A stretch of DNA of 63,565 bases, filler included, from Neolecta irregularis DAH-3 (GCA_001929475.1; 19 parts of 19 records of this genome joined end to end with filler, not necessarily neighbours in it); one strand, 5' to 3'. Counted from the first letter of the whole stretch, positions 1 to 63,565 are shown. Numbers and translations are program-made. The notes: a model not told the origin generated them from the sequence alone.

Positions 1-76
1 AAACATCGAAAACTACCTCTCTGCAAACCAAATCGCCATTTTCAATCTCATTAAATCGATATCCCAACAAAGCCCA

Positions 77-1830
77 ATGAAATCCCCTTCCAAAGTATTT
101 CGCGCGCTATCGAGACCATCATCTCCAATAAAAGTATCAACCCTCCTCCGCCGTTCGAAATCAAAAACAGAACGATTTACGTTTCCAACGCACTCAAAGA
201 AACCGTCCGGGTTGGTAGAATCCACTGACGGAACGAAAGAGCAGCGAATAGTCCAAGCGATCGAGACATTTATTCAGAGATTAATAACAGATGAAGAACT
301 CGCTCGATATAAATTATTTCAAGTGCAAATCGAAAATGTACAAGTGGTTCGTGATCTTTGTGAATCACTTGTTAAAGATCCAAAACGGCGGTGGGCCGTC
401 GAAGGGTCGCCTTTTCCAATTGCATTGGCGGCGTTTGTGTATCTTTTGGACCATATCTTTGTGCGAAAGTACGGTTACGTGATATCTACGAGCACTGCCG
501 TCCAACTTCGCCAAATAACTGGTTCGTTTATTATTTTTCGGGTTGTTAAGCCATAGGTAATCTAACTGGAGATGAAGGGAAGAGGACAGTATTAAAAGAG
601 GTACTGGATGGCATTGGAGAAGATCGTTGGAGAGTGTTTAGTGCTTTTACAAAGCTTCTTCTTGCGTAAGGTGGGGTTTGTGATGCTTTGGTTGACGCTG
701 ATAGGTACCTTGAAAAGACTGAAAATCCTCCAGACAAGGAGGCCACGCTTGTTTGGGCAGCCCGTCTAATGGCGGGACCAATCAACAAGGATATATTTTT
801 ACCTGTACTGAATAATATCGTGGACGCAGGTTGGCATATGTTATTAAACACCACCAATAAGAGTAAGCTCTTCTTTTTCGAGGGTAGTTTTTCACTTACA
901 GTAAAAGTTTCTCGAGCAAGCAGTCAAATGTCTTCTGCGACTTCTTTCAGTAATTTATCAGGGTATTCGCTATCAGGAAGAAGTTCACATACAACATCTC
1001 AGAGTTCCCTCAAATCACATCGCAGTTTATCAGTCATGAGTTTATTGCCATCAAACGCCTCAAGATCTTCATCCGCCGTCTCTAATGGACTTGGACATAA
1101 GCGTTCAGCAACATGCGGTCGGTCTACTTCAAGTCTGGCAAGTCTAGATGAATTCGGGATGAGGCAGACAAAAGTCAGATCGTCCACAGTGGCTCTATCT
1201 GAATCCTATTTCCAATCTAAATTACGTATAAAAACTAATATCGAAGAAACCCTTTCCGTGAAAACTTCAGGTAAAGCGTCTCATTCAAAGAGTCTTATCG
1301 AAACTGATACGATTCGTGTTGTCTCGCCAGATGAATCGGAAATTCCTATAAAATCGTTAAATGTCTCCAGTAACCCTATAAGCCAAAATACAAAACCATT
1401 ATCTAGTCTACGAGAACTAACGCCAACGCCATCTAAAAGTTGTTCCAGCAAGACTACCGAAGGTTCACAACATGCTGCTGCACGATATGATTCGAAAACA
1501 CCTGTTGATAAAGTAAACCACGTTTCTGGAAGAACCACACAAAAAGCAACGATAAATGTAAATTACCTCCAAAACTCTGGTTCTAATTCACGTTTACAGC
1601 GTGGTGGTGATTTTCCAATTATTCCTCGTTCAACAACACAACGTCGCGAGTCAAAGATAACTGAGCAATCTCTTTCAGAGAGTTCAAATATCTCTGGGCG
1701 GCCGAGTCCTTCACCGCGAAACCTGCGACCTTCATCAACAGCGAGAGAAGCACATTTGTCACGGGGCCAGAGACTTGCGAAACAACAGCAGGAAATGAGA
1801 GAGAAACGGATACATAATACAAGCGCTTAA
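77..1830 (+). CDS. Hypothetical protein, about 3 exons, with a long Ser/Thr-rich disordered C-terminus
   Basis: ORFs 77-556 and 688-1830 join in frame through short GT-AG introns (~522-556 GTTCGT..ATAG and ~666-704 GTAAGG..ATAG); no family recognised. Confidence 0.6.
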
Positions 1831-2048
1831 TGGGGACCCTGACATTTTTGAAGCAGGACTGTAATTCTTTTACTTTGTTTTGACGAATATATACACGTCA
1901 TTTACCCTTTTTGTACATTGCATTTTTTGCATATTTCTTTTTTACTTTTGAATGAATCAATCATTTTCATCCAAGCCTATCGTCATGGTTTTGGGGTGTC
2001 GGGGAACACCATAATCCATTCACTTGCATTCTTCTACAATTAGTAACC

Positions 2049-3298
2049 ATGAAACATTGGTTACAATCCAGGTAGTCCTGTGCCTTTATTAATATTAATT
2101 TTTACAGCGTAGCGAGCGTTACCGGGACGGCTGAACCTGTCTATGGAAAGGCAGCTATACATTCAGTTATAGATCGCGTATCCAATCAAAATCCATATAC
2201 AGAACTCTCCTCAAAAGATCTTGAATGGGAACTCCCTTCATCTAGTCATGTTGAAACTCAAACTTTCTACCTAATTGCTGATTCAGGACACATATGCTTT
2301 GTGCAGGTCATTCAATCGAATATAGGGTACCGTGCCCTGTTTCTTGCACGATACCAATTATAGATCATGGAGTTCTACAGCTCAATTTGTATGCAGAGTG
2401 TTTCATCCAAATCACCCAGAACACTCTGCTTGGTCGTCTACAAATCTCGAGCAAGCGCATATCAGCGATGACAAGAAATCCTTCACGGCAGATCGCATCT
2501 CTCTCGTTTTGTCGTCGGATGAAAAGAAGTATACTCTAGGTGCCTCAGTCAGTCGCTCTACAATCGTTGATATTGTATTTGAACGTGACGCCCCCAGTTT
2601 TAAAATTGGAAAAGATGGAACAACGTTATTTGGAACGGATATTGAAAAACCGTGGGGTTCGATGAAGCATTTCTTTTGGCCTCGGGTAAAAGTCTCTGGG
2701 ACGATTATTGTCAATGGAATCGCTATCGACATTGGCGGTATAGGAATGTACATTCATGCGATTCAGGGTATGAAGCCGCATCACCTTGCTTCTTCGTGGA
2801 ACTTTGTCAGTTTCCATGGACCTACAATATCAGCTGTCATGATGGAATTCACTACCCCCCCAAGTTACGGATCTACAGCAGTCAACATTGGTGGAATTGT
2901 ACGAAATAATGATATTGTTGCCTGCACGGTGAATAATGTTGCGAAGCACGTGGAGACGGTTCGTGATGATGAAACTGGATGGAAAGAACCCACAACTGTC
3001 GAACTTTCCTGGAGGGGAGTCGACGCTCGTTCAGGGACGATTGGTGTAGAAGCCCATATGAATGCCAATCTCAAAACCAAGATTGCACGACTTGACATAT
3101 TGGCAGAGATACCGCCTATCTTGAAAAATATCGTCCACGGTCTCTCAGGAACCAAGCCATTTATTTATAAAGTATGATTGACTCGATATATTCAGCTAAC
3201 TTAAGTTTGCCAATACTGCAAAAATATCCCTGAAAATTGGGCAAGAGGTCATGGAAGAGGAGGGTGTTTTATACAACGAAGCAACTTTTATTAGTTAA
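2049..3298 (+). CDS. SVF1: Survival factor 1 (Svf1 family)
   Basis: Spliced product MKHWLQS..SVTGTAEPVYG..HVETQTFY..FVQVIQSNIG..HFFWPR..HAIQGMKPHHLASSWNFV..MMEFTTPPSYG..GTKPFIY..YNEATFIS*; 3 short introns. Confidence 0.9.
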
Positions 3299-4390
3299 TA
3301 AAAGAAAAAGAGACTTTGAATTTCTTTTCATTGAGGAGCATTTGGTATTAAAGTAAGCGAATATAATCAAACTGATTTTTGATTTTTCGTCAAGTAACAT
3401 CAGACTTTTTTCTAGGTTATTCTCTCACGTTGTTTGATGTCAGTCCAGCCCTTAAACCTTGTTCTGTCTCACCAAGAAATGTAATTTACTCACACCCCAT
3501 GGTGGGGTTGGGTGTTCTGAGCAGTGTGGAGTAGAAAAGAAATAATGAACCTTTAAGTTATGTGAGTGGCAAGCTGTCGCTCCTCTTTCAGACTGTGTCA
3601 CACACCTTTAACCCAAGATGAAATATAATCATACTGTTTAATGACGTTGATACTCGAAAATGATTCTCTGACAACCCCCTATTCGTTCAAGATCCGTGTC
3701 CCTTGCAAGTTGCCATGAGTACAACGTTGTTTTTGCAAATCTGTGTCGCAGTTCCCGCTTCGTTCGGTGTTATATGTGGAGTCATGTTGACGATTGACGC
3801 GTGCGAAAGGAAAGTTTCACAATTTGAGCCTTTCTGTAATTGGAACCAAATGGCTTGCAAATTCGCTTTTGACGAAATATGCAAATGTTCGCCACTGGCC
3901 ATGAGCTCTAAATGTATGGATCACAAGACTCTTGTCAAGGAAAAAGAACTATGGTAATGCATACGCTTGGGTTTAAATTTGACATCTCAGGATCCCATAC
4001 AATTCGAAAGATATTACAAGATCATTGAACTCTGCTCGAGCAAATCAATTAGAACCAGTATCTGATGCTCTTTTTACCGCAGCAGTTTATGCATCGTGGG
4101 CCTCAATACCTCGCGATTCTCGAGTCCTTACCGATTTTCATGCATTATTCGTCGACATGCCAAACCATTATAATATCCCCCACGATTGTCCGCGCTGTCC
4201 TCCCGCTTTTGGAAGGTCAACACTCTCTTTAATATATTTACAACCGCATGTACTACGATTACCAGATGGGATTGAACATCAAATCCTGGTNNNNNNNNNN
4301 NNNNNNNNNNNNNNNNNNNNNNNNNNNNNNNNNNTTAATTAATTAANNNNNNNNNNNNNNNNNNNNNNNNNNNNNNNNNNNNNNNNNNNN

Positions 4391-5400
4391 TGTTTAGAAA
4401 TATATTGCTGAGTCTGTTTGCGATTGTGTTTGTGAGTAGCCTTTAGGTACTTGCATCCTGCTGCAAATTTCATCAATATAATGGATTGTGAACTCACACC
4501 CCAGGACCTCACAGAAATAAAGGCTCCTATTCTCCCAACTATGAAGGTGGTGAACCTTACTGCAGGTGATCTTAAGGAAATATAGTCTACAGTTTTCCTG
4601 GCTAGATATGCTAAACCAGCTGGAGGGGCTGTTTCAGCCAAACTTCAGTTGGAGCATATGGGCCTAGAAGAAGATGAGGAACTGGGTTGACCTCAAACCC
4701 AGCCTTTACATTTCACTATGAAGTCCTCATTGGTCATGGTCATGATTAATGGTACCCAGGTTAAAGCACTCCAGGACAATGACTCTTAAATTTGTGTCAT
4801 CTCAATGAAACTTGTTGAAAACCTCAGGTTAATGATGGATGATACACTCAATCTCAAGATGAGCATTGCTGATGGCCTTTGTTCAAGAATCCTTATGGTC
4901 TGCACTCATGTACCTGTGCAGACTGGTAGCATTATGATTCCCATCCACATGGCAGTTATAGCAGACATGTTGTAATCAGCTCCTCTCTATGGAAGCTGAT
5001 CAATGGTGATATATGGAGGTTCTGTGCTCACTAATCACCACAGGTATAATCCCCCTGAATAGCAAAAGTTATCTATCACACAAATAGACAGGTTCAACCA
5101 ACTCTTACACTGGAGTAAGGCTAGCAACTCATGTGATATTTGCAGAGTATAATTATGTATAATCCTTAGCTCTTGATGTATCTTTCAAAGAGGTGAATGA
5201 TATGGTTCAACCAATGTACAGTGACATAGCCTTGGTAACTCTAGATCAATCCTGTTAACCCTCTTGAGTATAATCTCCAGTCTTGGATGTGAAGGAATAG
5301 GGGAAGTATCATTTAATAATTGACTGCCAACCCTTAAACCATGTAACTAAAAAAGATGCCTTTCAACCCCCCCTCATGAACGAAACCTCCACACTGTTCC
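4391..5400 (+). mobile_element. Degenerate Ty3/gypsy pol remnant (aspartic protease and start of RT)
   Basis: Interrupted frames give VMINGTQVKALQDNDS*ICVISMKLVENL (protease-like) and IIDCQPLNHVTKKDAFQPP (RT-like); many stops; almost no CpG. Confidence 0.7.
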
Positions 5401-5914
5401 CTTCAGATGATAACAAATCTGCATCTGGGTTCCTATTACCAGGAATGTGTTTAATCTCGAAATTGTATATGCAAATCATTGACTATCATGGCATTGGGCA
5501 TATCTTTGGGTGATCTGTTAACCATTCACAACAGGGTTCTAGCATCAGTTTCTATACTTATCTAACTGCCTGAGATCCACTAGTAGAATTTTCTAAGTGC
5601 CTTAACAAGTCCCAGACACTCCTTTTGTATTGTAGCATATTTCTCTTCTGCTTTGTTCCATGTACCTGATTTATAGTAGCAGGCATAGTGCTGACCCTGG
5701 TCATCTTCTTGTTGTAAGACCACTCCCCACTGCTATTCACTTGCATCTGTCATAAGAATTATTCAGCATGAGTAATCAAGTGGGGATCTCACTTAATAGC
5801 CCTTTCATATGGTACATAGCCTACTGCTCCTCTGGCCCCCTAATGAAACTGCACATATTTTTAGGTAAGGTCATAGAACAGTTGTATTATTTGGGAAAAC
5901 TCCTATAGTATGTA

Positions 5915-6341
5915 TGTAAGTATGCTGCACATACTCACAACATTCACTGTGGTCAGCACACTGTGTCACGTGACCCGCGACGAATTCTGCCAGCAGGACT
6001 TAGGGGAAACATAAGCAATATTCACTAATGCAACAAACCAGCTTATTACAACAAAATCAGTACCCCCATGATCAGAATTAGCTAATGGCCTACCAGGAAT
6101 CTCATATTAGGAATGTCCAAGGAGTCCCTATCAGTAAACAGTTCCAAACCCAGAAGAAATTCAAATGGCACTTAGAAAATCGAAATGACCACTCAAAGTT
6201 GCGCCTCGACAAGGGCTTTCCAACGATCTTAAAATCGCTGCCATTGGAGGTCTGTGGAGCTCACAAATCGCTTTTTAAAGATCTGATGGCTGAAATAATG
6301 TCACACCACTACCAGCCACTTCCGGAGTACATGCGGCTTAC
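5915..6341 (+). mobile_element. LTR-like repeat, TGTAAG family (end approximate)
   Basis: Begins TGTAAGTATGCTGCAC...TGTCACGTGACCCGCGACGAAT; matches copies at 17558, 31375 and (reverse) ~54565; lies upstream of the gag remnant. Confidence 0.65.
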
Positions 6342-6779
6342 CATTCCGGCTGATGCAACCCACCACAATGGACTACACCTATCCAAAACTGTATGTCTTG
6401 ATGCAGGATGATAATAGTCATCATATGAGACTATTTAGAGGAGGATAATTGGAAAGTTATATTTTGGGATTAAAAGCCATTCCCCATTCTATATAGCCTA
6501 GCCTGACTTCCCCTATGGAAGCAAACTTTACACCTACTACTTCAATAGATATAGTTCCTCTCTCAGTCACTATCATCATAGCTATGCCTATAGATATCAA
6601 ACATCAGGAAATTCAACATGAAGATACAACAGCAGTTGAAGAACACTATGCCACACCCAGAGCAACACCAGCAGTACAGCAAGCAATACCAGGACCTTAT
6701 GATAATGACCACCAGCAAATCAGATGAACACAATTAGAATCACCTCAACCCACTCACCAAACTATATCACACAGACCAA

Positions 6780-7689
6780 AGAGACTTCTGTTAACTGAAC
6801 CAAGTAAATATGATTGGACTGGAGATACTGAAGAATTGAAGACATGGCTTAGTGATTTGGAAGATTATTTTATACTGTCAGAGTGTGACAGAGAAGAAGG
6901 TAAGGATTTGTTGTATGCGGGATGGCTCCTATAAGGTGATGCTAAACATTGGTGGAAAGATAGGAAATACCACATCAAAACCTGGGACCAGTTCAAGAAG
7001 GAAATCCAGGACGAGTGTATCCCTGCAACAATCGATACTACACTGCTAGATGAATGGAACAGCTTACAACAAGGAAACTGGCCCCTGGACAGTTATGTCT
7101 CCAAATTGCAAAAATACAGAAGATTAATCACTCAAATCACTGAATGGGTAGCAATAATTAAGCTTTGGGAGGGCATGAACTCCAGAGTCTATGATAGGGC
7201 CAAGCCAATCACTCTGAAGAATGCATCCTTCCATGAACATTCAAGAATCACTGAAAACTTTGATGCATTCCTGAAGCACTCAGAACAATGCTATCTCTCA
7301 AACCGATTTGACCAGAATACCCAGATGAACAGGATCTACCCCCAGTATCAAAGAAATCCAAATCCAGGTCAACCTCAGCAAGTTTATAATCGAAATATGA
7401 ATCCAGTTCAACCTCAGCAAGCTTTAATCAGAAATGACCTAGCAAACCAGTAACTTCTAAACCTGTACCTTCAACCAAGTCATCACCATTATCACCACAA
7501 CAAAGAAAGTATCTAACAGACACCAATGGATGTTTCTACTGCTGTAAACCGAATATGAACCATTGGTCAATGAACTGCCCAGAACGATGAGGACCTACCA
7601 AGTATTGGAAGAAGAAGACAGAAGAAATCAACTTCATTACCCCAGAAATCAATGATGTTACCTCAGCAAGCAACAATGTCATTACCCCA
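6780..7689 (+). mobile_element. Degenerate Ty3/gypsy gag remnant
   Basis: EPSKYDWTGDTEELKTWLSDLEDYF..GDAKHWW..TWDQFKKEI..EWNSLQQG (Retrotrans_gag-like) and zinc-knuckle-like CFYCCKPNMNHWSMNC; stops and frameshifts. Confidence 0.8.
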
Positions 7690-8589
7690 NNNNNNNNNNN
7701 NNNNNNNNNNNNNNNNNNNNNNNNNNNNNNNNNTTAATTAATTAANNNNNNNNNNNNNNNNNNNNNNNNNNNNNNNNNNNNNNNNNNNNAAGCTGATTTT
7801 TCTACCCCACTTCTTCTGCTGAGGACTTAGTGAGATGTCTCTAAATATTGGAAAAATAGAACTAGCAGCAAACCAGTCACTTTTGATAAGAGTATTTGAA
7901 AAGATTTTGACTACAACTTATTTTGTCAGCAGAATCGCTGGCCACTCTTGTATGAAAATTTCGAGATTTCTTGGAATTTTGACTCTAACTTTTAGTCAGC
8001 CGCTAGAGGGAGCGAAGTACGCCAAGCCTCTTCGCAATCTAAAAATCTCTACACTTCGAAAAGTGCTATTACACAACGGCAGTGAATCATATCGTCGAGA
8101 AGATAAACTCTGATTGAATCTGCGTAGCGCCGACATCCCGATTTATTTCCTCGCTTGTCTAGGTTTTATACCAGAATCGATTCTAAATTCTATATCTCGA
8201 GCGTCTTAGCTTGCCTCAGTATCTAAAACTTGGCGAGACGATCCGATAACTATTATTTGTACAGCAGCTAAATCACCATGCTTCCTAAACGAAACAAATT
8301 CACTATGAATACACCAAAGCTTTTTCTCAAAAGGAGTTAAACAATGCTCATCTCTTGCATTTTAGTGCTTGAATCAAGATGATTTAAACCGACTGGTATT
8401 TAAGATAGCAGGGTTTAAACCTCATCCTAAACTGCATCCATAGTAGCTTGTGGCCCAAGTTAGCTCATGATCGTTTCAAAAAGAATCGTCCCTGTTCACT
8501 AAAAAGTTCATTAAAAACTATATATAGCGTATATAAAAAGAGGGAAAATAGGGGTGTCCTGCATCTAGCTTTTTTACCTAGAGTGATAC

Positions 8590-9959
8590 ATGCAAGTCAT
8601 CTTTTCGCTGTTGTTTTTCTTCACCAAGGGTCTTATAACCGGCGCTTTTGGCTGTACAAAATCCGACAATCCTCCTTTTCACGCTCAATCTTCAGTCTCT
8701 AATAACAATTACGGTAAAGTTGTCATTGGGTACTGGACAGATTGGCATGAGAAACTTCTATCGTACGAGAAAATTCCCTTTGAATATCTAACACATATTC
8801 ATTATGGTACTTCCATATGTTATAATGATATTTACATTCAAGCATTTGGTACTTTTGGCGCGGATTATAAAGTTCACTTCTTTACTAAGGATTATCTTGA
8901 AGGACTCACCCAATCCGCTCATGCGCATAACATAAAAGTTATCTTCTCCATTGGGGGATGGACCGATAGCGCATTCTTCTCCCCTATGGTTGCCGACAGT
9001 GCCTCAAGGGCAAACTTTGTTAAAGACTGTCTTGGGTTTGTCGAAAAATATTTTATTGATGGCATTGATTTGGACTGGGAGCATCCCGGTAAGGTTTATG
9101 TGATGCTGTTACTCATATTGTAGGACGACTTGGGGATAATTGCAACAAATTCGATCCGGTGAATGATACGTCAAACCTTCTCTTACTTCTCCAAGAACTC
9201 CGTGCTGCCCTTCCCGCCGAGAAAGAGATATCGCTTGCAGTCGGAGTGACTCCTTTCGATGGAGTGAATGGCCCTTTGTCTGATGTGAGCCAATTCGCGG
9301 ATTACATCGATAGATTGAACATTATGGTTTACGATCTGAGTGGACCTAGTTGGAGCCCGAAAACGGCTTCCAGTGCTCCCATGCGTGGCATGCAAAGCGT
9401 TATGTCTGCATTCGAAGCTTGGACTTCGGCCGGTATTCCTGTCACCAAGTTGTGTCTTGGTGTCCCTTTCTATGGGCGTGCTTGGACTTTGTTAGATGGA
9501 GATTCCCCGTCAACGAACGGTATCTCGAACGAACATGTCAAGGGCGTGGTACCCAAAGGCGATAAAGAAGATGTTCCTTCTGTTGATCAATGTGCAGGAC
9601 CAGAGGCTGTCTTCGGCGGTGTCTGGAATTTTCGTAATCTCATCGCTCAGGGTATCCTTACTGGCCCAAAATATGATCAAGCAATAAGTCCATGGAAACG
9701 GGGTTACGACAATTATTCGGAGACTGCATACGTTTGGAACAGATTAACAAAACAATTCATTACTTATGATGATCCTACTAGTCTCGAGGCCAAAGTCAAT
9801 TATGCGAAGAGCATTGATTCTGCCGGTATTATGTTTTGGGAAATGAGCTGCGTGTGTTTCCGCTATCATGATGTATGATAACTTATCTTCAAGGATGATC
9901 AAACCGAATGGCCGTTATTAAACTCGCTCCAAAACATTCGGGGTAGCGGCGAAGCATGA
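8590..9959 (+). CDS. Secreted GH18 chitinase
   Basis: Signal peptide MQVIFSLLFFFTKGLITGA; SIGGW; catalytic DGIDLDWEHP (DxxDxDxE); LNIMVYD; GIMFWE; 3 short introns. Confidence 0.92.
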
Positions 9960-10287
9960 ATATCCAGTATGATTACAAGTTTGCACGCATCCGCCCAAAA
10001 TGCGCACTACAATCGTGGAATTTAACTAGTTAAGTATAAGGCATCTATAAGCTGAGCGCCCGAAGTTGCAAATAAGTCTAGTGTTTATTCCTAGACTAAG
10101 TGTTGTAACTTAGGTTAGATACAACTATATACTGCTCTTTTATACTCGGTTTTTAATGGCTGTAATATTATCCAAGCCTCATTTGCGTTTTTCACACCAA
10201 GTCTGTTACAATCGACGTCTCCGGTACACGGCTGGATCTTCGCAGTATAAACGCCGACCATCCTCCTCTTCACCTCTATTTTCAAAG

Positions 10288-11497
10288 ATGTCCGGTAACA
10301 CTTGCGGTAAATTGGTCATTGGGTACTGGTCAGATAATGAATCTCTATCCTACAAGAAAATCCCCTTTGAATATCTAACACATATTAGCTATGGTATTCC
10401 ATACCCGGTAATGCTATTTACATTCAAGCATTTGGTACCTTTGGTGCGGATTACAAGCTTCAGTTTGGAAAGGATAGCCTTGAAGGGCTTACCCAATGCG
10501 CTCATGCGTATTTTACAAAAGTTATCTTCTCCATTGGGGGATGGGGAGGTAGCAAATACTTCTCCCCCATGGTTGCCGACAGCGCCGCGAGGGCAAGATT
10601 TGTAAACAATTGTCTAGATATTGTCGAAAAGTATTGTATTGATGGCATTGATTTGGATTGGGAGTATCCCGGTAACATATATGTGATTCAGTTACTCATA
10701 TTGTAGGCCGATTTGGGAATGCTGATACCATATTCGATCCAGTGAACGATACGCCAAACCTTCTCTTACTTCTCCAAGAACTCCGTGCAGCTCTTCCCGC
10801 CGAAAAGGAGATATCGCTTGCAGTCCGAGTGGCTCCTTTCGATGGAAGTAATGGCCCATTATCCGATGTGAGCCAATTCGCGGATTACATCGATAGATTG
10901 AACATTATGGTTTACGATATGAGTGGACCTAGTTGGAGCCCGAAAACTGCTTCTAGTGCTCCCATGCGGGATGCGCGCAGTGCTATGTCTGCATTCGAAG
11001 CCTGGACTTCGGCCGGTATTCCTGTCACCAAGTTGTGTCTTGGTGTCCCTTTCTATGGGTACGCTTGGATTTTGTTAGATGGGGATTCTCCATCAACGAA
11101 CGGTATTTCGAATGACTATGTCCAGGGCGTGGCACCCGGAGAGACTGTCTACCCTGATTCCTGGGATTTTCGTGATCTCGTCGCTCAGGGTATCCTTGCT
11201 GGTCCGAAATATGATCAAGCAACAGCTCCATGGAGACGGGGTTATGATAATTTTACAAAGACTGCATACCTTTGGAACAGATTAACAAAGCAATTCATTA
11301 CTTATGATGATCCTACTAGTCTCGAGGCCAAAGTCAATTATGCGAAAAGCATTGGCTCGGCAGGTATGATGTTTTGGGAACTAAAATGCGTGTGTTTTCG
11401 CTATCATGATGTATGAAAGCTGATCTTGAAGGATGATCAAACCAACTGGCCGTTATTAAACTCACTCCAAAGCATCCGGTATGACGACGAAGCATGA
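10288..11497 (+). CDS. GH18 chitinase, tandem paralog with no signal peptide
   Basis: MSGNTCGKLVIGYW..SIGGW..DGIDLDWEYP..LNIMVYD..GMMFWE; same three intron positions as the upstream copy and long near-identical DNA tracts. Confidence 0.88.
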
Positions 11498-12433
11498 ATA
11501 TCCAGTCCATTTACCTGTTTCACGTCTTCTTCGAAATTGCGTTCACGGCCGTTGGATCTTAATTGTAAATGTTCAAATCATCTGCGTGACGAAGAATTTC
11601 ATGGATTACTTTCTCTAGTAATTGTTTTCCTTGCAAGATCTCCAAAGATATCATTATGTAGAAGATATGAATTTTTCTATGATTAAAAGTTTTCAGGAAA
11701 TACCTTCTCTTCCCAACTGTGAATGATATTGTAGGCACACTAATTTGAATTTGGTGTTTATTTGGACTTAGGTTTGATAGTCATGCGCATATTAAGACAA
11801 ATACCTAACCTGAGTTACGTTCACATAACACAGGTTAAACAATTAAACCTAGTCTTATTTGTACCTCAGACGTACGACTTACGCCGACCACTAAGCCCAT
11901 CATTTCCAGATGTAAATCCACCCCTTTCGCCTGGGGAAAAAGAATCGCTTGTTTTCAACATCCTGTATCTCGAAGCATATATTTCCGGGTTCAGTCGTTT
12001 AACTACACTGAAACATATGATCATGTGGTACATATCTATACGAAGGCCCTACGAGATTAACTGAGGCTGCATATTAAGAGATTAGGTAATTTTGCTGTAT
12101 GGAATCCGGTCCTGTATCCTAATGTCCATGACTTGATATGATACACAGGTTATAGTTCTTGATGTAGTGCCCAATATGAATTCAATAATATGATATTGAG
12201 AGCATGGTCGCAGTGAGATCGAGAAAAGAGCATCACCAATGCATGAGCGACACAACAGAATGTGAAACTGAATAGATCCTAATGACAAAAACCGCACGAT
12301 GGCGTTGGGGTTCTGAAAATCCGCTCGATGAAACAATACAGTTCTGGAAATACATAAAAAGGGTCTTGGGTACCAACGGACTATGCAACTTGTTTACTAC
12401 AATTCCCACTAGTCAATCAGTTTGCCCTTTATT

Positions 12434-13120
12434 ATGTTTCCAAACGTCTTCTGGTTGATTGCGCTTTATGCGCTTCATATTCTCGCTGAATCGGATTTCG
12501 TTCATTTCCTTGATCTTCATTTTATTGGTGTAACAGATCGTTATCCTAGAGAAAATTACCGATTTAGTGGGAAAATGAGCTCTTACAGTTTTCCTCCGAT
12601 ACAGAGCAGTTACGAAGAAGCAATAGACCAGTGTGCAAATGAATGCATCCTTGCGGAGTATATGTGCAATTCATTCATCCTTACAGACCACAACGGTGGT
12701 ACATTATGTCTGAAATTTGTAGCCACTGCATCAGATTTGAGCTGGCAAGAACATCAAGGTGAAACTAAGAAAATAATCGCAGTATATGAGTAAGAATTAT
12801 GACGGAATGGCAAGTTTTGACATTGTAGTCTCCGTGTGCCGCGAAAATTTGATATGCTACCAGTATTATCTAACGATATTGGAAAGAAATCAGAGGAGCA
12901 GTGGACCAATCATCTATTACGAGGATACGACCTGCATCCAGAAACTTACCTTGCAACAAGCCTTTACGTGCCTTTTCTACTCGGTTGCAGGAAGTCTGCG
13001 ATGTTTGGCCAACCATCAAAAGGAGTCGATTTTGACAGTTTGCTTGCCAAAGGGCTTATTTTGAAGAATCATATTCATGATCCGGAAGAACGACTACGCA
13101 AATACAGTCGCATATCTCGG
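12434..13120 (+). CDS. Secreted protein with PAN/apple-like Cys module (3' end cut by gap)
   Basis: Signal peptide MFPNVFWLIALYALHILA; EEAIDQCANECILAEYMCNSFIL..CLKF; phase-2 intron 12790-12828 joins the 12836 ORF. Confidence 0.7.
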
Positions 13121-13525
13121 NNNNNNNNNNNNNNNNNNNNNNNNNNNNNNNNNNNNNNNNNNNNTTAATTAATTAANNNNNNNNNNNNNNNNNNNNNNNN
13201 NNNNNNNNNNNNNNNNNNNNCTTTGTGTAATTCTTCTAGTTCAGTCTTAAGTAATATGCAGTCTTTGGAAATTGCACCTGCGATATCTCATCTTCGTCTA
13301 ATGAGATCCATGACCCTTGGATGCTGGGAGTGATAATGCAGGTGAAACCTGCTATCCCTCGCCCTGCACTACCGACCAGATCCTCTCCATCCTCGAAATC
13401 TCCCTGCCCTGCCCTCTTCATCCGTTATCGCCGCTGCAGCCGCCGGAGGCGCGCTTTGGCCCGTCCCCAACATTGGCTGACTATATGGTAATTCTTCCCC
13501 TTTTTCACTTTCCAATGGTGTAGCT

Positions 13526-14375
13526 CGATGCGATTGGAGCCGGGTCTATTCCTGCGGTTGGTAATCGAGATTGGGGTGAGCTATGGAATGAATTCGTGGA
13601 ACTCCAGGCCATCACGGATGAAATCACATGAGCAATCGCCAAATGAACAACTTGAGACTGATACACGAGAATATGCTACTCCCCTACTTAATCAACTTAA
13701 GGCTGTCTTTTCAAGGGCTAATCTCACATTTTGGCGATCGAAGATTATGGATTCACTCGGTAATAACTCCATTTTGGAAAAGGTTAATTTTCTAAAGTCT
13801 TTATGCATTTCACTGTCACTTTTCTAACTGGAGTAAATTATTGGAACATCGGGAACTCGAAGGATGATGTTCAATATGGATTCTAATTGTAATAGAGTCG
13901 ATTACTGGTTAATAAGCACAGATCGTTTACCTTCAATGGCCCAGCAGCATTACGGATTGCTCAAATCTTTGTCGATTTGCCCTTCGCCACCTTCCAGATT
14001 TTATGTGGTCATTCCTTTTCTTGACGAGCTCGCAGCTTTTAGGGCTAGTGGAAAAACCATAAAATTTTACCAAGAGAATCAAGAGCGGCAACGACTGAAT
14101 CAGGCTCTCAATGAAAAGAGAGCTCACAAAGTCAAGGGTAAGGAAAATGAATCTCAGCCCATTATCACGTCGAAGAAAACTCAATGGGAAAACATGAAAT
14201 ACGACGTTCCAGTCGCTGATGGTCAGAAATGATTGCTTGATGATATTTTTGGCTATGTCAAGCCTGGGCAACTCACTGCTTTGATGGATGCTTCTGGAGC
14301 GGGCAAAACTACGTAATCTCCCATTGTGGTGCTTCTCACTTACATGTGAGTCTTCTTGATGTACTTGCAAATAGA
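13526..14375 (+). pseudogene. PDR/ABCG transporter fragments
   Basis: 13526-13880: DAIGAGS..GNRDWGELW..EYATPLLNQLKAVFSRANLTFWRS..YGFTR..LTGVNYWNIG. 14040-14375: [50 protein letters not shown]. Stops and frameshifts. Confidence 0.85.
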
Positions 14376-14444
14376 GACCTGCAGCACTACTATTTTTATT
14401 TACAGCGCACCTGAGGATCATCGAGACAAGTTTTATTGAATCAA

Positions 14445-15382
14445 CGCAGCCCTCCTCGCCCGTTACCTCTCCACCCTACTCACCCGTTACTGTCCCGCTC
14501 AATACAGTCCACCCTCCTTGCCTGTTACTGTCCAGCTCAATACAGCCCACCCTCCTTGTCCGCTCTGCATGTGGCATAACAACTGATGACCCCACCTTGT
14601 TTCAAAATCGTTGTGCTCTCTGGTAGGATCTCAATAATGGGTACATCTACACTCTTCAAACTGAAACAAAAACTGAAAATCTTCTAGTTGGTTATATTTG
14701 TGAGGTTACGAATATCCCTCCTTACCCATTACTGCCTGCCCTCCTCACCCATTACCGCCTGCCTTTCTTACCTGTTACCGGCTGCCTTCCTTGCCCTTTA
14801 CCACCTGCTATCCTCGCCTGTTATCGCCCGCCTTCCTCGCCTGTTGGCTCTACATGGCTTCAGCTTCAGGTGCCTGACTGCATATTCTCTAGTGGGCAGG
14901 CCATTTGAGCGCAGGTCGGAGATAAAGTGGAAGAAGAAGACGGTGCAGGGCTGCAGGGTGAGGGAGATGGGGCCGCAGGGAAATAGGTGCAACCAGACTT
15001 GCAAATAAGTAAAACTTTCAAGTAGAATGTGCTTGCTTACTTGCTTTGTAAGCAAGTAAGCAAGCAAGTCCGGCGGACAAAAATTAGCAAGTAAGCAAGT
15101 CCAAAATTTAGACTTGCTTGTTTGGACTTGATAGACTTGACTGTTTAAGACTTTTAATGAGACATTTAATATTTTCTTAATACTGCTACCAAATATCATC
15201 TTCATTGTCGCAGGATACATTATCTTATTGAAATGTCAATGCCAATCGTCAATATGGATTCCGGCGATCTTACCACAAAAGATATTTCGACTTTTCAAGA
15301 CCGGACACACAATATCGGGCGAGGAGGGCGGGGCAGTAATGGGCAGGAGAGTGAGAGGAAGTGAGTAGGGGAGTAAGAGGAA
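14445..15382. repeat. Cluster of dispersed GC-skewed repeat fragments and a MITE-like hairpin
   Basis: CCCGTTACTG-type units; 14839-14878 matches the reverse complement of ~45000-45040; 15317-15381 matches ~53970-54035; perfect 17-bp hairpin at 15030-15066. Confidence 0.7.
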
Positions 15383-15482
15383 NNNNNNNNNNNNNNNNNN
15401 NNNNNNNNNNNNNNNNNNNNNNNNNNTTAATTAATTAANNNNNNNNNNNNNNNNNNNNNNNNNNNNNNNNNNNNNNNNNNNN

Positions 15483-15771
15483 AACGGTTCTGGTTGGGCT
15501 TTCTATTATTATACGCTTACTAGGTTCGACGACGCGGCTCATCATGTAGCTGCCTTTTTGTCAGGTTGGATAATGCTCTATCCATTTCGATGGCGTTTTC
15601 GCTAAGAATCGATTCCGAAGTTTATCAGAATCAAAACTCTACAACCAGAATCTCATAACCCATCTGTATCCAATATCCCATTGGGTCATAGTAAAACCTA
15701 ACCGCCGACCCCCGGCTGTTGTAGAGTATGGAGTCTTCAAATTGAATTGGATCTGGCATTCTCCAATCTAT
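15483..15771. repeat. Direct repeat, copy 1 (of 21479-21763)
   Basis: Near-identical ~285-bp sequence with a few substitutions and one short indel block. Confidence 0.9.
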
Positions 15772-16020
15772 TCGAGCGAGTGCGCATTTTCACAACATTC
15801 CATAGGCAGCCTCGGAATTTCATCAATCACAGCAAGCAGCTCCATCACCAAATACTAAATGTACTCTGGAAGTGGTACCAATATTTGTACCGTTGAATCC
15901 CTCGTGCTGTTACGTAGGTTGTCTATTGCAATAGAATCGGTTTGAAAATGTCTGTTTAAACTCTAGGATATATAGCTGTGATGCTAGGATAGGGTAACTC
16001 GATATATGATAGATACTTGT

Positions 16021-17094
16021 CTATTCCAACCCCTGATCGACGATGAGCAAATGACTAAATTCTTCTAGGGCAACAGGACCTCTGACTTCCTTTGTCAACA
16101 AGGGAACTTTAACGACGTGAAAATCCTGTGCGTAGAGTTCGATGTATTGTTCTAGGTACTTTCTTTGCATTTTGTATCTAGCTGAACATTGATCGCACGA
16201 GGCGTGTCTGACTAGTTGGTTCACGACGATGTTGTGGGTGTCGATGTGAAAAGAGGTTAAATCTTGAATCATGCGTTCCTGGGGTTAGTTTTGAAGAGGG
16301 AGGGGATACTGTTTCGTAGAGAGAGAGGAATTCGGAGATGCAGACGCATATGAATGTGGTCAAGTCGGGATTTGTGAATTGTTTGTTGACCTGGTTGATG
16401 GTTTCTCTCATTCCCTCTAATTTTTTGAAAACGTCGTCGGTGCCGTCTTGCAAGCCCATCATTCCGGAGACTTGATTCATCATGGGGCCTAGGCGGCCGG
16501 AGATACTTGATATTTTAGCGAGGGCTTTTTCTAGGACGGTGGGGAATTGGAGGAAGCGGAGGGTGTGGCCTGTTGGCGCGGTATCGAATACGACGACGGA
16601 GTATTCCATTGATTTTACCTGTTTCATTACTTCTGTGAAGGACATTGCTTCGTCGATGCCGGGGACGGCCATGCTTAGATCCTGCATTATATTGGACATG
16701 GGGTTTGAGGAATCTGCGCCGGATTGGATTATTTCCTGCAGGGACGAAGTGGAGTCTATTTCCTGCTTGTTAGAAGATCAGGGGATGGCGGACCATTGCG
16801 CAGAGGTTTGGCACGCCGTCTACTTTCCGTGCTTCTTTTCCGAATTTCTGGCCAAAGGCATCGGAGAGGTTGTGTGCGGGGTCTGTGGAGATGAGCAGGA
16901 CGGATTCTCTGGATTGTGCGAGCTGGATAGCGAGGGAGCAAGAGGTTGTTGTTTTTCCTAGGGTCAGCACGGCGGGGGCACAGCGTACCGACGCCGCCCT
17001 TGCCGCCGACGAATATCCACTTTAGGGATTTCTGCAGTACGACGTTCTGCAGGGTCGCGGGGAGGATTTGGTCGCCGGGAAGGGGATCGGACAT
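16021..17094 (-). CDS. GET3: ArsA/Get3 ATPase (tail-anchored protein targeting)
   Basis: [15 protein letters not shown]-loop split by an intron; [45 protein letters not shown]; 3 introns. Confidence 0.95.
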
Positions 17095-17130
17095 GGCAGA
17101 GGGTGGTGGAGATGTGTATATTACAACTAG

Positions 17131-17460
17131 CTACTCTGGCTGCAGCGTGCGCACCACCGCATTGACCTGCAGCACGCTTGCGAGCAGCCGCGCCCACGAG
17201 TCCTGGAGCGGGCGCAGGGCGGACTCGTGGGCGTGCAGCTGGGCGAGCTTGCGGGCGCGGTTGCAGGCGTCTGTGGAGGCGCGCAGGGCGTCGAGCTGGG
17301 CGTCGAGGCGGCGGCAGAGGGCCTCCTGGGCGGCGGCGGCGGCGATCCAGGCGCGGGGGCCGTGGGCGGCGAGGAGGGCGAGGTTGTCGAGGCGGGCGAG
17401 CAGGTAGGTGGAGAGGACGGCGGCGGTGCGCAGGGCGGCGGGCGAGGGCAGCGGCGGCAG
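17131..17460 (-). CDS. cwf7: Pre-mRNA splicing factor SPF27/BCAS2/Cwf7, 3' part (5' end in N gap; missed by ORF track)
   Basis: Manual translation ..STYLLARLDNLALLAAHGPRAWIAAAAAQEALCRRLDAQLDALRASTDACNRARKLAQ..LRPLQDSWARLLASVLQV..* fits the BCAS2 pattern (NL.LL..G..AW...N..RK..Q...L...W). Confidence 0.75.
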   Translation of the reverse strand: MPPLPSPAALRTAAVLSTYLLARLDNLALLAAHGPRAWIAAAAAQEALCRRLDAQLDALRASTDACNRARKLAQLHAHESALRPLQDSWARLLASVLQVNAVVRTLQPE

Positions 17461-17557
17461 GNNNNNNNNNNACGACTAGGTATAGGTGCAATCCTGAATT
17501 CACCAAAACATAATTGCTAATATAAAATGATTTCTAGCTGGCCATTTCTTTAGTTAG

Positions 17558-17997
17558 TGTAAGTATGTTGCATGTACAAAGTTCCGTCGTGATCGCACTG
17601 TCACATGATCCGCGACAAATCTTGCGAGCAGAGCTTGGCAAAGGCAATCACTCCACAGCTATACAACCAACCAACAGATTCAAACGAAACGACCACTATC
17701 GGGATCAGAATTTAAAGGCGAAACTAAATGTCGGCCAACAAATGTGGGTGGTTCAGATCTCTTGGGGGTCGGGAGGCTTAGAAACCAGTCGAACAGCCCG
17801 TCGGCGGGCGGTTTCACTCACCGGCTCTAAGAACTTTAGTTCTTACCAGACACGTGATAGAGGTTGTCGGAGTGGCAAGTATATAAACGAGCGGGGTTAC
17901 GCTGCGATATCTAACCAAGTACAATCGCTTAGGTTAAAGTACAATTACTTAGGTTAGAATATACCGGGTCTTGATCGTATTTCGGCGATCGCTTACA
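17558..17997 (+). mobile_element. Solo LTR-like repeat (TGTAAG...CTTACA)
   Basis: Terminal inverted hexamers; interior matches 5915 and 31375; no TSD seen. Confidence 0.7.
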
Positions 17998-18200
17998 CCT
18001 ACGAATCTACCCAAAACTGCAGTTCACATGTTTCAGGGTCACTAATTGTAATATTTCGGTCACGAGGGCGTTGTCACACGAATATAATGCTAGGAGAAAA
18101 AGGGGTGGTGGCAGTTGGTGATAGAGGATAGGCAAAATGTGTCATGTGCAATGGTTCTGCTGAAGAGACTGTTGCGATATTTCGGATGAAGGAAGGTGTG

Positions 18201-18467
18201 TGTAAGGGTATACAGTTTGGTATACCTCACACGCATAACATAGAAAAGGGGTATACATATTTGTATTCCTTAAATGCAGGGCAAGGATGAAGCAAGGTTA
18301 TCGCGCAGGAACATTGCAATATTTTAAAGAGTATACAAGGGAAGCGGATAAGGACTATCTAGCTAAGATTCTCGTATCTTAAGCTAGGTATGTCCCCGTT
18401 GAAGATTCTCGTATCTTAAGATAGAAATATATCCTAGTCTTATTTGTACTGAGATCTCACTCTTACA
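18201..18467 (+). mobile_element. Solo LTR with 5-bp target-site duplication
   Basis: TGTAAG...CTTACA ends flanked by GTGTG (18196-18200 and 18468-18472); related copy at 49141. Confidence 0.85.
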
Positions 18468-18806
18468 GTGTGCCTTTTGTTAATGACTTCCAGAGTCTGC
18501 TGATAGGAAATGAGGGAAGCAGTGGCAAAAGATAGGGGTGATGAGCAGGGTGTGGAGATTTGATTCGGACGGTGTTGCGCATTGCCGGAAATAACCGGAC
18601 TACGTTACAAAGGACTGGATGTGATACTGCAAACCAATCGAATAACAAACCGAAACAGCGTTCCTAGCGAAAATGCAATTTCATCTCTGCCGCCTAAATT
18701 CCCTCGTGAGTGTACTATTGAAAGAAAGTTGTTTGAGTCGATAACTCAATTATCCGGTCAGGCTGTACTGAAAAGTATAAAGGGTCGCTCAAAGTTTTAA
18801 ACAGCA

Positions 18807-19739
18807 ATGCTTTTTCTTTCGATTTTCCTCCCTGTTGTGACTTCCTTTGTCCTGGGAAGGCGAGATTCCAGGCGAATTTGCGACCAACAAGGCAGGGCCT
18901 ATGTCGGGAAATATATACTTTGTAAAGACCATTTTCACAACTCTCTGACCAAAGATAACAATCTCTGGAATGCAAACGGCTATGAAGGAAGTCAGTGTCT
19001 GGAAGCCCCGTCATCCCAAGCTAACCCGACTTCTTGGTCGAGCAATTGGAATTGGAAGTTTTACGGTGATCCTGAGAAGGACAAGTTTACATATTTTCCC
19101 TAATCATCGCTTATCTGAAAGTCAGGTGAAATCATTTTCAAATGTTTATCTGCAGGGTTTACCCAAAGATATTTCAACTATTCAGTCAATACCATCAACA
19201 TGGAGTTGGAGGTATGCGCGCCTTCTCTATTTCATTATTGACAACTTGAGCTATTCTGGGAATAGTGTAAGAGCAGACGTAGCTTATGATCTATTCCTCG
19301 GACAACATAGTGATTCGAGGCCCGATGTTGAAATCATGATCTGGTATCTCTATACTGTTTTATTTTCTAAATGCTCGGTAGGGTTGGAGCACTCGGTGGA
19401 GTACTTCCAATATCTAACGGGGATAAGGCTGTAAATCTAGATCTCGAGGGAATTAATTGGAGTCTTTACCATGGAATTACTGATTTTAACGGTTTCACGA
19501 CCCAGGTTTATTCGTTCGTGGCAAATTCTGGACAACTCCGAGACTTCAAAGGCGATATCAACCAGTTTATCACCCACTTGAAAAACGAGGGATATTTTTC
19601 TTCAAAGTACTATTTGCATACCCTGGATGGTATATTCTTTGTTTTAAAAACTGTGATTAATGGAATAGCTGGAACCGAAGCCTTCTCAGGAGAAAATGCA
19701 ATCTTCGACACCTCCGTGTACAGCGTCGATTTATTGTAA
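18807..19739 (+). CDS. Secreted GH12 endoglucanase/xyloglucanase
   Basis: Signal peptide; YIL-YNNLW, VKSFSNV, SIPSTWSW, DVAYDLF, EIMIW (nucleophile Glu), GTEAFSG (acid/base Glu); ~5 short introns. Confidence 0.92.
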
Positions 19740-20220
19740 AGTCGGAGCAGGATGATTTACATAATTCTTTGATTGGTTAAACTCTATTATTCACTCTGAT
19801 TAACGAAATCGAACCTTTAACAATCTCTTTTTTTCAAGCAGTAAATATATATTTGCTAGACTGTAGAAATTAAAAGTTTACTGTGAAGTTATCCTGTCTA
19901 TCAGATTGTGGTACTCTAACGATATTCCGTCGCAACAGATCAAAACCTTGAACCAGTTGATAAAGATGGATCAATATAACAATACATACCGGGGTAGCGG
20001 AATAGCGGCTTGAATAAAACATTTGATAAAAACCACTTTTTTACAAGGGAATTATTTCAATCAAATTTCTAGTTTTACCGTAATTGAAAACTTGTCATCA
20101 AAGAATGCGAATGACGATCCAATAAGCTATCCTTTGAAAAACATAAAATACCCAAGCTACCCATAAAAAGACAAAAGGAAATATGATAAAAACTCCAAAG
20201 CGCAAAGGTTAACTCGACGT

Positions 20221-21064
20221 CTACATAGCCATTTCCGCCTGCAGTGCTCTCAACTCTGCTTCTTCCTCGTCCTCTTCTTGAACTTTCTTCTTCCTCTCCG
20301 CGGTGGTTGGTGCTGAAGAATTAACTTAATGTACGCAAGATGGTACCTTTTGGAAGGGCAGTTGGGGTCTTTCCAACTTGTAGCATTTTTTCGTCGAGTT
20401 CTTCTTGTTCGAGTTCCTTGAGTTCTTGGAGCAAATCCTCCTAAAATTTCAAAAAAGGCCAGAAGAAATGATTTGCATACCTCATCGAGTTCGGCAATGC
20501 CACCTAGGGGGCGGGAAATTACATCTGCAATCTGATCCCCCAGAGCCATTTGTTCATGTATCTCGTCCATTGTAGCATCTACCTTGTCGACATTTCTGCG
20601 TAGAATTAGTTTAAAACGAATGATGGGACGTACAATCTGCCATGTATACTCTTCATTGCAGACGACCCCTTCTTCATAGCCAGCATTGTCTCGTAATTGA
20701 TATTCGCAGTCTCAATAGCTGTAACTTGAGTCTCTATCGCATCTTTTGTATCGCTCGTCTTTTGAAGATCCGATTCGTACGCCTTCTTCCGTTTCAAAGC
20801 TTGCAGAGCAACTATTGCAATAAATACCCCGTTCCTCATAAAATTTAAAAAAAGAAACAAAGCGCAGATTTCAAAAGATATACCTTTCTTGTCTTTATTA
20901 TGTGCATTTGCCTTTGCGATATCGAGTTGAGTATCAATTTGTCTCCTTAGATGATTCTCGCGTTTCTCCAATAATGAAATTTGTTCGCGTAACTGAACAA
21001 TAGCTTCTTTCGGTGCATCCTTTCTGCGTTTCGAACCGCCAAACCAATCGAGCCACGCAGACAT
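20221..21064 (-). CDS. SNF7: ESCRT-III subunit Snf7/Vps32
   Basis: MSAWLDWFGG..KDAPKEAIVQLREQ..ALQALKRKKAYE..IETANIN.ET..VDATMDEIHEQ..ELRALQAEMAM*. Confidence 0.93.
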
Positions 21065-21346
21065 CAGATTGTTAAAAGGATAACGGAGATGTCGGGAGAG
21101 GTGCTCTGGTTGATCCGGTAAGAATCACGTGTTCTAGTTGCATAGCACGGGTTTATCCGCGCTTTTTCGTTTGAATTTTATTCCCTTTGCACGCTTTACA
21201 GAAACCAAGATGTATTCTTTTTGCTATTCATCAAACGTTAAAAATGTGTAACTTAAAAATAGTAACGTGAATCAGTAAACATCACGACATTAGTAAATGC
21301 CAGTATATCACGTATAGCCAATTAACATAAAAACGAACAGAAAATC

Positions 21347-21428
21347 TGGAGATATGGGGAATCGAACCCCAGACCTTCTCCATTGCAGTGCTTGCTAAGA
21401 AGATGTTATACCACTAAACCATATCCCC
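21347..21428 (-). tRNA. tRNA-Ala(AGC) with 10-nt intron
   Basis: GGGGATA/TATCTCC acceptor with the G3:U70 Ala identity pair; anticodon stem TCTTC/GGAGA; loop TT-AGC-A + intron AGCACTGCAA; T-arm TGGGG-TTCGATT-CCCCA; T-runs downstream. Confidence 0.92.
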
Positions 21429-21478
21429 ATTGCTGGAAACTGCGTTTTAAGATGCGAATATAAGCCTGTCGTAGAAAA

Positions 21479-21763
21479 ACGGTTCTGGTTGGGCTTTCTA
21501 TTATTATACGCTTACTAGGTTCGACGACGCGGCTCATCATGTAACTGCCTTTTTGTAAGGTTGGATAATGCTCTATCCATTTCGATGGCGATTTCGCTAA
21601 GAATCGATTCTGAAGTTTATCAGAATCAAACTCTACAACCAGAATCTCATAACCCATCTGTATCCAATATCCCATTGCATGTTGGAAAACCTAACCACCG
21701 ACCCCCGGCTGTTGTAGAGTATGGAGTCTTCAAATTGAATTGGATCTGGCATTCTCCAATCTA
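21479..21763. repeat. Direct repeat, copy 2 (of 15483-15771)
   Basis: Sequence identity with the copy at 15483; runs into a gap. Confidence 0.9.
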
Positions 21764-22345
21764 NNNNNNNNNNNNNNNNNNNNNNNNNNNNNNNNNNNNN
21801 NNNNNNNTTAATTAATTAANNNNNNNNNNNNNNNNNNNNNNNNNNNNNNNNNNNNNNNNNNNNCCAGTTGCCTTGGTACCAATAACCGGATAAAGAGTCT
21901 AGACGATGACTGGTTTGTAATAAAAGATCCAGATAGTAGGTCCTAATTCAACTTTTCAGGTTGGTTCATTCAAACCAACTGAACAGTGCAAGTTAAGGCA
22001 AGCTGAAGTCATTGGCAGTTGCGCTAAGCCAGACTGAACGGTAGGTTCTGAATTGACAGTTTCAACCTTGCCTCCTAAATATAGCCTACATAGGTAGTAC
22101 AACAAGATAAAAGACGGCGTCGACGAATAATTATCCGCTCAGTTGCTGGGACTCGAAAGCCGAATGATCGAAATTATTCACCTCAGTTAATTGATATCAT
22201 CAAGTCGCTTCTTGCTAAAATTCATCGAACCTGGCATTAATAAAGAGCCAAATAAGTAAACAGAAGATCTACAATGAACTGCCAACGCCTTCGAGAATAA
22301 TTGAAATCCTTGCACGATGATCTTGATTCCCAAGGAAAATTTAGG

Positions 22346-23623
22346 TCATCCTCTTTGTTCCTTTAATGGGTTCTGTGACTTTCTCCATTCCATGAATTCT
22401 TTCGTCAGAAAACACAGTTCTGTCTCTGGAAGTTTGTAGACCTCAACACCTTCTCCTCCCCGAAATTGCAGTCTCCAAACTGCATCTCCCTTGGGTATAT
22501 TCATCCGTAACCATTTCATAACTCCTTCCGCGAAAGATATAGCAATGTTCGCATTCCATGGGCTATATCCGGAGGGCTGTCTCACGATCCCAGGAATCTT
22601 TTGCGTCTCAAAAGTCCGAATTGATTGAAGGAGACCCGAATCTGACCGAAAACCAACTATAACTTTGGGTACGCCAAGAAGGAATGACTGAGCCCAGAAT
22701 TTAAGAAGTTTATGGCGCTCGAATATTGATCTATCTTTTGGTGACTTTTGAGATTTGGAGGTCTTTAATTCGACGTAGTGAGAAAGAGGGCTCTCGGGCG
22801 GTTCAGGCTTGTAATCTAGTAGAAGTAAATTATCAAAATTAAGAGAACGAGCAGAACATACCCCATACACAGTCGACTTCTCCGCCGAGGATCAAACGAA
22901 CTTCTCCGATTCGATATCTTACCACGGAGGCATACTGCGGTGTGTTATCTACAATATTCCCCTCTCTCGTCTCTATTTCTGTTCGACTAGACGCCTCCCA
23001 AGGCTTGTTCAAGGTACAAACGGTCTCGAATTTATAGCCCATGTACGTTCCAAGTTTTTGTTGCTCATTCTGATTCAGGTTTTCGTTTTGCTTTTGCATC
23101 GGCACTACTGCCTCTTCAATATAGCTGACGTTAGTCTTACATATTTTCAAATCCATACATAGTGTCCTAAAAAGGTCAATTACAACTTGAGAACGAGGTT
23201 TAAACATTCATCAAATCTGCAAACATTCATCTCCCAGGTATCTCTCCGGGCGAAGGGCGTACATGCCAGTTTAGTAATCATTCCGCGCCATGTGATTATG
23301 TCGATTTCACTATATATTCTCGCAGTCTCCTTTTCATGAGCAATGATTGCCGTCAATAGAGCATCAAGATGTTCCGGATCTTCGTCTCGTTGTCTGAATT
23401 TATCCGGGAATCCGGCTGACAGATCTGATCCCAGATTCGCAGGGTAGTAATACCGCTGTATGGCGATCAGAAGTTATATCAATGGAAGAGCGCGCACAAG
23501 CTGTGAAGTATCGAGATGAACTTTGCGATTTTCATCAAAGCTGAAACATGTGATTTCGCAGGGTTCTGTAATAGTCCGAGGCTTTATAAATCGGTTAATG
23601 GGTTCAATTGGAAACGAATGCAT
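22346..23623 (-). CDS. RAI1: Rai1/DXO decapping nuclease
   Basis: EPCEITCFSFD..RYYYP..DPEHLDALL..IITWRGMITKL..YMGYKFET..LGGEVDCVW..YVELKTS..KLLKFWAQSFLLGVPKVIVGFR. Confidence 0.93.
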
Positions 23624-24315
23624 CTTCTTTCTGGATGAAGTGCAACTTGAGGATTAAATAAAACGCGTTAAACCGAAATCTTAAACTCCGTTCACCACCT
23701 TTTATTATTTTCTTTGATGAATTGTTCGAGCTGATATTGAGTGACTAAGGATAACAAAGAGCTGAAATTTTATGTGCGTTTGCATTATTTTCCGGCACCA
23801 TCGATTAGCATTGCCGTTCGAGAAACGACGTATCAGCAGTAGTTATATGCGTCGTCTCTCAGTAGGGTTCTATATGAACTATGAGCTTGCTAACTTGTGG
23901 CCTAATATTAGTCTTTTATTGCAGAGTCAGTGTAAGAATCGTTGACACATTTGTGCATCGTATGTTACAAGAGAAATACGAAAGAACTCCACTCTCTAGG
24001 GTTATAATTGGTCGGATGTCAATAGAAGGCGAGTTTCAACAGGAAAATTTGCAACAAGATGATAGTGCAACTTGAGCGCGAGCACAAGAATACCTTCTCT
24101 CCAACTTTATATATATCTCCTCAACAGATACAGTAAAACCCGAGCTTACTGGAAAGGTCTGCATCTTGATGAAACCATAATTCAATGCCTCGAAAAATCA
24201 AAGACTTGAAAGCCACCCGAACCAAACACAAATAGCGTGCACCTCTTATTTTGCAGTACGTTTCAGCGAAAAATCAGAATGTTTCTAGGGTGGTTTAATT
24301 CAAGCGACCACCGGT

Positions 24316-24993
24316 TCACAGAGGCATCTTTTGCCATCGTTGTTTTGGATTTTCCGGCGCTAGCTTTGTAGGGTTGCCACTTTTGTACAACATGGTATTT
24401 CCTGATACGCTGATTCCAATACCATGATTTGGATAGTCGCTCTCTGATGCTGGTTGACTAAAATTGTCTTCCTCGTCAGGATCTTCATGAATGACGCTAC
24501 AAGAGCTTTGTCTGTATGTTTGTGCGCTAGGTGGTCTTCTCCTGTCTTCAAACGAATTCTGCACTGGCCTATCATCGAGAATTGGGATTGAATAAGGAAC
24601 TTCCTCGTACTCTTGAGGGGAGCTTGTCCATACTGAAATTGCTCGATATATAAGTGCGCTAACAAGTCCGAAGCCGATTCCGATGATAGCCGCCATTCCA
24701 AAGAAGATATATACAGCATATAGGCGAGCTATGGCGTCAAATGAAAACGATATCGGTCGGATAATGATATATTTGAACATTAATTCGACAAAGATAATTA
24801 GAGGTCGAAGGATGTAGAAGAGTGTGCGAATGAGAAACCACGCCGGAGAGAACAGTAATAAAATAAAGCGAAAGAGTAGCTGTCTCTGATGATCTTGATG
24901 GAGAGGATCGGTGTCTGGGGCTCGAAGACCAGCAACATATCTCGTATTTGAGGAGCTCTCGAAAGCAAAAACAATGGGGAGGAGCACAGACAA
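24316..24993 (-). CDS. Hypothetical membrane protein (start uncertain)
   Basis: 225-aa ORF with hydrophobic segments (YIFFGMAAIIGIGFGLVSAL) and an acidic tail. Confidence 0.55.
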   Translation of the reverse strand: MSVLLPIVFAFESSSNTRYVAGLRAPDTDPLHQDHQRQLLFRFILLLFSPAWFLIRTLFYILRPLIIFVELMFKYIIIRPISFSFDAIARLYAVYIFFGMAAIIGIGFGLVSALIYRAISVWTSSPQEYEEVPYSIPILDDRPVQNSFEDRRRPPSAQTYRQSSCSVIHEDPDEEDNFSQPASESDYPNHGIGISVSGNTMLYKSGNPTKLAPENPKQRWQKMPL

Positions 24994-25531
24994 TAGATGA
25001 CTATGTCTGATACGCGTACTGAATTGTCAAACATTTAGATTCGCCAAGATCATACGTGCGACGCATTTCGGCTATCTGAAACAAGAGTGCGATAAAGGTC
25101 TGGTGATCGTATAGCACAGTTTCAAGAATGGAGACGTTGCGACCGCCCCGAATTCGAATTTTATTTTTTAGGACAAAAGATATTCGAGTGGCATTTAAAT
25201 TCAATTATACGGTGCTGAATCTCCACCTTCTTTAAATGTGTTCAATCTCAACACAGTTTTCTATGACGTAATGAATTTGAGTTGCCAACCGAACCATTTG
25301 ATCACAAAATTCTCATCACCTAACCAAGTGTATACAGCATGCTGGATGCAGGCTGAAGCAGATTTGTTAAATATGGCACCAAATATCAAGTGGCCATGAT
25401 ATGAACTGGGGAGTATGATTTAGAAGACTAACTGGCCGAGATAGGTCCCACCTTGTGAAAGTTACAAATAGATATTTTTGAAAGGAAGAAACATGTCCAA
25501 AGTTAAAATTCGCTTAATTTAATCAGATCAG

Positions 25532-26106
25532 TTATTCCTTGTTCCCAATAGACGGAGTAGATCCATTGACTAGAGTCGACGACGTGCTTTTCCAAAATCG
25601 ATACAGACTAGAAAGTTCTTCTCCCTCGATACGCATCTTCTTCCATTCCCCGTGCAACTTGGCACCGATTACTTCTTCGTAGAATTTTATTGATTTCTAA
25701 TTAATCAGCCGTGATCGGCTGAACGAGGGCTTTATACTGTATTCCAATCAACCACTTGGAACTCGACTCTTGCACAGTTATGGTCCTTGGCAATATGTCC
25801 GATGTAGCCGAAAATAGCTTTTCCGACACCCTTTCCACGTTTCTCGGGTGCTACAAACAAATCTTCTAGATGAAGAACTCTCCCGGTCCATGTCGAATAT
25901 GCATAGTGCCATAGACAGAAGCCGATTGCGCCATCTTCGTCTTCAGCGAGGACGACGTGAGCGAGATTGTCGGTGAAAAGATCTTCTCGTAGTTGTTCTT
26001 TGGTTATCTCTAGGCGGGCATTGTCGTGGTAGTGGGCTAGGTCATGAATAAAGTTGTATATTACAACAAGGTCGTCTACTGTAGCTTCTCGAAGAGTGAA
26101 AGACAT
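25532..26106 (-). CDS. GNAT-family (diamine/polyamine-type) N-acetyltransferase
   Basis: MSFTLREAT..YSTWTGRVLHLEDLFVAPEKRGKGVG..VVDWNT|KSIKFYE..EWKKMR; one intron. Confidence 0.9.
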
Positions 26107-26401
26107 GTTGTGCGGCAAGAAAATCGAGAGGGGTGGCTGGTCGTAAAAGATGTCAGCTGAGACACTTGCGACAAATAAGTTGTGTGGGGTTTGGTCAGAC
26201 GACCAAATGTCTCCGCCACAGATCGGAAGAATTTCCGGGCCGGACTAGACCACGAAGAACAATATTTGCTGAAACGACCTGAGGTATTGTCGCCGGACCG
26301 AATTTGAGAGCTATGAGATTGAAAGAATCTACCAAGGGAAAGAATATACAATCTTGCCACCAATGCTTCCAACGGTCATCACCAATTGATATCTATTGAT
26401 T

Positions 26402-28440
26402 CTACAACTTGGCCTTTTTCAACATCTCTGATTGAAACATAACCCTCAATTCATCTGCTGCATCCTTCAAATAAAACTGCATGCGATGATTGTCTAGGTG
26501 TTTTGAAACAATGTTAAAGTTGATGCTATCCTCATTGATCATGTATGCAATACCATATCCATCAGCAACAACTTCGCCCTTGCAGGTCAGAAAACGTGAA
26601 AAAAGAAATATACCCATCCATAGCCAATGAAATGTTCAGAAGATAATTGAGAAGTACTCAGAAACCAATGGCTAGAATAGGAATATGCTGGATCTGAGAA
26701 GATTTCTGGAATTGGCTCATCTGGCTTTAATAATTGCTTCAATCCAAAAAGATGCCGATCAACGCCTTTACCCTCCGATGCATCCGAGATGTACTTTACG
26801 TGAGCGTTGATTGCCTTGCGACAAAGGTCGATAGATTCTTTAGTACTGACGTTGGGATCACACATTGCTTTGCAAAAGGCGACGCTTTCATCCGAGACGG
26901 TTCGACATGTTTCCGTTCGACCTAGCTTAAATCGACGGGTCGCAGCCGATTCATAAGTAGGCCGACTCACGCCATACATTTTGTAATAGGCTAATTGTAT
27001 AATCATCTGTACATATGCGTCTGGGGAGCATTTCGCCTTTTTGATAAAGGCTTTGCCGTAGCCCTGGTATTGCTGAACTCGCAGATCCTGCTCGGAGATG
27101 AGTGTTTTAAAGTTTTGTTTGGCCTGATCAATTGAAGCAGAGACTTGTGGGGTGACTGTAAATTTCAGTTCCTTGGGCGGTGGTAATGATCTATTGATGG
27201 ATCCATGGTCGACTTTGTTATTGAATAAAACATCACAAACGTAGTCGTTGAGTCGATGGGTGGGCGTTCCGTCCATCATAGAATGCTCGCCCAGAAAGCC
27301 AGAAACACCATTTTCAAATATAATAAATTGCAGAGGTTTGTCGTAGAAGCGATTCTGGCCGTCTCCGTGCCAGCATTCGCGGCCTCTCTCTTCGAGGGTG
27401 ACTGGAGCCGTTTCGTCGAGGCAAACAAGAAAGGATGCGGACTGAATTTTTTCGAGGAGAGCTTTGTTGTCGGGCGAGGCTTTGAGGAGAATCTCTCGAT
27501 ACTATGGAATCAGTGGATCCCAGGCAGCACGAGCATGCCTTTAGCCATAGATCACGGTTATCGCTGGTCAAGGCTCCGATGGCGGGGCCTTGATTTTCTC
27601 CGGCAGCTTGCATGATATTCCTGAACTGGCTCTTCAGCTCCTCTGTACTCAACTGCTTCCCGTCAATGTCATGCTGGACGGCAAAGAATCTGTTCTTCCG
27701 GACAACGATGATATGCTTATTTGCCGATTTATCGTAAATTTCGGAATAATCCGAGGTTGCACGAGGCAAGCGACAAGCATTAAACATCCACTTGTACGAC
27801 TCCATAGACAGGGGCACGCCCCTCATGTGCTCTGGCTCCAGGGATTTCTCGTCTACCATCTTCTTGAAGCAAAGGGCGGCGGTGGTGATTGCAGCGGCGC
27901 GGTCAACCTGGTCTCTGCGCCGCCTGTCGTCCTTGTGGGCATAGAAATAGCTGACAAAGACCACTACAGGGTGTCTGTAGGCCATGTAAGCGTTCAGGTC
28001 CCACCACTCGGCCAGCCAGTTGGACACTTTCGGATCGCGCGACCGCTCTTGCAGGCGTTTCTGCAGCTGCTCGCCGGGGCCGCCGGGCGTGACAAAGCTG
28101 CGGACGGCGGCCTCTGTGTGCGCGAACTCGCTGGGCGACAGCAGCGGATGCACGGTCTGCAGGTATTTCGCGGCAGACTCGGCGAGCGGCGGGACGGGCA
28201 GCGCGGGCAGCGCGGCCTCGAAGCGCAGCATGGGGCGCTGTGCGGGGTCTTCGCGGCAGGAGCTGGAGCGTCGCGCAGCCATGGGAGTCTGGGGCGGGTT
28301 GGCATGGCGGCGGGCGGGCCTACCTTTGAGAACAACGGGCGCGGGACAGGCGGGCGATGGCCTGTTGAGAACACTGGGCGCAGGACAGGCGGGCAATTGC
28401 AGTTTGAGAACACAGAGGCGCGCAGGAGGACACGCAGCAT
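26402..28440 (-). CDS. CAT2: Carnitine O-acetyltransferase, dual mitochondrial/peroxisomal
   Basis: LPALPVPPL, NWLAEWW, NRFYDKPLQ, catalytic GEHSMMDG, SPDAYVQ, TYESAATRRFKLGRTE, LSTSQ; C-terminal AKL (PTS1); Arg-rich upstream exon from 28440; second ATG at 28282. Confidence 0.93.
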
Positions 28441-28757
28441 GCAGAAAGGCGCCGGGTGACGGGCGGCAGGGCCGGGTGCAGGCGGCGACGCGGCTTTTAA
28501 GCACGCCCGGGCGCCGGCGCTCATGTGATAAAGCCTGCTCCCGCCGCACTACTCCTCCCAAACACGCACCGCACTACAGCGCGGCAGTCACCGCTTTTTG
28601 CGCGCACTCTTGCGGCTGCCGCTCTGCAGAAGCCGCGCCGGCGTCCGGGCCGCCGCCNNNNNNNNNNNNNNNNNNNNNNNNNNNNNNNNNNNNNNNNNNN
28701 NTTAATTAATTAANNNNNNNNNNNNNNNNNNNNNNNNNNNNNNNNNNNNNNNNNNNN

Positions 28758-30187
28758 CGTGTGGGTGGGGGGGGGGATGGTAAACCCACAATCGTAGATT
28801 GTTGGTGTGGGGTTGCTTCGCTATGGGGGGGGGTGCGGGGGCGGGGGATTTTTTTTAGTATACATAAGAATATTCGCAAAAGATATAGGTATTAAATTAG
28901 GACCAAAGAATACTTTTATTAAAAAATTTGATCAATTTAAAAGACCTAACTTGGACAGAAATTACTCTACAAATATTGGCCCTAACAACATGAAATTTAT
29001 AGACAAAGATATAGTTAATTTACCCCTTCGATGGTCTCGGGAATAATTGACGGAGAGGGATGGTTTTTATGTTAGTGTTTATAAAACACCAAAGAATATA
29101 TGTGGATGGGGTGTAAATCCTGGTTTTTACTTTAGGACTCCATATGAAAGATTTAGAGTTGGTTGAAAAGATTCAATCTTTTCTTGGAGGTATTGGTAGT
29201 ATTCACGTTAGATTAATAGCTAAAAAGGAATGCGCAACGCTAAGAATAGCAAAATTAGAGGAATTTAGTAAATGTACTAATACCACATTTTGAACCGAGA
29301 AATACCCTTTACTAACACATAAAGCAACCCGACTTAGCTATATTTATACAGATTTTAGAAATGAAATTACGCAAGGAACATAGTACTCTTCAAGGAGTTC
29401 AAAAAATTGTGAATTTAAAATGTAACATGAATGAAGGGTATATCCAAAGCGTTAATAGAGGCCTTTCCCTGCACTATCCCTGTACCAAGGCCTCCAATTA
29501 TTCAATAAAGAGATTTACGATCCTTTTTGGGTTGCTGGTTTTGTTTCGGGAGAAGGTTGCCTTTATGTGTACATTAAGTAAACAATTGAAATTAAAATTT
29601 AAGTGTCACCCTGGATTAGGTTTTTCTATTTCTCAACATATCCGTGATAAAGAGTTAATGGGAAGTTTCATAGATTACTTAAATGTGGGGAGAGTATGGA
29701 ATTCACATAAAAATGCTGTTTCATATGGTACAGCTAATTTTATAGACATATATGAAAAAATTATACCATTCTTTAAAAAGTACCCCATTGTAGGAATTAA
29801 AAAGTTAAATTTTGAGGATTTTTGTAAAGGAGCTGAAATTTTAAAAAGTAAGGCTCATTTAACTAAAGATGGATTTGAAGAATTTAAAAGAATAAAAAAT
29901 TGGATGAATTCTAAAAGAGAATGGAAATTGTAGTTTTATGAGAAAGAAAGACCCTTTCTTTATAAATTAATATTGTTGTTATATTGACACTTTATAGATT
30001 TTGTGTGGCTTTTTTGTGGGTATTTGTGTACGTCTGGGGCTCTTAAGCTTATTTTTGGTAATAAATTTTACCATTGTCTATTTAATAATGTATCTGCTAG
30101 ACCGTAATTTTAATGAAAGTCAAGCTAACCCTAACCCGAAAAGATCTAAAAATAGCTTAATTAATCAACGTAGATATTATTCAGCGT
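28758..30187 (+). pseudogene. Mitochondrial-type DNA: frameshifted LAGLIDADG homing endonuclease (NUMT or misplaced mitochondrial contig)
   Basis: Very AT-rich; DPFWVAGFVSGEGCLYV, FSISQHIRDKELM, KIIPFFKKYPIVGIKKLNFEDFCK, HLTKDG; several frameshifts; followed by cox1-like LLDRNFN and an intron-ORF-like RRYYS. Confidence 0.85.
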
Positions 30188-30287
30188 NNNNNNNNNNNNN
30201 NNNNNNNNNNNNNNNNNNNNNNNNNNNNNNNTTAATTAATTAANNNNNNNNNNNNNNNNNNNNNNNNNNNNNNNNNNNNNNNNNNNN

Positions 30288-31362
30288 AGTCGAAGCTGCT
30301 TCCTCCATTTTTGCTGTTAGAATGGTTTCTTCGAATTCCACATAAGCATCAAAGATTTGTGTGAAATCTCGAACAGTCATTACGCTGGTTATTCCTTCTT
30401 CAAAGGTATCTCGAGCCTGAGAAGATGAGATGAATTTTGAAAGAGTACTACCTTTTCTAGTTCACCGCGAGTGACCCAATAAGTAGCTAAACTAGTCCAC
30501 AACTTCCCTCTCTGATCAGAGAACTTTGCAATCCCACTGCGAATAATCTGCTCTACGTTTATACCCGTCATTTCTGATGGGTGGTGCACACATATATCAC
30601 ATAACTCCATCCATAACTCATAATTACTTTTACCTTCCAGAGACCTGAAATTAGGATCGTTAAGTATATGAATATAGGTATTGGCCGCTTCGAAATAATA
30701 TTCGTTATCAAGGAGTAATTCGATATAGTGTTCAGATTGCTCAGGGTGATTCTTCTGATCAGTTCTAGGGACAATGATGCAGTGTACCCGTATATATCGT
30801 TTGTATACTCTGTACCCTGTCTCCCCGGCAGCACTTTCGGCGAAAGGGAGGTAAAGCTTCCATATCCGCGAGTGTTGAGTCAGCGGTAAAGCCCTCAAAG
30901 CGCGATCAAACACTCTTCTTGAATGCGAGATTTTGCATTGTTTCAACAAAAATTGTAGGTATTCTAGCCATATTCGAGGCATCTAGAGAAGTTAAATATC
31001 GCCATAGCTATATTCGTACCTTGTGTAATAATACAAGGCTCCTTTCGAAGCAATAATTAATTTTCTCCCATTCTTTTTCATATGTTGCTGGATTTAAATC
31101 TTCTACATGCTCCATCCTTTCGTGAAGATACATTCTCCATAGCTTGTAACTTCCTGGTAGATCCTTGACCGCTCTTTCAAAGATAAAGGCTCGTTCGTGA
31201 ATGGGTCGATCGTGTTTGTGATCGAGGTACCGGATCCATGGCTTTAATACATATGGATTCCTCAATAATTCTTCTTCATAAGCCTCATCCGACGCCCCCT
31301 TATCTGGTCAGAAAAAGTTTGAACTCGAATGAACGTACAATTAAGGCCAGATCAATGGACAT
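30288..31362 (-). CDS. SYF1: Pre-mRNA splicing factor Syf1/Cwf3, 5' part (3' cut by gap)
   Basis: YEEELLRNPYVLKPWIRY..FERAVKDLPGSYKLW..HK|MPRIWLEY..RVFDRALRALPLTQHSRIW..DQRGKLWTSLATYW..TVRDFTQIFDAY. Confidence 0.93.
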
Positions 31363-31374
31363 TTCGTTTGCCGT

Positions 31375-31750
31375 TGGAAGTATGTTGCACAGACTCGCCA
31401 ATTTTACGACGATCGGTCCATAGTGTCACGTGACCCACGACGAATCTTGGGAGCAGAACTAGGTGCAAATGGCAATCAATCTACAGTTACACAACCAACC
31501 AACGGATTTAAACAAACAACAACTATCAGGATCAGAATTTAAAGGTGAAACTAATGGTCTACCAACCAACTTGATTCAAAAAAGCCAAAGGGGAACCTTT
31601 GAGTAAGCAACTCACGAACGTGCGGTATTCAAAACACATCGTAGGAAAATGTAATTTCCACAAGCAGATGCACCTTGACGAGGGCTTTCCAACGGTACCA
31701 AACGACAAACGGAAAGTGCAATAACGTGTACTTGTTAATAAAACAAGCAA
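31375..31750 (+). mobile_element. LTR-like repeat, TGTAAG family (end approximate)
   Basis: TGGAAGTATGTTGCAC..TGTCACGTGACCCACGACGAATCTTG..GATCAGAATTTAAAGG..GGGCTTTCCAACG, matching 5915 and 17558. Confidence 0.7.
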
Positions 31751-31948
31751 CTAACAATATTCAGTATTGCTCTTTGAGAATCCAAAAAGTTGAACTTCGT
31801 ATAGGTGGTAGTTCAGCGGAGATTTAAAAATGGCGATTATTTCCCATCNNNNNNNNNNNNNNNNNNNNNNNNNNNNNNNNNNNNNNNNNNNNTTAATTAA
31901 TTAANNNNNNNNNNNNNNNNNNNNNNNNNNNNNNNNNNNNNNNNNNNN

Positions 31949-32985
31949 AAACTTTGATGAAAACACTGGGGAATTACATATAGCTGGTCAGTCGAACTTC
32001 TGCAGCAGTGACGACTGCAGCAGCTACGATTCCGAAAGTGACGATTCCAACATTGTGTTTGACGAAGAATCGAGTTCTGATGAGTCAAAGACATTCCGGA
32101 TTCCTTCGGGACATATCAAACGTTGGCGTTCGATGAAAGATCAATCTGAACGGCCAGCCTATTGGACAAAAATTTCCGCTACAAATGCGGAAAAGAGAAT
32201 TGTTAGGAAACCCACATCCGCTCATCTAAAAAACCTTCAAAGTCTCCTCGATGGTAAGGAGCTGGGTGTCTCAAGAAAGACGTCAAATTTAGTGTCGAGC
32301 TCAGGACTCGTCAAACGAAGAACAAACATCAGAAACGCTTTACAATATTTGGTGCGATACTTCAAAATTCTCTTTGACAAGTTGTAGTTACATATGGGAG
32401 AAGAGAAAGTCGACCTAGATGATGAGAACAGCCGGCTTGCTAAACTTGCGCAAAGTGCTCTACTGGATTTTCAGGTATATAGAGCCCTTTTTAATGAAAT
32501 TTGACAGGAAGGAGTCTCGCGACAAACAAAATATTGACTTGGCTGCCATTTCAGATTGGGTTTATGAGAAAGTTCCCGACAATAATCAATTTAGCCGAGG
32601 CGCCAATCTTAAGGGAATCGTTAGCCTGATAAATACCGGGAAGTGGATGAACATGGAGGGACCGGTGGAGCCTTCTCAAGAGAAATCAGCCCTTTATGGT
32701 AGACGACATTCAGCAGAAGCTTCCTTAACAGCTTTTGTATCTAACCTATTCTTTGATGTGAATCTGACCTCCAAGCTCAAACTCGCACCAAAATCCCTTA
32801 CAGGAAATTGTTCCCTTGCATTAAAGAAGGTCAAAGGGGAACTTGAACAAATTGCAGATCAATTGGGAGGGGACATGGTACATACGTGTGCAAGCTGTTC
32901 TAATCTCAAGCAATACAATAGTGAAGATGCAATCCGACTATGGTGCAACGACAATCTCCCATCTCCAAGCAAGTTGAATATTTAG
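31949..32985 (+). CDS. Hypothetical protein, partial, with introns
   Basis: Open frames 32055-32387 and 32419-32985 with short GT-AG intron candidates; no family recognised. Confidence 0.45.
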
Positions 32986-33653
32986 ACGATAGAGGTTAGT
33001 GCGTGGAGCACTGGAGATATTAGTATAGTTTCTATAAGTTACTTTGAAATGTAAATAATGTTCGACTTTCTCATCTGCTTCTTTAGTCTGTCAAAAACAA
33101 ATTTTCATCAAATGTATACCTGAATCTTGGATGCCTCCCGGCCTTCATAGTAAGTTCAACTCGCAAGTGGTCACGGAGCCAGAAGCGAAAGGAGCGGAAT
33201 TCAAGGCGCTCTGCCGGGTTAATTTATACGACGGGCGTGGTCAGGCTTACTCAACTAGGAAATTATNNNNNNNNNNNNNNNNNNNNNNNNNNNNNNNNNN
33301 NNNNNNNNNNTTAATTAATTAANNNNNNNNNNNNNNNNNNNNNNNNNNNNNNNNNNNNNNNNNNNNTTCGCCTGTTTTGATAGACTTGACATTGTCTCAC
33401 AACGATGAAATGGGCTAATGCTATATTAACTGTTGGTTTTATAAATACAAACCAGGAAATCAGAGGCGTCAACCTGATATTATTTCACCAATGTCTAGGA
33501 CAAGATCTTAGGGTTAGGGTTAGCCTTGCAATGGACATGAATGGACACTGGTTACGATAGAGAATTTCCATAAATTGACGCTAATTAACAACTCGATCTG
33601 TGGCTGTGCTCGCCACCAAAACGCCTGCTGCGCCACGAATAGCAACTCCCTCG

Positions 33654-35347
33654 ATGATCCCCCGCATTTTTCCATCGCGCTTGTGGTCTGTGCGCCTTCG
33701 CGTCTACTCATCTGCATCCACAGTTTCGGATTTTGCACTTCCGCGCTCCTCCAAATCCAATACCGCGACCAGCGCACCACTCGTCACTCCCCGACAACTG
33801 AAACACCATCTCGACCAGTATGTGATCGGCCAAGATAAATCGAAAAAGATCCTCAGCGTCGCGGTCTACAACCACTATCTGCGCATCCAGCACGCGATCC
33901 GAAATTCTATCGAGGAGGAAGACGCCGACGCGATCGAGCACCAGGTATTGACCGATTTTCCAGGACAAGTTGGAGGAACATCTGGTAAATCCTGCTGAGA
34001 TCAGCCGCTAACAGGAGAATTTGAGGACTACAGACCCGGGGTCTCGGTGGTCGAACCACAAAGCCCCATCTTTGAGAAATCCAATGTGCTTTTGATGGGT
34101 CCAACCGGCACCGGAAAAACTCTCCTTGCAAAGACTCTGGCCAAGGTCTTGAACGTTCCCTTTTCCATATCGGACTGCACCCCACTAACACAGGCGGGTT
34201 ATGTTGGCGAGGATGCAGAAATATGCGTCCATCGGTTGTTGCAGAGTTGCGATTGGGGTATCTTCTTTCTCAGAGAATGCTAACCGACAGACGTACGGGG
34301 AGCTGGTCTGAACCCTCAGTTAGTGGATTAACCAGTCAGAGTATGGAATCATAGTACTTGACGAATGTGACAAGTTGGCCCGGAAACCAGATAACGGAGC
34401 CTCTGGAAAGGACGTCTCTGGAGAAGTGACCTTGCTCGTTCCTATCACCGCTGATTGAAACAAGGGTGTCCAGCAAGCATTATTGAAAATCTTGGAAGGC
34501 ACGACCTTGCAAATAGCAGACAAGACACATAAGAATGAACGACCTCGAGTCAACATCCCCTCATCGCCGGGTCCTCCACCAGCCACTAGAGGCGATATCC
34601 ATATCATCGATACTTCAAACATTCTCTTCATTCTCAGTGTATCCTCTTGTTGCAAGTACTATGTATCTAATCCCAGGGCGCATTCATCGATCTGGACAAA
34701 ATCGTCAAGCAACGTTTGCAGAAATCGGTACATATCTTGTTGCTAGTCTTTCTCTAACCCATCAGACAATCGGTTTCAACTCTGGCTCCTCTTTATTCTT
34801 TTCCCATGCATCATCGTCATCTTCAAAACCTATCCCAACACAATCTTCCCCGCCGTCAGAATGGCTTCATTACGTTGAGCCAGTCGACATCATCCAATAT
34901 GGCTACATCCCTGAATTAGTTGGCCGAATTCCTATAATCGCCCCTCTAAATGACCTCACCCTCCACGATTTAATCCGCATCCTCTCAGAACCAAGAAACG
35001 CAATCATCAAACAATACGAAAATCTCTTTGAATTAAACAACGTGGAAATCAAATTTACTTCGAGTGCTATCCACCAGATCGCAACTTTGGCAAAGAAAAA
35101 CGCGACCGGCGCAAGGGGATTACGTAGAATCATGGAAAATGTCCTTGAGGACGCAATGTTTGAGACCCCCGGGAGTTCAGTACGCTATTGTTTAATCACC
35201 GGAGACGTTGTTCGAGGCGAGAAGAAGGCTATTTATTTTTCGAGGGGACAACAGCATAAATTCTATGGAGTCATCGCTATAGACGAAGAATTGTTCAAGG
35301 AGGGAAAGGATCCTGGGAAGGACGGGGGATTGGCGAGTGCAAGGTAA
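33654..35347 (+). CDS. MCX1: Mitochondrial ClpX AAA+ chaperone
   Basis: Arg/Ser presequence; [96 protein letters not shown]. Confidence 0.93.
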
Positions 35348-36503
35348 TCTATATACTTGGTACTATTGTAGTTCTTGTTGCCTGGAATACATACGGGTAT
35401 GGTGCTGGATATATCTCATCATTCGGGAATCGCCGTTTGTATATTTGAGATGATATACAGTTGCGATATTATACCGTCGGAAACAACTATCTATAATTCA
35501 GTGTGTCTATCCTTATTAATATCGCCCGTTAAAATTCCAGATCTTGTTACATTGAATAATTTCTTGTAACACTACTATCTGAATAACGTCGCAAAAGGAA
35601 AACTGTGCATACTACGCCGTATCACTGCTTAAACTGCTGTATAATTATGTGACCGCGCCGATCCTCCTGTCAAACAACACATCACTGGAAAGCCTCTGAA
35701 AAATAGTGGCACCACCCTTTTATTTTAAAATGAGAATGACATCTGACTGCTGTCACTTAATACGAAAGCACTATTCCTCAATGATCAAATATTGGCCAAG
35801 CAAATATGCACATTGGCGTTACTTCAGAACTCCCGGATTCGATACTAACAAACGATCTGCCCAGACCCTTGCTAAACTGCAGTCGATGTATACAGTCATA
35901 TTTCCCTCTGGTATTTATATGAAAAAGACCTGAAATTTAGAATTTGGACTGTTCCCTTGTTCCATTGTAGTTTAATTTGAGAGAGCAGTGAATTTAATCA
36001 CTCGCTTACAATTGGACTACTCATGGAGACCATATGATTGACACAAGCAATCTTTAACTGGTCTTTGACGATTTATCCAAAAGATAAATTCTGTTGAAAT
36101 GCGCAACTTGCGAGTAACAGATGTTTCCAATGCGCTCTTTTGCGACAATACCCAGGCTCTACGTGACAGATAAGAAAAACTTGGTGAAAACCACTGCTCT
36201 TAAAATTCTCTTTCTTTTTTGTTCTAGATGTTATTCTGCTACCACTGAAATGACTTAGGCCATCGGATATGAGTCGGAATGCGAGATTATATCTATTATC
36301 TAATAACACAGAAATAAGCGAGTAGCAAATTTATATCTGCGAGAAATCTGTCAAACTGATTTTTCTGATTTTTCTCCGGGCATATGATGGGAAGTCGGAT
36401 GAGTTAATGTCTTATATGAATGTCTCATACTCCGCCATTGGATATCATGCACATCGATAAAATCCCAAAGTCCCCACTTTCTATTTTTGAAAGACCGATC
36501 ACC

Positions 36504-37316
36504 ATGCCCGGCTGTCCTTTATTCATTTCATTGTTCTTGGTTCCTGCGGTCTTGGGCTTGAGAGCGGAAATTCGACCCTCAAATTATCACGAAGGACCCC
36601 AAGGTGCTTCTCAGTATATCCAAATTTCCAACCACGTTGAAAAGTCGGAACCTTTTTCATTGAAAGCATCAAGGAGTGTAGACGATGCGTTGATTTCTTT
36701 ACATGTATTTTCACTCTGAAATTAAGAATCATAGAGAGAAGGAACGATCTCGCTTGACAAAGATACCGATATCTACGTCCATTCTTGCGACAACTGGGAT
36801 TTTCTCGTTCGCTACCTCGCGAAACTTAAAAAAAACGTTGTTATACTATACTCAGACCATGCTCAAGAATGCAGGTTGGTCTTCCCACCACATGCCATTC
36901 CCGGACATATAACCTATTTCTCCCTCGTTGGAGATGAAGAAGTTTTAAAATCTTTCAAGCACGAGATCAAGGACGGAGCGGAATATCAAGTCATCACCTC
37001 AGAAACATCTTCAGTCTTGATAGACTGTCGAAACAATATTATGATGATTTGTCTAATCGTATTGCTTGTGGTTTCGATGACTGCGAATTTGATCATTGCG
37101 GCTCTCGGCTGCTGTGGGCGTCTATTATGGAAGGATAGCGCTGAAAAGAAAACGGAGGAGGCCGTTGCAAGGATTTATGCTCGACAAGCCGCGAATCCAC
37201 CTAGATGTACTGACCCAAATCATAGGAGCCCGTGTGGCTCTTATTCGAGTGAAGAGATCAATGTTGGTCTGCTGCCACAGTACACTTATGAACTGAAAAC
37301 TCCAAATTATAATTAG
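36504..37316 (+). CDS. Hypothetical type I membrane protein
   Basis: Signal peptide MPGCPLFISLFLVPAVLG; ~30-nt GT-AG intron near 36706 restores the frame; TM segment MMICLIVLLVVSMTANLIIAALG. Confidence 0.6.
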
Positions 37317-37478
37317 CGACGAAAAGGGGTTGCGATTCTTGGAAAGATGCCGTTATCATGCTGTAAAATTGGGGGGTTTGCGTAGATATTTGAACTTTTT
37401 TAAAATATATATTTATATCAAGAAGATGAATTGCTCCTATTGAATGAAATCTGATCTCTACTTTTATAGGATTTCGGA

Positions 37479-38028
37479 TTATCTACTCATGAGAATATCA
37501 TCAATCTTTAACACCATCTTGGTAGTTTCAGCAGCCAATTCTAAGGCACTCGTCGCAACCAGCAAAGGCATAATAACATTCTCATCGAGAATATTTCCCA
37601 CCACGCCCTTCCTAACGTTAATCCCAGCTGTATTCTCGCCTTTTTCATGACGTGATCGAAGTTCAGTGACTACGTTGATACTATTGAGCCCAGCATTCTC
37701 AGCAAGGGTGGTAGGTATAACCTCCAACGCGTCGGCAAATTCTTGGAAGCAATAGGATTCAATTCCTGATGTTTCACGGGCGAGTTTAGAAAGATATCGA
37801 GAGATTGAGATTTCGGGCGCCCCGCCGCCAGCAATGAGTGCTCTTTTTTTGTTAAATTAGTTCAAGTATGGAAAAGATACTTTTTCTTAACGAGACATCG
37901 TACTACGCAGAGCGCATCGTGTAGACTTCGATCGGCTTCTTCGAGAACCAGTGAGTTTGCTCCTCTAATCACGATGGAAACAGTTTTGCCAGGGATTTTG
38001 ATTCCGGTAATTTTGACAATCTTTGAAC
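37479..38028 (-). CDS. CCT4: Chaperonin CCT delta subunit, 3' part
   Basis: [67 protein letters not shown]. Confidence 0.92.
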
Positions 38029-38148
38029 NNNNNNNNNNNNNNNNNNNNNNNNNNNNNNNNNNNNNNNNNNNNTTAATTAATTAANNNNNNNNNNNNNNNN
38101 NNNNNNNNNNNNNNNNNNNNNNNNNNNNGGCAGGCAGCAGGCCGCGCG

Positions 38149-38873
38149 GGTCGAGGCCCGTGCCCGCCCCGCTGCCCGCCTGCCCGCTGCGGCCGCGCTC
38201 TTCTGCCATGCCCCGCTCCACGCCGCCCGGCGCTGCTGCTGCTGCTGCTGCTGCCCACCCGCTGCAGGACCCGCTGTCTGCCGTATTCCCCGGCCTCTCC
38301 TCCGACCCGGTCCCGGTATCCGTCCCGGTATCCTTATCCTCCCCGGTCCACGTATCCTTATCCTCCCCGGTCCAAGTATCCTTATCCTCCCGCACATCCT
38401 CCCCGGTCCCAGTCGAATCCTCGCTCTGCCACCCCCCACTAACCCCCGTCTTTGTCCACACAGTCCTCAAACACGACTCCCTCCCCAAAATCCTGCTGGC
38501 CTACAACATCGACGCCGCCCACCTCCGCAAGGCAAACGCCCTCTGGCCGTCAGACTCCATCTTTGCCCGCTCCGTCCTGTTCCTCCCCGTCCGCCACTGC
38601 AACATCCCCATCCACTACATCGCCCACGACCTCGCCCTCGTCCCCACCATCGGCCCCGTCCCCATCCGCTCCCTCCCCACCCCCTCCTTCTTTCCCCACA
38701 GACCCACCCTCTTCCCCCCAGACGCCACAGACGCCCCCCCGCGCGAAAGCATCGACAGCGACTTTTCAATCTCCTCTCTCGGCGGCTACGTCCAAGACAA
38801 ACTCATGACCGTCTATCGCCGTTTCACAGGCGACTCCACAGAATGGACCTGCACAGATTTGATTGAATTGTAG
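38149..38873 (+). CDS. Non-secreted-type LysM-domain protein (5' end uncertain, next to gap)
   Basis: HTVLKHDSLPKILLAYNIDAAHLRKANALWPSDSIFARSVLFLP LysM motif after a Pro/Ser repeat region. Confidence 0.8.
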
Positions 38874-39090
38874 TTTTAAATTAGAAGGCATCGGCGTTGT
38901 TGGTTATCGGCGGGCGTCACTGGTAGCGTCATACAATTTACGTAATCATATCATATATATCGATATCACTCGACATCTCGTCTCAATTGAAATCCCATCA
39001 TATCATCAACGTCTCAATTGAAATCCCATCAACGTCTCAATCTTGCATATCATCAACATCCCAATCTTGCATACTATCAACATCCCAATA

Positions 39091-40053
<963 letters not shown>

Positions 40054-40080
40054 CTACAAACCATCAGACATCCATCTCTA

Positions 40081-41100
40081 ATGAACTCGATATCTAAACC
40101 AGCCTACCGCATCTTTGACAGAAACCTCAAAAAAATCCAAAGAAACCAGGCAGCCAGCGATATTATCAAAAGTAGAAATGCAGACTATCTCAAAGACGAG
40201 GTAGCAGACCGTCTAGTCGATCGACTGCTGGTTCGCCCACCGTCTTTCTACGGAATAACCGGTAGTTTATTAAACGTGAATTCGAGACGGTGCTGGATTT
40301 GGGTGCAGGATGCGGCCATTTCGCTAAATCGCTCAATAAATCAAAATACCAACCGCCCCCTATAAAAACACTGATAATGACCGATATTTCATCTAAAATG
40401 CTCAATCGCGATTCAGTTCAATACCCCAACCTCCACATCGAGCGAAAAGAAATGGACGAGGAAATTATTCAGTTTGAGGAAAATAAATTCGATGCGGTTG
40501 TTTGTAATTTATCTATGCATTGGATCAATGATTTACCGGGCTGTTTAATTCAAATCCAGCGATCGCTGAAACCTGATTGTCCATTTCTAGGTGCAATGTT
40601 TGGGGGGGACACGTTATTTGAACTGCGCACATCGCTTCAACTTGCAGAAATGGAGCGGATGGGGGGAATCAGTCCCCGCGTGTCGCCGATGACTGGTACC
40701 CCGACTTTCAAGTCTAGTCTAATTTGTAGAAGTACGGGATATGGGGAGTTTAATGTCTAGAGCAGGGTTTAAATTGAATACCATCGACGTTGATGAGATT
40801 ATCGTCGACTTTCCGGATATTTTCACGTTGATGCGGAATTTACAAGAAATGGGAGAAAATAACGCGGTCTTGTCAAGACACCATATCCTATCAAGAGACG
40901 TGTTACTAGCCGCCCAAGCAATTTACAAACAACTACACGGGAACAAAGACGGTAGTATACCGGCTACTTTTAGCGTGATTTATATGGTTAGTTATAGTGG
41001 AGGTGGTACTGATGATTAGATTGGATGGAAAGAAGCAGAGGGACAACCTCGTCCACTTGAACGAGCAAGCGCAAAGACAAACTTGAAAGACGTCCTGTAA
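40081..41100 (+). CDS. NDUFAF5: NDUFAF5-like SAM-dependent complex I assembly factor
   Basis: IFDRNLKKIQR..DYLKDEVADRLVDRL..VLDLGAGCG..NLSMHWINDLPG..MFGGDTLFELRTSLQLAE..GGISPRVSP..IPATF..IGWK. Confidence 0.92.
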
Positions 41101-41134
41101 AATAACCCCATGTAAAATTACAAGCGAGCGACAA

Positions 41135-43553
41135 TTATAAGCGTGCTCCGCGTGGATCTGCGCGTTGGAGTTTAACGCCCAACCATAACGGTAACTCGCA
41201 ATACCTCGAATCGATAAACGATGCATCACAAGAAATATCAACGACCGTCGTTTCTAGATATTGAACAAGTTCCGGAAATTCAAGTTGAATGAATTTATAA
41301 ACGTCAGAAAACTAGAGTCAGTTTCATAAAGAGGAAGAGTACAAGTAAATAGTGTAATTTTAAATTTTCGAATTTGTGTTTTTCGAATTGTTGGAGGTGG
41401 TACATTATTTCTAGGAACGAGGTGCTTGAGGAAAGCAGAGGGGTGGTATTTGAGAAGAGAGTGAGGGCTTGCGAGGGAGTCAAGTCGTGCAGGTAGTAAC
41501 ACGCCATTGCGTTCAACGTCATCCATAAACAGGATTGTTCAGTTCTGGAAATGGAGAGGAAGGGGATATTTCGTACTAGAGTCAACTTTGAATAAATTGT
41601 AACGCACGGAAAGAGGACAGTTGGTCGATTGGGATGTTGAAAAGCCATGCTAGGTGGATGTCGACAATATACTTTTCACCGTTTTTCAAAATAACGTACA
41701 ATGGTAGAAACTTTTTAATTTCTTCAATTTTGGGAGGTTTCTTTGAGGGCGTGGACAGGTCGTCGAAATTGCGGGTGGTCGAGGGACTCGGACTGGGTAG
41801 AGGATTGTTCATTTCTGGAGGAGATTGCAGGCGAGCGGGAGGAGGCAAGGGTGCATTTTCGGCGATTGGGGGTAATGGTTTTACGATTGGAGAATCCGTT
41901 TCGGAGGATTCCCTAGCCAAGTCTTTTCCAGAAATGAGTCTACGTTTTTTGGGTTGCGGTTCGGATACGGATCGTTGTGGTTCGGGATCCGGATTCTTTT
42001 TAGGACGACCACGTTTACGTTTGGGAGGATCGATGCCGTTTGGAGTAGCTGGGTTTATGGGCCGGCGTATTTTTGGTGGGGGAGGGTTAGGGTCACTCCA
42101 CTTTAGAAATTCGCCAACCGATTTACGCAGGTACTTTACTTCTTCGACTTCTGTGCCAATTTCAGCAATGGCAATTTGTTCGGGCGTGTCTCCGTTGCTA
42201 TTCCTCAAGCTTGGATTTGCCTTGTTGATTATTAACAACTTTACGACTTCAAGTTGTCCACGGCCAACCGAGTCGTGCAAAGGGGTATTCCCGTCTTTTG
42301 CAGGGAAATTAGGATCAGCGTCGAAAGCGAGGAGAAATTCGACGACGCAAAGGTGGTTGTGTCGAGAAGCGAGATGCAAAGGGGTACGGCCTTCAATGTC
42401 TGCAACATTGGGACTGGCACCTCCTTCGAGCAAACGGCCGACCATCTCTATATCGCCCTCTGATGCCCATTTATGTAGATGTGTGCGGCCTTTCGCGTCT
42501 TTTTGCCGGTGGTCGAGCCAGAGGATATCGTTTCGGGTATGTATCCCTCGACCACGTTTCCCGAGCTGTTCGTGGTGGTGCGAGGCTAGAAGAGGGGGCG
42601 AATTCAATTTATTTTTTCCTCTGAATTGGTGAAGAGCTCTGCGTAGCAAATTTGCGATTTCGCCGTCACCAGACTCGTTGACGACGTCGAGGGGAGTTTC
42701 GCCAGAGGAGTTTGCACAGCGTGGATCTGCATGATGTTCGAGCAGTGTTTTGACGACCTCGAAATGGCCGTTTGCGGCAGCGTCGTGCAAGGCAGTGTCG
42801 TCTTTCAAGCCGCGGGAATCGACGTCTGCTCCATTCTGCAGCAAGAGTGAGACGATATCGATGTGTCCGGCGAGGGAAGCTTCGTGGAGGCTGGTCCAAT
42901 TTGCGTTGTCTTTGGCGTTGACTTGGGCGCCGTTTTCGAGCAGATGCTTTGCGTCGAGCAGGTTTCCAGTATTTGCGGCTCTATGTAGGGGAGTCTGGCC
43001 TGCTTTATCGCGGCTGTTTACTCTGACAAGACGGTCTCTGCGATCCTGCAGCAGATGCAGGATGTGTGGATTTTTGGTGACGTCGAGGGGGGATTGGGCG
43101 TCGTTGTTTGTGAGCAAGGGGTTTGCGCCCGCGTTGAGGAGGATTTTTACGGCGTCGATATGGTCGTTCTGGGCGGCGTCGTGGAGGGGGGTGTCGCCAT
43201 TGTCGCCCTTGACGGAGACCTTTGCGGCGTATTTGACGAGCAGCTGGATCAGATCTGCGTAGCCATTGAGGGCGGCGACGTGCAGGGGGGTAGTGCCTAC
43301 GTTGTCTGAGACGTTTGGGTCTGCGCGGGCCTGGAGGAGTTTTTCTACGGAGAAGTGGTCGGCCCACTGGACATAGCGAAAGAGAAGCGACTGGCCGCTG
43401 CGGTCTTGGATGTTTGGGTTGCGCAGGTCTGTGTCTTTGAGCTTGCGGATGGACTGGCCGGGGTGGGTGCTGCGGGAGCTGGTACTGCCGTTGGGGGAGA
43501 CGGAGCGACGGGAGGGCGGGAGAGAGAGCGGGTCCAGCGGGTGAGAGAGGGGG
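41135..43553 (-). CDS. Ankyrin-repeat nuclear protein with AT-hook (Hos4-like inferred); 5' end in gap
   Basis: Many ankyrin repeats (GQTPLHRAA, NWTSLHEAS, GRTPLHLAS, GNTPLHDSV); KRKRGRPKK AT-hook/NLS; two short 3' introns. Confidence 0.8.
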
Positions 43554-43689
43554 NNNNNNNNNNNNNNNNNNNNNNNNNNNNNNNNNNNNNNNNNNNNTTA
43601 ATTAATTAANNNNNNNNNNNNNNNNNNNNNNNNNNNNNNNNNNNNNNNNNNNNAGGATATAAATAGTATCAATATAGGATATAAATAGT

Positions 43690-43848
43690 ATTATCCTGTT
43701 ATGGTGGCCCAGAGTTTTGAATAGGCTATGAGCCATGTGGAAAAAAAAGCCCACCATAACCCATGGGCCAGTCCAGGAAAAAACCCATGGGCCGGGCCAA
43801 ACCCTCAAAAAACCCCATGGGTTGGGCTTTAGCCCATCCCCAACACTG
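43690..43848. mobile_element. hAT-like MITE end (..CAACACTG) with CCCATGGG subterminal repeats
   Basis: Same terminus and similar subterminal motifs at 54085-54190; the terminus also occurs at 44991 and, in similar form, at 53442. Confidence 0.55.
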
Positions 43849-44301
43849 GTCAGAGAGTCCAATCGCTGGGAGCGGAAGCACTACTAACTTCCCAAGTAAG
43901 AGATCTATGATAGTAGTTGAAATAACCTGAGACTGAGATGAGAGTTGGAGGCAGCTTGTGGGCGTAGAGGCATCCTAGAGCTGTCTCGAGAGTAGGAATC
44001 TATGGGGTTGAAAGTGAGACACGTATTAGAAAAGTGTTCAGAAGTGACAATTTCACCGGCTCTGCAACACCCCCATGAACCAATTACTGTAGGGACCAGC
44101 CATCCGGATTAGCTGATGGCGTCCTAACACATACACCATGTGACAGGTGTGAGACAGGGAAAGACAAAAGTGTAAGAGTCTGGAATGTGTATAAAGCGGG
44201 TCTGGAATAGTATGTACAACTAACAAGTTTTCCCTATTGGTACAGTGCCTGCTCAGCTTTTATCCACACAAATTATACCCAACGCAGATACAACCACTCA
44301 C

Positions 44302-44783
44302 ATGTTACCAAAACTCTTCTTGCTCTTTCTGTCCTTGGCAATGGGGCATTTCACCGACATCACAAGTTAATATCCAAATACCGACGTCTACTACGTTGGT
44401 CGGCGCGAACTATCCAAACTATTTCACACGGGCAAAGCGGACGAAGATGATGCAATAGATTTCTGTAAAAGGAAATGCCTTGAGGCGAAACCTTTCTGCA
44501 AAGTTTTAATGGTTACTCAAGTCTTATATGTTGATGGTTTTGACACCACGGGCGCAACCGAGGGGAGTTTTCAGTGCGAAATATTTGGGGAGCCGATATC
44601 ACAATTGTCCATTCATGATGACGATGACAGTGACAATGGTCCACTAAAGATATTCGAGTAAGTGTTTGTGACTGAAGGTGATTTTAATAATCTAGGCGAG
44701 AGACTGAGGAGACAGCTGAGGTTCGATCCAAGTTGCACAAGGCAAAACACTATGGTGACCTCGAGATCATTGCACACAATTAA
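44302..44783 (+). pseudogene. Secreted PAN/apple-like family member with premature stop
   Basis: MLPKLFLLFLSLAMG signal; TAA at 44368-44370; frame continues DDAIDFCKRKCLEAKPFCKVLMV..QCEIF; phase-2 intron 44658-44695. Confidence 0.7.
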
Positions 44784-45430
44784 TAATACTCAAATGTATG
44801 TTGTCAAAGGTCAGGTTTTGTTTTTGTTTAAATGTTTATGTACGTTCCGAGTTAGCTTTTCTTGAAAGTAGTCAATGCAACCTCAATATCCAGTTATGCA
44901 TGGTATGTGCCTCCAGATCATATTATATCCATCATATTAATATCGTCATATTATTTATATTGCGTAAAATGACAGTGGCACAGCCCTCTCCAACACTGGT
45001 CAGGCACCTGAAGCCAAAGCCATGTAGAGCCAACAGGCATAGCAGTATAGACANNNNNNNNNNNNNNNNNNNNNNNNNNNNNNNNNNNNNNNNNNNNTTA
45101 ATTAATTAANNNNNNNNNNNNNNNNNNNNNNNNNNNNNNNNNNNNNNNNNNNNTAAATAGTTTTTATACCTTGAAATTTCAATTTTGTATAAAAACAGTC
45201 GCTTGTTGCGTGTCAAATCCGAATTTTATGAAATTCGGTCCAAAAAAGTGGCTGCAAAATGCGTTCTTTGTTGTTTATTGAACACACTCACTCCCACATG
45301 AATCTTATCATCTAAGCATTGAAACATCAATTCTGGTTCATTTTAATTTCATATTATTCTTTGTCATTTCGAATCTGTTTCATGATCTAACCCGCGAAAC
45401 CCTTCGGGATATATCCACATTAGATATTAT

Positions 45431-46288
45431 TTACGAAACCACATTAGGAGACAATTTGTTTGGTAATCTCGATCTCTTTTCCAAAAAAGGCTTGCCAAGA
45501 CGGGACTCCTCATAATTGAAAGGTATAAACTTAATCGTGTTGGACGGGAGTACAGACGAGGATCTTGGTTTTCTTATTTTCGAAGAAAGCTTGCTACGAT
45601 GGTAGTCCTTATCACTGAAAGGTTTAAATTTCAATGTTTTGGGCTGGAGGACAGAGGAGGAACTTGGTTTTCTTATTTTCGAAGAAAGCTCGCTAGGTTG
45701 GTAGTCCTTTTCACTGAAAGGTATAAATTGAATCGTCTTGGGCTGGAGGACAGAGGAGGAACTTGGTTTTCTTATTTTCGAAGAAAGCTCGCTACGTTGG
45801 TAGTCCTTTTCACTGAAAGGTATAAATTGAATCGTGTTGGGCTGGCGGACAAAAGAGGAACTCGGTTCTCTTTTCTTAGGAGGGGAGTCCTTATTTCTCA
45901 CCCCTGCGAATCCGATATCGGCTTTTTCGCGGCGTTGCATTGCTTTGCTGGTTTTACTCCAATCTACGTCTCCGGGTGATAATAAATCCTTTTCGTCTTT
46001 GGGAATATTTCGCACCTGTTTCGGAAGAATGTTTTCGGCCCATATCTGAGGTGAATCATATCCCGCGTTTCGTGCAAATTCTGAGATTTTATTCCTGGTG
46101 TCCTGTTCGTAGTGTTCATATTTTGAAGGGGGTTTCGGGGAAAATAATAACTTGGCAGAGGATTTTAGGATTCTTTGACGCTTATAATAGCCAGGCTGTG
46201 TCAAAGCCATATTTTTGTTCCGGACTGCCTCACAACCATCGAGTATAACGGCAATGATTTTGAAGCAAGGCCCATACATACCCTGGAT
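45431..46288 (-). CDS. Lineage-specific protein with ~3.5 tandem 33-aa repeats (5' end in gap)
   Basis: 99-nt unit (KPSSSSVLQPKTIQFIPFSEKDYQ.SELSSKIR); paralog at 51965-52346. Confidence 0.65.
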   Translation of the reverse strand: MQGMYGPCFKIIAVILDGCEAVRNKNMALTQPGYYKRQRILKSSAKLLFSPKPPSKYEHYEQDTRNKISEFARNAGYDSPQIWAENILPKQVRNIPKDEKDLLSPGDVDWSKTSKAMQRREKADIGFAGVRNKDSPPKKREPSSSFVRQPNTIQFIPFSEKDYQRSELSSKIRKPSSSSVLQPKTIQFIPFSEKDYQPSELSSKIRKPSSSSVLQPKTLKFKPFSDKDYHRSKLSSKIRKPRSSSVLPSNTIKFIPFNYEESRLGKPFLEKRSRLPNKLSPNVVS

Positions 46289-46804
46289 NNNNNNNNNNNN
46301 NNNNNNNNNNNNNNNNNNNNNNNNNNNNNNNNTTAATTAATTAANNNNNNNNNNNNNNNNNNNNNNNNNNNNNNNNNNNNNNNNNNNNGCTGGCGGGGCA
46401 AGGCGGGATTGGGCGTGGGCGGCCTGTTGGTGGATGAGGGCGAAGCAGAGGCCACTGCTAGCTGTTCGTGAACAGAAAAGAGCTTTCTCTGCAGGGCTGG
46501 AGGCAGTTGGGCGTGTGGTGGGAGAAGGGGAGGATACAGAGTGGGATTGTCTGGTTTGTCTGGTTTATCTTTGGGGAGCAGCAGTGACAATGACAGTGAT
46601 AGTGGACGGGGCATGGAGGTTAGTTGGAGCTGGATGAGATGATGTTTGACGAGATTGAGTTAGATGATGCTGTATGTTGCTGGTGAGATTGAGTGGATGA
46701 AGATAGCGGATTATAGATGGAGGTTAGAGGATAGACAGGGACAGAGACAAGAATAGGGCCAGCAGGACAAAGAACACTAATAGAACACACTGTTTCAACC
46801 ACCA

Positions 46805-47514
46805 ATGGCTACGACGCCTTCATCAGCCCAGCTCGCCACGCTGAGAGAAAAGGCCCTTGCTGGTATGCTGCCATTCAGCTTGAATAACACTCAGCACGCA
46901 CATCCTCATACTCGCCCTACTCCCGCTTCCGTGTCGGTGCATGCATTCTCGCCGCTGACGGTGCATATATCCCAGGTACTGCCCTCCCAATCTCCACCTC
47001 ACCCCAGGTACAAACGTAGAAAATGCATCCTACGGTATATGCGCTCTGTAATTGATCGCCCTGATCGCCCAGGCGCAAGTATCTGTGCAGAGAGATCCGC
47101 CATAGTCGCTGCTGTGGTGCTAAACCCTGGGTTGCCCCTGAAGCTAACCAATTTCAGAGCCAAGGAATCTCCTCCTTTGTCGCTCTGGCAGTCGCCACGT
47201 ATTTATCCTTATCTCCAATTACGGGCTTAGCCCCCCAGCGACATCTACCCAGCGGCCTCCCCCTGCGGTATATGCAGGCAGTTGTATTCCTCGCATCCTT
47301 CTTTATGATGACAAGTAGCATCCGCGAGTTTTTTTCACAGGACGCCCCAGTCTATTTGCTCACCCCGGATGGCGTATCAACCTCCTTGTCCTAGCTTAAA
47401 CACTAGGAATATGAAACAATGACCGTCGCACAACTCCTTCCAAATAGCTTTGGCCCGGAAGACTTGCAATTGAAACGGGATTCTAGGTCCGAGGGTTCTA
47501 TTGAACGGATTTGA
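46805..47514 (+). CDS. CDD1: Cytidine deaminase
   Basis: Spliced SYSPYSRFRVGAC..NVENASYG..ICAERSA..SPCGICRQ..IREF..LLPNSFGPEDL; 7 introns of 32-41 nt. Confidence 0.92.
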
Positions 47515-47562
47515 TTCGATATACTATTCTTGGATTTATTCTTAGATGGATTCAATCTAGAT

Positions 47563-48584
47563 TCAATTTAGATTCAGCTCAAACAATCTCTGATAAGCCT
47601 CGCCCACTTCTTTGACCATATCACTCGACACCATTGCTCTCTTGTGTTTCTTGAACGCTTCATGTGCACACACTCTTGTCGTGCAACAAGCTCCAAAGGC
47701 ACATAGCATTAATTCCCTCACGTCTTCCGTCCCTGTTCTTTCCCGCTGATGAGTCTCCTTCCACGCCAAAAGAGTAGCCAATATCCCCCCCAAAATATCT
47801 CCCTGCCCTCCACATCTCTTGAGTCCTCCAGGAACATCACACGTATACACTTCCACTCCATTCGAAATCACATCCTTTGTCCCCTTTTGCACAATCGTGA
47901 TATTTCCAAAAGATCGTGCCAACTCTTTACACTTTTCTTCTTCCTTCATCTCCCTAGACACACCCATCGCCTGACACAATCGATTAAATTCGACATGATT
48001 TGGCGTTAATACAACATTGGTATACCCCATTATCAAACCCGGCTCTTTCTCAATCAAATAAAGCCCATCCTGAAATTAGACCCCTATCTCATTCGGTCAT
48101 ACAGCATCAATAACAATACCCATGTTACGATCAACAGCAGCTTTAATTACACCAGCTGCAGTTTTCTGCATCAAATCATCTCGTCCAAGTCCAGGTCCAA
48201 TAACAACCACATGCAACCTCTCCAATAAGCTCGTTATCTCAGAAACCATCTTATCAGTAGATGTCTCTTCTTGACGAGTTGATTGTCGCATTAATGGATG
48301 TACGATTAAATCTGGACTGTACGATTTTATCACCATGCCAGCGCCAGGCTCACAGATTACATGGGCCATGTCTGCACCGAATAGATGTGCAGACATGCTA
48401 CTATAAAATGGTGCACCTGTGTAACTGGTTGGGTGTCAATGCAATCTTTTCTTGTTGGGCGGTACTCTTCAGAACCGCCTAGGACCCCTATTCGGCCTGC
48501 TTGTCCTTTATGTAGCGTCTCGCTTAGTGGAGGGATGAGATTTCGTACTGCTCTTAACAGTTGTTTGGTGGTTGGACAGGTCAT
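47563..48584 (-). CDS. NNR2: ATP-dependent NAD(P)H-hydrate dehydratase (NAXD/CARKD)
   Basis: [68 protein letters not shown]. Confidence 0.93.
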
Positions 48585-49140
48585 GAATTTAGTTTGTAGT
48601 ACCAATCCTTTCGAAGTGTATTTTAATCATACATCTCCTCCTACCCGGGAACTAGTCAGAACACACCAGAACCCATCAGAATTGCTTATCATTCCCTCAC
48701 CTTGCATCACTTTCCCCAGCGTTTATCACTATTCCAAATTTACTCCTCTTCTCCGAAATCGCCTTATATATCAGAATTATTTACTATGGAAAACCTGTTA
48801 TTCGTCTTCGGTAAAACCCGCGTTACATTAAATCACCAAAAAGATCATTGCAGTACGTGATGGTGTCCAAGGATTCCACGCACGCTGGCTTCTGTTTTCC
48901 TTAGCATTCTCATATGTGGGAGTATGTGTGGGGGGGGAGTTACCGGGTAGAATCCGGAGCTTAGCATAGTTCTTCTCTTTTCTTTAATTATTAGCTTTCT
49001 GATGATGTAAATGATGTCGCGTCTTTCTGCGGACAAGTATTTAGTTCATAGTATTCCTCTCAAAGGATAACGAACAATCAGTAAAGAAATAAGAAGAATT
49101 CGAGAACAACGAAGTCCAGGAAGTAGGAACGGACGTGAAT

Positions 49141-49303
49141 TGTAAGGATATACCCAGTCGGTATACCTTACCAATACAGTAATCAGGCGTTGGTGGAATA
49201 AGAAGCGGAGTTTATAGTTATACCTAGCCTGAGTTAAAACACTTAGGCTAGGTATGTCCCTGTACGGAGTTACAACACTTAGGCTAGAAATATATCCTGG
49301 TCT
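49141..49303 (+). mobile_element. LTR copy related to the 18201 solo LTR (cut by gap)
   Basis: TGTAAGGATATAC..GGTATACCTTAC and CTAGGTATGTCCC..TAGAAATATATCCT shared with 18201-18467. Confidence 0.75.
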
Positions 49304-49679
49304 NNNNNNNNNNNNNNNNNNNNNNNNNNNNNNNNNNNNNNNNNNNNTTAATTAATTAANNNNNNNNNNNNNNNNNNNNNNNNNNNNNNNNNNNNNNNNN
49401 NNNCCAGGCAACACCACGGCCAAGATGACATCAAGGGCGCCAAAGCAAAAGATTCTACGAGCATAAGTAATATCCAATAATAAGAAGGGAGTACTTTGCA
49501 AACAACATGTCAGTCTATACGTTTGTGAGGCTTGTGGAAGAACTGGATCTCTCGTCTTTTAAAGAAAATCCAAGTAGTCCTGCGTGTCTCAATGTTCAAA
49601 CCCGCAAGTGAGACATCAACGAGCCCTAATTTTTATCAAGGCTCTGAACCAGAGAAATGGGAACCGCCGGCTGGGGTGG

Positions 49680-50020
49680 ATGGATGGATTTTTATGCCAC
49701 CCGCCTTCTCCAAGAGATCCAAACCACCCATCTGGAGAGTGATCTGGCAGGCTGTTAGGTTGTATGGCAGTTTGGCAGGTTTGACAAAAGGAAGATAGTT
49801 ATAAAATGTAGAGTATGGAATATTGTTTGAATCCCGTGCTTCCATGTGATGTGTGAGTAACTTGACCTCTAAGGTCGTCCGGTCATCTGACTGGTCCCAG
49901 TGGATCCAAAGTCTTGGACTGGAGGGCGCCCACAGCTGGTGGCGTCCTTTATGTCTGACTCTGCTTGAGCCGTTGTGTGGGGGCGGTGGAACCTGGTAGT
50001 GCCCACACCCAGTGTGTCCA
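49680..50020. repeat. Dispersed LTR-like repeat fragments
   Basis: 49684-49780 matches ~54278-54370; 49900-50015 matches ~51278-51390. Confidence 0.75.
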
Positions 50021-50295
50021 TCAACCGATCAATCCCCCGTCCACCTCTCCCGCCTGGGAAGATACAGCTGCAGATTTCTTTGGGCATCAACTTGTCAAAG
50101 CGGGACAATGATATAGAAAAGTAAATAATCAATTCAGACCAGGTAGCAAGGGTTACCAGGTAGCAAGGGTTTTCAATTATTTTCTGTCTGAATATTCAAT
50201 CCACGACCTAGCCTAACAGAGAAGAACTTGATTGGGAAAATTACAAGATTAACAAAAGATAGAATCAAAATGTCTAACACACTCAGCGTTCATAT

Positions 50296-50623
50296 TCATT
50301 GAGTTGGGAAGCAGAGTTGTTGCCCCAGGAAAATGGCAGTCCAGTCGGGAATACGAGGATTGCACTCTTTGAAGGTTTGCTCGCTCAAAGGCAAGATGCC
50401 CAAATCCCTGGCAATGATATAGACAGTATCACCTACAATGATCAGCATTATTCACTTTTCAAATTGTAGACTCACCATATCCGACAGTATGAGACTGAGG
50501 ACAGTTGTCAGGGCAGATTCGTTGACTCGATGTTCTCATGGGTCCTTCACGTTCAAACAATTTTCCCGGAGCGGCAATAATCGCAGGTAGGAACGCAGCA
50601 AGAAAAAGGGAAGAGGATTTCAT
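50296..50623 (-). CDS. Small secreted single-LysM protein (effector candidate)
   Basis: Signal MKSSSLFLAAFLPAIIA; removing intron 50433-50475 gives CPDNCPQSHTVGYGDTVYIIARDLGILPLSEQTFKECNPRIPDWTAIFLGQQLCFP, the fungal LysM pattern. Confidence 0.85.
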
Positions 50624-51126
50624 GTTTGCCAGATCATATGAAAATGTATTGCTCTTTATAGACTGGGATTCTCTCAAGCATCTGATTTAGATATGAGACA
50701 TAACTGTTTCTACATTCTGCGCCACGATAATATATCTGAAACCAAATACACGGCAATTCGGCTTGATAAAAGGTATGGCACGCAGGTTGTAGCTCAAGTT
50801 TGTGACATGCAGGCTGTGGGTATAGGGTTTTATTGCAGTTAGGATGATATCTTGAATAATCTTACACCAAATCATTGATTCATGACTTGGCCTGATAGAG
50901 CAAACCCGTTTCCAGTTATAAGGAGCAGCTGCAATGCCGCTTGCAGACCACCAATACAGCCAAATGACTTGGAGCGGCCAGAAAATGATCATAAATACAC
51001 CGAATTTTCCGGTTTGTGGCTTGTAGAGAGTACCCGCCCCCGTTACTCTAACTATTGATAGAACACCAAGACATCCACGTCTTATAACAGTCTACGCTGT
51101 CTTCTTCTTTCGCTTTGTCCCGGCGG

Positions 51127-51395
51127 TGTCGCTGTCCTGTGACTCAGCCTCTACTCGAATGCCTCCTCTCTACTCCTCGCTTCTCGATCTCCCCTCCTTC
51201 CCCACTACTCCGCTGTCGCCCGCGCCTACCTCCGCGCCCTCGTCCACCCGCCTCTGCGACCGCATTCACCACATTGGGGTCCAGAGTCTTGGACTGGGAG
51301 GGCATCCACCGCTGGTGGCGTCCTCTATGTCTGACCCGGAGGTGCTGTTGTGTGGGGGCGGTGGGACTTGATAGTGCCCACACCCAATACCGTAC
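51127..51395 (+). repeat. LTR-like repeat starting TGTCGCTGTCCTGTGACTC
   Basis: Same 19-mer start at ~59405; 3' part matches 49900-50015. Confidence 0.6.
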
Positions 51396-51964
51396 GAACA
51401 GGCTTGCAAATCAATCTGGAATCTCCAGATTTTTCAATCAATCAATTGATATCCTTGTCAATATTGATAATATTGATAATATTGATATATGACATGACAA
51501 CAAGACCTCTATATACAGGATAATAGTCCTTGGTTAACATAAGGATATACAGAACAATAATACATAGAGTAGTAAGATACCATAGAATAATGAGTAAAGG
51601 AGTTGTACGCATACATGCTTACACTCCTCCCCCCTTACCAAAAAACGTGGGAAAATGTCAATAGCGTCCATACAAAAATTGACTATTCCCGCCTCAGCAG
51701 CCTCAACATGAAAAAGAACCTGCAATGATGAGTTAAACCCGCCATCGTCATCCTGGTCCGGTCAAGGAGGAAAAGGGACAGGTGAGGACTTTGGGCAGTC
51801 AATATCTTGTCAGCGGTGCCACACGCTACCAAGTTCAAGATCACTGTTTGTCCACACCAACAGGAATCCTATAAGCATTGAAATATCATAAATTCTATCA
51901 TTTACATTAGTTGTTTGATATTCTGCTCTAAGCCCTAAACCGAGAACTGTTTCAGGGTATATCA

Positions 51965-52346
51965 TTAAAAGACGACTTTTTTTAGCAAACTCGGCTTCAT
52001 TTTGGAAGGCTTGCTAATAAGGGCGTCCATATAATTGAAAGGAACAAATCGAAACGTGTTGGGCGGGAGTACAGGTGGATTTTCTCCCGTATGTAAACCG
52101 ATGTCGGTGTTTTGGTCGGGTTGCATTGATTTGCTGGTGTTTCGCCAATCTACTTTTCCGGGTGAACGTATTTCATTATCGAGGGCGGGAATTTTTCGCA
52201 CCAGCTTCACAAGACGTGTTCCAGCCCAAAAATCAGGTTCTCTCCATCCCGCTCTTCGTGCAAATTCCGTGATTATACTTATTGTCTCGAGTTCAAAGGC
52301 TGACGGGGTTTCCTGGGAAAATAATCTCTCCACAGATTTTCTTAGG
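51965..52346 (-). CDS. Paralog of the 45431 protein, C-terminal part, single repeat unit
   Basis: EFARRAG..W..VRKIP..SPGKVDWRNTSKSMQ..DIG..VLPPNTFRFVPFNY aligns with the 45431 ORF. Confidence 0.65.
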
Positions 52347-52446
52347 NNNNNNNNNNNNNNNNNNNNNNNNNNNNNNNNNNNNNNNNNNNNTTAATTAATT
52401 AANNNNNNNNNNNNNNNNNNNNNNNNNNNNNNNNNNNNNNNNNNNN

Positions 52447-53210
52447 ACCCGCCCCGCCTCTCCCGTTTCGCCGGCCCCTCCCGCCGCTCCTCCCATCACT
52501 CCCGCCACTCCAGTTCCGCCCATCCCTCCCGCCTCTCCCATTGTCCCTCCCGCTGCTCTCGTTCCGCCTGTCCCTCCCCCTGCTCCCTTTCCGCCCAACC
52601 TTCCCGTCCCTCTAACCCCTCCCATTCCACCCATCGCTCCCATCGCTCCTGCCTCTCCCGTTCCGCCTTTCGCTCCCGCCTCTCCCTTTCCGCCTTTCGC
52701 TCCCGCCGCTCCCATTCCACCCATCGCTCCCGCCTCTCCCGTTCCGCCAATTCCGCCCGCCCCTCACACCTCTCCCGTTCCGCCCGCCTTTCCTGTCCGT
52801 TCCACCCGCCCGCCCTTCCTGTCCGTCCCACTCGCGCACCCGTCTCTCCCGTCCCCGCCGCCTGCCTTTCCTGTCTGTGCCACCCTCCCACCCGCTCGCT
52901 CATCTTTCTCTCCCGCCCGCCCGCTTACCCGTCCCTCCCTCCCACCTGCCCGCTCGCCCGTCTTTCTCTCCCGCCTGCCCGCTTACCAGTCCCTCCCTCC
53001 CGCCTTACCCGACTTTCCCTTGCCTGTCTCGCTTGCCTGTCTCTCCCACCTGTCTCTCTCGCCTCATCTACCTGTCCCTTCCACCTTACCTGACCCTTCC
53101 ACCTTGCCTGTCCCTCCCACCTGTCCCTCCTGCCTCTACCACCTTGCACACCTGTTTGGCCTGTTTGGCCCACCAGTCTTGCCCACCTTACCCACCCCCA
53201 CCTGCCTGTA
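52447..53210. repeat. Pyrimidine-rich GC-skewed low-complexity tract
   Basis: CCCGTTCCGCC / CCTGTC-type degenerate units; strong C+T bias on the + strand. Confidence 0.7.
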
Positions 53211-53579
53211 AGTTCCCTTGTAAATATTTAGATAGATATAAAGAATTATATACACAATATAGTAATTTATACTTGCTTTTTAATATATTCCTGGTTTATC
53301 TCCTCTACCAGATTATGCAAGTGGCTAATTAGGATTCAAATAGTCAAATTGAGTCAATAAACCAAATCAAACCAAATGATACCCCTCCTAATCAAACCAA
53401 ATCAAATGGAAGTCCAAATTTTGTTTGAATTGATTTGTTAGGAACACTGTTATGCATATCCCCAATACTGCAAATACATTGTTGCTATAACCATTTGCTC
53501 AAAATGATTGACTTTATATTTTGGAAGGTAGATTAGAAACTTAGACTATTTAGACATTTCTGACCTAACAGTTATGCAG

Positions 53580-53835
53580 CTGGGTTTTTCAGTGAAAGTC
53601 CTTGTTTGATTGGCTCAAACCGCATTCCTGTGGCTGAAAACGAGGCGTTTTATGGCTTTTACGGTAAAAAACCTACAGTAAAAGTCCCAGCCATGGGAAC
53701 TTTCACTGAAAAACCGCAGTTTTGGGAATTTACAGTAAAAAACCCAGAACTTTCACTGAAAAACCCGCAGTTTTGAGAATTTACAGTGAAAAACCTGGAA
53801 CTTTCACTGAAAAACCTGGAACTGTCAGTGAAAAA
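53580..53835. repeat. Subterminal-type tandem and inverted repeats (ACTTTCACTGAAAAACC / TTTACAGTAAAA)
   Basis: Multiple direct copies plus one inverted copy at ~53582-53600. Confidence 0.65.
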
Positions 53836-54194
53836 NNNNNNNNNNNNNNNNNNNNNNNNNNNNNNNNNNNNNNNNNNNNTTAATTAATTAANNNNNNNNN
53901 NNNNNNNNNNNNNNNNNNNNNNNNNNNNNNNNNNNGGGAGCAGTAACGGGCGAGGAGGGCAGGCGATAATGGGCGAGGAGGGCGGGGCAGTAATGGGCAG
54001 GAGAGTGAGAAGACGCGAGTAGGCGAGTAAGAGGATGCAAGCAGAGCCTTTTCCATGTCTAAATCGCTACAATCTGATATCACGTGATACGGCCCATTTG
54101 GCCCATTGACCATGGGCCGGGCTATTTCCATAGTCCAGTCCATAGACTTTTAATGGACTGGATTAAGCCCATGGTCCATCCACAACACTGGGGG

Positions 54195-54600
54195 GGATTA
54201 GTATGCCGGCCGCCTGCCGGAAAAATCTGATCTGTGCGCCCGCCAGAGCCTCTCTGGCAGGTGGGGCCTCTCAGGCCGGATTTTTATGCCTCCCGCCTTC
54301 ACCAAGAGATCCAACCATCCACCTGGAGAATGCTCTGGCAGGCTGCTAGGTTGTATGGCGGTTTGGTAGTTTCCTCCATGTGATGTTTCTTCAAAGGTCC
54401 CCTTTTGACTTTCTTGGATTGAATTTGTTGGTAGACCATTAGTTTTGCCTTTAAATTTGATCCCTATAGTGTTTGTTTCGTTTGAATACGTTGGTTGGTT
54501 GTTCAACTGTGAATTGATTGTCATTTGCTCAAAGACTCGCAAGATTTGTCACCGATCACGTGACACAGTGATCAGGATGATACGACATCAATTTTGTCAT
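54195..54600 (-). mobile_element. LTR-like repeat, reverse copy of the TGTAAG/TGTCACGTGA family
   Basis: Reverse complement reads TGTCACGTGATCGGTGACAAATCTTGCGAG..CAACCAACCAACGTATTCAAACGAAAC, like 17599 and 31424. Confidence 0.7.
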
Positions 54601-54828
54601 CAATGAAAGAAATGGCCAGATAGAAATCATTTTATGCTAGAAATTTTGGTTATTTAGTGAATATTGTATTGCACTTATCCTAATTGTCAAAAACGGAGAT
54701 AATTGGAACCATAAACTAAAATTCTCAAGCCACACCACGGAACCGAAACATCGTGTCATTTCTATGGATACAGAGACAAATATTAATGGCAAACATGGGT
54801 ATAAGTTTCAGCGTAACCAATCAACCTA

Positions 54829-54987
54829 TAGTCGAACCTGTTATAACGAATGTAGTGCTCAAGGGTGTTATGGCGATTCGTTCTATCACGATGAAAAAAT
54901 ACCCCTCTAATTAATTCTGGAAATCAGTTGGGTTCGTTGTAAGGAGGAATTCGTTGTATGGAGGTTCCCTAAAGCCAGGTTCGACTG
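54829..54987. mobile_element. Tc1/mariner-type MITE
   Basis: TIR (T/C)AGTCGAACCTG...CAGGTTCGACTG, flanked by TA on both sides. Confidence 0.8.
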
Positions 54988-55098
54988 TACAGCTACTACG
55001 GAACCGATACACCCTGTCTCATTCTATGGATACCACAGAGACAATAAGTTAATGGACCCTGGTATAAGTTTCAGCGAATTCCGTCAATCGTTTACATC

Positions 55099-56685
55099 AT
55101 GCAGTTCAGTCATATTCTCCTGCTTCTCGCACCATACGTCATTGCGACAAACTGGTTGGATCTATACACCCCAGCCCAGGATGGCGGCATGTATCGTGAT
55201 ATCCCGGCCATCTTGATCAAGAAGTTATCCTATGTTGTACCATTGTACAAGCAAGATGCAGACTACTTGGCAAGTTGGAATTCAGCCATCCAGTTTTGCG
55301 CAAAGGCTTGTACGGAATTAACTGAAACCCACGACCCATGCCATTCATTCCAAATCGAATTTCCTACTGTATCAAGCACCCCCGAGCGCATTTTTTCATG
55401 CAACACTTTTCGTCTGCCAGTAGCGCGAGATCTCGATTCGCAAGTCGTTGAACCATCTGAAACTGAAAACATAGCGCGTGTTACCTTTACGTACCTTTTA
55501 TTCTCTGATTTACATTAATCATCTAGCCTTGCCGATACCAAATTCTTTATTCCGGAATTTGAAAACAAGCTATATCGCGGTGTTTACGATTTCAATACCT
55601 GGATAAATAACCTCGGTCCTACCTACAATATACACCTAGACCGTTGGAGTAGCAAATGGAAACATAACGATATTTTACATCGACATCTTTATCCAACCTT
55701 TCCAAGCCGCTTTCTACCTAGTCGTAATACACATCAAATCATGCAGGCTCTATCGACTTTAAGAGAACAAAACTCTTCTCCAGTGTCTCATTTCGAAATT
55801 CTTTCAAGTTACTTGCCGATATTGGCATCGTTCATCGATGAAAAAGATGGAGAATCGTTTTCAGTAACAGTGGGAAAGAAAACGATGCGACTTTATTCAG
55901 TATCCTGGGTAGGCGGACCGATAACATATTACTTCATTTTCGGTGTTCGCGAATATACTTTTCAGCATCAAGGAAAGCAAATGGGAGTACTAGGCTTGTT
56001 TGTAGCTCAAAAACAGACAGAGGGCGCTTTTGCTGATCAATTCTGGCCAAGCAGTTTCTACTTTCCCACGATTGGTGAAGAAATCCCGGAACCAATACGT
56101 AATCAAATTCAAAGCGATTTCATCTCTTTTCTCCAAAATGCTGTTCCGTCATCATGGGAGCTGTCCCAATATGCTCCGCTATCTTCTCAAGTCTATTTCA
56201 CTTTCTGCCAGAATGGGTCGACTTACGGTTTCATATTATTCTTGATCCAAAAAGTCATACCTGGATTTTACAGTGTGCGCGGCGACGGTTGTCTGCTACT
56301 TCAAGACTTGGTGATGAATGCTTTGGGAAAGGTATATGGAATCGCCGCACGCGATCTGGACCGGGGTATGCCGCGTCTCAATCCACCGTCAACTTTTAAA
56401 GCAAAGTTGAGTGATATCACGATTATGACTTCTGAAACTCAAGAGAATGATATCACGATTATGACGTCTGAAAGTCAAGAGAGTGAAACTGAATTAATGA
56501 ACGATTTAGACATTGCTCAAACTGAAATTACTTGGCCGATTTTCATCAATAATGAACTAGAAGGCATTACACCACCCGATGATGTATCCTTTGAAAATGG
56601 ATTCTGGTTTTCCTCTACGATTGAAGCTTTGACTGCGCATACTGATCATAATCAAGTTGTCTTGAAAATGACATTCAATTCATGA
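55099..56685 (+). CDS. Secreted protein, N-terminal PAN/apple-like module plus unknown C-terminal domain (~516 aa)
   Basis: Signal MQFSHILLLLAPYVIA; NSAIQFCAKACTELTETHDPCHSFQI..SCNTF; phase-2 intron 55491-55526 joins in frame to the 55741 ORF. Confidence 0.75.
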
Positions 56686-56883
56686 TGACGAGTGGTCTAT
56701 CTTTTGAAATACAATTCAATATATTTCTAGTATAAAATTCCACGCGTCCACCCATATCTATCATACTCATATTGCTATCATTTCTATCATACCTTCATAT
56801 TTCTATCATACTCATTGCTAACGATCAATATCATACTCATTGCTATACTATCAAATCATACTCATATTGCTATACTATCAATA

Positions 56884-57681
56884 CTACCATAATACCCTGG
56901 CACCCAAAGATTCGTAACTTTTTGAAAAATATTCATCCAAGAAACCTTGTATAGTGGATTCCAACAAATAATCTATATCAGCGATATACCAGGTACTGTT
57001 TTTCCAGTCTGTAGTTAATCTCACATAAACATCTCTCCTTCCGTACAGACCGTCAAAGGAGACGTCTAATTTGACATCGACTAGTTGCTGCACATTGGTT
57101 TGTATAGTGGAAACCTGGTCGTACACGTCCTCCTTCCAGCTGGCAAAAGTGGGGAGCTGGGGCATATGAACGAGTGCAGTTGCGTAGGGGAGGTAGAGGA
57201 GAAAGAGCATGTGGTTGTCGATGTGCAGCTGGTCCAGCTCCTGTCTATTTCGGGACTGGACGAAGGCCCAGTAGCGGGGATCGCCGATTCTTGGTTTGTC
57301 GTAGACTATTTTGGCGGAGTGGATGTGGCGGAGGGCGATGTGCGGGCGGGGCAGGGGGGCGAGATGCGCGGCGTATTCGGGCGTGGCGAGCGCGGCCAGG
57401 GGAGCGTTGCGGGCGTACTGGTGGGCGAAGTGCGAGAGGGCGAGGATGGCGCCGGCGTGGATCTGGGGATAGTCGAGGGCGGGGATGAAGGGGGGCCGGG
57501 CGGAGAGGGAGCGCGGGGGGCGGCCGGCGAGGATGTCGATGCAGGACGCTGCCGAGTTGAGCAGGCACATGTAGGGCGTGCTGATCCGCGGGTAGCTCGG
57601 CGGGCCGGTGACGGGCGTCGCCGCGAGGAAGCGCGCGGCCGCGCAGGCCGAGAAGGCGCGGCTGCGGGACCGGCAGCGGGG
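56884..57681 (-). CDS. Hypothetical protein with very GC-rich 5' part (start in gap)
   Basis: 228-aa ORF with coding-like composition; family not recognised. Confidence 0.55.
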   Translation of the reverse strand, partial: PRCRSRSRAFSACAAARFLAATPVTGPPSYPRISTPYMCLLNSAASCIDILAGRPPRSLSARPPFIPALDYPQIHAGAILALSHFAHQYARNAPLAALATPEYAAHLAPLPRPHIALRHIHSAKIVYDKPRIGDPRYWAFVQSRNRQELDQLHIDNHMLFLLYLPYATALVHMPQLPTFASWKEDVYDQVSTIQTNVQQLVDVKLDVSFDGLYGRRDVYVRLTTDWKNSTWYIADIDYLLESTIQGFLDEYFSKSYESLGARVLW

Positions 57682-57781
57682 NNNNNNNNNNNNNNNNNNN
57701 NNNNNNNNNNNNNNNNNNNNNNNNNTTAATTAATTAANNNNNNNNNNNNNNNNNNNNNNNNNNNNNNNNNNNNNNNNNNNN

Positions 57782-58362
57782 TACGTCTATCAAGACAAGC
57801 TTGAGCACAAGAATCATGATCATAAGAGTCCTGAATTTCGAACAATCTTGAGTTTATAGCTTCATCTTCGTCTTTGGACACCACCACAAGCTGTTCAAGG
57901 GGAATAATTTCGAAATTGTTTTTAAGTATCAATTGATCAACGATAGAATTTTCCAGAAAATCCGTGGAAAGCTTATATTGCGCAACATATTGCAGTTCTT
58001 TTGCCAACAAAAAACCATCAGGGCTCTGAGGACGATCAGGAATGTTTGATAATAACTGACAATAAAAATTTTGGAACCATGCAGTTGGCTGATTCTTCTT
58101 TTGCGACATTTGGAAAGCTTTGCAAGATTCTGGATGATATCAATCAAGTGTCTCGAATGGAGATCGTACCAGTTTTCATGCACAGTTGAGCACAGCGATC
58201 ATGAGCCGATCCTTCCACAATATCGGAGAATGCGGAGTCAAGAGCCGCAGCGTTACTGGGGGAAAGAAGAGTATGAGATTCTTCATGAACAAAGAAGTCT
58301 TGTAGAAAGTGGGCTCCAGCTATCGAGATGACGGCATAAAAGAACAAAAAAGCGTGTCCCAT
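57782..58362 (-). CDS. Secreted protein with tandem PAN/apple-like modules (3' cut by gap)
   Basis: Signal MGHAFLFFYAVISIAGA; intron 58130-58169 yields DRCAQLCMKTESCKAFQM..FYCQLL; a second module starts DSCAQACLD. Confidence 0.75.
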
Positions 58363-59775
58363 TGTGAGGTAGATAGGTTGACCTTTTTTGTCACTCGGAT
58401 AGGGTTAGGTAGGCTGCTTGTCATATAACTCCAGACAAATTACTTGTATTGAACCCGTTTATCTGAAACTGCTGTCTTTATATAGTACTTATTGTGGCGT
58501 TATTCGCTCCTGTTCATTGGCCCCATGACGGATTCCAAGTTCCATTCTCTGTCTTACTGCATCAAGTCCTATATACCCATTTGCGGCATCTGATACGGAT
58601 CGCTCGTTAATGACATAGACACGCTTTCTATCACCATCGGTATTTGTTGGCGGTTGTGGGTGTTCCAAGACTACCTACAGCATTGTTTAATGTCGGCGAA
58701 GAGAATCCAAACTGCAAAAATGATGCCCATTTAATGCGAACTAGGTCAAACATGTTCCACCTATGGCTGTCACCGAGACATTGACTACGGAATAGGGCTT
58801 GAAACACGCAGGGTGTAGCTAGGTGTTGCGAGGGTTTATAGGATTATTATGTCGTTGATTGTTGAGCGCGGTCGTATGGGCTTTCTGTCTCTTGGGTCGT
58901 CAAGACTTCGAAACGGAAATAGATTAATACAATTGACTACCTAACAATACAGAAAACCAGCCCTTTAAATAGCAGCAAGCTGGTATCAAACGGAACGAGT
59001 ACAAAGATAAAGGAAAGATAACGGAAACGGAAAACAACAGATACAAAACCCGGGAGCGGCAGAAGGCTGCACAGCAGTTCACCAGTCACCCCGGAAGTAG
59101 AGATAAACAAACAAGAGGAAAAGGAAAGGGGTATGCCAGTATCTTTCTAGGCCCGCCAGAATGGTGTAGGATGACGAAGGGTGGGGGAGGAAGGTTGGGT
59201 AGAAATACTAATATGTTGTCGATTTTGTTGACTGTGCCACAGGCTTGATAGTTGAGACGGCTGTTTCCAGGGAGTTAATCTGAGACATAATCTTGGATTA
59301 GTTCTAGCCAAATATTCGCCAGCATATGCTGCACTTTTGCACAAGGTGACAGTTATCTTGTATCATTGGCTAAGTGCTGGGCTGCTCACGACTCTGTGCT
59401 AATCTGTCGCTGTCCTGTGACTCGCGCTCCCCCACCGTTTGCCATGACCTCGGTGTTTCCATGGGTCTTATTCGTGCTGCGCTCGTTCTAGTGTCCCGCG
59501 ACGCCGAGCGCATCGCCGTACGCTTCTGCTACTGCTACTACTAGTACCACATAAGCGGGCCTGGTCGCCGCTGCCTTTTCCTTCAGCGCCTTTGTCTCGA
59601 GTGCCACCTCCCTTCTCGCGCCACACCTGCAGGCCTGCTCAAGGAAACTGACCACTAGAAGGAGGACCGCCCGCACAGCGATAATAGAAATAAGAATTTG
59701 AAAAGATGATTTTGTAGTTAAATTATCGAGTGTAGGGAATAATGCGTAGATAAGCGGTGATGAATTTATTTCTGG

Positions 59776-61260
59776 CTAGAAACGTGCTACATGCTCGAGT
59801 CTAGTTAGCGGAACTGCAGTGATAGTATCTGGCAAAGCTGGAGAAACGGTGATATTTGGCATTGAATTCCATGAGGCAAGGCGTTCAAACCTTGGTGATT
59901 CCGAGGAGTGACAAAGTGTAACTTTAGCAGAGAATCTTTCCGTAAAGCATTTCTTCCATCGTGACAAACAGGTGATTGAAGATGGCCGTCTCGATGGAAC
60001 GCCGTCAACCCTAGTATTTCTTGAAATGATCTTGTAGGTTGTATAGCTGAAGTAGATAGACTTCTTTGACGAGGTTGAACCCCTTCTGGAGATCAGCCTA
60101 ACTGTAGTCCCAACCCCACATATGGGCCATCGTCGATCGTCAGTGATGCTAGATGATCTTCAAAGGAAGAGAGGTCATCAGAACACGACTTTTGCAGTTG
60201 TAAAACATCACTACTTTCTTGAGCCAGCCGGGCTACAATGGACCGAAATTAAAAACATTTACTACATGATACATTGTGAATTTTACCGCCAGTGCTCCGA
60301 GAAGTGAAGGTCGAATCGATATTCAAGGTGAATATGACACGGAGGTTTCCTGTTATCGCATTAAAGTCATCCTATGGTTGAGGTTTGTGTATTCTTCTTG
60401 CTCAGAGGCATCATCGCACTCTCGGTGTTCCAGGTCCCCGATATCAGGTGTGAGAAGCCTCGTCTGTTCATCCAATTCTTGTGCTCCGTATTCGGGGCCA
60501 GGTGTAGCAAAACGATTACGAGATAATATTTGTGATTCAAATAGCTTTCTTTGTGGTTGAATATCATGAATCGCTTAGAATGTTGACAACATAAAATGCA
60601 CCCGATCAAGGCAAAAGATTCTAATAAATTCAATATTCCAATGACCATTATACAGAACGTGGAAGCGACGAAAACGCAGACATCTCGAAAAAACTCTCGT
60701 TGGCGACTTTGAAGGTCGAACGATTGCTATTGATCCCAAAATTGCGGCAACGATGAACAAGGTTGCACCAAGTAACTCTCTTACTGCTAATGACCCGCTA
60801 CCAGCCTTCATCACGGCAAATGTATTGAACACATCAGGTGCACCGCTACCAAAGGCAAGGAACGTCGCACCAGCCTCAGTTCGTCAGCCTGAGTAAGGCG
60901 GACAGTTGGATACTATGTTCTCTGAAATGCCCAAGGAATGCCAAATATATGCCAAATTTGCGCAGAAAATTTCAGACGCAGCTATTCCCATCGTGCTAAA
61001 GAGAAGAAAGAGCCATATCGCCTGTATTGTTTAAAGTCGGCCTGTAAAGAAGAAAACATACCAAAAGCACAACTCCAGTAAACTTTGCGTTCTCCATTCG
61101 ACAGAAATAAAAGTGCAGATAGTTGAGATAACCAACCGAATCTGAATTATAGATTTCGAGCTGTTTGGCGGCTGGTAGTTGATCATTGTCGGACTTGTTC
61201 GATATAGATTCCCGACGTAAGCTAGATCAATAAACACATGCACAGACCGTGCCGAAGATA
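59776..61260 (-). pseudogene. Cation/Ca2+ exchanger (CCX/Ecm27-like) pseudogene
   Basis: YLNYLHFYFC..LFSTMGIAASEIFCANL..AGATFLAFGSGAPDVFNTFAVMKAGSGSLAVRELLGA alpha-1 repeat; frameshifts after VRP; no second TM half seen. Confidence 0.75.
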
Positions 61261-61639
61261 ACGAGGACGCGAGTGTGTCATGGCCGGTGTATAATCCTCG
61301 ATATTCTGCGCCCGTGGACTAATGGTGGTGTTCCGGTTTAGCAATGTAGACTTTGACGATTGGCGGTCACTCAGACCAGACTTTCAACTATAGACTATGC
61401 CACCACAATAAAACGTCATGTGCAGAACGCTATTTTTCATTCAAAGAGTTCGGTCCAAATCCTTCAATACGGATTTAGATGCCTGTTTTTTGGGCGAAAG
61501 CAAAATCAAGTAATTTGGTCCCTCAATCAGCTTGCTACGACAGAGCAAGCCTTGAATTAATGTATCTCGAGCAACGATAACGTAGTTACAAAACAAATCA
61601 GGGCTTGACCAGGAACTTGAAACACAATATGGTCTTCCA

Positions 61640-62350
61640 TTATGACTTAGTTATTCCCTGCTTATTCGCAAGGACTATTGCCATATGCTTTTTCATCATG
61701 TAAAGGAACTCGACAGGGTGCTCGCTTGTTTCTTCTCTATTATATGGCGAGCCTAGTATCAACCCTTGCATATAAGTGATAATCTCAGCACCGTAGATGA
61801 CATTTGAATCCAATCCAAGAGCGACAAACTTTGGGTGATCAATCGACAGATATTTAAATTCCTTAATGCCCGGAAATTTCCAACTTGAAATTATTATTCT
61901 TAGTTGGTGGTCAATAGCCTTAACGGGTTCGGTTTTAAGGGAGGTATGATCCCTCTTACCTATAATAAATGCAACTCCAGATCTGAGGGACATCCTGACT
62001 AGGTATATTAGCTCATGTTGAGTCTCTATTTTGGGTATCCAAAAAAAGAGTATGGTTTCTGGATACATTTTGCATCCGAAGATTTAAAATAATTTTCAGA
62101 ACCATTTTCCTGATAGTGGCTATTTCCAAAGGCGAGTTCGCTTGCGTCAAGGAAAAGAACATTTGTCTTGATCTGTGCTGAACTATGAGCATACTGAATC
62201 CTCGCGAAGCGATCGAAGATCTCTCCAGGAATTTCAGCTCGAGGGTTTGATAACGTTGAATATAGGTTTCTATATTCCTGTGTGAACCAGTCCATCAGCA
62301 CCCAACCACAGGTTGTGTACAATGCCATAGTAATCTGTGGTCAGGTTGAT
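61640..62350 (-). CDS. Hypothetical protein or pseudogene, partial (frame break at ~62050)
   Basis: Two overlapping ORFs (62026-62328, 61640-62068); faint Ulp1-like spacing but no catalytic triad seen. Confidence 0.35.
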
Positions 62351-62585
62351 NNNNNNNNNNNNNNNNNNNNNNNNNNNNNNNNNNNNNNNNNNNNTTAATT
62401 AATTAANNNNNNNNNNNNNNNNNNNNNNNNNNNNNNNNNNNNNNNNNNNNCCTATGACATAGTGTATAGAGCGGACAAGAAACAAGAAGCGACTGCGGTA
62501 AACTATCATAAAATACATTTTAGTTATTGGTTAAAGAATTTGAAAAAAAAGATACTACAAATTTACAATATCAATAACATCGATT

Positions 62586-63437
62586 CTACATAATTTGACA
62601 GACTTCTTCATCCCTAGACGTTTTCGTTGCGGGGAACTTGTACTGCACGTACTTATCAATCTTGTATACGGAGTACTCGATGATATCCTGCAATGAAAAA
62701 TCACCATTCTGCAGTCCTTCGAACCCAGAGATACCCTGCATGATTTTGTTCGCGGTGTTTTTCGCGACAGTCGATACAACATAATCCGTCACGAAGAATG
62801 GAATCCCGAAATGAATTTGTGCGGTGGTGCAGAGGCTGGTTTTGACCGCCTTCTTAAATACCCCGCCGTACAAATTTAATATCCAGTCTTTGGCCTTGAA
62901 AAGCCATCCAAGACCCCATCTATTGCCTGCTTCCTTGATTTCAGCTTTCTTCTTCAACTGGCTTTCTCGCATCAATTTCTCGATTTGAGCTACGGCTTGG
63001 AATTCAGCTTCTGGGATTGGGTTCACGAGAACCCAGCCGGAATCTTCGCTTTCATATATTTTCTCAAGGGTTTGATCGAGTAGTTGGATTTTGGCAGGTG
63101 AAAGCTCCTTTCTTACTTTATCCACCAAGGATATGGTATTGATGTCAGCCTGGGCTTTCTTCAGAATCTCGGGGAATGATAAATCGTATTGGACAGTAGA
63201 TATTTTTGGTATTCCAGCTTGGGCATTCTTCTGAATTCCAGCAGGGGTCTTTTTCTGCATTTCAGGGAATGCTGAATCGTATTCCAGACCGGCAATCTTC
63301 TGAATTCCAGCTGCATTCTTCAGTTGGGGGAATGCTACATCATATGCCGAAACATCAGCTTGCGTTGGGGCCCTAAAGTCTGGCACTGCACGCGAAGCGA
63401 CGAGTCCAACAAGTGCGATAAAAGTTGTGAGCAACAT
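62586..63437 (-). CDS. Secreted protein with N-terminal peptide repeats
   Basis: Signal MLLTTFIALVGLVAS; three YDxxFP(Q/E) units and AGIQK repeats. Confidence 0.7.
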   Translation of the reverse strand: MLLTTFIALVGLVASRAVPDFRAPTQADVSAYDVAFPQLKNAAGIQKIAGLEYDSAFPEMQKKTPAGIQKNAQAGIPKISTVQYDLSFPEILKKAQADINTISLVDKVRKELSPAKIQLLDQTLEKIYESEDSGWVLVNPIPEAEFQAVAQIEKLMRESQLKKKAEIKEAGNRWGLGWLFKAKDWILNLYGGVFKKAVKTSLCTTAQIHFGIPFFVTDYVVSTVAKNTANKIMQGISGFEGLQNGDFSLQDIIEYSVYKIDKYVQYKFPATKTSRDEEVCQIM

Positions 63438-63565
63438 ATTATAGGTTGAGAGGATGTGGAAAAGATTTGCGAGACGGAGCGAACCTGAGGCTATTTATGC
63501 GTCTCATTTGCAGAATTTTGTCGGAAAGGGAAACATATTTCCACTGATTCAGAAGAAATGAGTCA

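Follow-up and report, generated by a model that had tools for sequence, protein, structure and literature searches.

Three genes in the stretch of DNA analysed here (the window, 63,565 nucleotides in length) are paralogues and form a small lineage-restricted Neolecta family, as judged from shuffle statistics, from the phase and place of an intron and from an exon length common to genes 1 and 2. The reading that we favour, at a probability of about 0.6, is that genes 1-3 are a family found only in Neolecta whose members would combine a secreted PAN-type four-cysteine module, a phase-2 mini-intron and unrelated C-terminal tails, with an extracellular binding role. A fourth gene shows the same cysteine core; we read it as a gene apart, carrying at least one PAN-like core, which may be no more than a distant relative.

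The window consists of 19 short contigs joined by 18 identical spacers of the form N44-TTAATTAATTAA-N44, with a 12-nt piece inside. Because the contigs are chained through these spacers, neither adjacency nor a dispersed arrangement in accessory segments beside gaps can be read from the window; the preliminary description had placed all loci in accessory segments, mostly beside repeats or gaps, a setting that is an artefact of contig concatenation, the gaps being the identical spacers. The practical lesson is that an unordered contig chain makes arguments from genomic context impossible on this window. The four start sites of the preliminary description (12434, 44302, 55099 and 58362) are ATG codons followed by a hydrophobic N-terminus. 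Read by eye, the N-termini of all four genes are hydrophobic with a small residue at -1; at -3, genes 2, 3 and 4 have a small residue and gene 1 has Ile. The motif peptides of genes 1-3 were recovered verbatim on the plus strand (12614-12676, 44446-44508 and 55279-55350, respectively), whereas the string quoted for gene 4 is non-contiguous and is obtained by removing an intron. The regular expression C-x3-C-x(4-10)-C-x-[SAV]-[FL], run over six frames of the window, gave three matches, which are exactly genes 1-3; block shuffles gave a mean of 0.4 matches and reached three in 1 of 200 cases. Codon-usage scoring, trained on 3780 codons from conserved genes of the window and biased by the absence of stops, ranked every proposed exon best in its own frame of six, except for the 22-codon signal-peptide piece of gene 2. 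Mini-introns are normal in this DNA: a GH18 chitinase gene contains a 35-nt intron (9089-9123), the removal of which restores the junction of DWEHPG with RLG.

Exon 1 of gene 1 (12434..12789, plus strand; 356 nt, 118 codons, ending in phase 2) encodes a hydrophobic N-terminus and a four-Cys module, and its codon-usage score tops the six frames. The cysteines lie at residues 67, 71, 78 and 92 (core 12632-12709), with a loop of 13 residues between the third and the fourth. A predicted phase-2 intron of 39 nt (12790..12828, GTAAGA..TTGTAG) is followed by exon 2 (12829..13120), whose 97 codons stay open to position 13120 and are truncated because the contig ends there. Exon 2 matched no family, and word-indexed searches, which are weak evidence, were empty for exon 1 among proteins of near length and for exon 2 among longer proteins. 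In gene 2, exon 1 (44302..44657, plus strand) likewise has 356 nt and ends in phase 2; its cysteines lie at residues 55, 59, 66 and 92 (core 44464-44577) with a C3-C4 loop of 25 residues, and an in-frame TAA occurs at 44368-44370 (codon 23). The predicted phase-2 intron (44658..44695, 38 nt, GTAAGT..ATCTAG) leads into a possible exon 2 (44696..44783), a charged tail of 28 codons with a TAA end, which is too short for its open frame to count as evidence. If unspliced, the reading frames of genes 1 and 2 would end at a TAA within the donor GA/GTAAG.

In gene 3, exon 1 (55099..55490, plus strand; 392 nt, phase 2) encodes a hydrophobic N-terminus and a four-Cys module with cysteines at residues 67, 71, 81 and 101 (core 55297-55401; C3-C4 loop of 19 residues). 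The phase-2 intron (55491..55526, 36 nt, GTACCT..ATCTAG) precedes an exon 2 (55527..56685) of 385 codons plus a stop, which matched no Pfam family, and the full product has 516 aa. The sole database relative of gene 3 is the hypothetical protein OLL24614.1 (P0001, NEOLI_003725, 520 aa) of Neolecta irregularis DAH-3, which is unannotated and assigned to another species. Identity amounts to 117 of 132 residues (89%) over exon 1 and 299 of 401 columns (75%) over the remainder, and the protein model of OLL24614.1 reads across the same exon junction and uses the same splice. These alignments establish OLL24614.1 as the gene 3 orthologue, and gene 3 as kept in two Neolecta species.

Relatedness among the three genes was seen in pairwise comparisons. 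BLASTP gave E values of 4e-5 for genes 1 and 2, 6e-4 for genes 2 and 3 and 0.74 for genes 1 and 3. Smith-Waterman scores compared with 500 shuffles gave z 6.8 for genes 1 and 2 (reached by 0/500) and z 5.0 for genes 2 and 3 (1/500); the pair of genes 1 and 3 taken alone was weak (z 1.8, 33 of 500 shuffles), and its link runs only through gene 2. OLL24614.1 scored 99.4 bits against the profile of genes 1-3. As had been proposed, the three introns are all in phase 2 and follow the fourth cysteine by 27, 27 and 30 codons in genes 1, 2 and 3, respectively. The C-terminal parts had been called dissimilar, and comparison across the paralogues detected no similarity among them. They comprise at least 97 aa in gene 1, possibly 28 aa in gene 2 and 385 aa in gene 3; a donor was found for none of the C-terminal exons, and searches of the C-termini returned neither CBM1 nor another known domain.

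The limits of the family were examined by profile search. Among 1.84 billion representatives, the profile of genes 1-3 had one match at E<=1e-10, OLL24614.1, which agrees with the earlier designation of the family as lineage-specific, the one relative being from Neolecta irregularis. Five other matches at E<=1e-3 were long repetitive proteins; four of these were scanned and contained no PAN family, while the fifth (P0004) was read and lies outside the PAN-family scan. The profile search revealed no protein like gene 1 or gene 2 in the N. irregularis proteome, and counterparts of genes 1, 2 and 4 were not found among database proteins. Within the window, the next-best of 1465 six-frame ORFs had an E value of 1.8 against the HMM of genes 1-3, yielding no further member, and blastn of the four loci detected no additional copy. 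A literature search found no paper joining Neolecta and the PAN domain.

The premature stop of gene 2 was followed in contigs of two DNA runs (X1 and X2) compared over the gene 2 contig. At position 44368, A stands in place of T in X1 for 788.5 of a summed depth of 1685.6 and in X2 for 107 of 107, and codon 23 is accordingly AAA in other X1 contigs and in the one X2 contig covering the site. The gene 2 copy in the window either has been disrupted by the nonsense codon or represents a null allele. The gene 2 contig is rich in high-copy, variant sequence. Over the 5' end of the gene, 183 variant X1 contigs were present, and the summed X1 depth rose to about 7000 at the signal-peptide codons as against 295-767 for exact-match contigs. 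The many variant DNA contigs over this locus give no more than indirect support to the earlier notion that the family is expanding.

Gene 4 lies on the minus strand. Its exon 1 (58170..58362; 193 nt, phase 1) encodes a hydrophobic N-terminus and the first two cysteines of the PAN-like core, and a 40-nt intron (58130..58169, GTACGA..ATCCAG) separates the second motif cysteine from the third; removal of this intron restores both frame and motif. Exon 2 (57782..58129) carries the remainder of module 1, then a linker and the opening part of another C-x3-C, and is open to the contig end at 57782, which truncates the gene. With cysteines at residues 57, 61, 67 and 88 (module 1) and at 172 and 176, the gene contains one module and 11 residues of a second before the contig ends, so that the tandem modules ascribed to it were not borne out. 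An ORF at 56884-57681 (minus strand) was considered as a continuation of gene 4 and was ruled out, as a contig spacer lies between. The two exons (64 and 115 codons) are open frames with coding-like codon usage; exon 2 matched no Pfam family and had no homologue among longer proteins in the word-indexed search, which is weak evidence. Against the HMM of genes 1-3, gene 4 scored 10.5 bits (E 2.8e-5 in a one-sequence search). Its Smith-Waterman scores against genes 1, 2 and 3 had z values of 2.4, 2.1 and 1.7, and 15, 24 and 41 of 500 shuffles, respectively, scored at least as high. The intron interrupts the motif in phase 1, and the phase-2 intron that follows the module in genes 1-3 is lacking. 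As gene 4 shares only the cysteine core and has its intron placed differently, its membership in the family is not established: of the family of four put forward originally, genes 1-3 are the ones borne out as paralogues.

The core pattern C-x3-C-x(5-10)-C-x-[AS]-F with a fourth cysteine behind it, which we take as defining PAN, was found in all four genes. Among Pfam domains, only PAN_2 came near its threshold with a cysteine pattern that fits; it scored 13.3 bits against gene 1 (E 0.093) and did not attain its gathering cut-off of 21.1; no Pfam PAN match was obtained for exon 1 of genes 2 and 3 or for OLL24614.1. When the profile of genes 1-3 was compared with the PDB, the best sequence match was the HGF N (PAN) domain, with the first three cysteines aligned and an E value of 0.39. 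Single-sequence PDB searches with genes 1, 2 and 3 gave PAN matches in 0 of 3 cases; the top matches, none of them significant, were an E3 ligase fragment, a designed repeat and a dioxygenase subunit. In the ESM Atlas, the ten best named clusters for gene 1 were all PAN_1/PAN_4 families with a score of 0.93, although scores of at least 0.9 occur in 4-10 of 100 shuffled proteins and agreement of all ten in a third of these; the whole of OLL24614.1 had a top score of 0.75 and gave no lead.

Structure prediction and structural comparison of the modules had been suggested as a check. The AF2 model of the gene 1 module had a pLDDT of 46 and the element order strand-strand-helix-strand-strand. Foldseek with this low-confidence model returned HGF or plasminogen in 12 of the 46 rows listed, with E values of 1.8-3.8, and no match at E<=0.001. 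With VIA-align, the HGF N domain gave Z 3.5 (rmsd 3.1, 54 residues aligned), which is within noise and lower than the Z 4.5 of a de novo mini-protein. Compared with PAN/apple domains (PF00024, PF08276, PF14295; e.g. HGF N), the Neolecta modules share the spacing C-x3-C-x(6-9)-C-x-[AS]-F...C and the predicted element order; they differ in the absence of the outer apple disulfide and in scoring below every curated or statistical threshold, and a further difference is the C3-C4 loop, with 25 and 19 residues in genes 2 and 3 compared with 13 in gene 1. Several weak, mutually agreeing signals, none of them past a significance threshold, thus suggest a PAN/apple identity. For the C-terminal part of gene 3, the AF2 model of OLL24614.1 (pLDDT 42) contained one moderately confident stretch, residues 241-345, folded as a beta-meander plus helix. 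The best VIA-align matches of this stretch were the OrfX1-OrfX3 complex (Z 5.8), P47 (Z 5.0), SPLUNC1 (Z 4.9), a StART-like domain (Z 4.8) and lipocalins (Z 4.4-4.5), all under the noise level of 7-8. On this model, a lipid-binding-like fold for the gene 3 C-terminus is only a lead.

The sub-threshold outcome of every PAN-directed test, the low confidence of the AF2 model and the failure of the profile to find a PAN protein at E<=1e-3 among the 1.84 billion representatives would also fit a new four-cysteine fold with convergent spacing, genes 1-3 then being Neolecta orphan small secreted cysteine proteins. We consider this unlikely, as the independent weak signals from the PDB profile, Pfam, the Atlas and Foldseek all favour the PAN superfamily and no other. 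Somewhat less likely still is that only gene 3 works and that genes 1, 2 and 4 are decaying duplicates or assembly fragments, with no active family of swappable C-termini. The in-frame stop, the 28-codon tail and the high-copy, variant contig of gene 2, the incompleteness of genes 1 and 4 at contig ends and the annotated orthologue for gene 3 alone would all be expected in that case. However, genes 1 (118 and 97 codons) and 4 have open frames with coding-like codon usage, the stop of gene 2 is a single T/A difference with AAA in other X1 contigs and in the one X2 contig over the site, and small secreted genes are often overlooked in annotation.

The broadest proposal, that all four genes are one expanding modular effector/adhesin family arising by exon shuffling, appears very improbable. 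It draws on the cysteine core and the signal-peptide-like start of gene 4 and on the variant contigs and depth at the 5' end of gene 2; it is opposed by the shuffle statistics and the intron of gene 4 and by the lack of a C-terminal exon donor in the searches, and Neolecta is not known to be a pathogen.

Under the favoured reading of genes 1-3 as a Neolecta-only family, exon 1 would supply a signal for secretion, followed by a module some 80 residues long whose four cysteines follow the pattern C-x3-C-x(6-9)-C-x-x-[FL]...C. Nested disulfides between the first and fourth and between the second and third cysteines, as in the PAN/apple core, would hold a helix against a small sheet, and the conserved phase-2 mini-intron would join the module exon to variable C-terminal parts. 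The extracellular module would then most likely bind a cell-wall glycan or a protein and tether or target the variable C-terminus at the hyphal surface, as fungal and oomycete wall proteins with PAN modules are known to do. For this family we infer secretion, disulfides, PAN fold, binding and biological role.

The oomycete protein CBEL carries PAN/apple modules besides CBM1; it belongs to a different kingdom, and the pairing of PAN with CBM1 is unlike the Neolecta C-termini. CBEL-type proteins are secreted and modular and combine a binding module with other parts, as is proposed for the Neolecta family; CBM1 modules and cellulose are dealt with in PMC3532174. Ss-Sl2 of Sclerotinia sclerotiorum (PMC3338822) is a secreted cell-wall protein whose recognisable part is two PAN modules; the protein builds up on walls, and hyphae need it to consolidate into a multicellular body. 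Ss-Sl2 comes from a distant ascomycete class, has two modules and is likened to the Neolecta genes by description only. By this analogy, Ss-Sl2 offers a plausible picture of what a PAN-like protein might do in a fungus with fruiting bodies.

Neolecta belongs to the Taphrinomycotina and is the only lineage known there with complex multicellular fruiting bodies. This earth-tongue is studied because it forms complex fruiting bodies within a mostly yeast-like subphylum (PMC5309816). By analogy, a genus-restricted, PAN-like secreted family could reasonably be put forward as a candidate for roles in adhesion or at the hyphal surface. It is doubtful that Neolecta has a genus-specific multi-copy family of wall or adhesion proteins in which a PAN-like exon was shuffled to unrelated C-termini and diversified past the signal peptide. 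For now, what is gained is a handful of hypothetical proteins, of an uncharacterised family, that join a known kind of module; if the module exon has indeed been recombined via a phase-compatible mini-intron, the family would be a neat and rare fungal example of domain shuffling.

The three plus-strand genes with ATGs at 12434 (gene 1), 44302 (gene 2) and 55099 (gene 3), each encoding in exon 1 a PAN-like module of about 80 residues with four cysteines, form a small but genuine family that is restricted to one lineage and belongs to a generally known kind; in the draft assembly, part of it is broken or truncated. A preliminary description had placed a fourth gene, with its ATG at 58362 on the minus strand, in the same family. 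All four positions proved to be ATGs, and a hydrophobic, signal-peptide-like N-terminal stretch was recognized by eye in all four genes. Three of the four peptide strings quoted for the motif were present verbatim on the plus strand, while the fourth, on the minus strand, was split by 40 nt (58169-58130, GTACGA..ATCCAG) between its second and third cysteines; removal of these 40 nt restored both the frame and the motif C-x3-C-x5-C-K-A-F. A six-frame pattern scan of the window returned exactly the three uninterrupted motifs, against a mean of 0.4 in block shuffles, 1 of 200 of which reached three. No further members were found within the window.

Gene 1 comprised exon 1 at 12434-12789, a predicted intron of 39 nt (12790-12828) and exon 2 at 12829-13120, open to the contig end. 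Exon 1 of gene 2 (44302-44657), like that of gene 1, was 356 nt long; it was followed by a predicted 38-nt intron (44658-44695) and an exon 2 (44696-44783) encoding a 28-codon tail. Gene 3 consisted of exons at 55099-55490 and 55527-56685 separated by a 36-nt intron (55491-55526), with a product of 516 aa, and gene 4 of exons at 58362-58170 and 58129-57782, the latter open to the contig end, flanking its 40-nt intron. At the level of sequence, the phase-2 intron described for three genes was recovered in genes 1, 2 and 3, at 27, 27 and 30 codons past the fourth cysteine. The splice of gene 3 was identical to that in the N. irregularis protein model P0001 (..FTFT/LADTKF..; OLL24614.1, 520 aa). 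Tiny introns are normal in this genome, since a GH18 chitinase gene required a 35-nt intron (9089-9123) for its DWEHPG/RLG junction. On the contig and strand of gene 1, two GH18 chitinase genes (8587-9878 and 10114-11416), about 77% identical, stood in tandem. The donor of the predicted introns of genes 1 and 2 (GA/GTAAG) includes an in-frame TAA, at which an unspliced message would terminate. For gene 1, splicing is favoured by the 97 codons that stay open past the predicted intron; for gene 2, the 28 codons past the predicted intron speak neither for nor against it. In a codon-usage test, a rough measure that benefits from a lack of stop codons, the proposed frame was the best of six for every exon except the 22-codon signal piece of gene 2.

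BLASTP gave E values of 4e-5 for genes 1 and 2, 6e-4 for genes 2 and 3 and 0.74 for genes 1 and 3; in 500 shuffles the same pairs had z scores of 6.8, 5.0 and 1.8, which were reached by 0, 1 and 33 shuffles, respectively. Together with the common phase and place of the intron, these scores indicate that genes 1-3 are paralogues, linked through gene 2. Gene 4 had z scores of 2.4, 2.1 and 1.7 against genes 1, 2 and 3 (reached by 15, 24 and 41 of 500 shuffles), its match to an HMM of genes 1-3 was restricted to the cysteine core (10.5 bits), and its intron differed in both place and phase. The proposed family of four was thus retained for genes 1-3; gene 4 carries the same kind of motif and may be no more than a distant relative. 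Of the tandem modules ascribed to gene 4, a second one does begin (D-H-D-S-C-A-Q-A-C..), but just 11 residues before the contig end.

The cysteine spacing of the module fits the PAN core. When a profile of genes 1-3 was compared with PDB sequences, the top match was the N (PAN) domain of hepatocyte growth factor (HGF), with the three leading cysteines aligned (E 0.39), while single-sequence PDB searches with genes 1, 2 and 3 returned no PAN protein. Pfam PAN_2 matched gene 1 with 13.3 bits (E 0.093; cut-off 21.1), and no PAN match in Pfam was obtained for gene 2, gene 3 or P0001. In the ESM Atlas, the ten best named clusters for gene 1 were all PAN_1/PAN_4 families, with a score of 0.93, a height that according to the tool's own warning can be attained by shuffled proteins. 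The AF2 model of the gene 1 module showed a strand-strand-helix-strand-strand order at a pLDDT of 46, and Foldseek with this low-confidence model listed HGF or plasminogen in 12 of 46 weak rows. In VIA-align, the HGF N domain had a Z of 3.5, within noise, and a designed mini-protein scored higher (Z 4.5). The sequence and model signals for the PAN/apple identity were therefore weak and in agreement, but none of them reached significance; we consider a PAN-like fold likely, with a probability of about 0.7. Since the curated threshold, when applied, was missed, the family is not counted among the PAN proteins.

The C-terminal parts were, as described, mutually dissimilar, none matching another in an all-against-all BLASTP. 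They contained no Pfam family, and exon 2 of gene 1 gave a best E of 0.066 against P0001. The AF2 model of P0001 was poor outside residues 241-345, and the best structural matches of this segment, lipid-binding-type folds among others, had a Z of 5.8 or less, within noise. The symmetric phase-2 boundary is compatible with swappable C-termini acquired by exon shuffling, but for none of the tails could a source or a second occurrence be detected, and among the tails of genes 1-3 one is truncated and another very short.

A profile of the three modules, compared with 1.84 billion representatives, gave six matches at E<=1e-3, one of which was credible (99.4 bits). This was P0001, the N. irregularis DAH-3 hypothetical protein NEOLI_003725 and orthologue of gene 3, with 75-89% identity, higher in the module (89%) than in the tail (75%). 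From this level of identity, the window was assigned to a further species of Neolecta or to a divergent isolate. The other five were long, repetitive proteins, and no PAN family was found in the four scanned, i.e. all except P0004. Word-indexed protein searches with exons 1 and 2 of gene 1 and exon 2 of gene 4 yielded no relatives, and within the collections searched the N. irregularis annotation held no protein resembling gene 1 or gene 2. Within the reach of these searches, the family is confined to Neolecta, as had been supposed. A literature search returned no paper combining 'Neolecta' and 'PAN domain', and the annotation of the gene 3 orthologue is just that of a hypothetical protein.

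The genes had also been placed in accessory segments beside gaps, an argument that failed, as these 'gaps' are contig spacers. Besides one 10-N gap, 18 identical spacers of the form N44-TTAATTAATTAA-N44 were counted (4291-4390, 7690-7789, 13121-13220 and 15 more), so that the window is a chain of 19 short contigs (1.1-6.8 kb) and no continuous locus. Draft contigs are usually concatenated by means of such spacers, which carry a stop codon in each of the six frames. Genes 1-4 lie on four separate contigs (7790-13120, 43654-45053, 53936-57681 and 57782-62350), and their order, distances and position beside 'gaps' are therefore without biological information; any reading of the window from such features needs re-examination. 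The conserved genes were eukaryotic (GH18 chitinases, thymidylate synthase, carnitine acyltransferase), and the G+C content was about 42%. The genome report on N. irregularis describes a 14.5-Mb assembly with 44% GC and 5,546 predicted genes, and states that RNA was sequenced as well (PMC5309816). Many contigs had G+C-rich ends translating as Pro/Arg/Ala-rich in several frames (e.g. 16931-17461, 28000-28657, 38129-38870, 43005-43553, 52447-53300 and 57245-57681), and it is apparently in such regions, which may be real low-complexity DNA, repeats or chimeric ends, that the assembly breaks. The minus-strand ORFs 45431-46288, which had no Pfam family, and 51968-52390 have in common a repeat, rich in Ser and Lys, of about 30 residues (40% identity over 122 aa). 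The minus-strand ORF 62586-63494 (302 aa), with a hydrophobic signal-peptide-like stretch, repeated AGIQK-type motifs and no Pfam match, may be a further candidate secreted protein.

Codon 23 of gene 2 is TAA (44368-44370). In two public DNA runs, X1 and X2, an A at 44368 (AAA, Lys) accounted for 788.5 of 1685.6 summed depth (two contigs) and 107 of 107 (one contig), respectively; one X1 contig matching the window exactly retained the T. The stop is thus an allele or copy-specific change, absent from some copies. To the 1.4-kb contig of gene 2, 183 X1 and 49 X2 contigs aligned in all identity classes from 85% up; paralogues, repeats or other organisms may be the origin of these contigs, and the window itself may stem from the X1 sample. 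Summed depths reached 32,626, compared with 295-767 for exact-match contigs, and within gene 2 were about 7,000 on the signal-peptide codons compared with about 800-900 on the module. Several contigs agreed with gene 2 through 44364 and again from 44438, with differing letters between, which suggests more diverged copies and repeats around it. A 40-nt inverted match (95% identity) between 44999-45038 and 14839-14878, on two contigs and in a very-high-read-depth bin, is probably a dispersed repeat. One X2 contig joined 43895 to 43932 without the 36 nt between (43896-43931, beginning GTAAGA and ending CTGAG). This DNA-level difference, in which a piece the size of an intron is present or absent, falls in a region (43889-44029) where the summed depth is very high.

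An 'effector' role, as proposed earlier, is unsupported, since nothing found relates to a host. The nearest functional precedent in the literature consulted is Ss-Sl2 of Sclerotinia, a wall protein that is secreted, carries two PAN modules and is needed for the consolidation of interwoven hyphae (PMC3338822). The products of genes 1-3 are most likely secreted, to judge from their sequences; their presumably disulfide-clamped N-terminal module would bind a wall glycan or a protein and would thereby position the variable tail on the surface of the hyphae.
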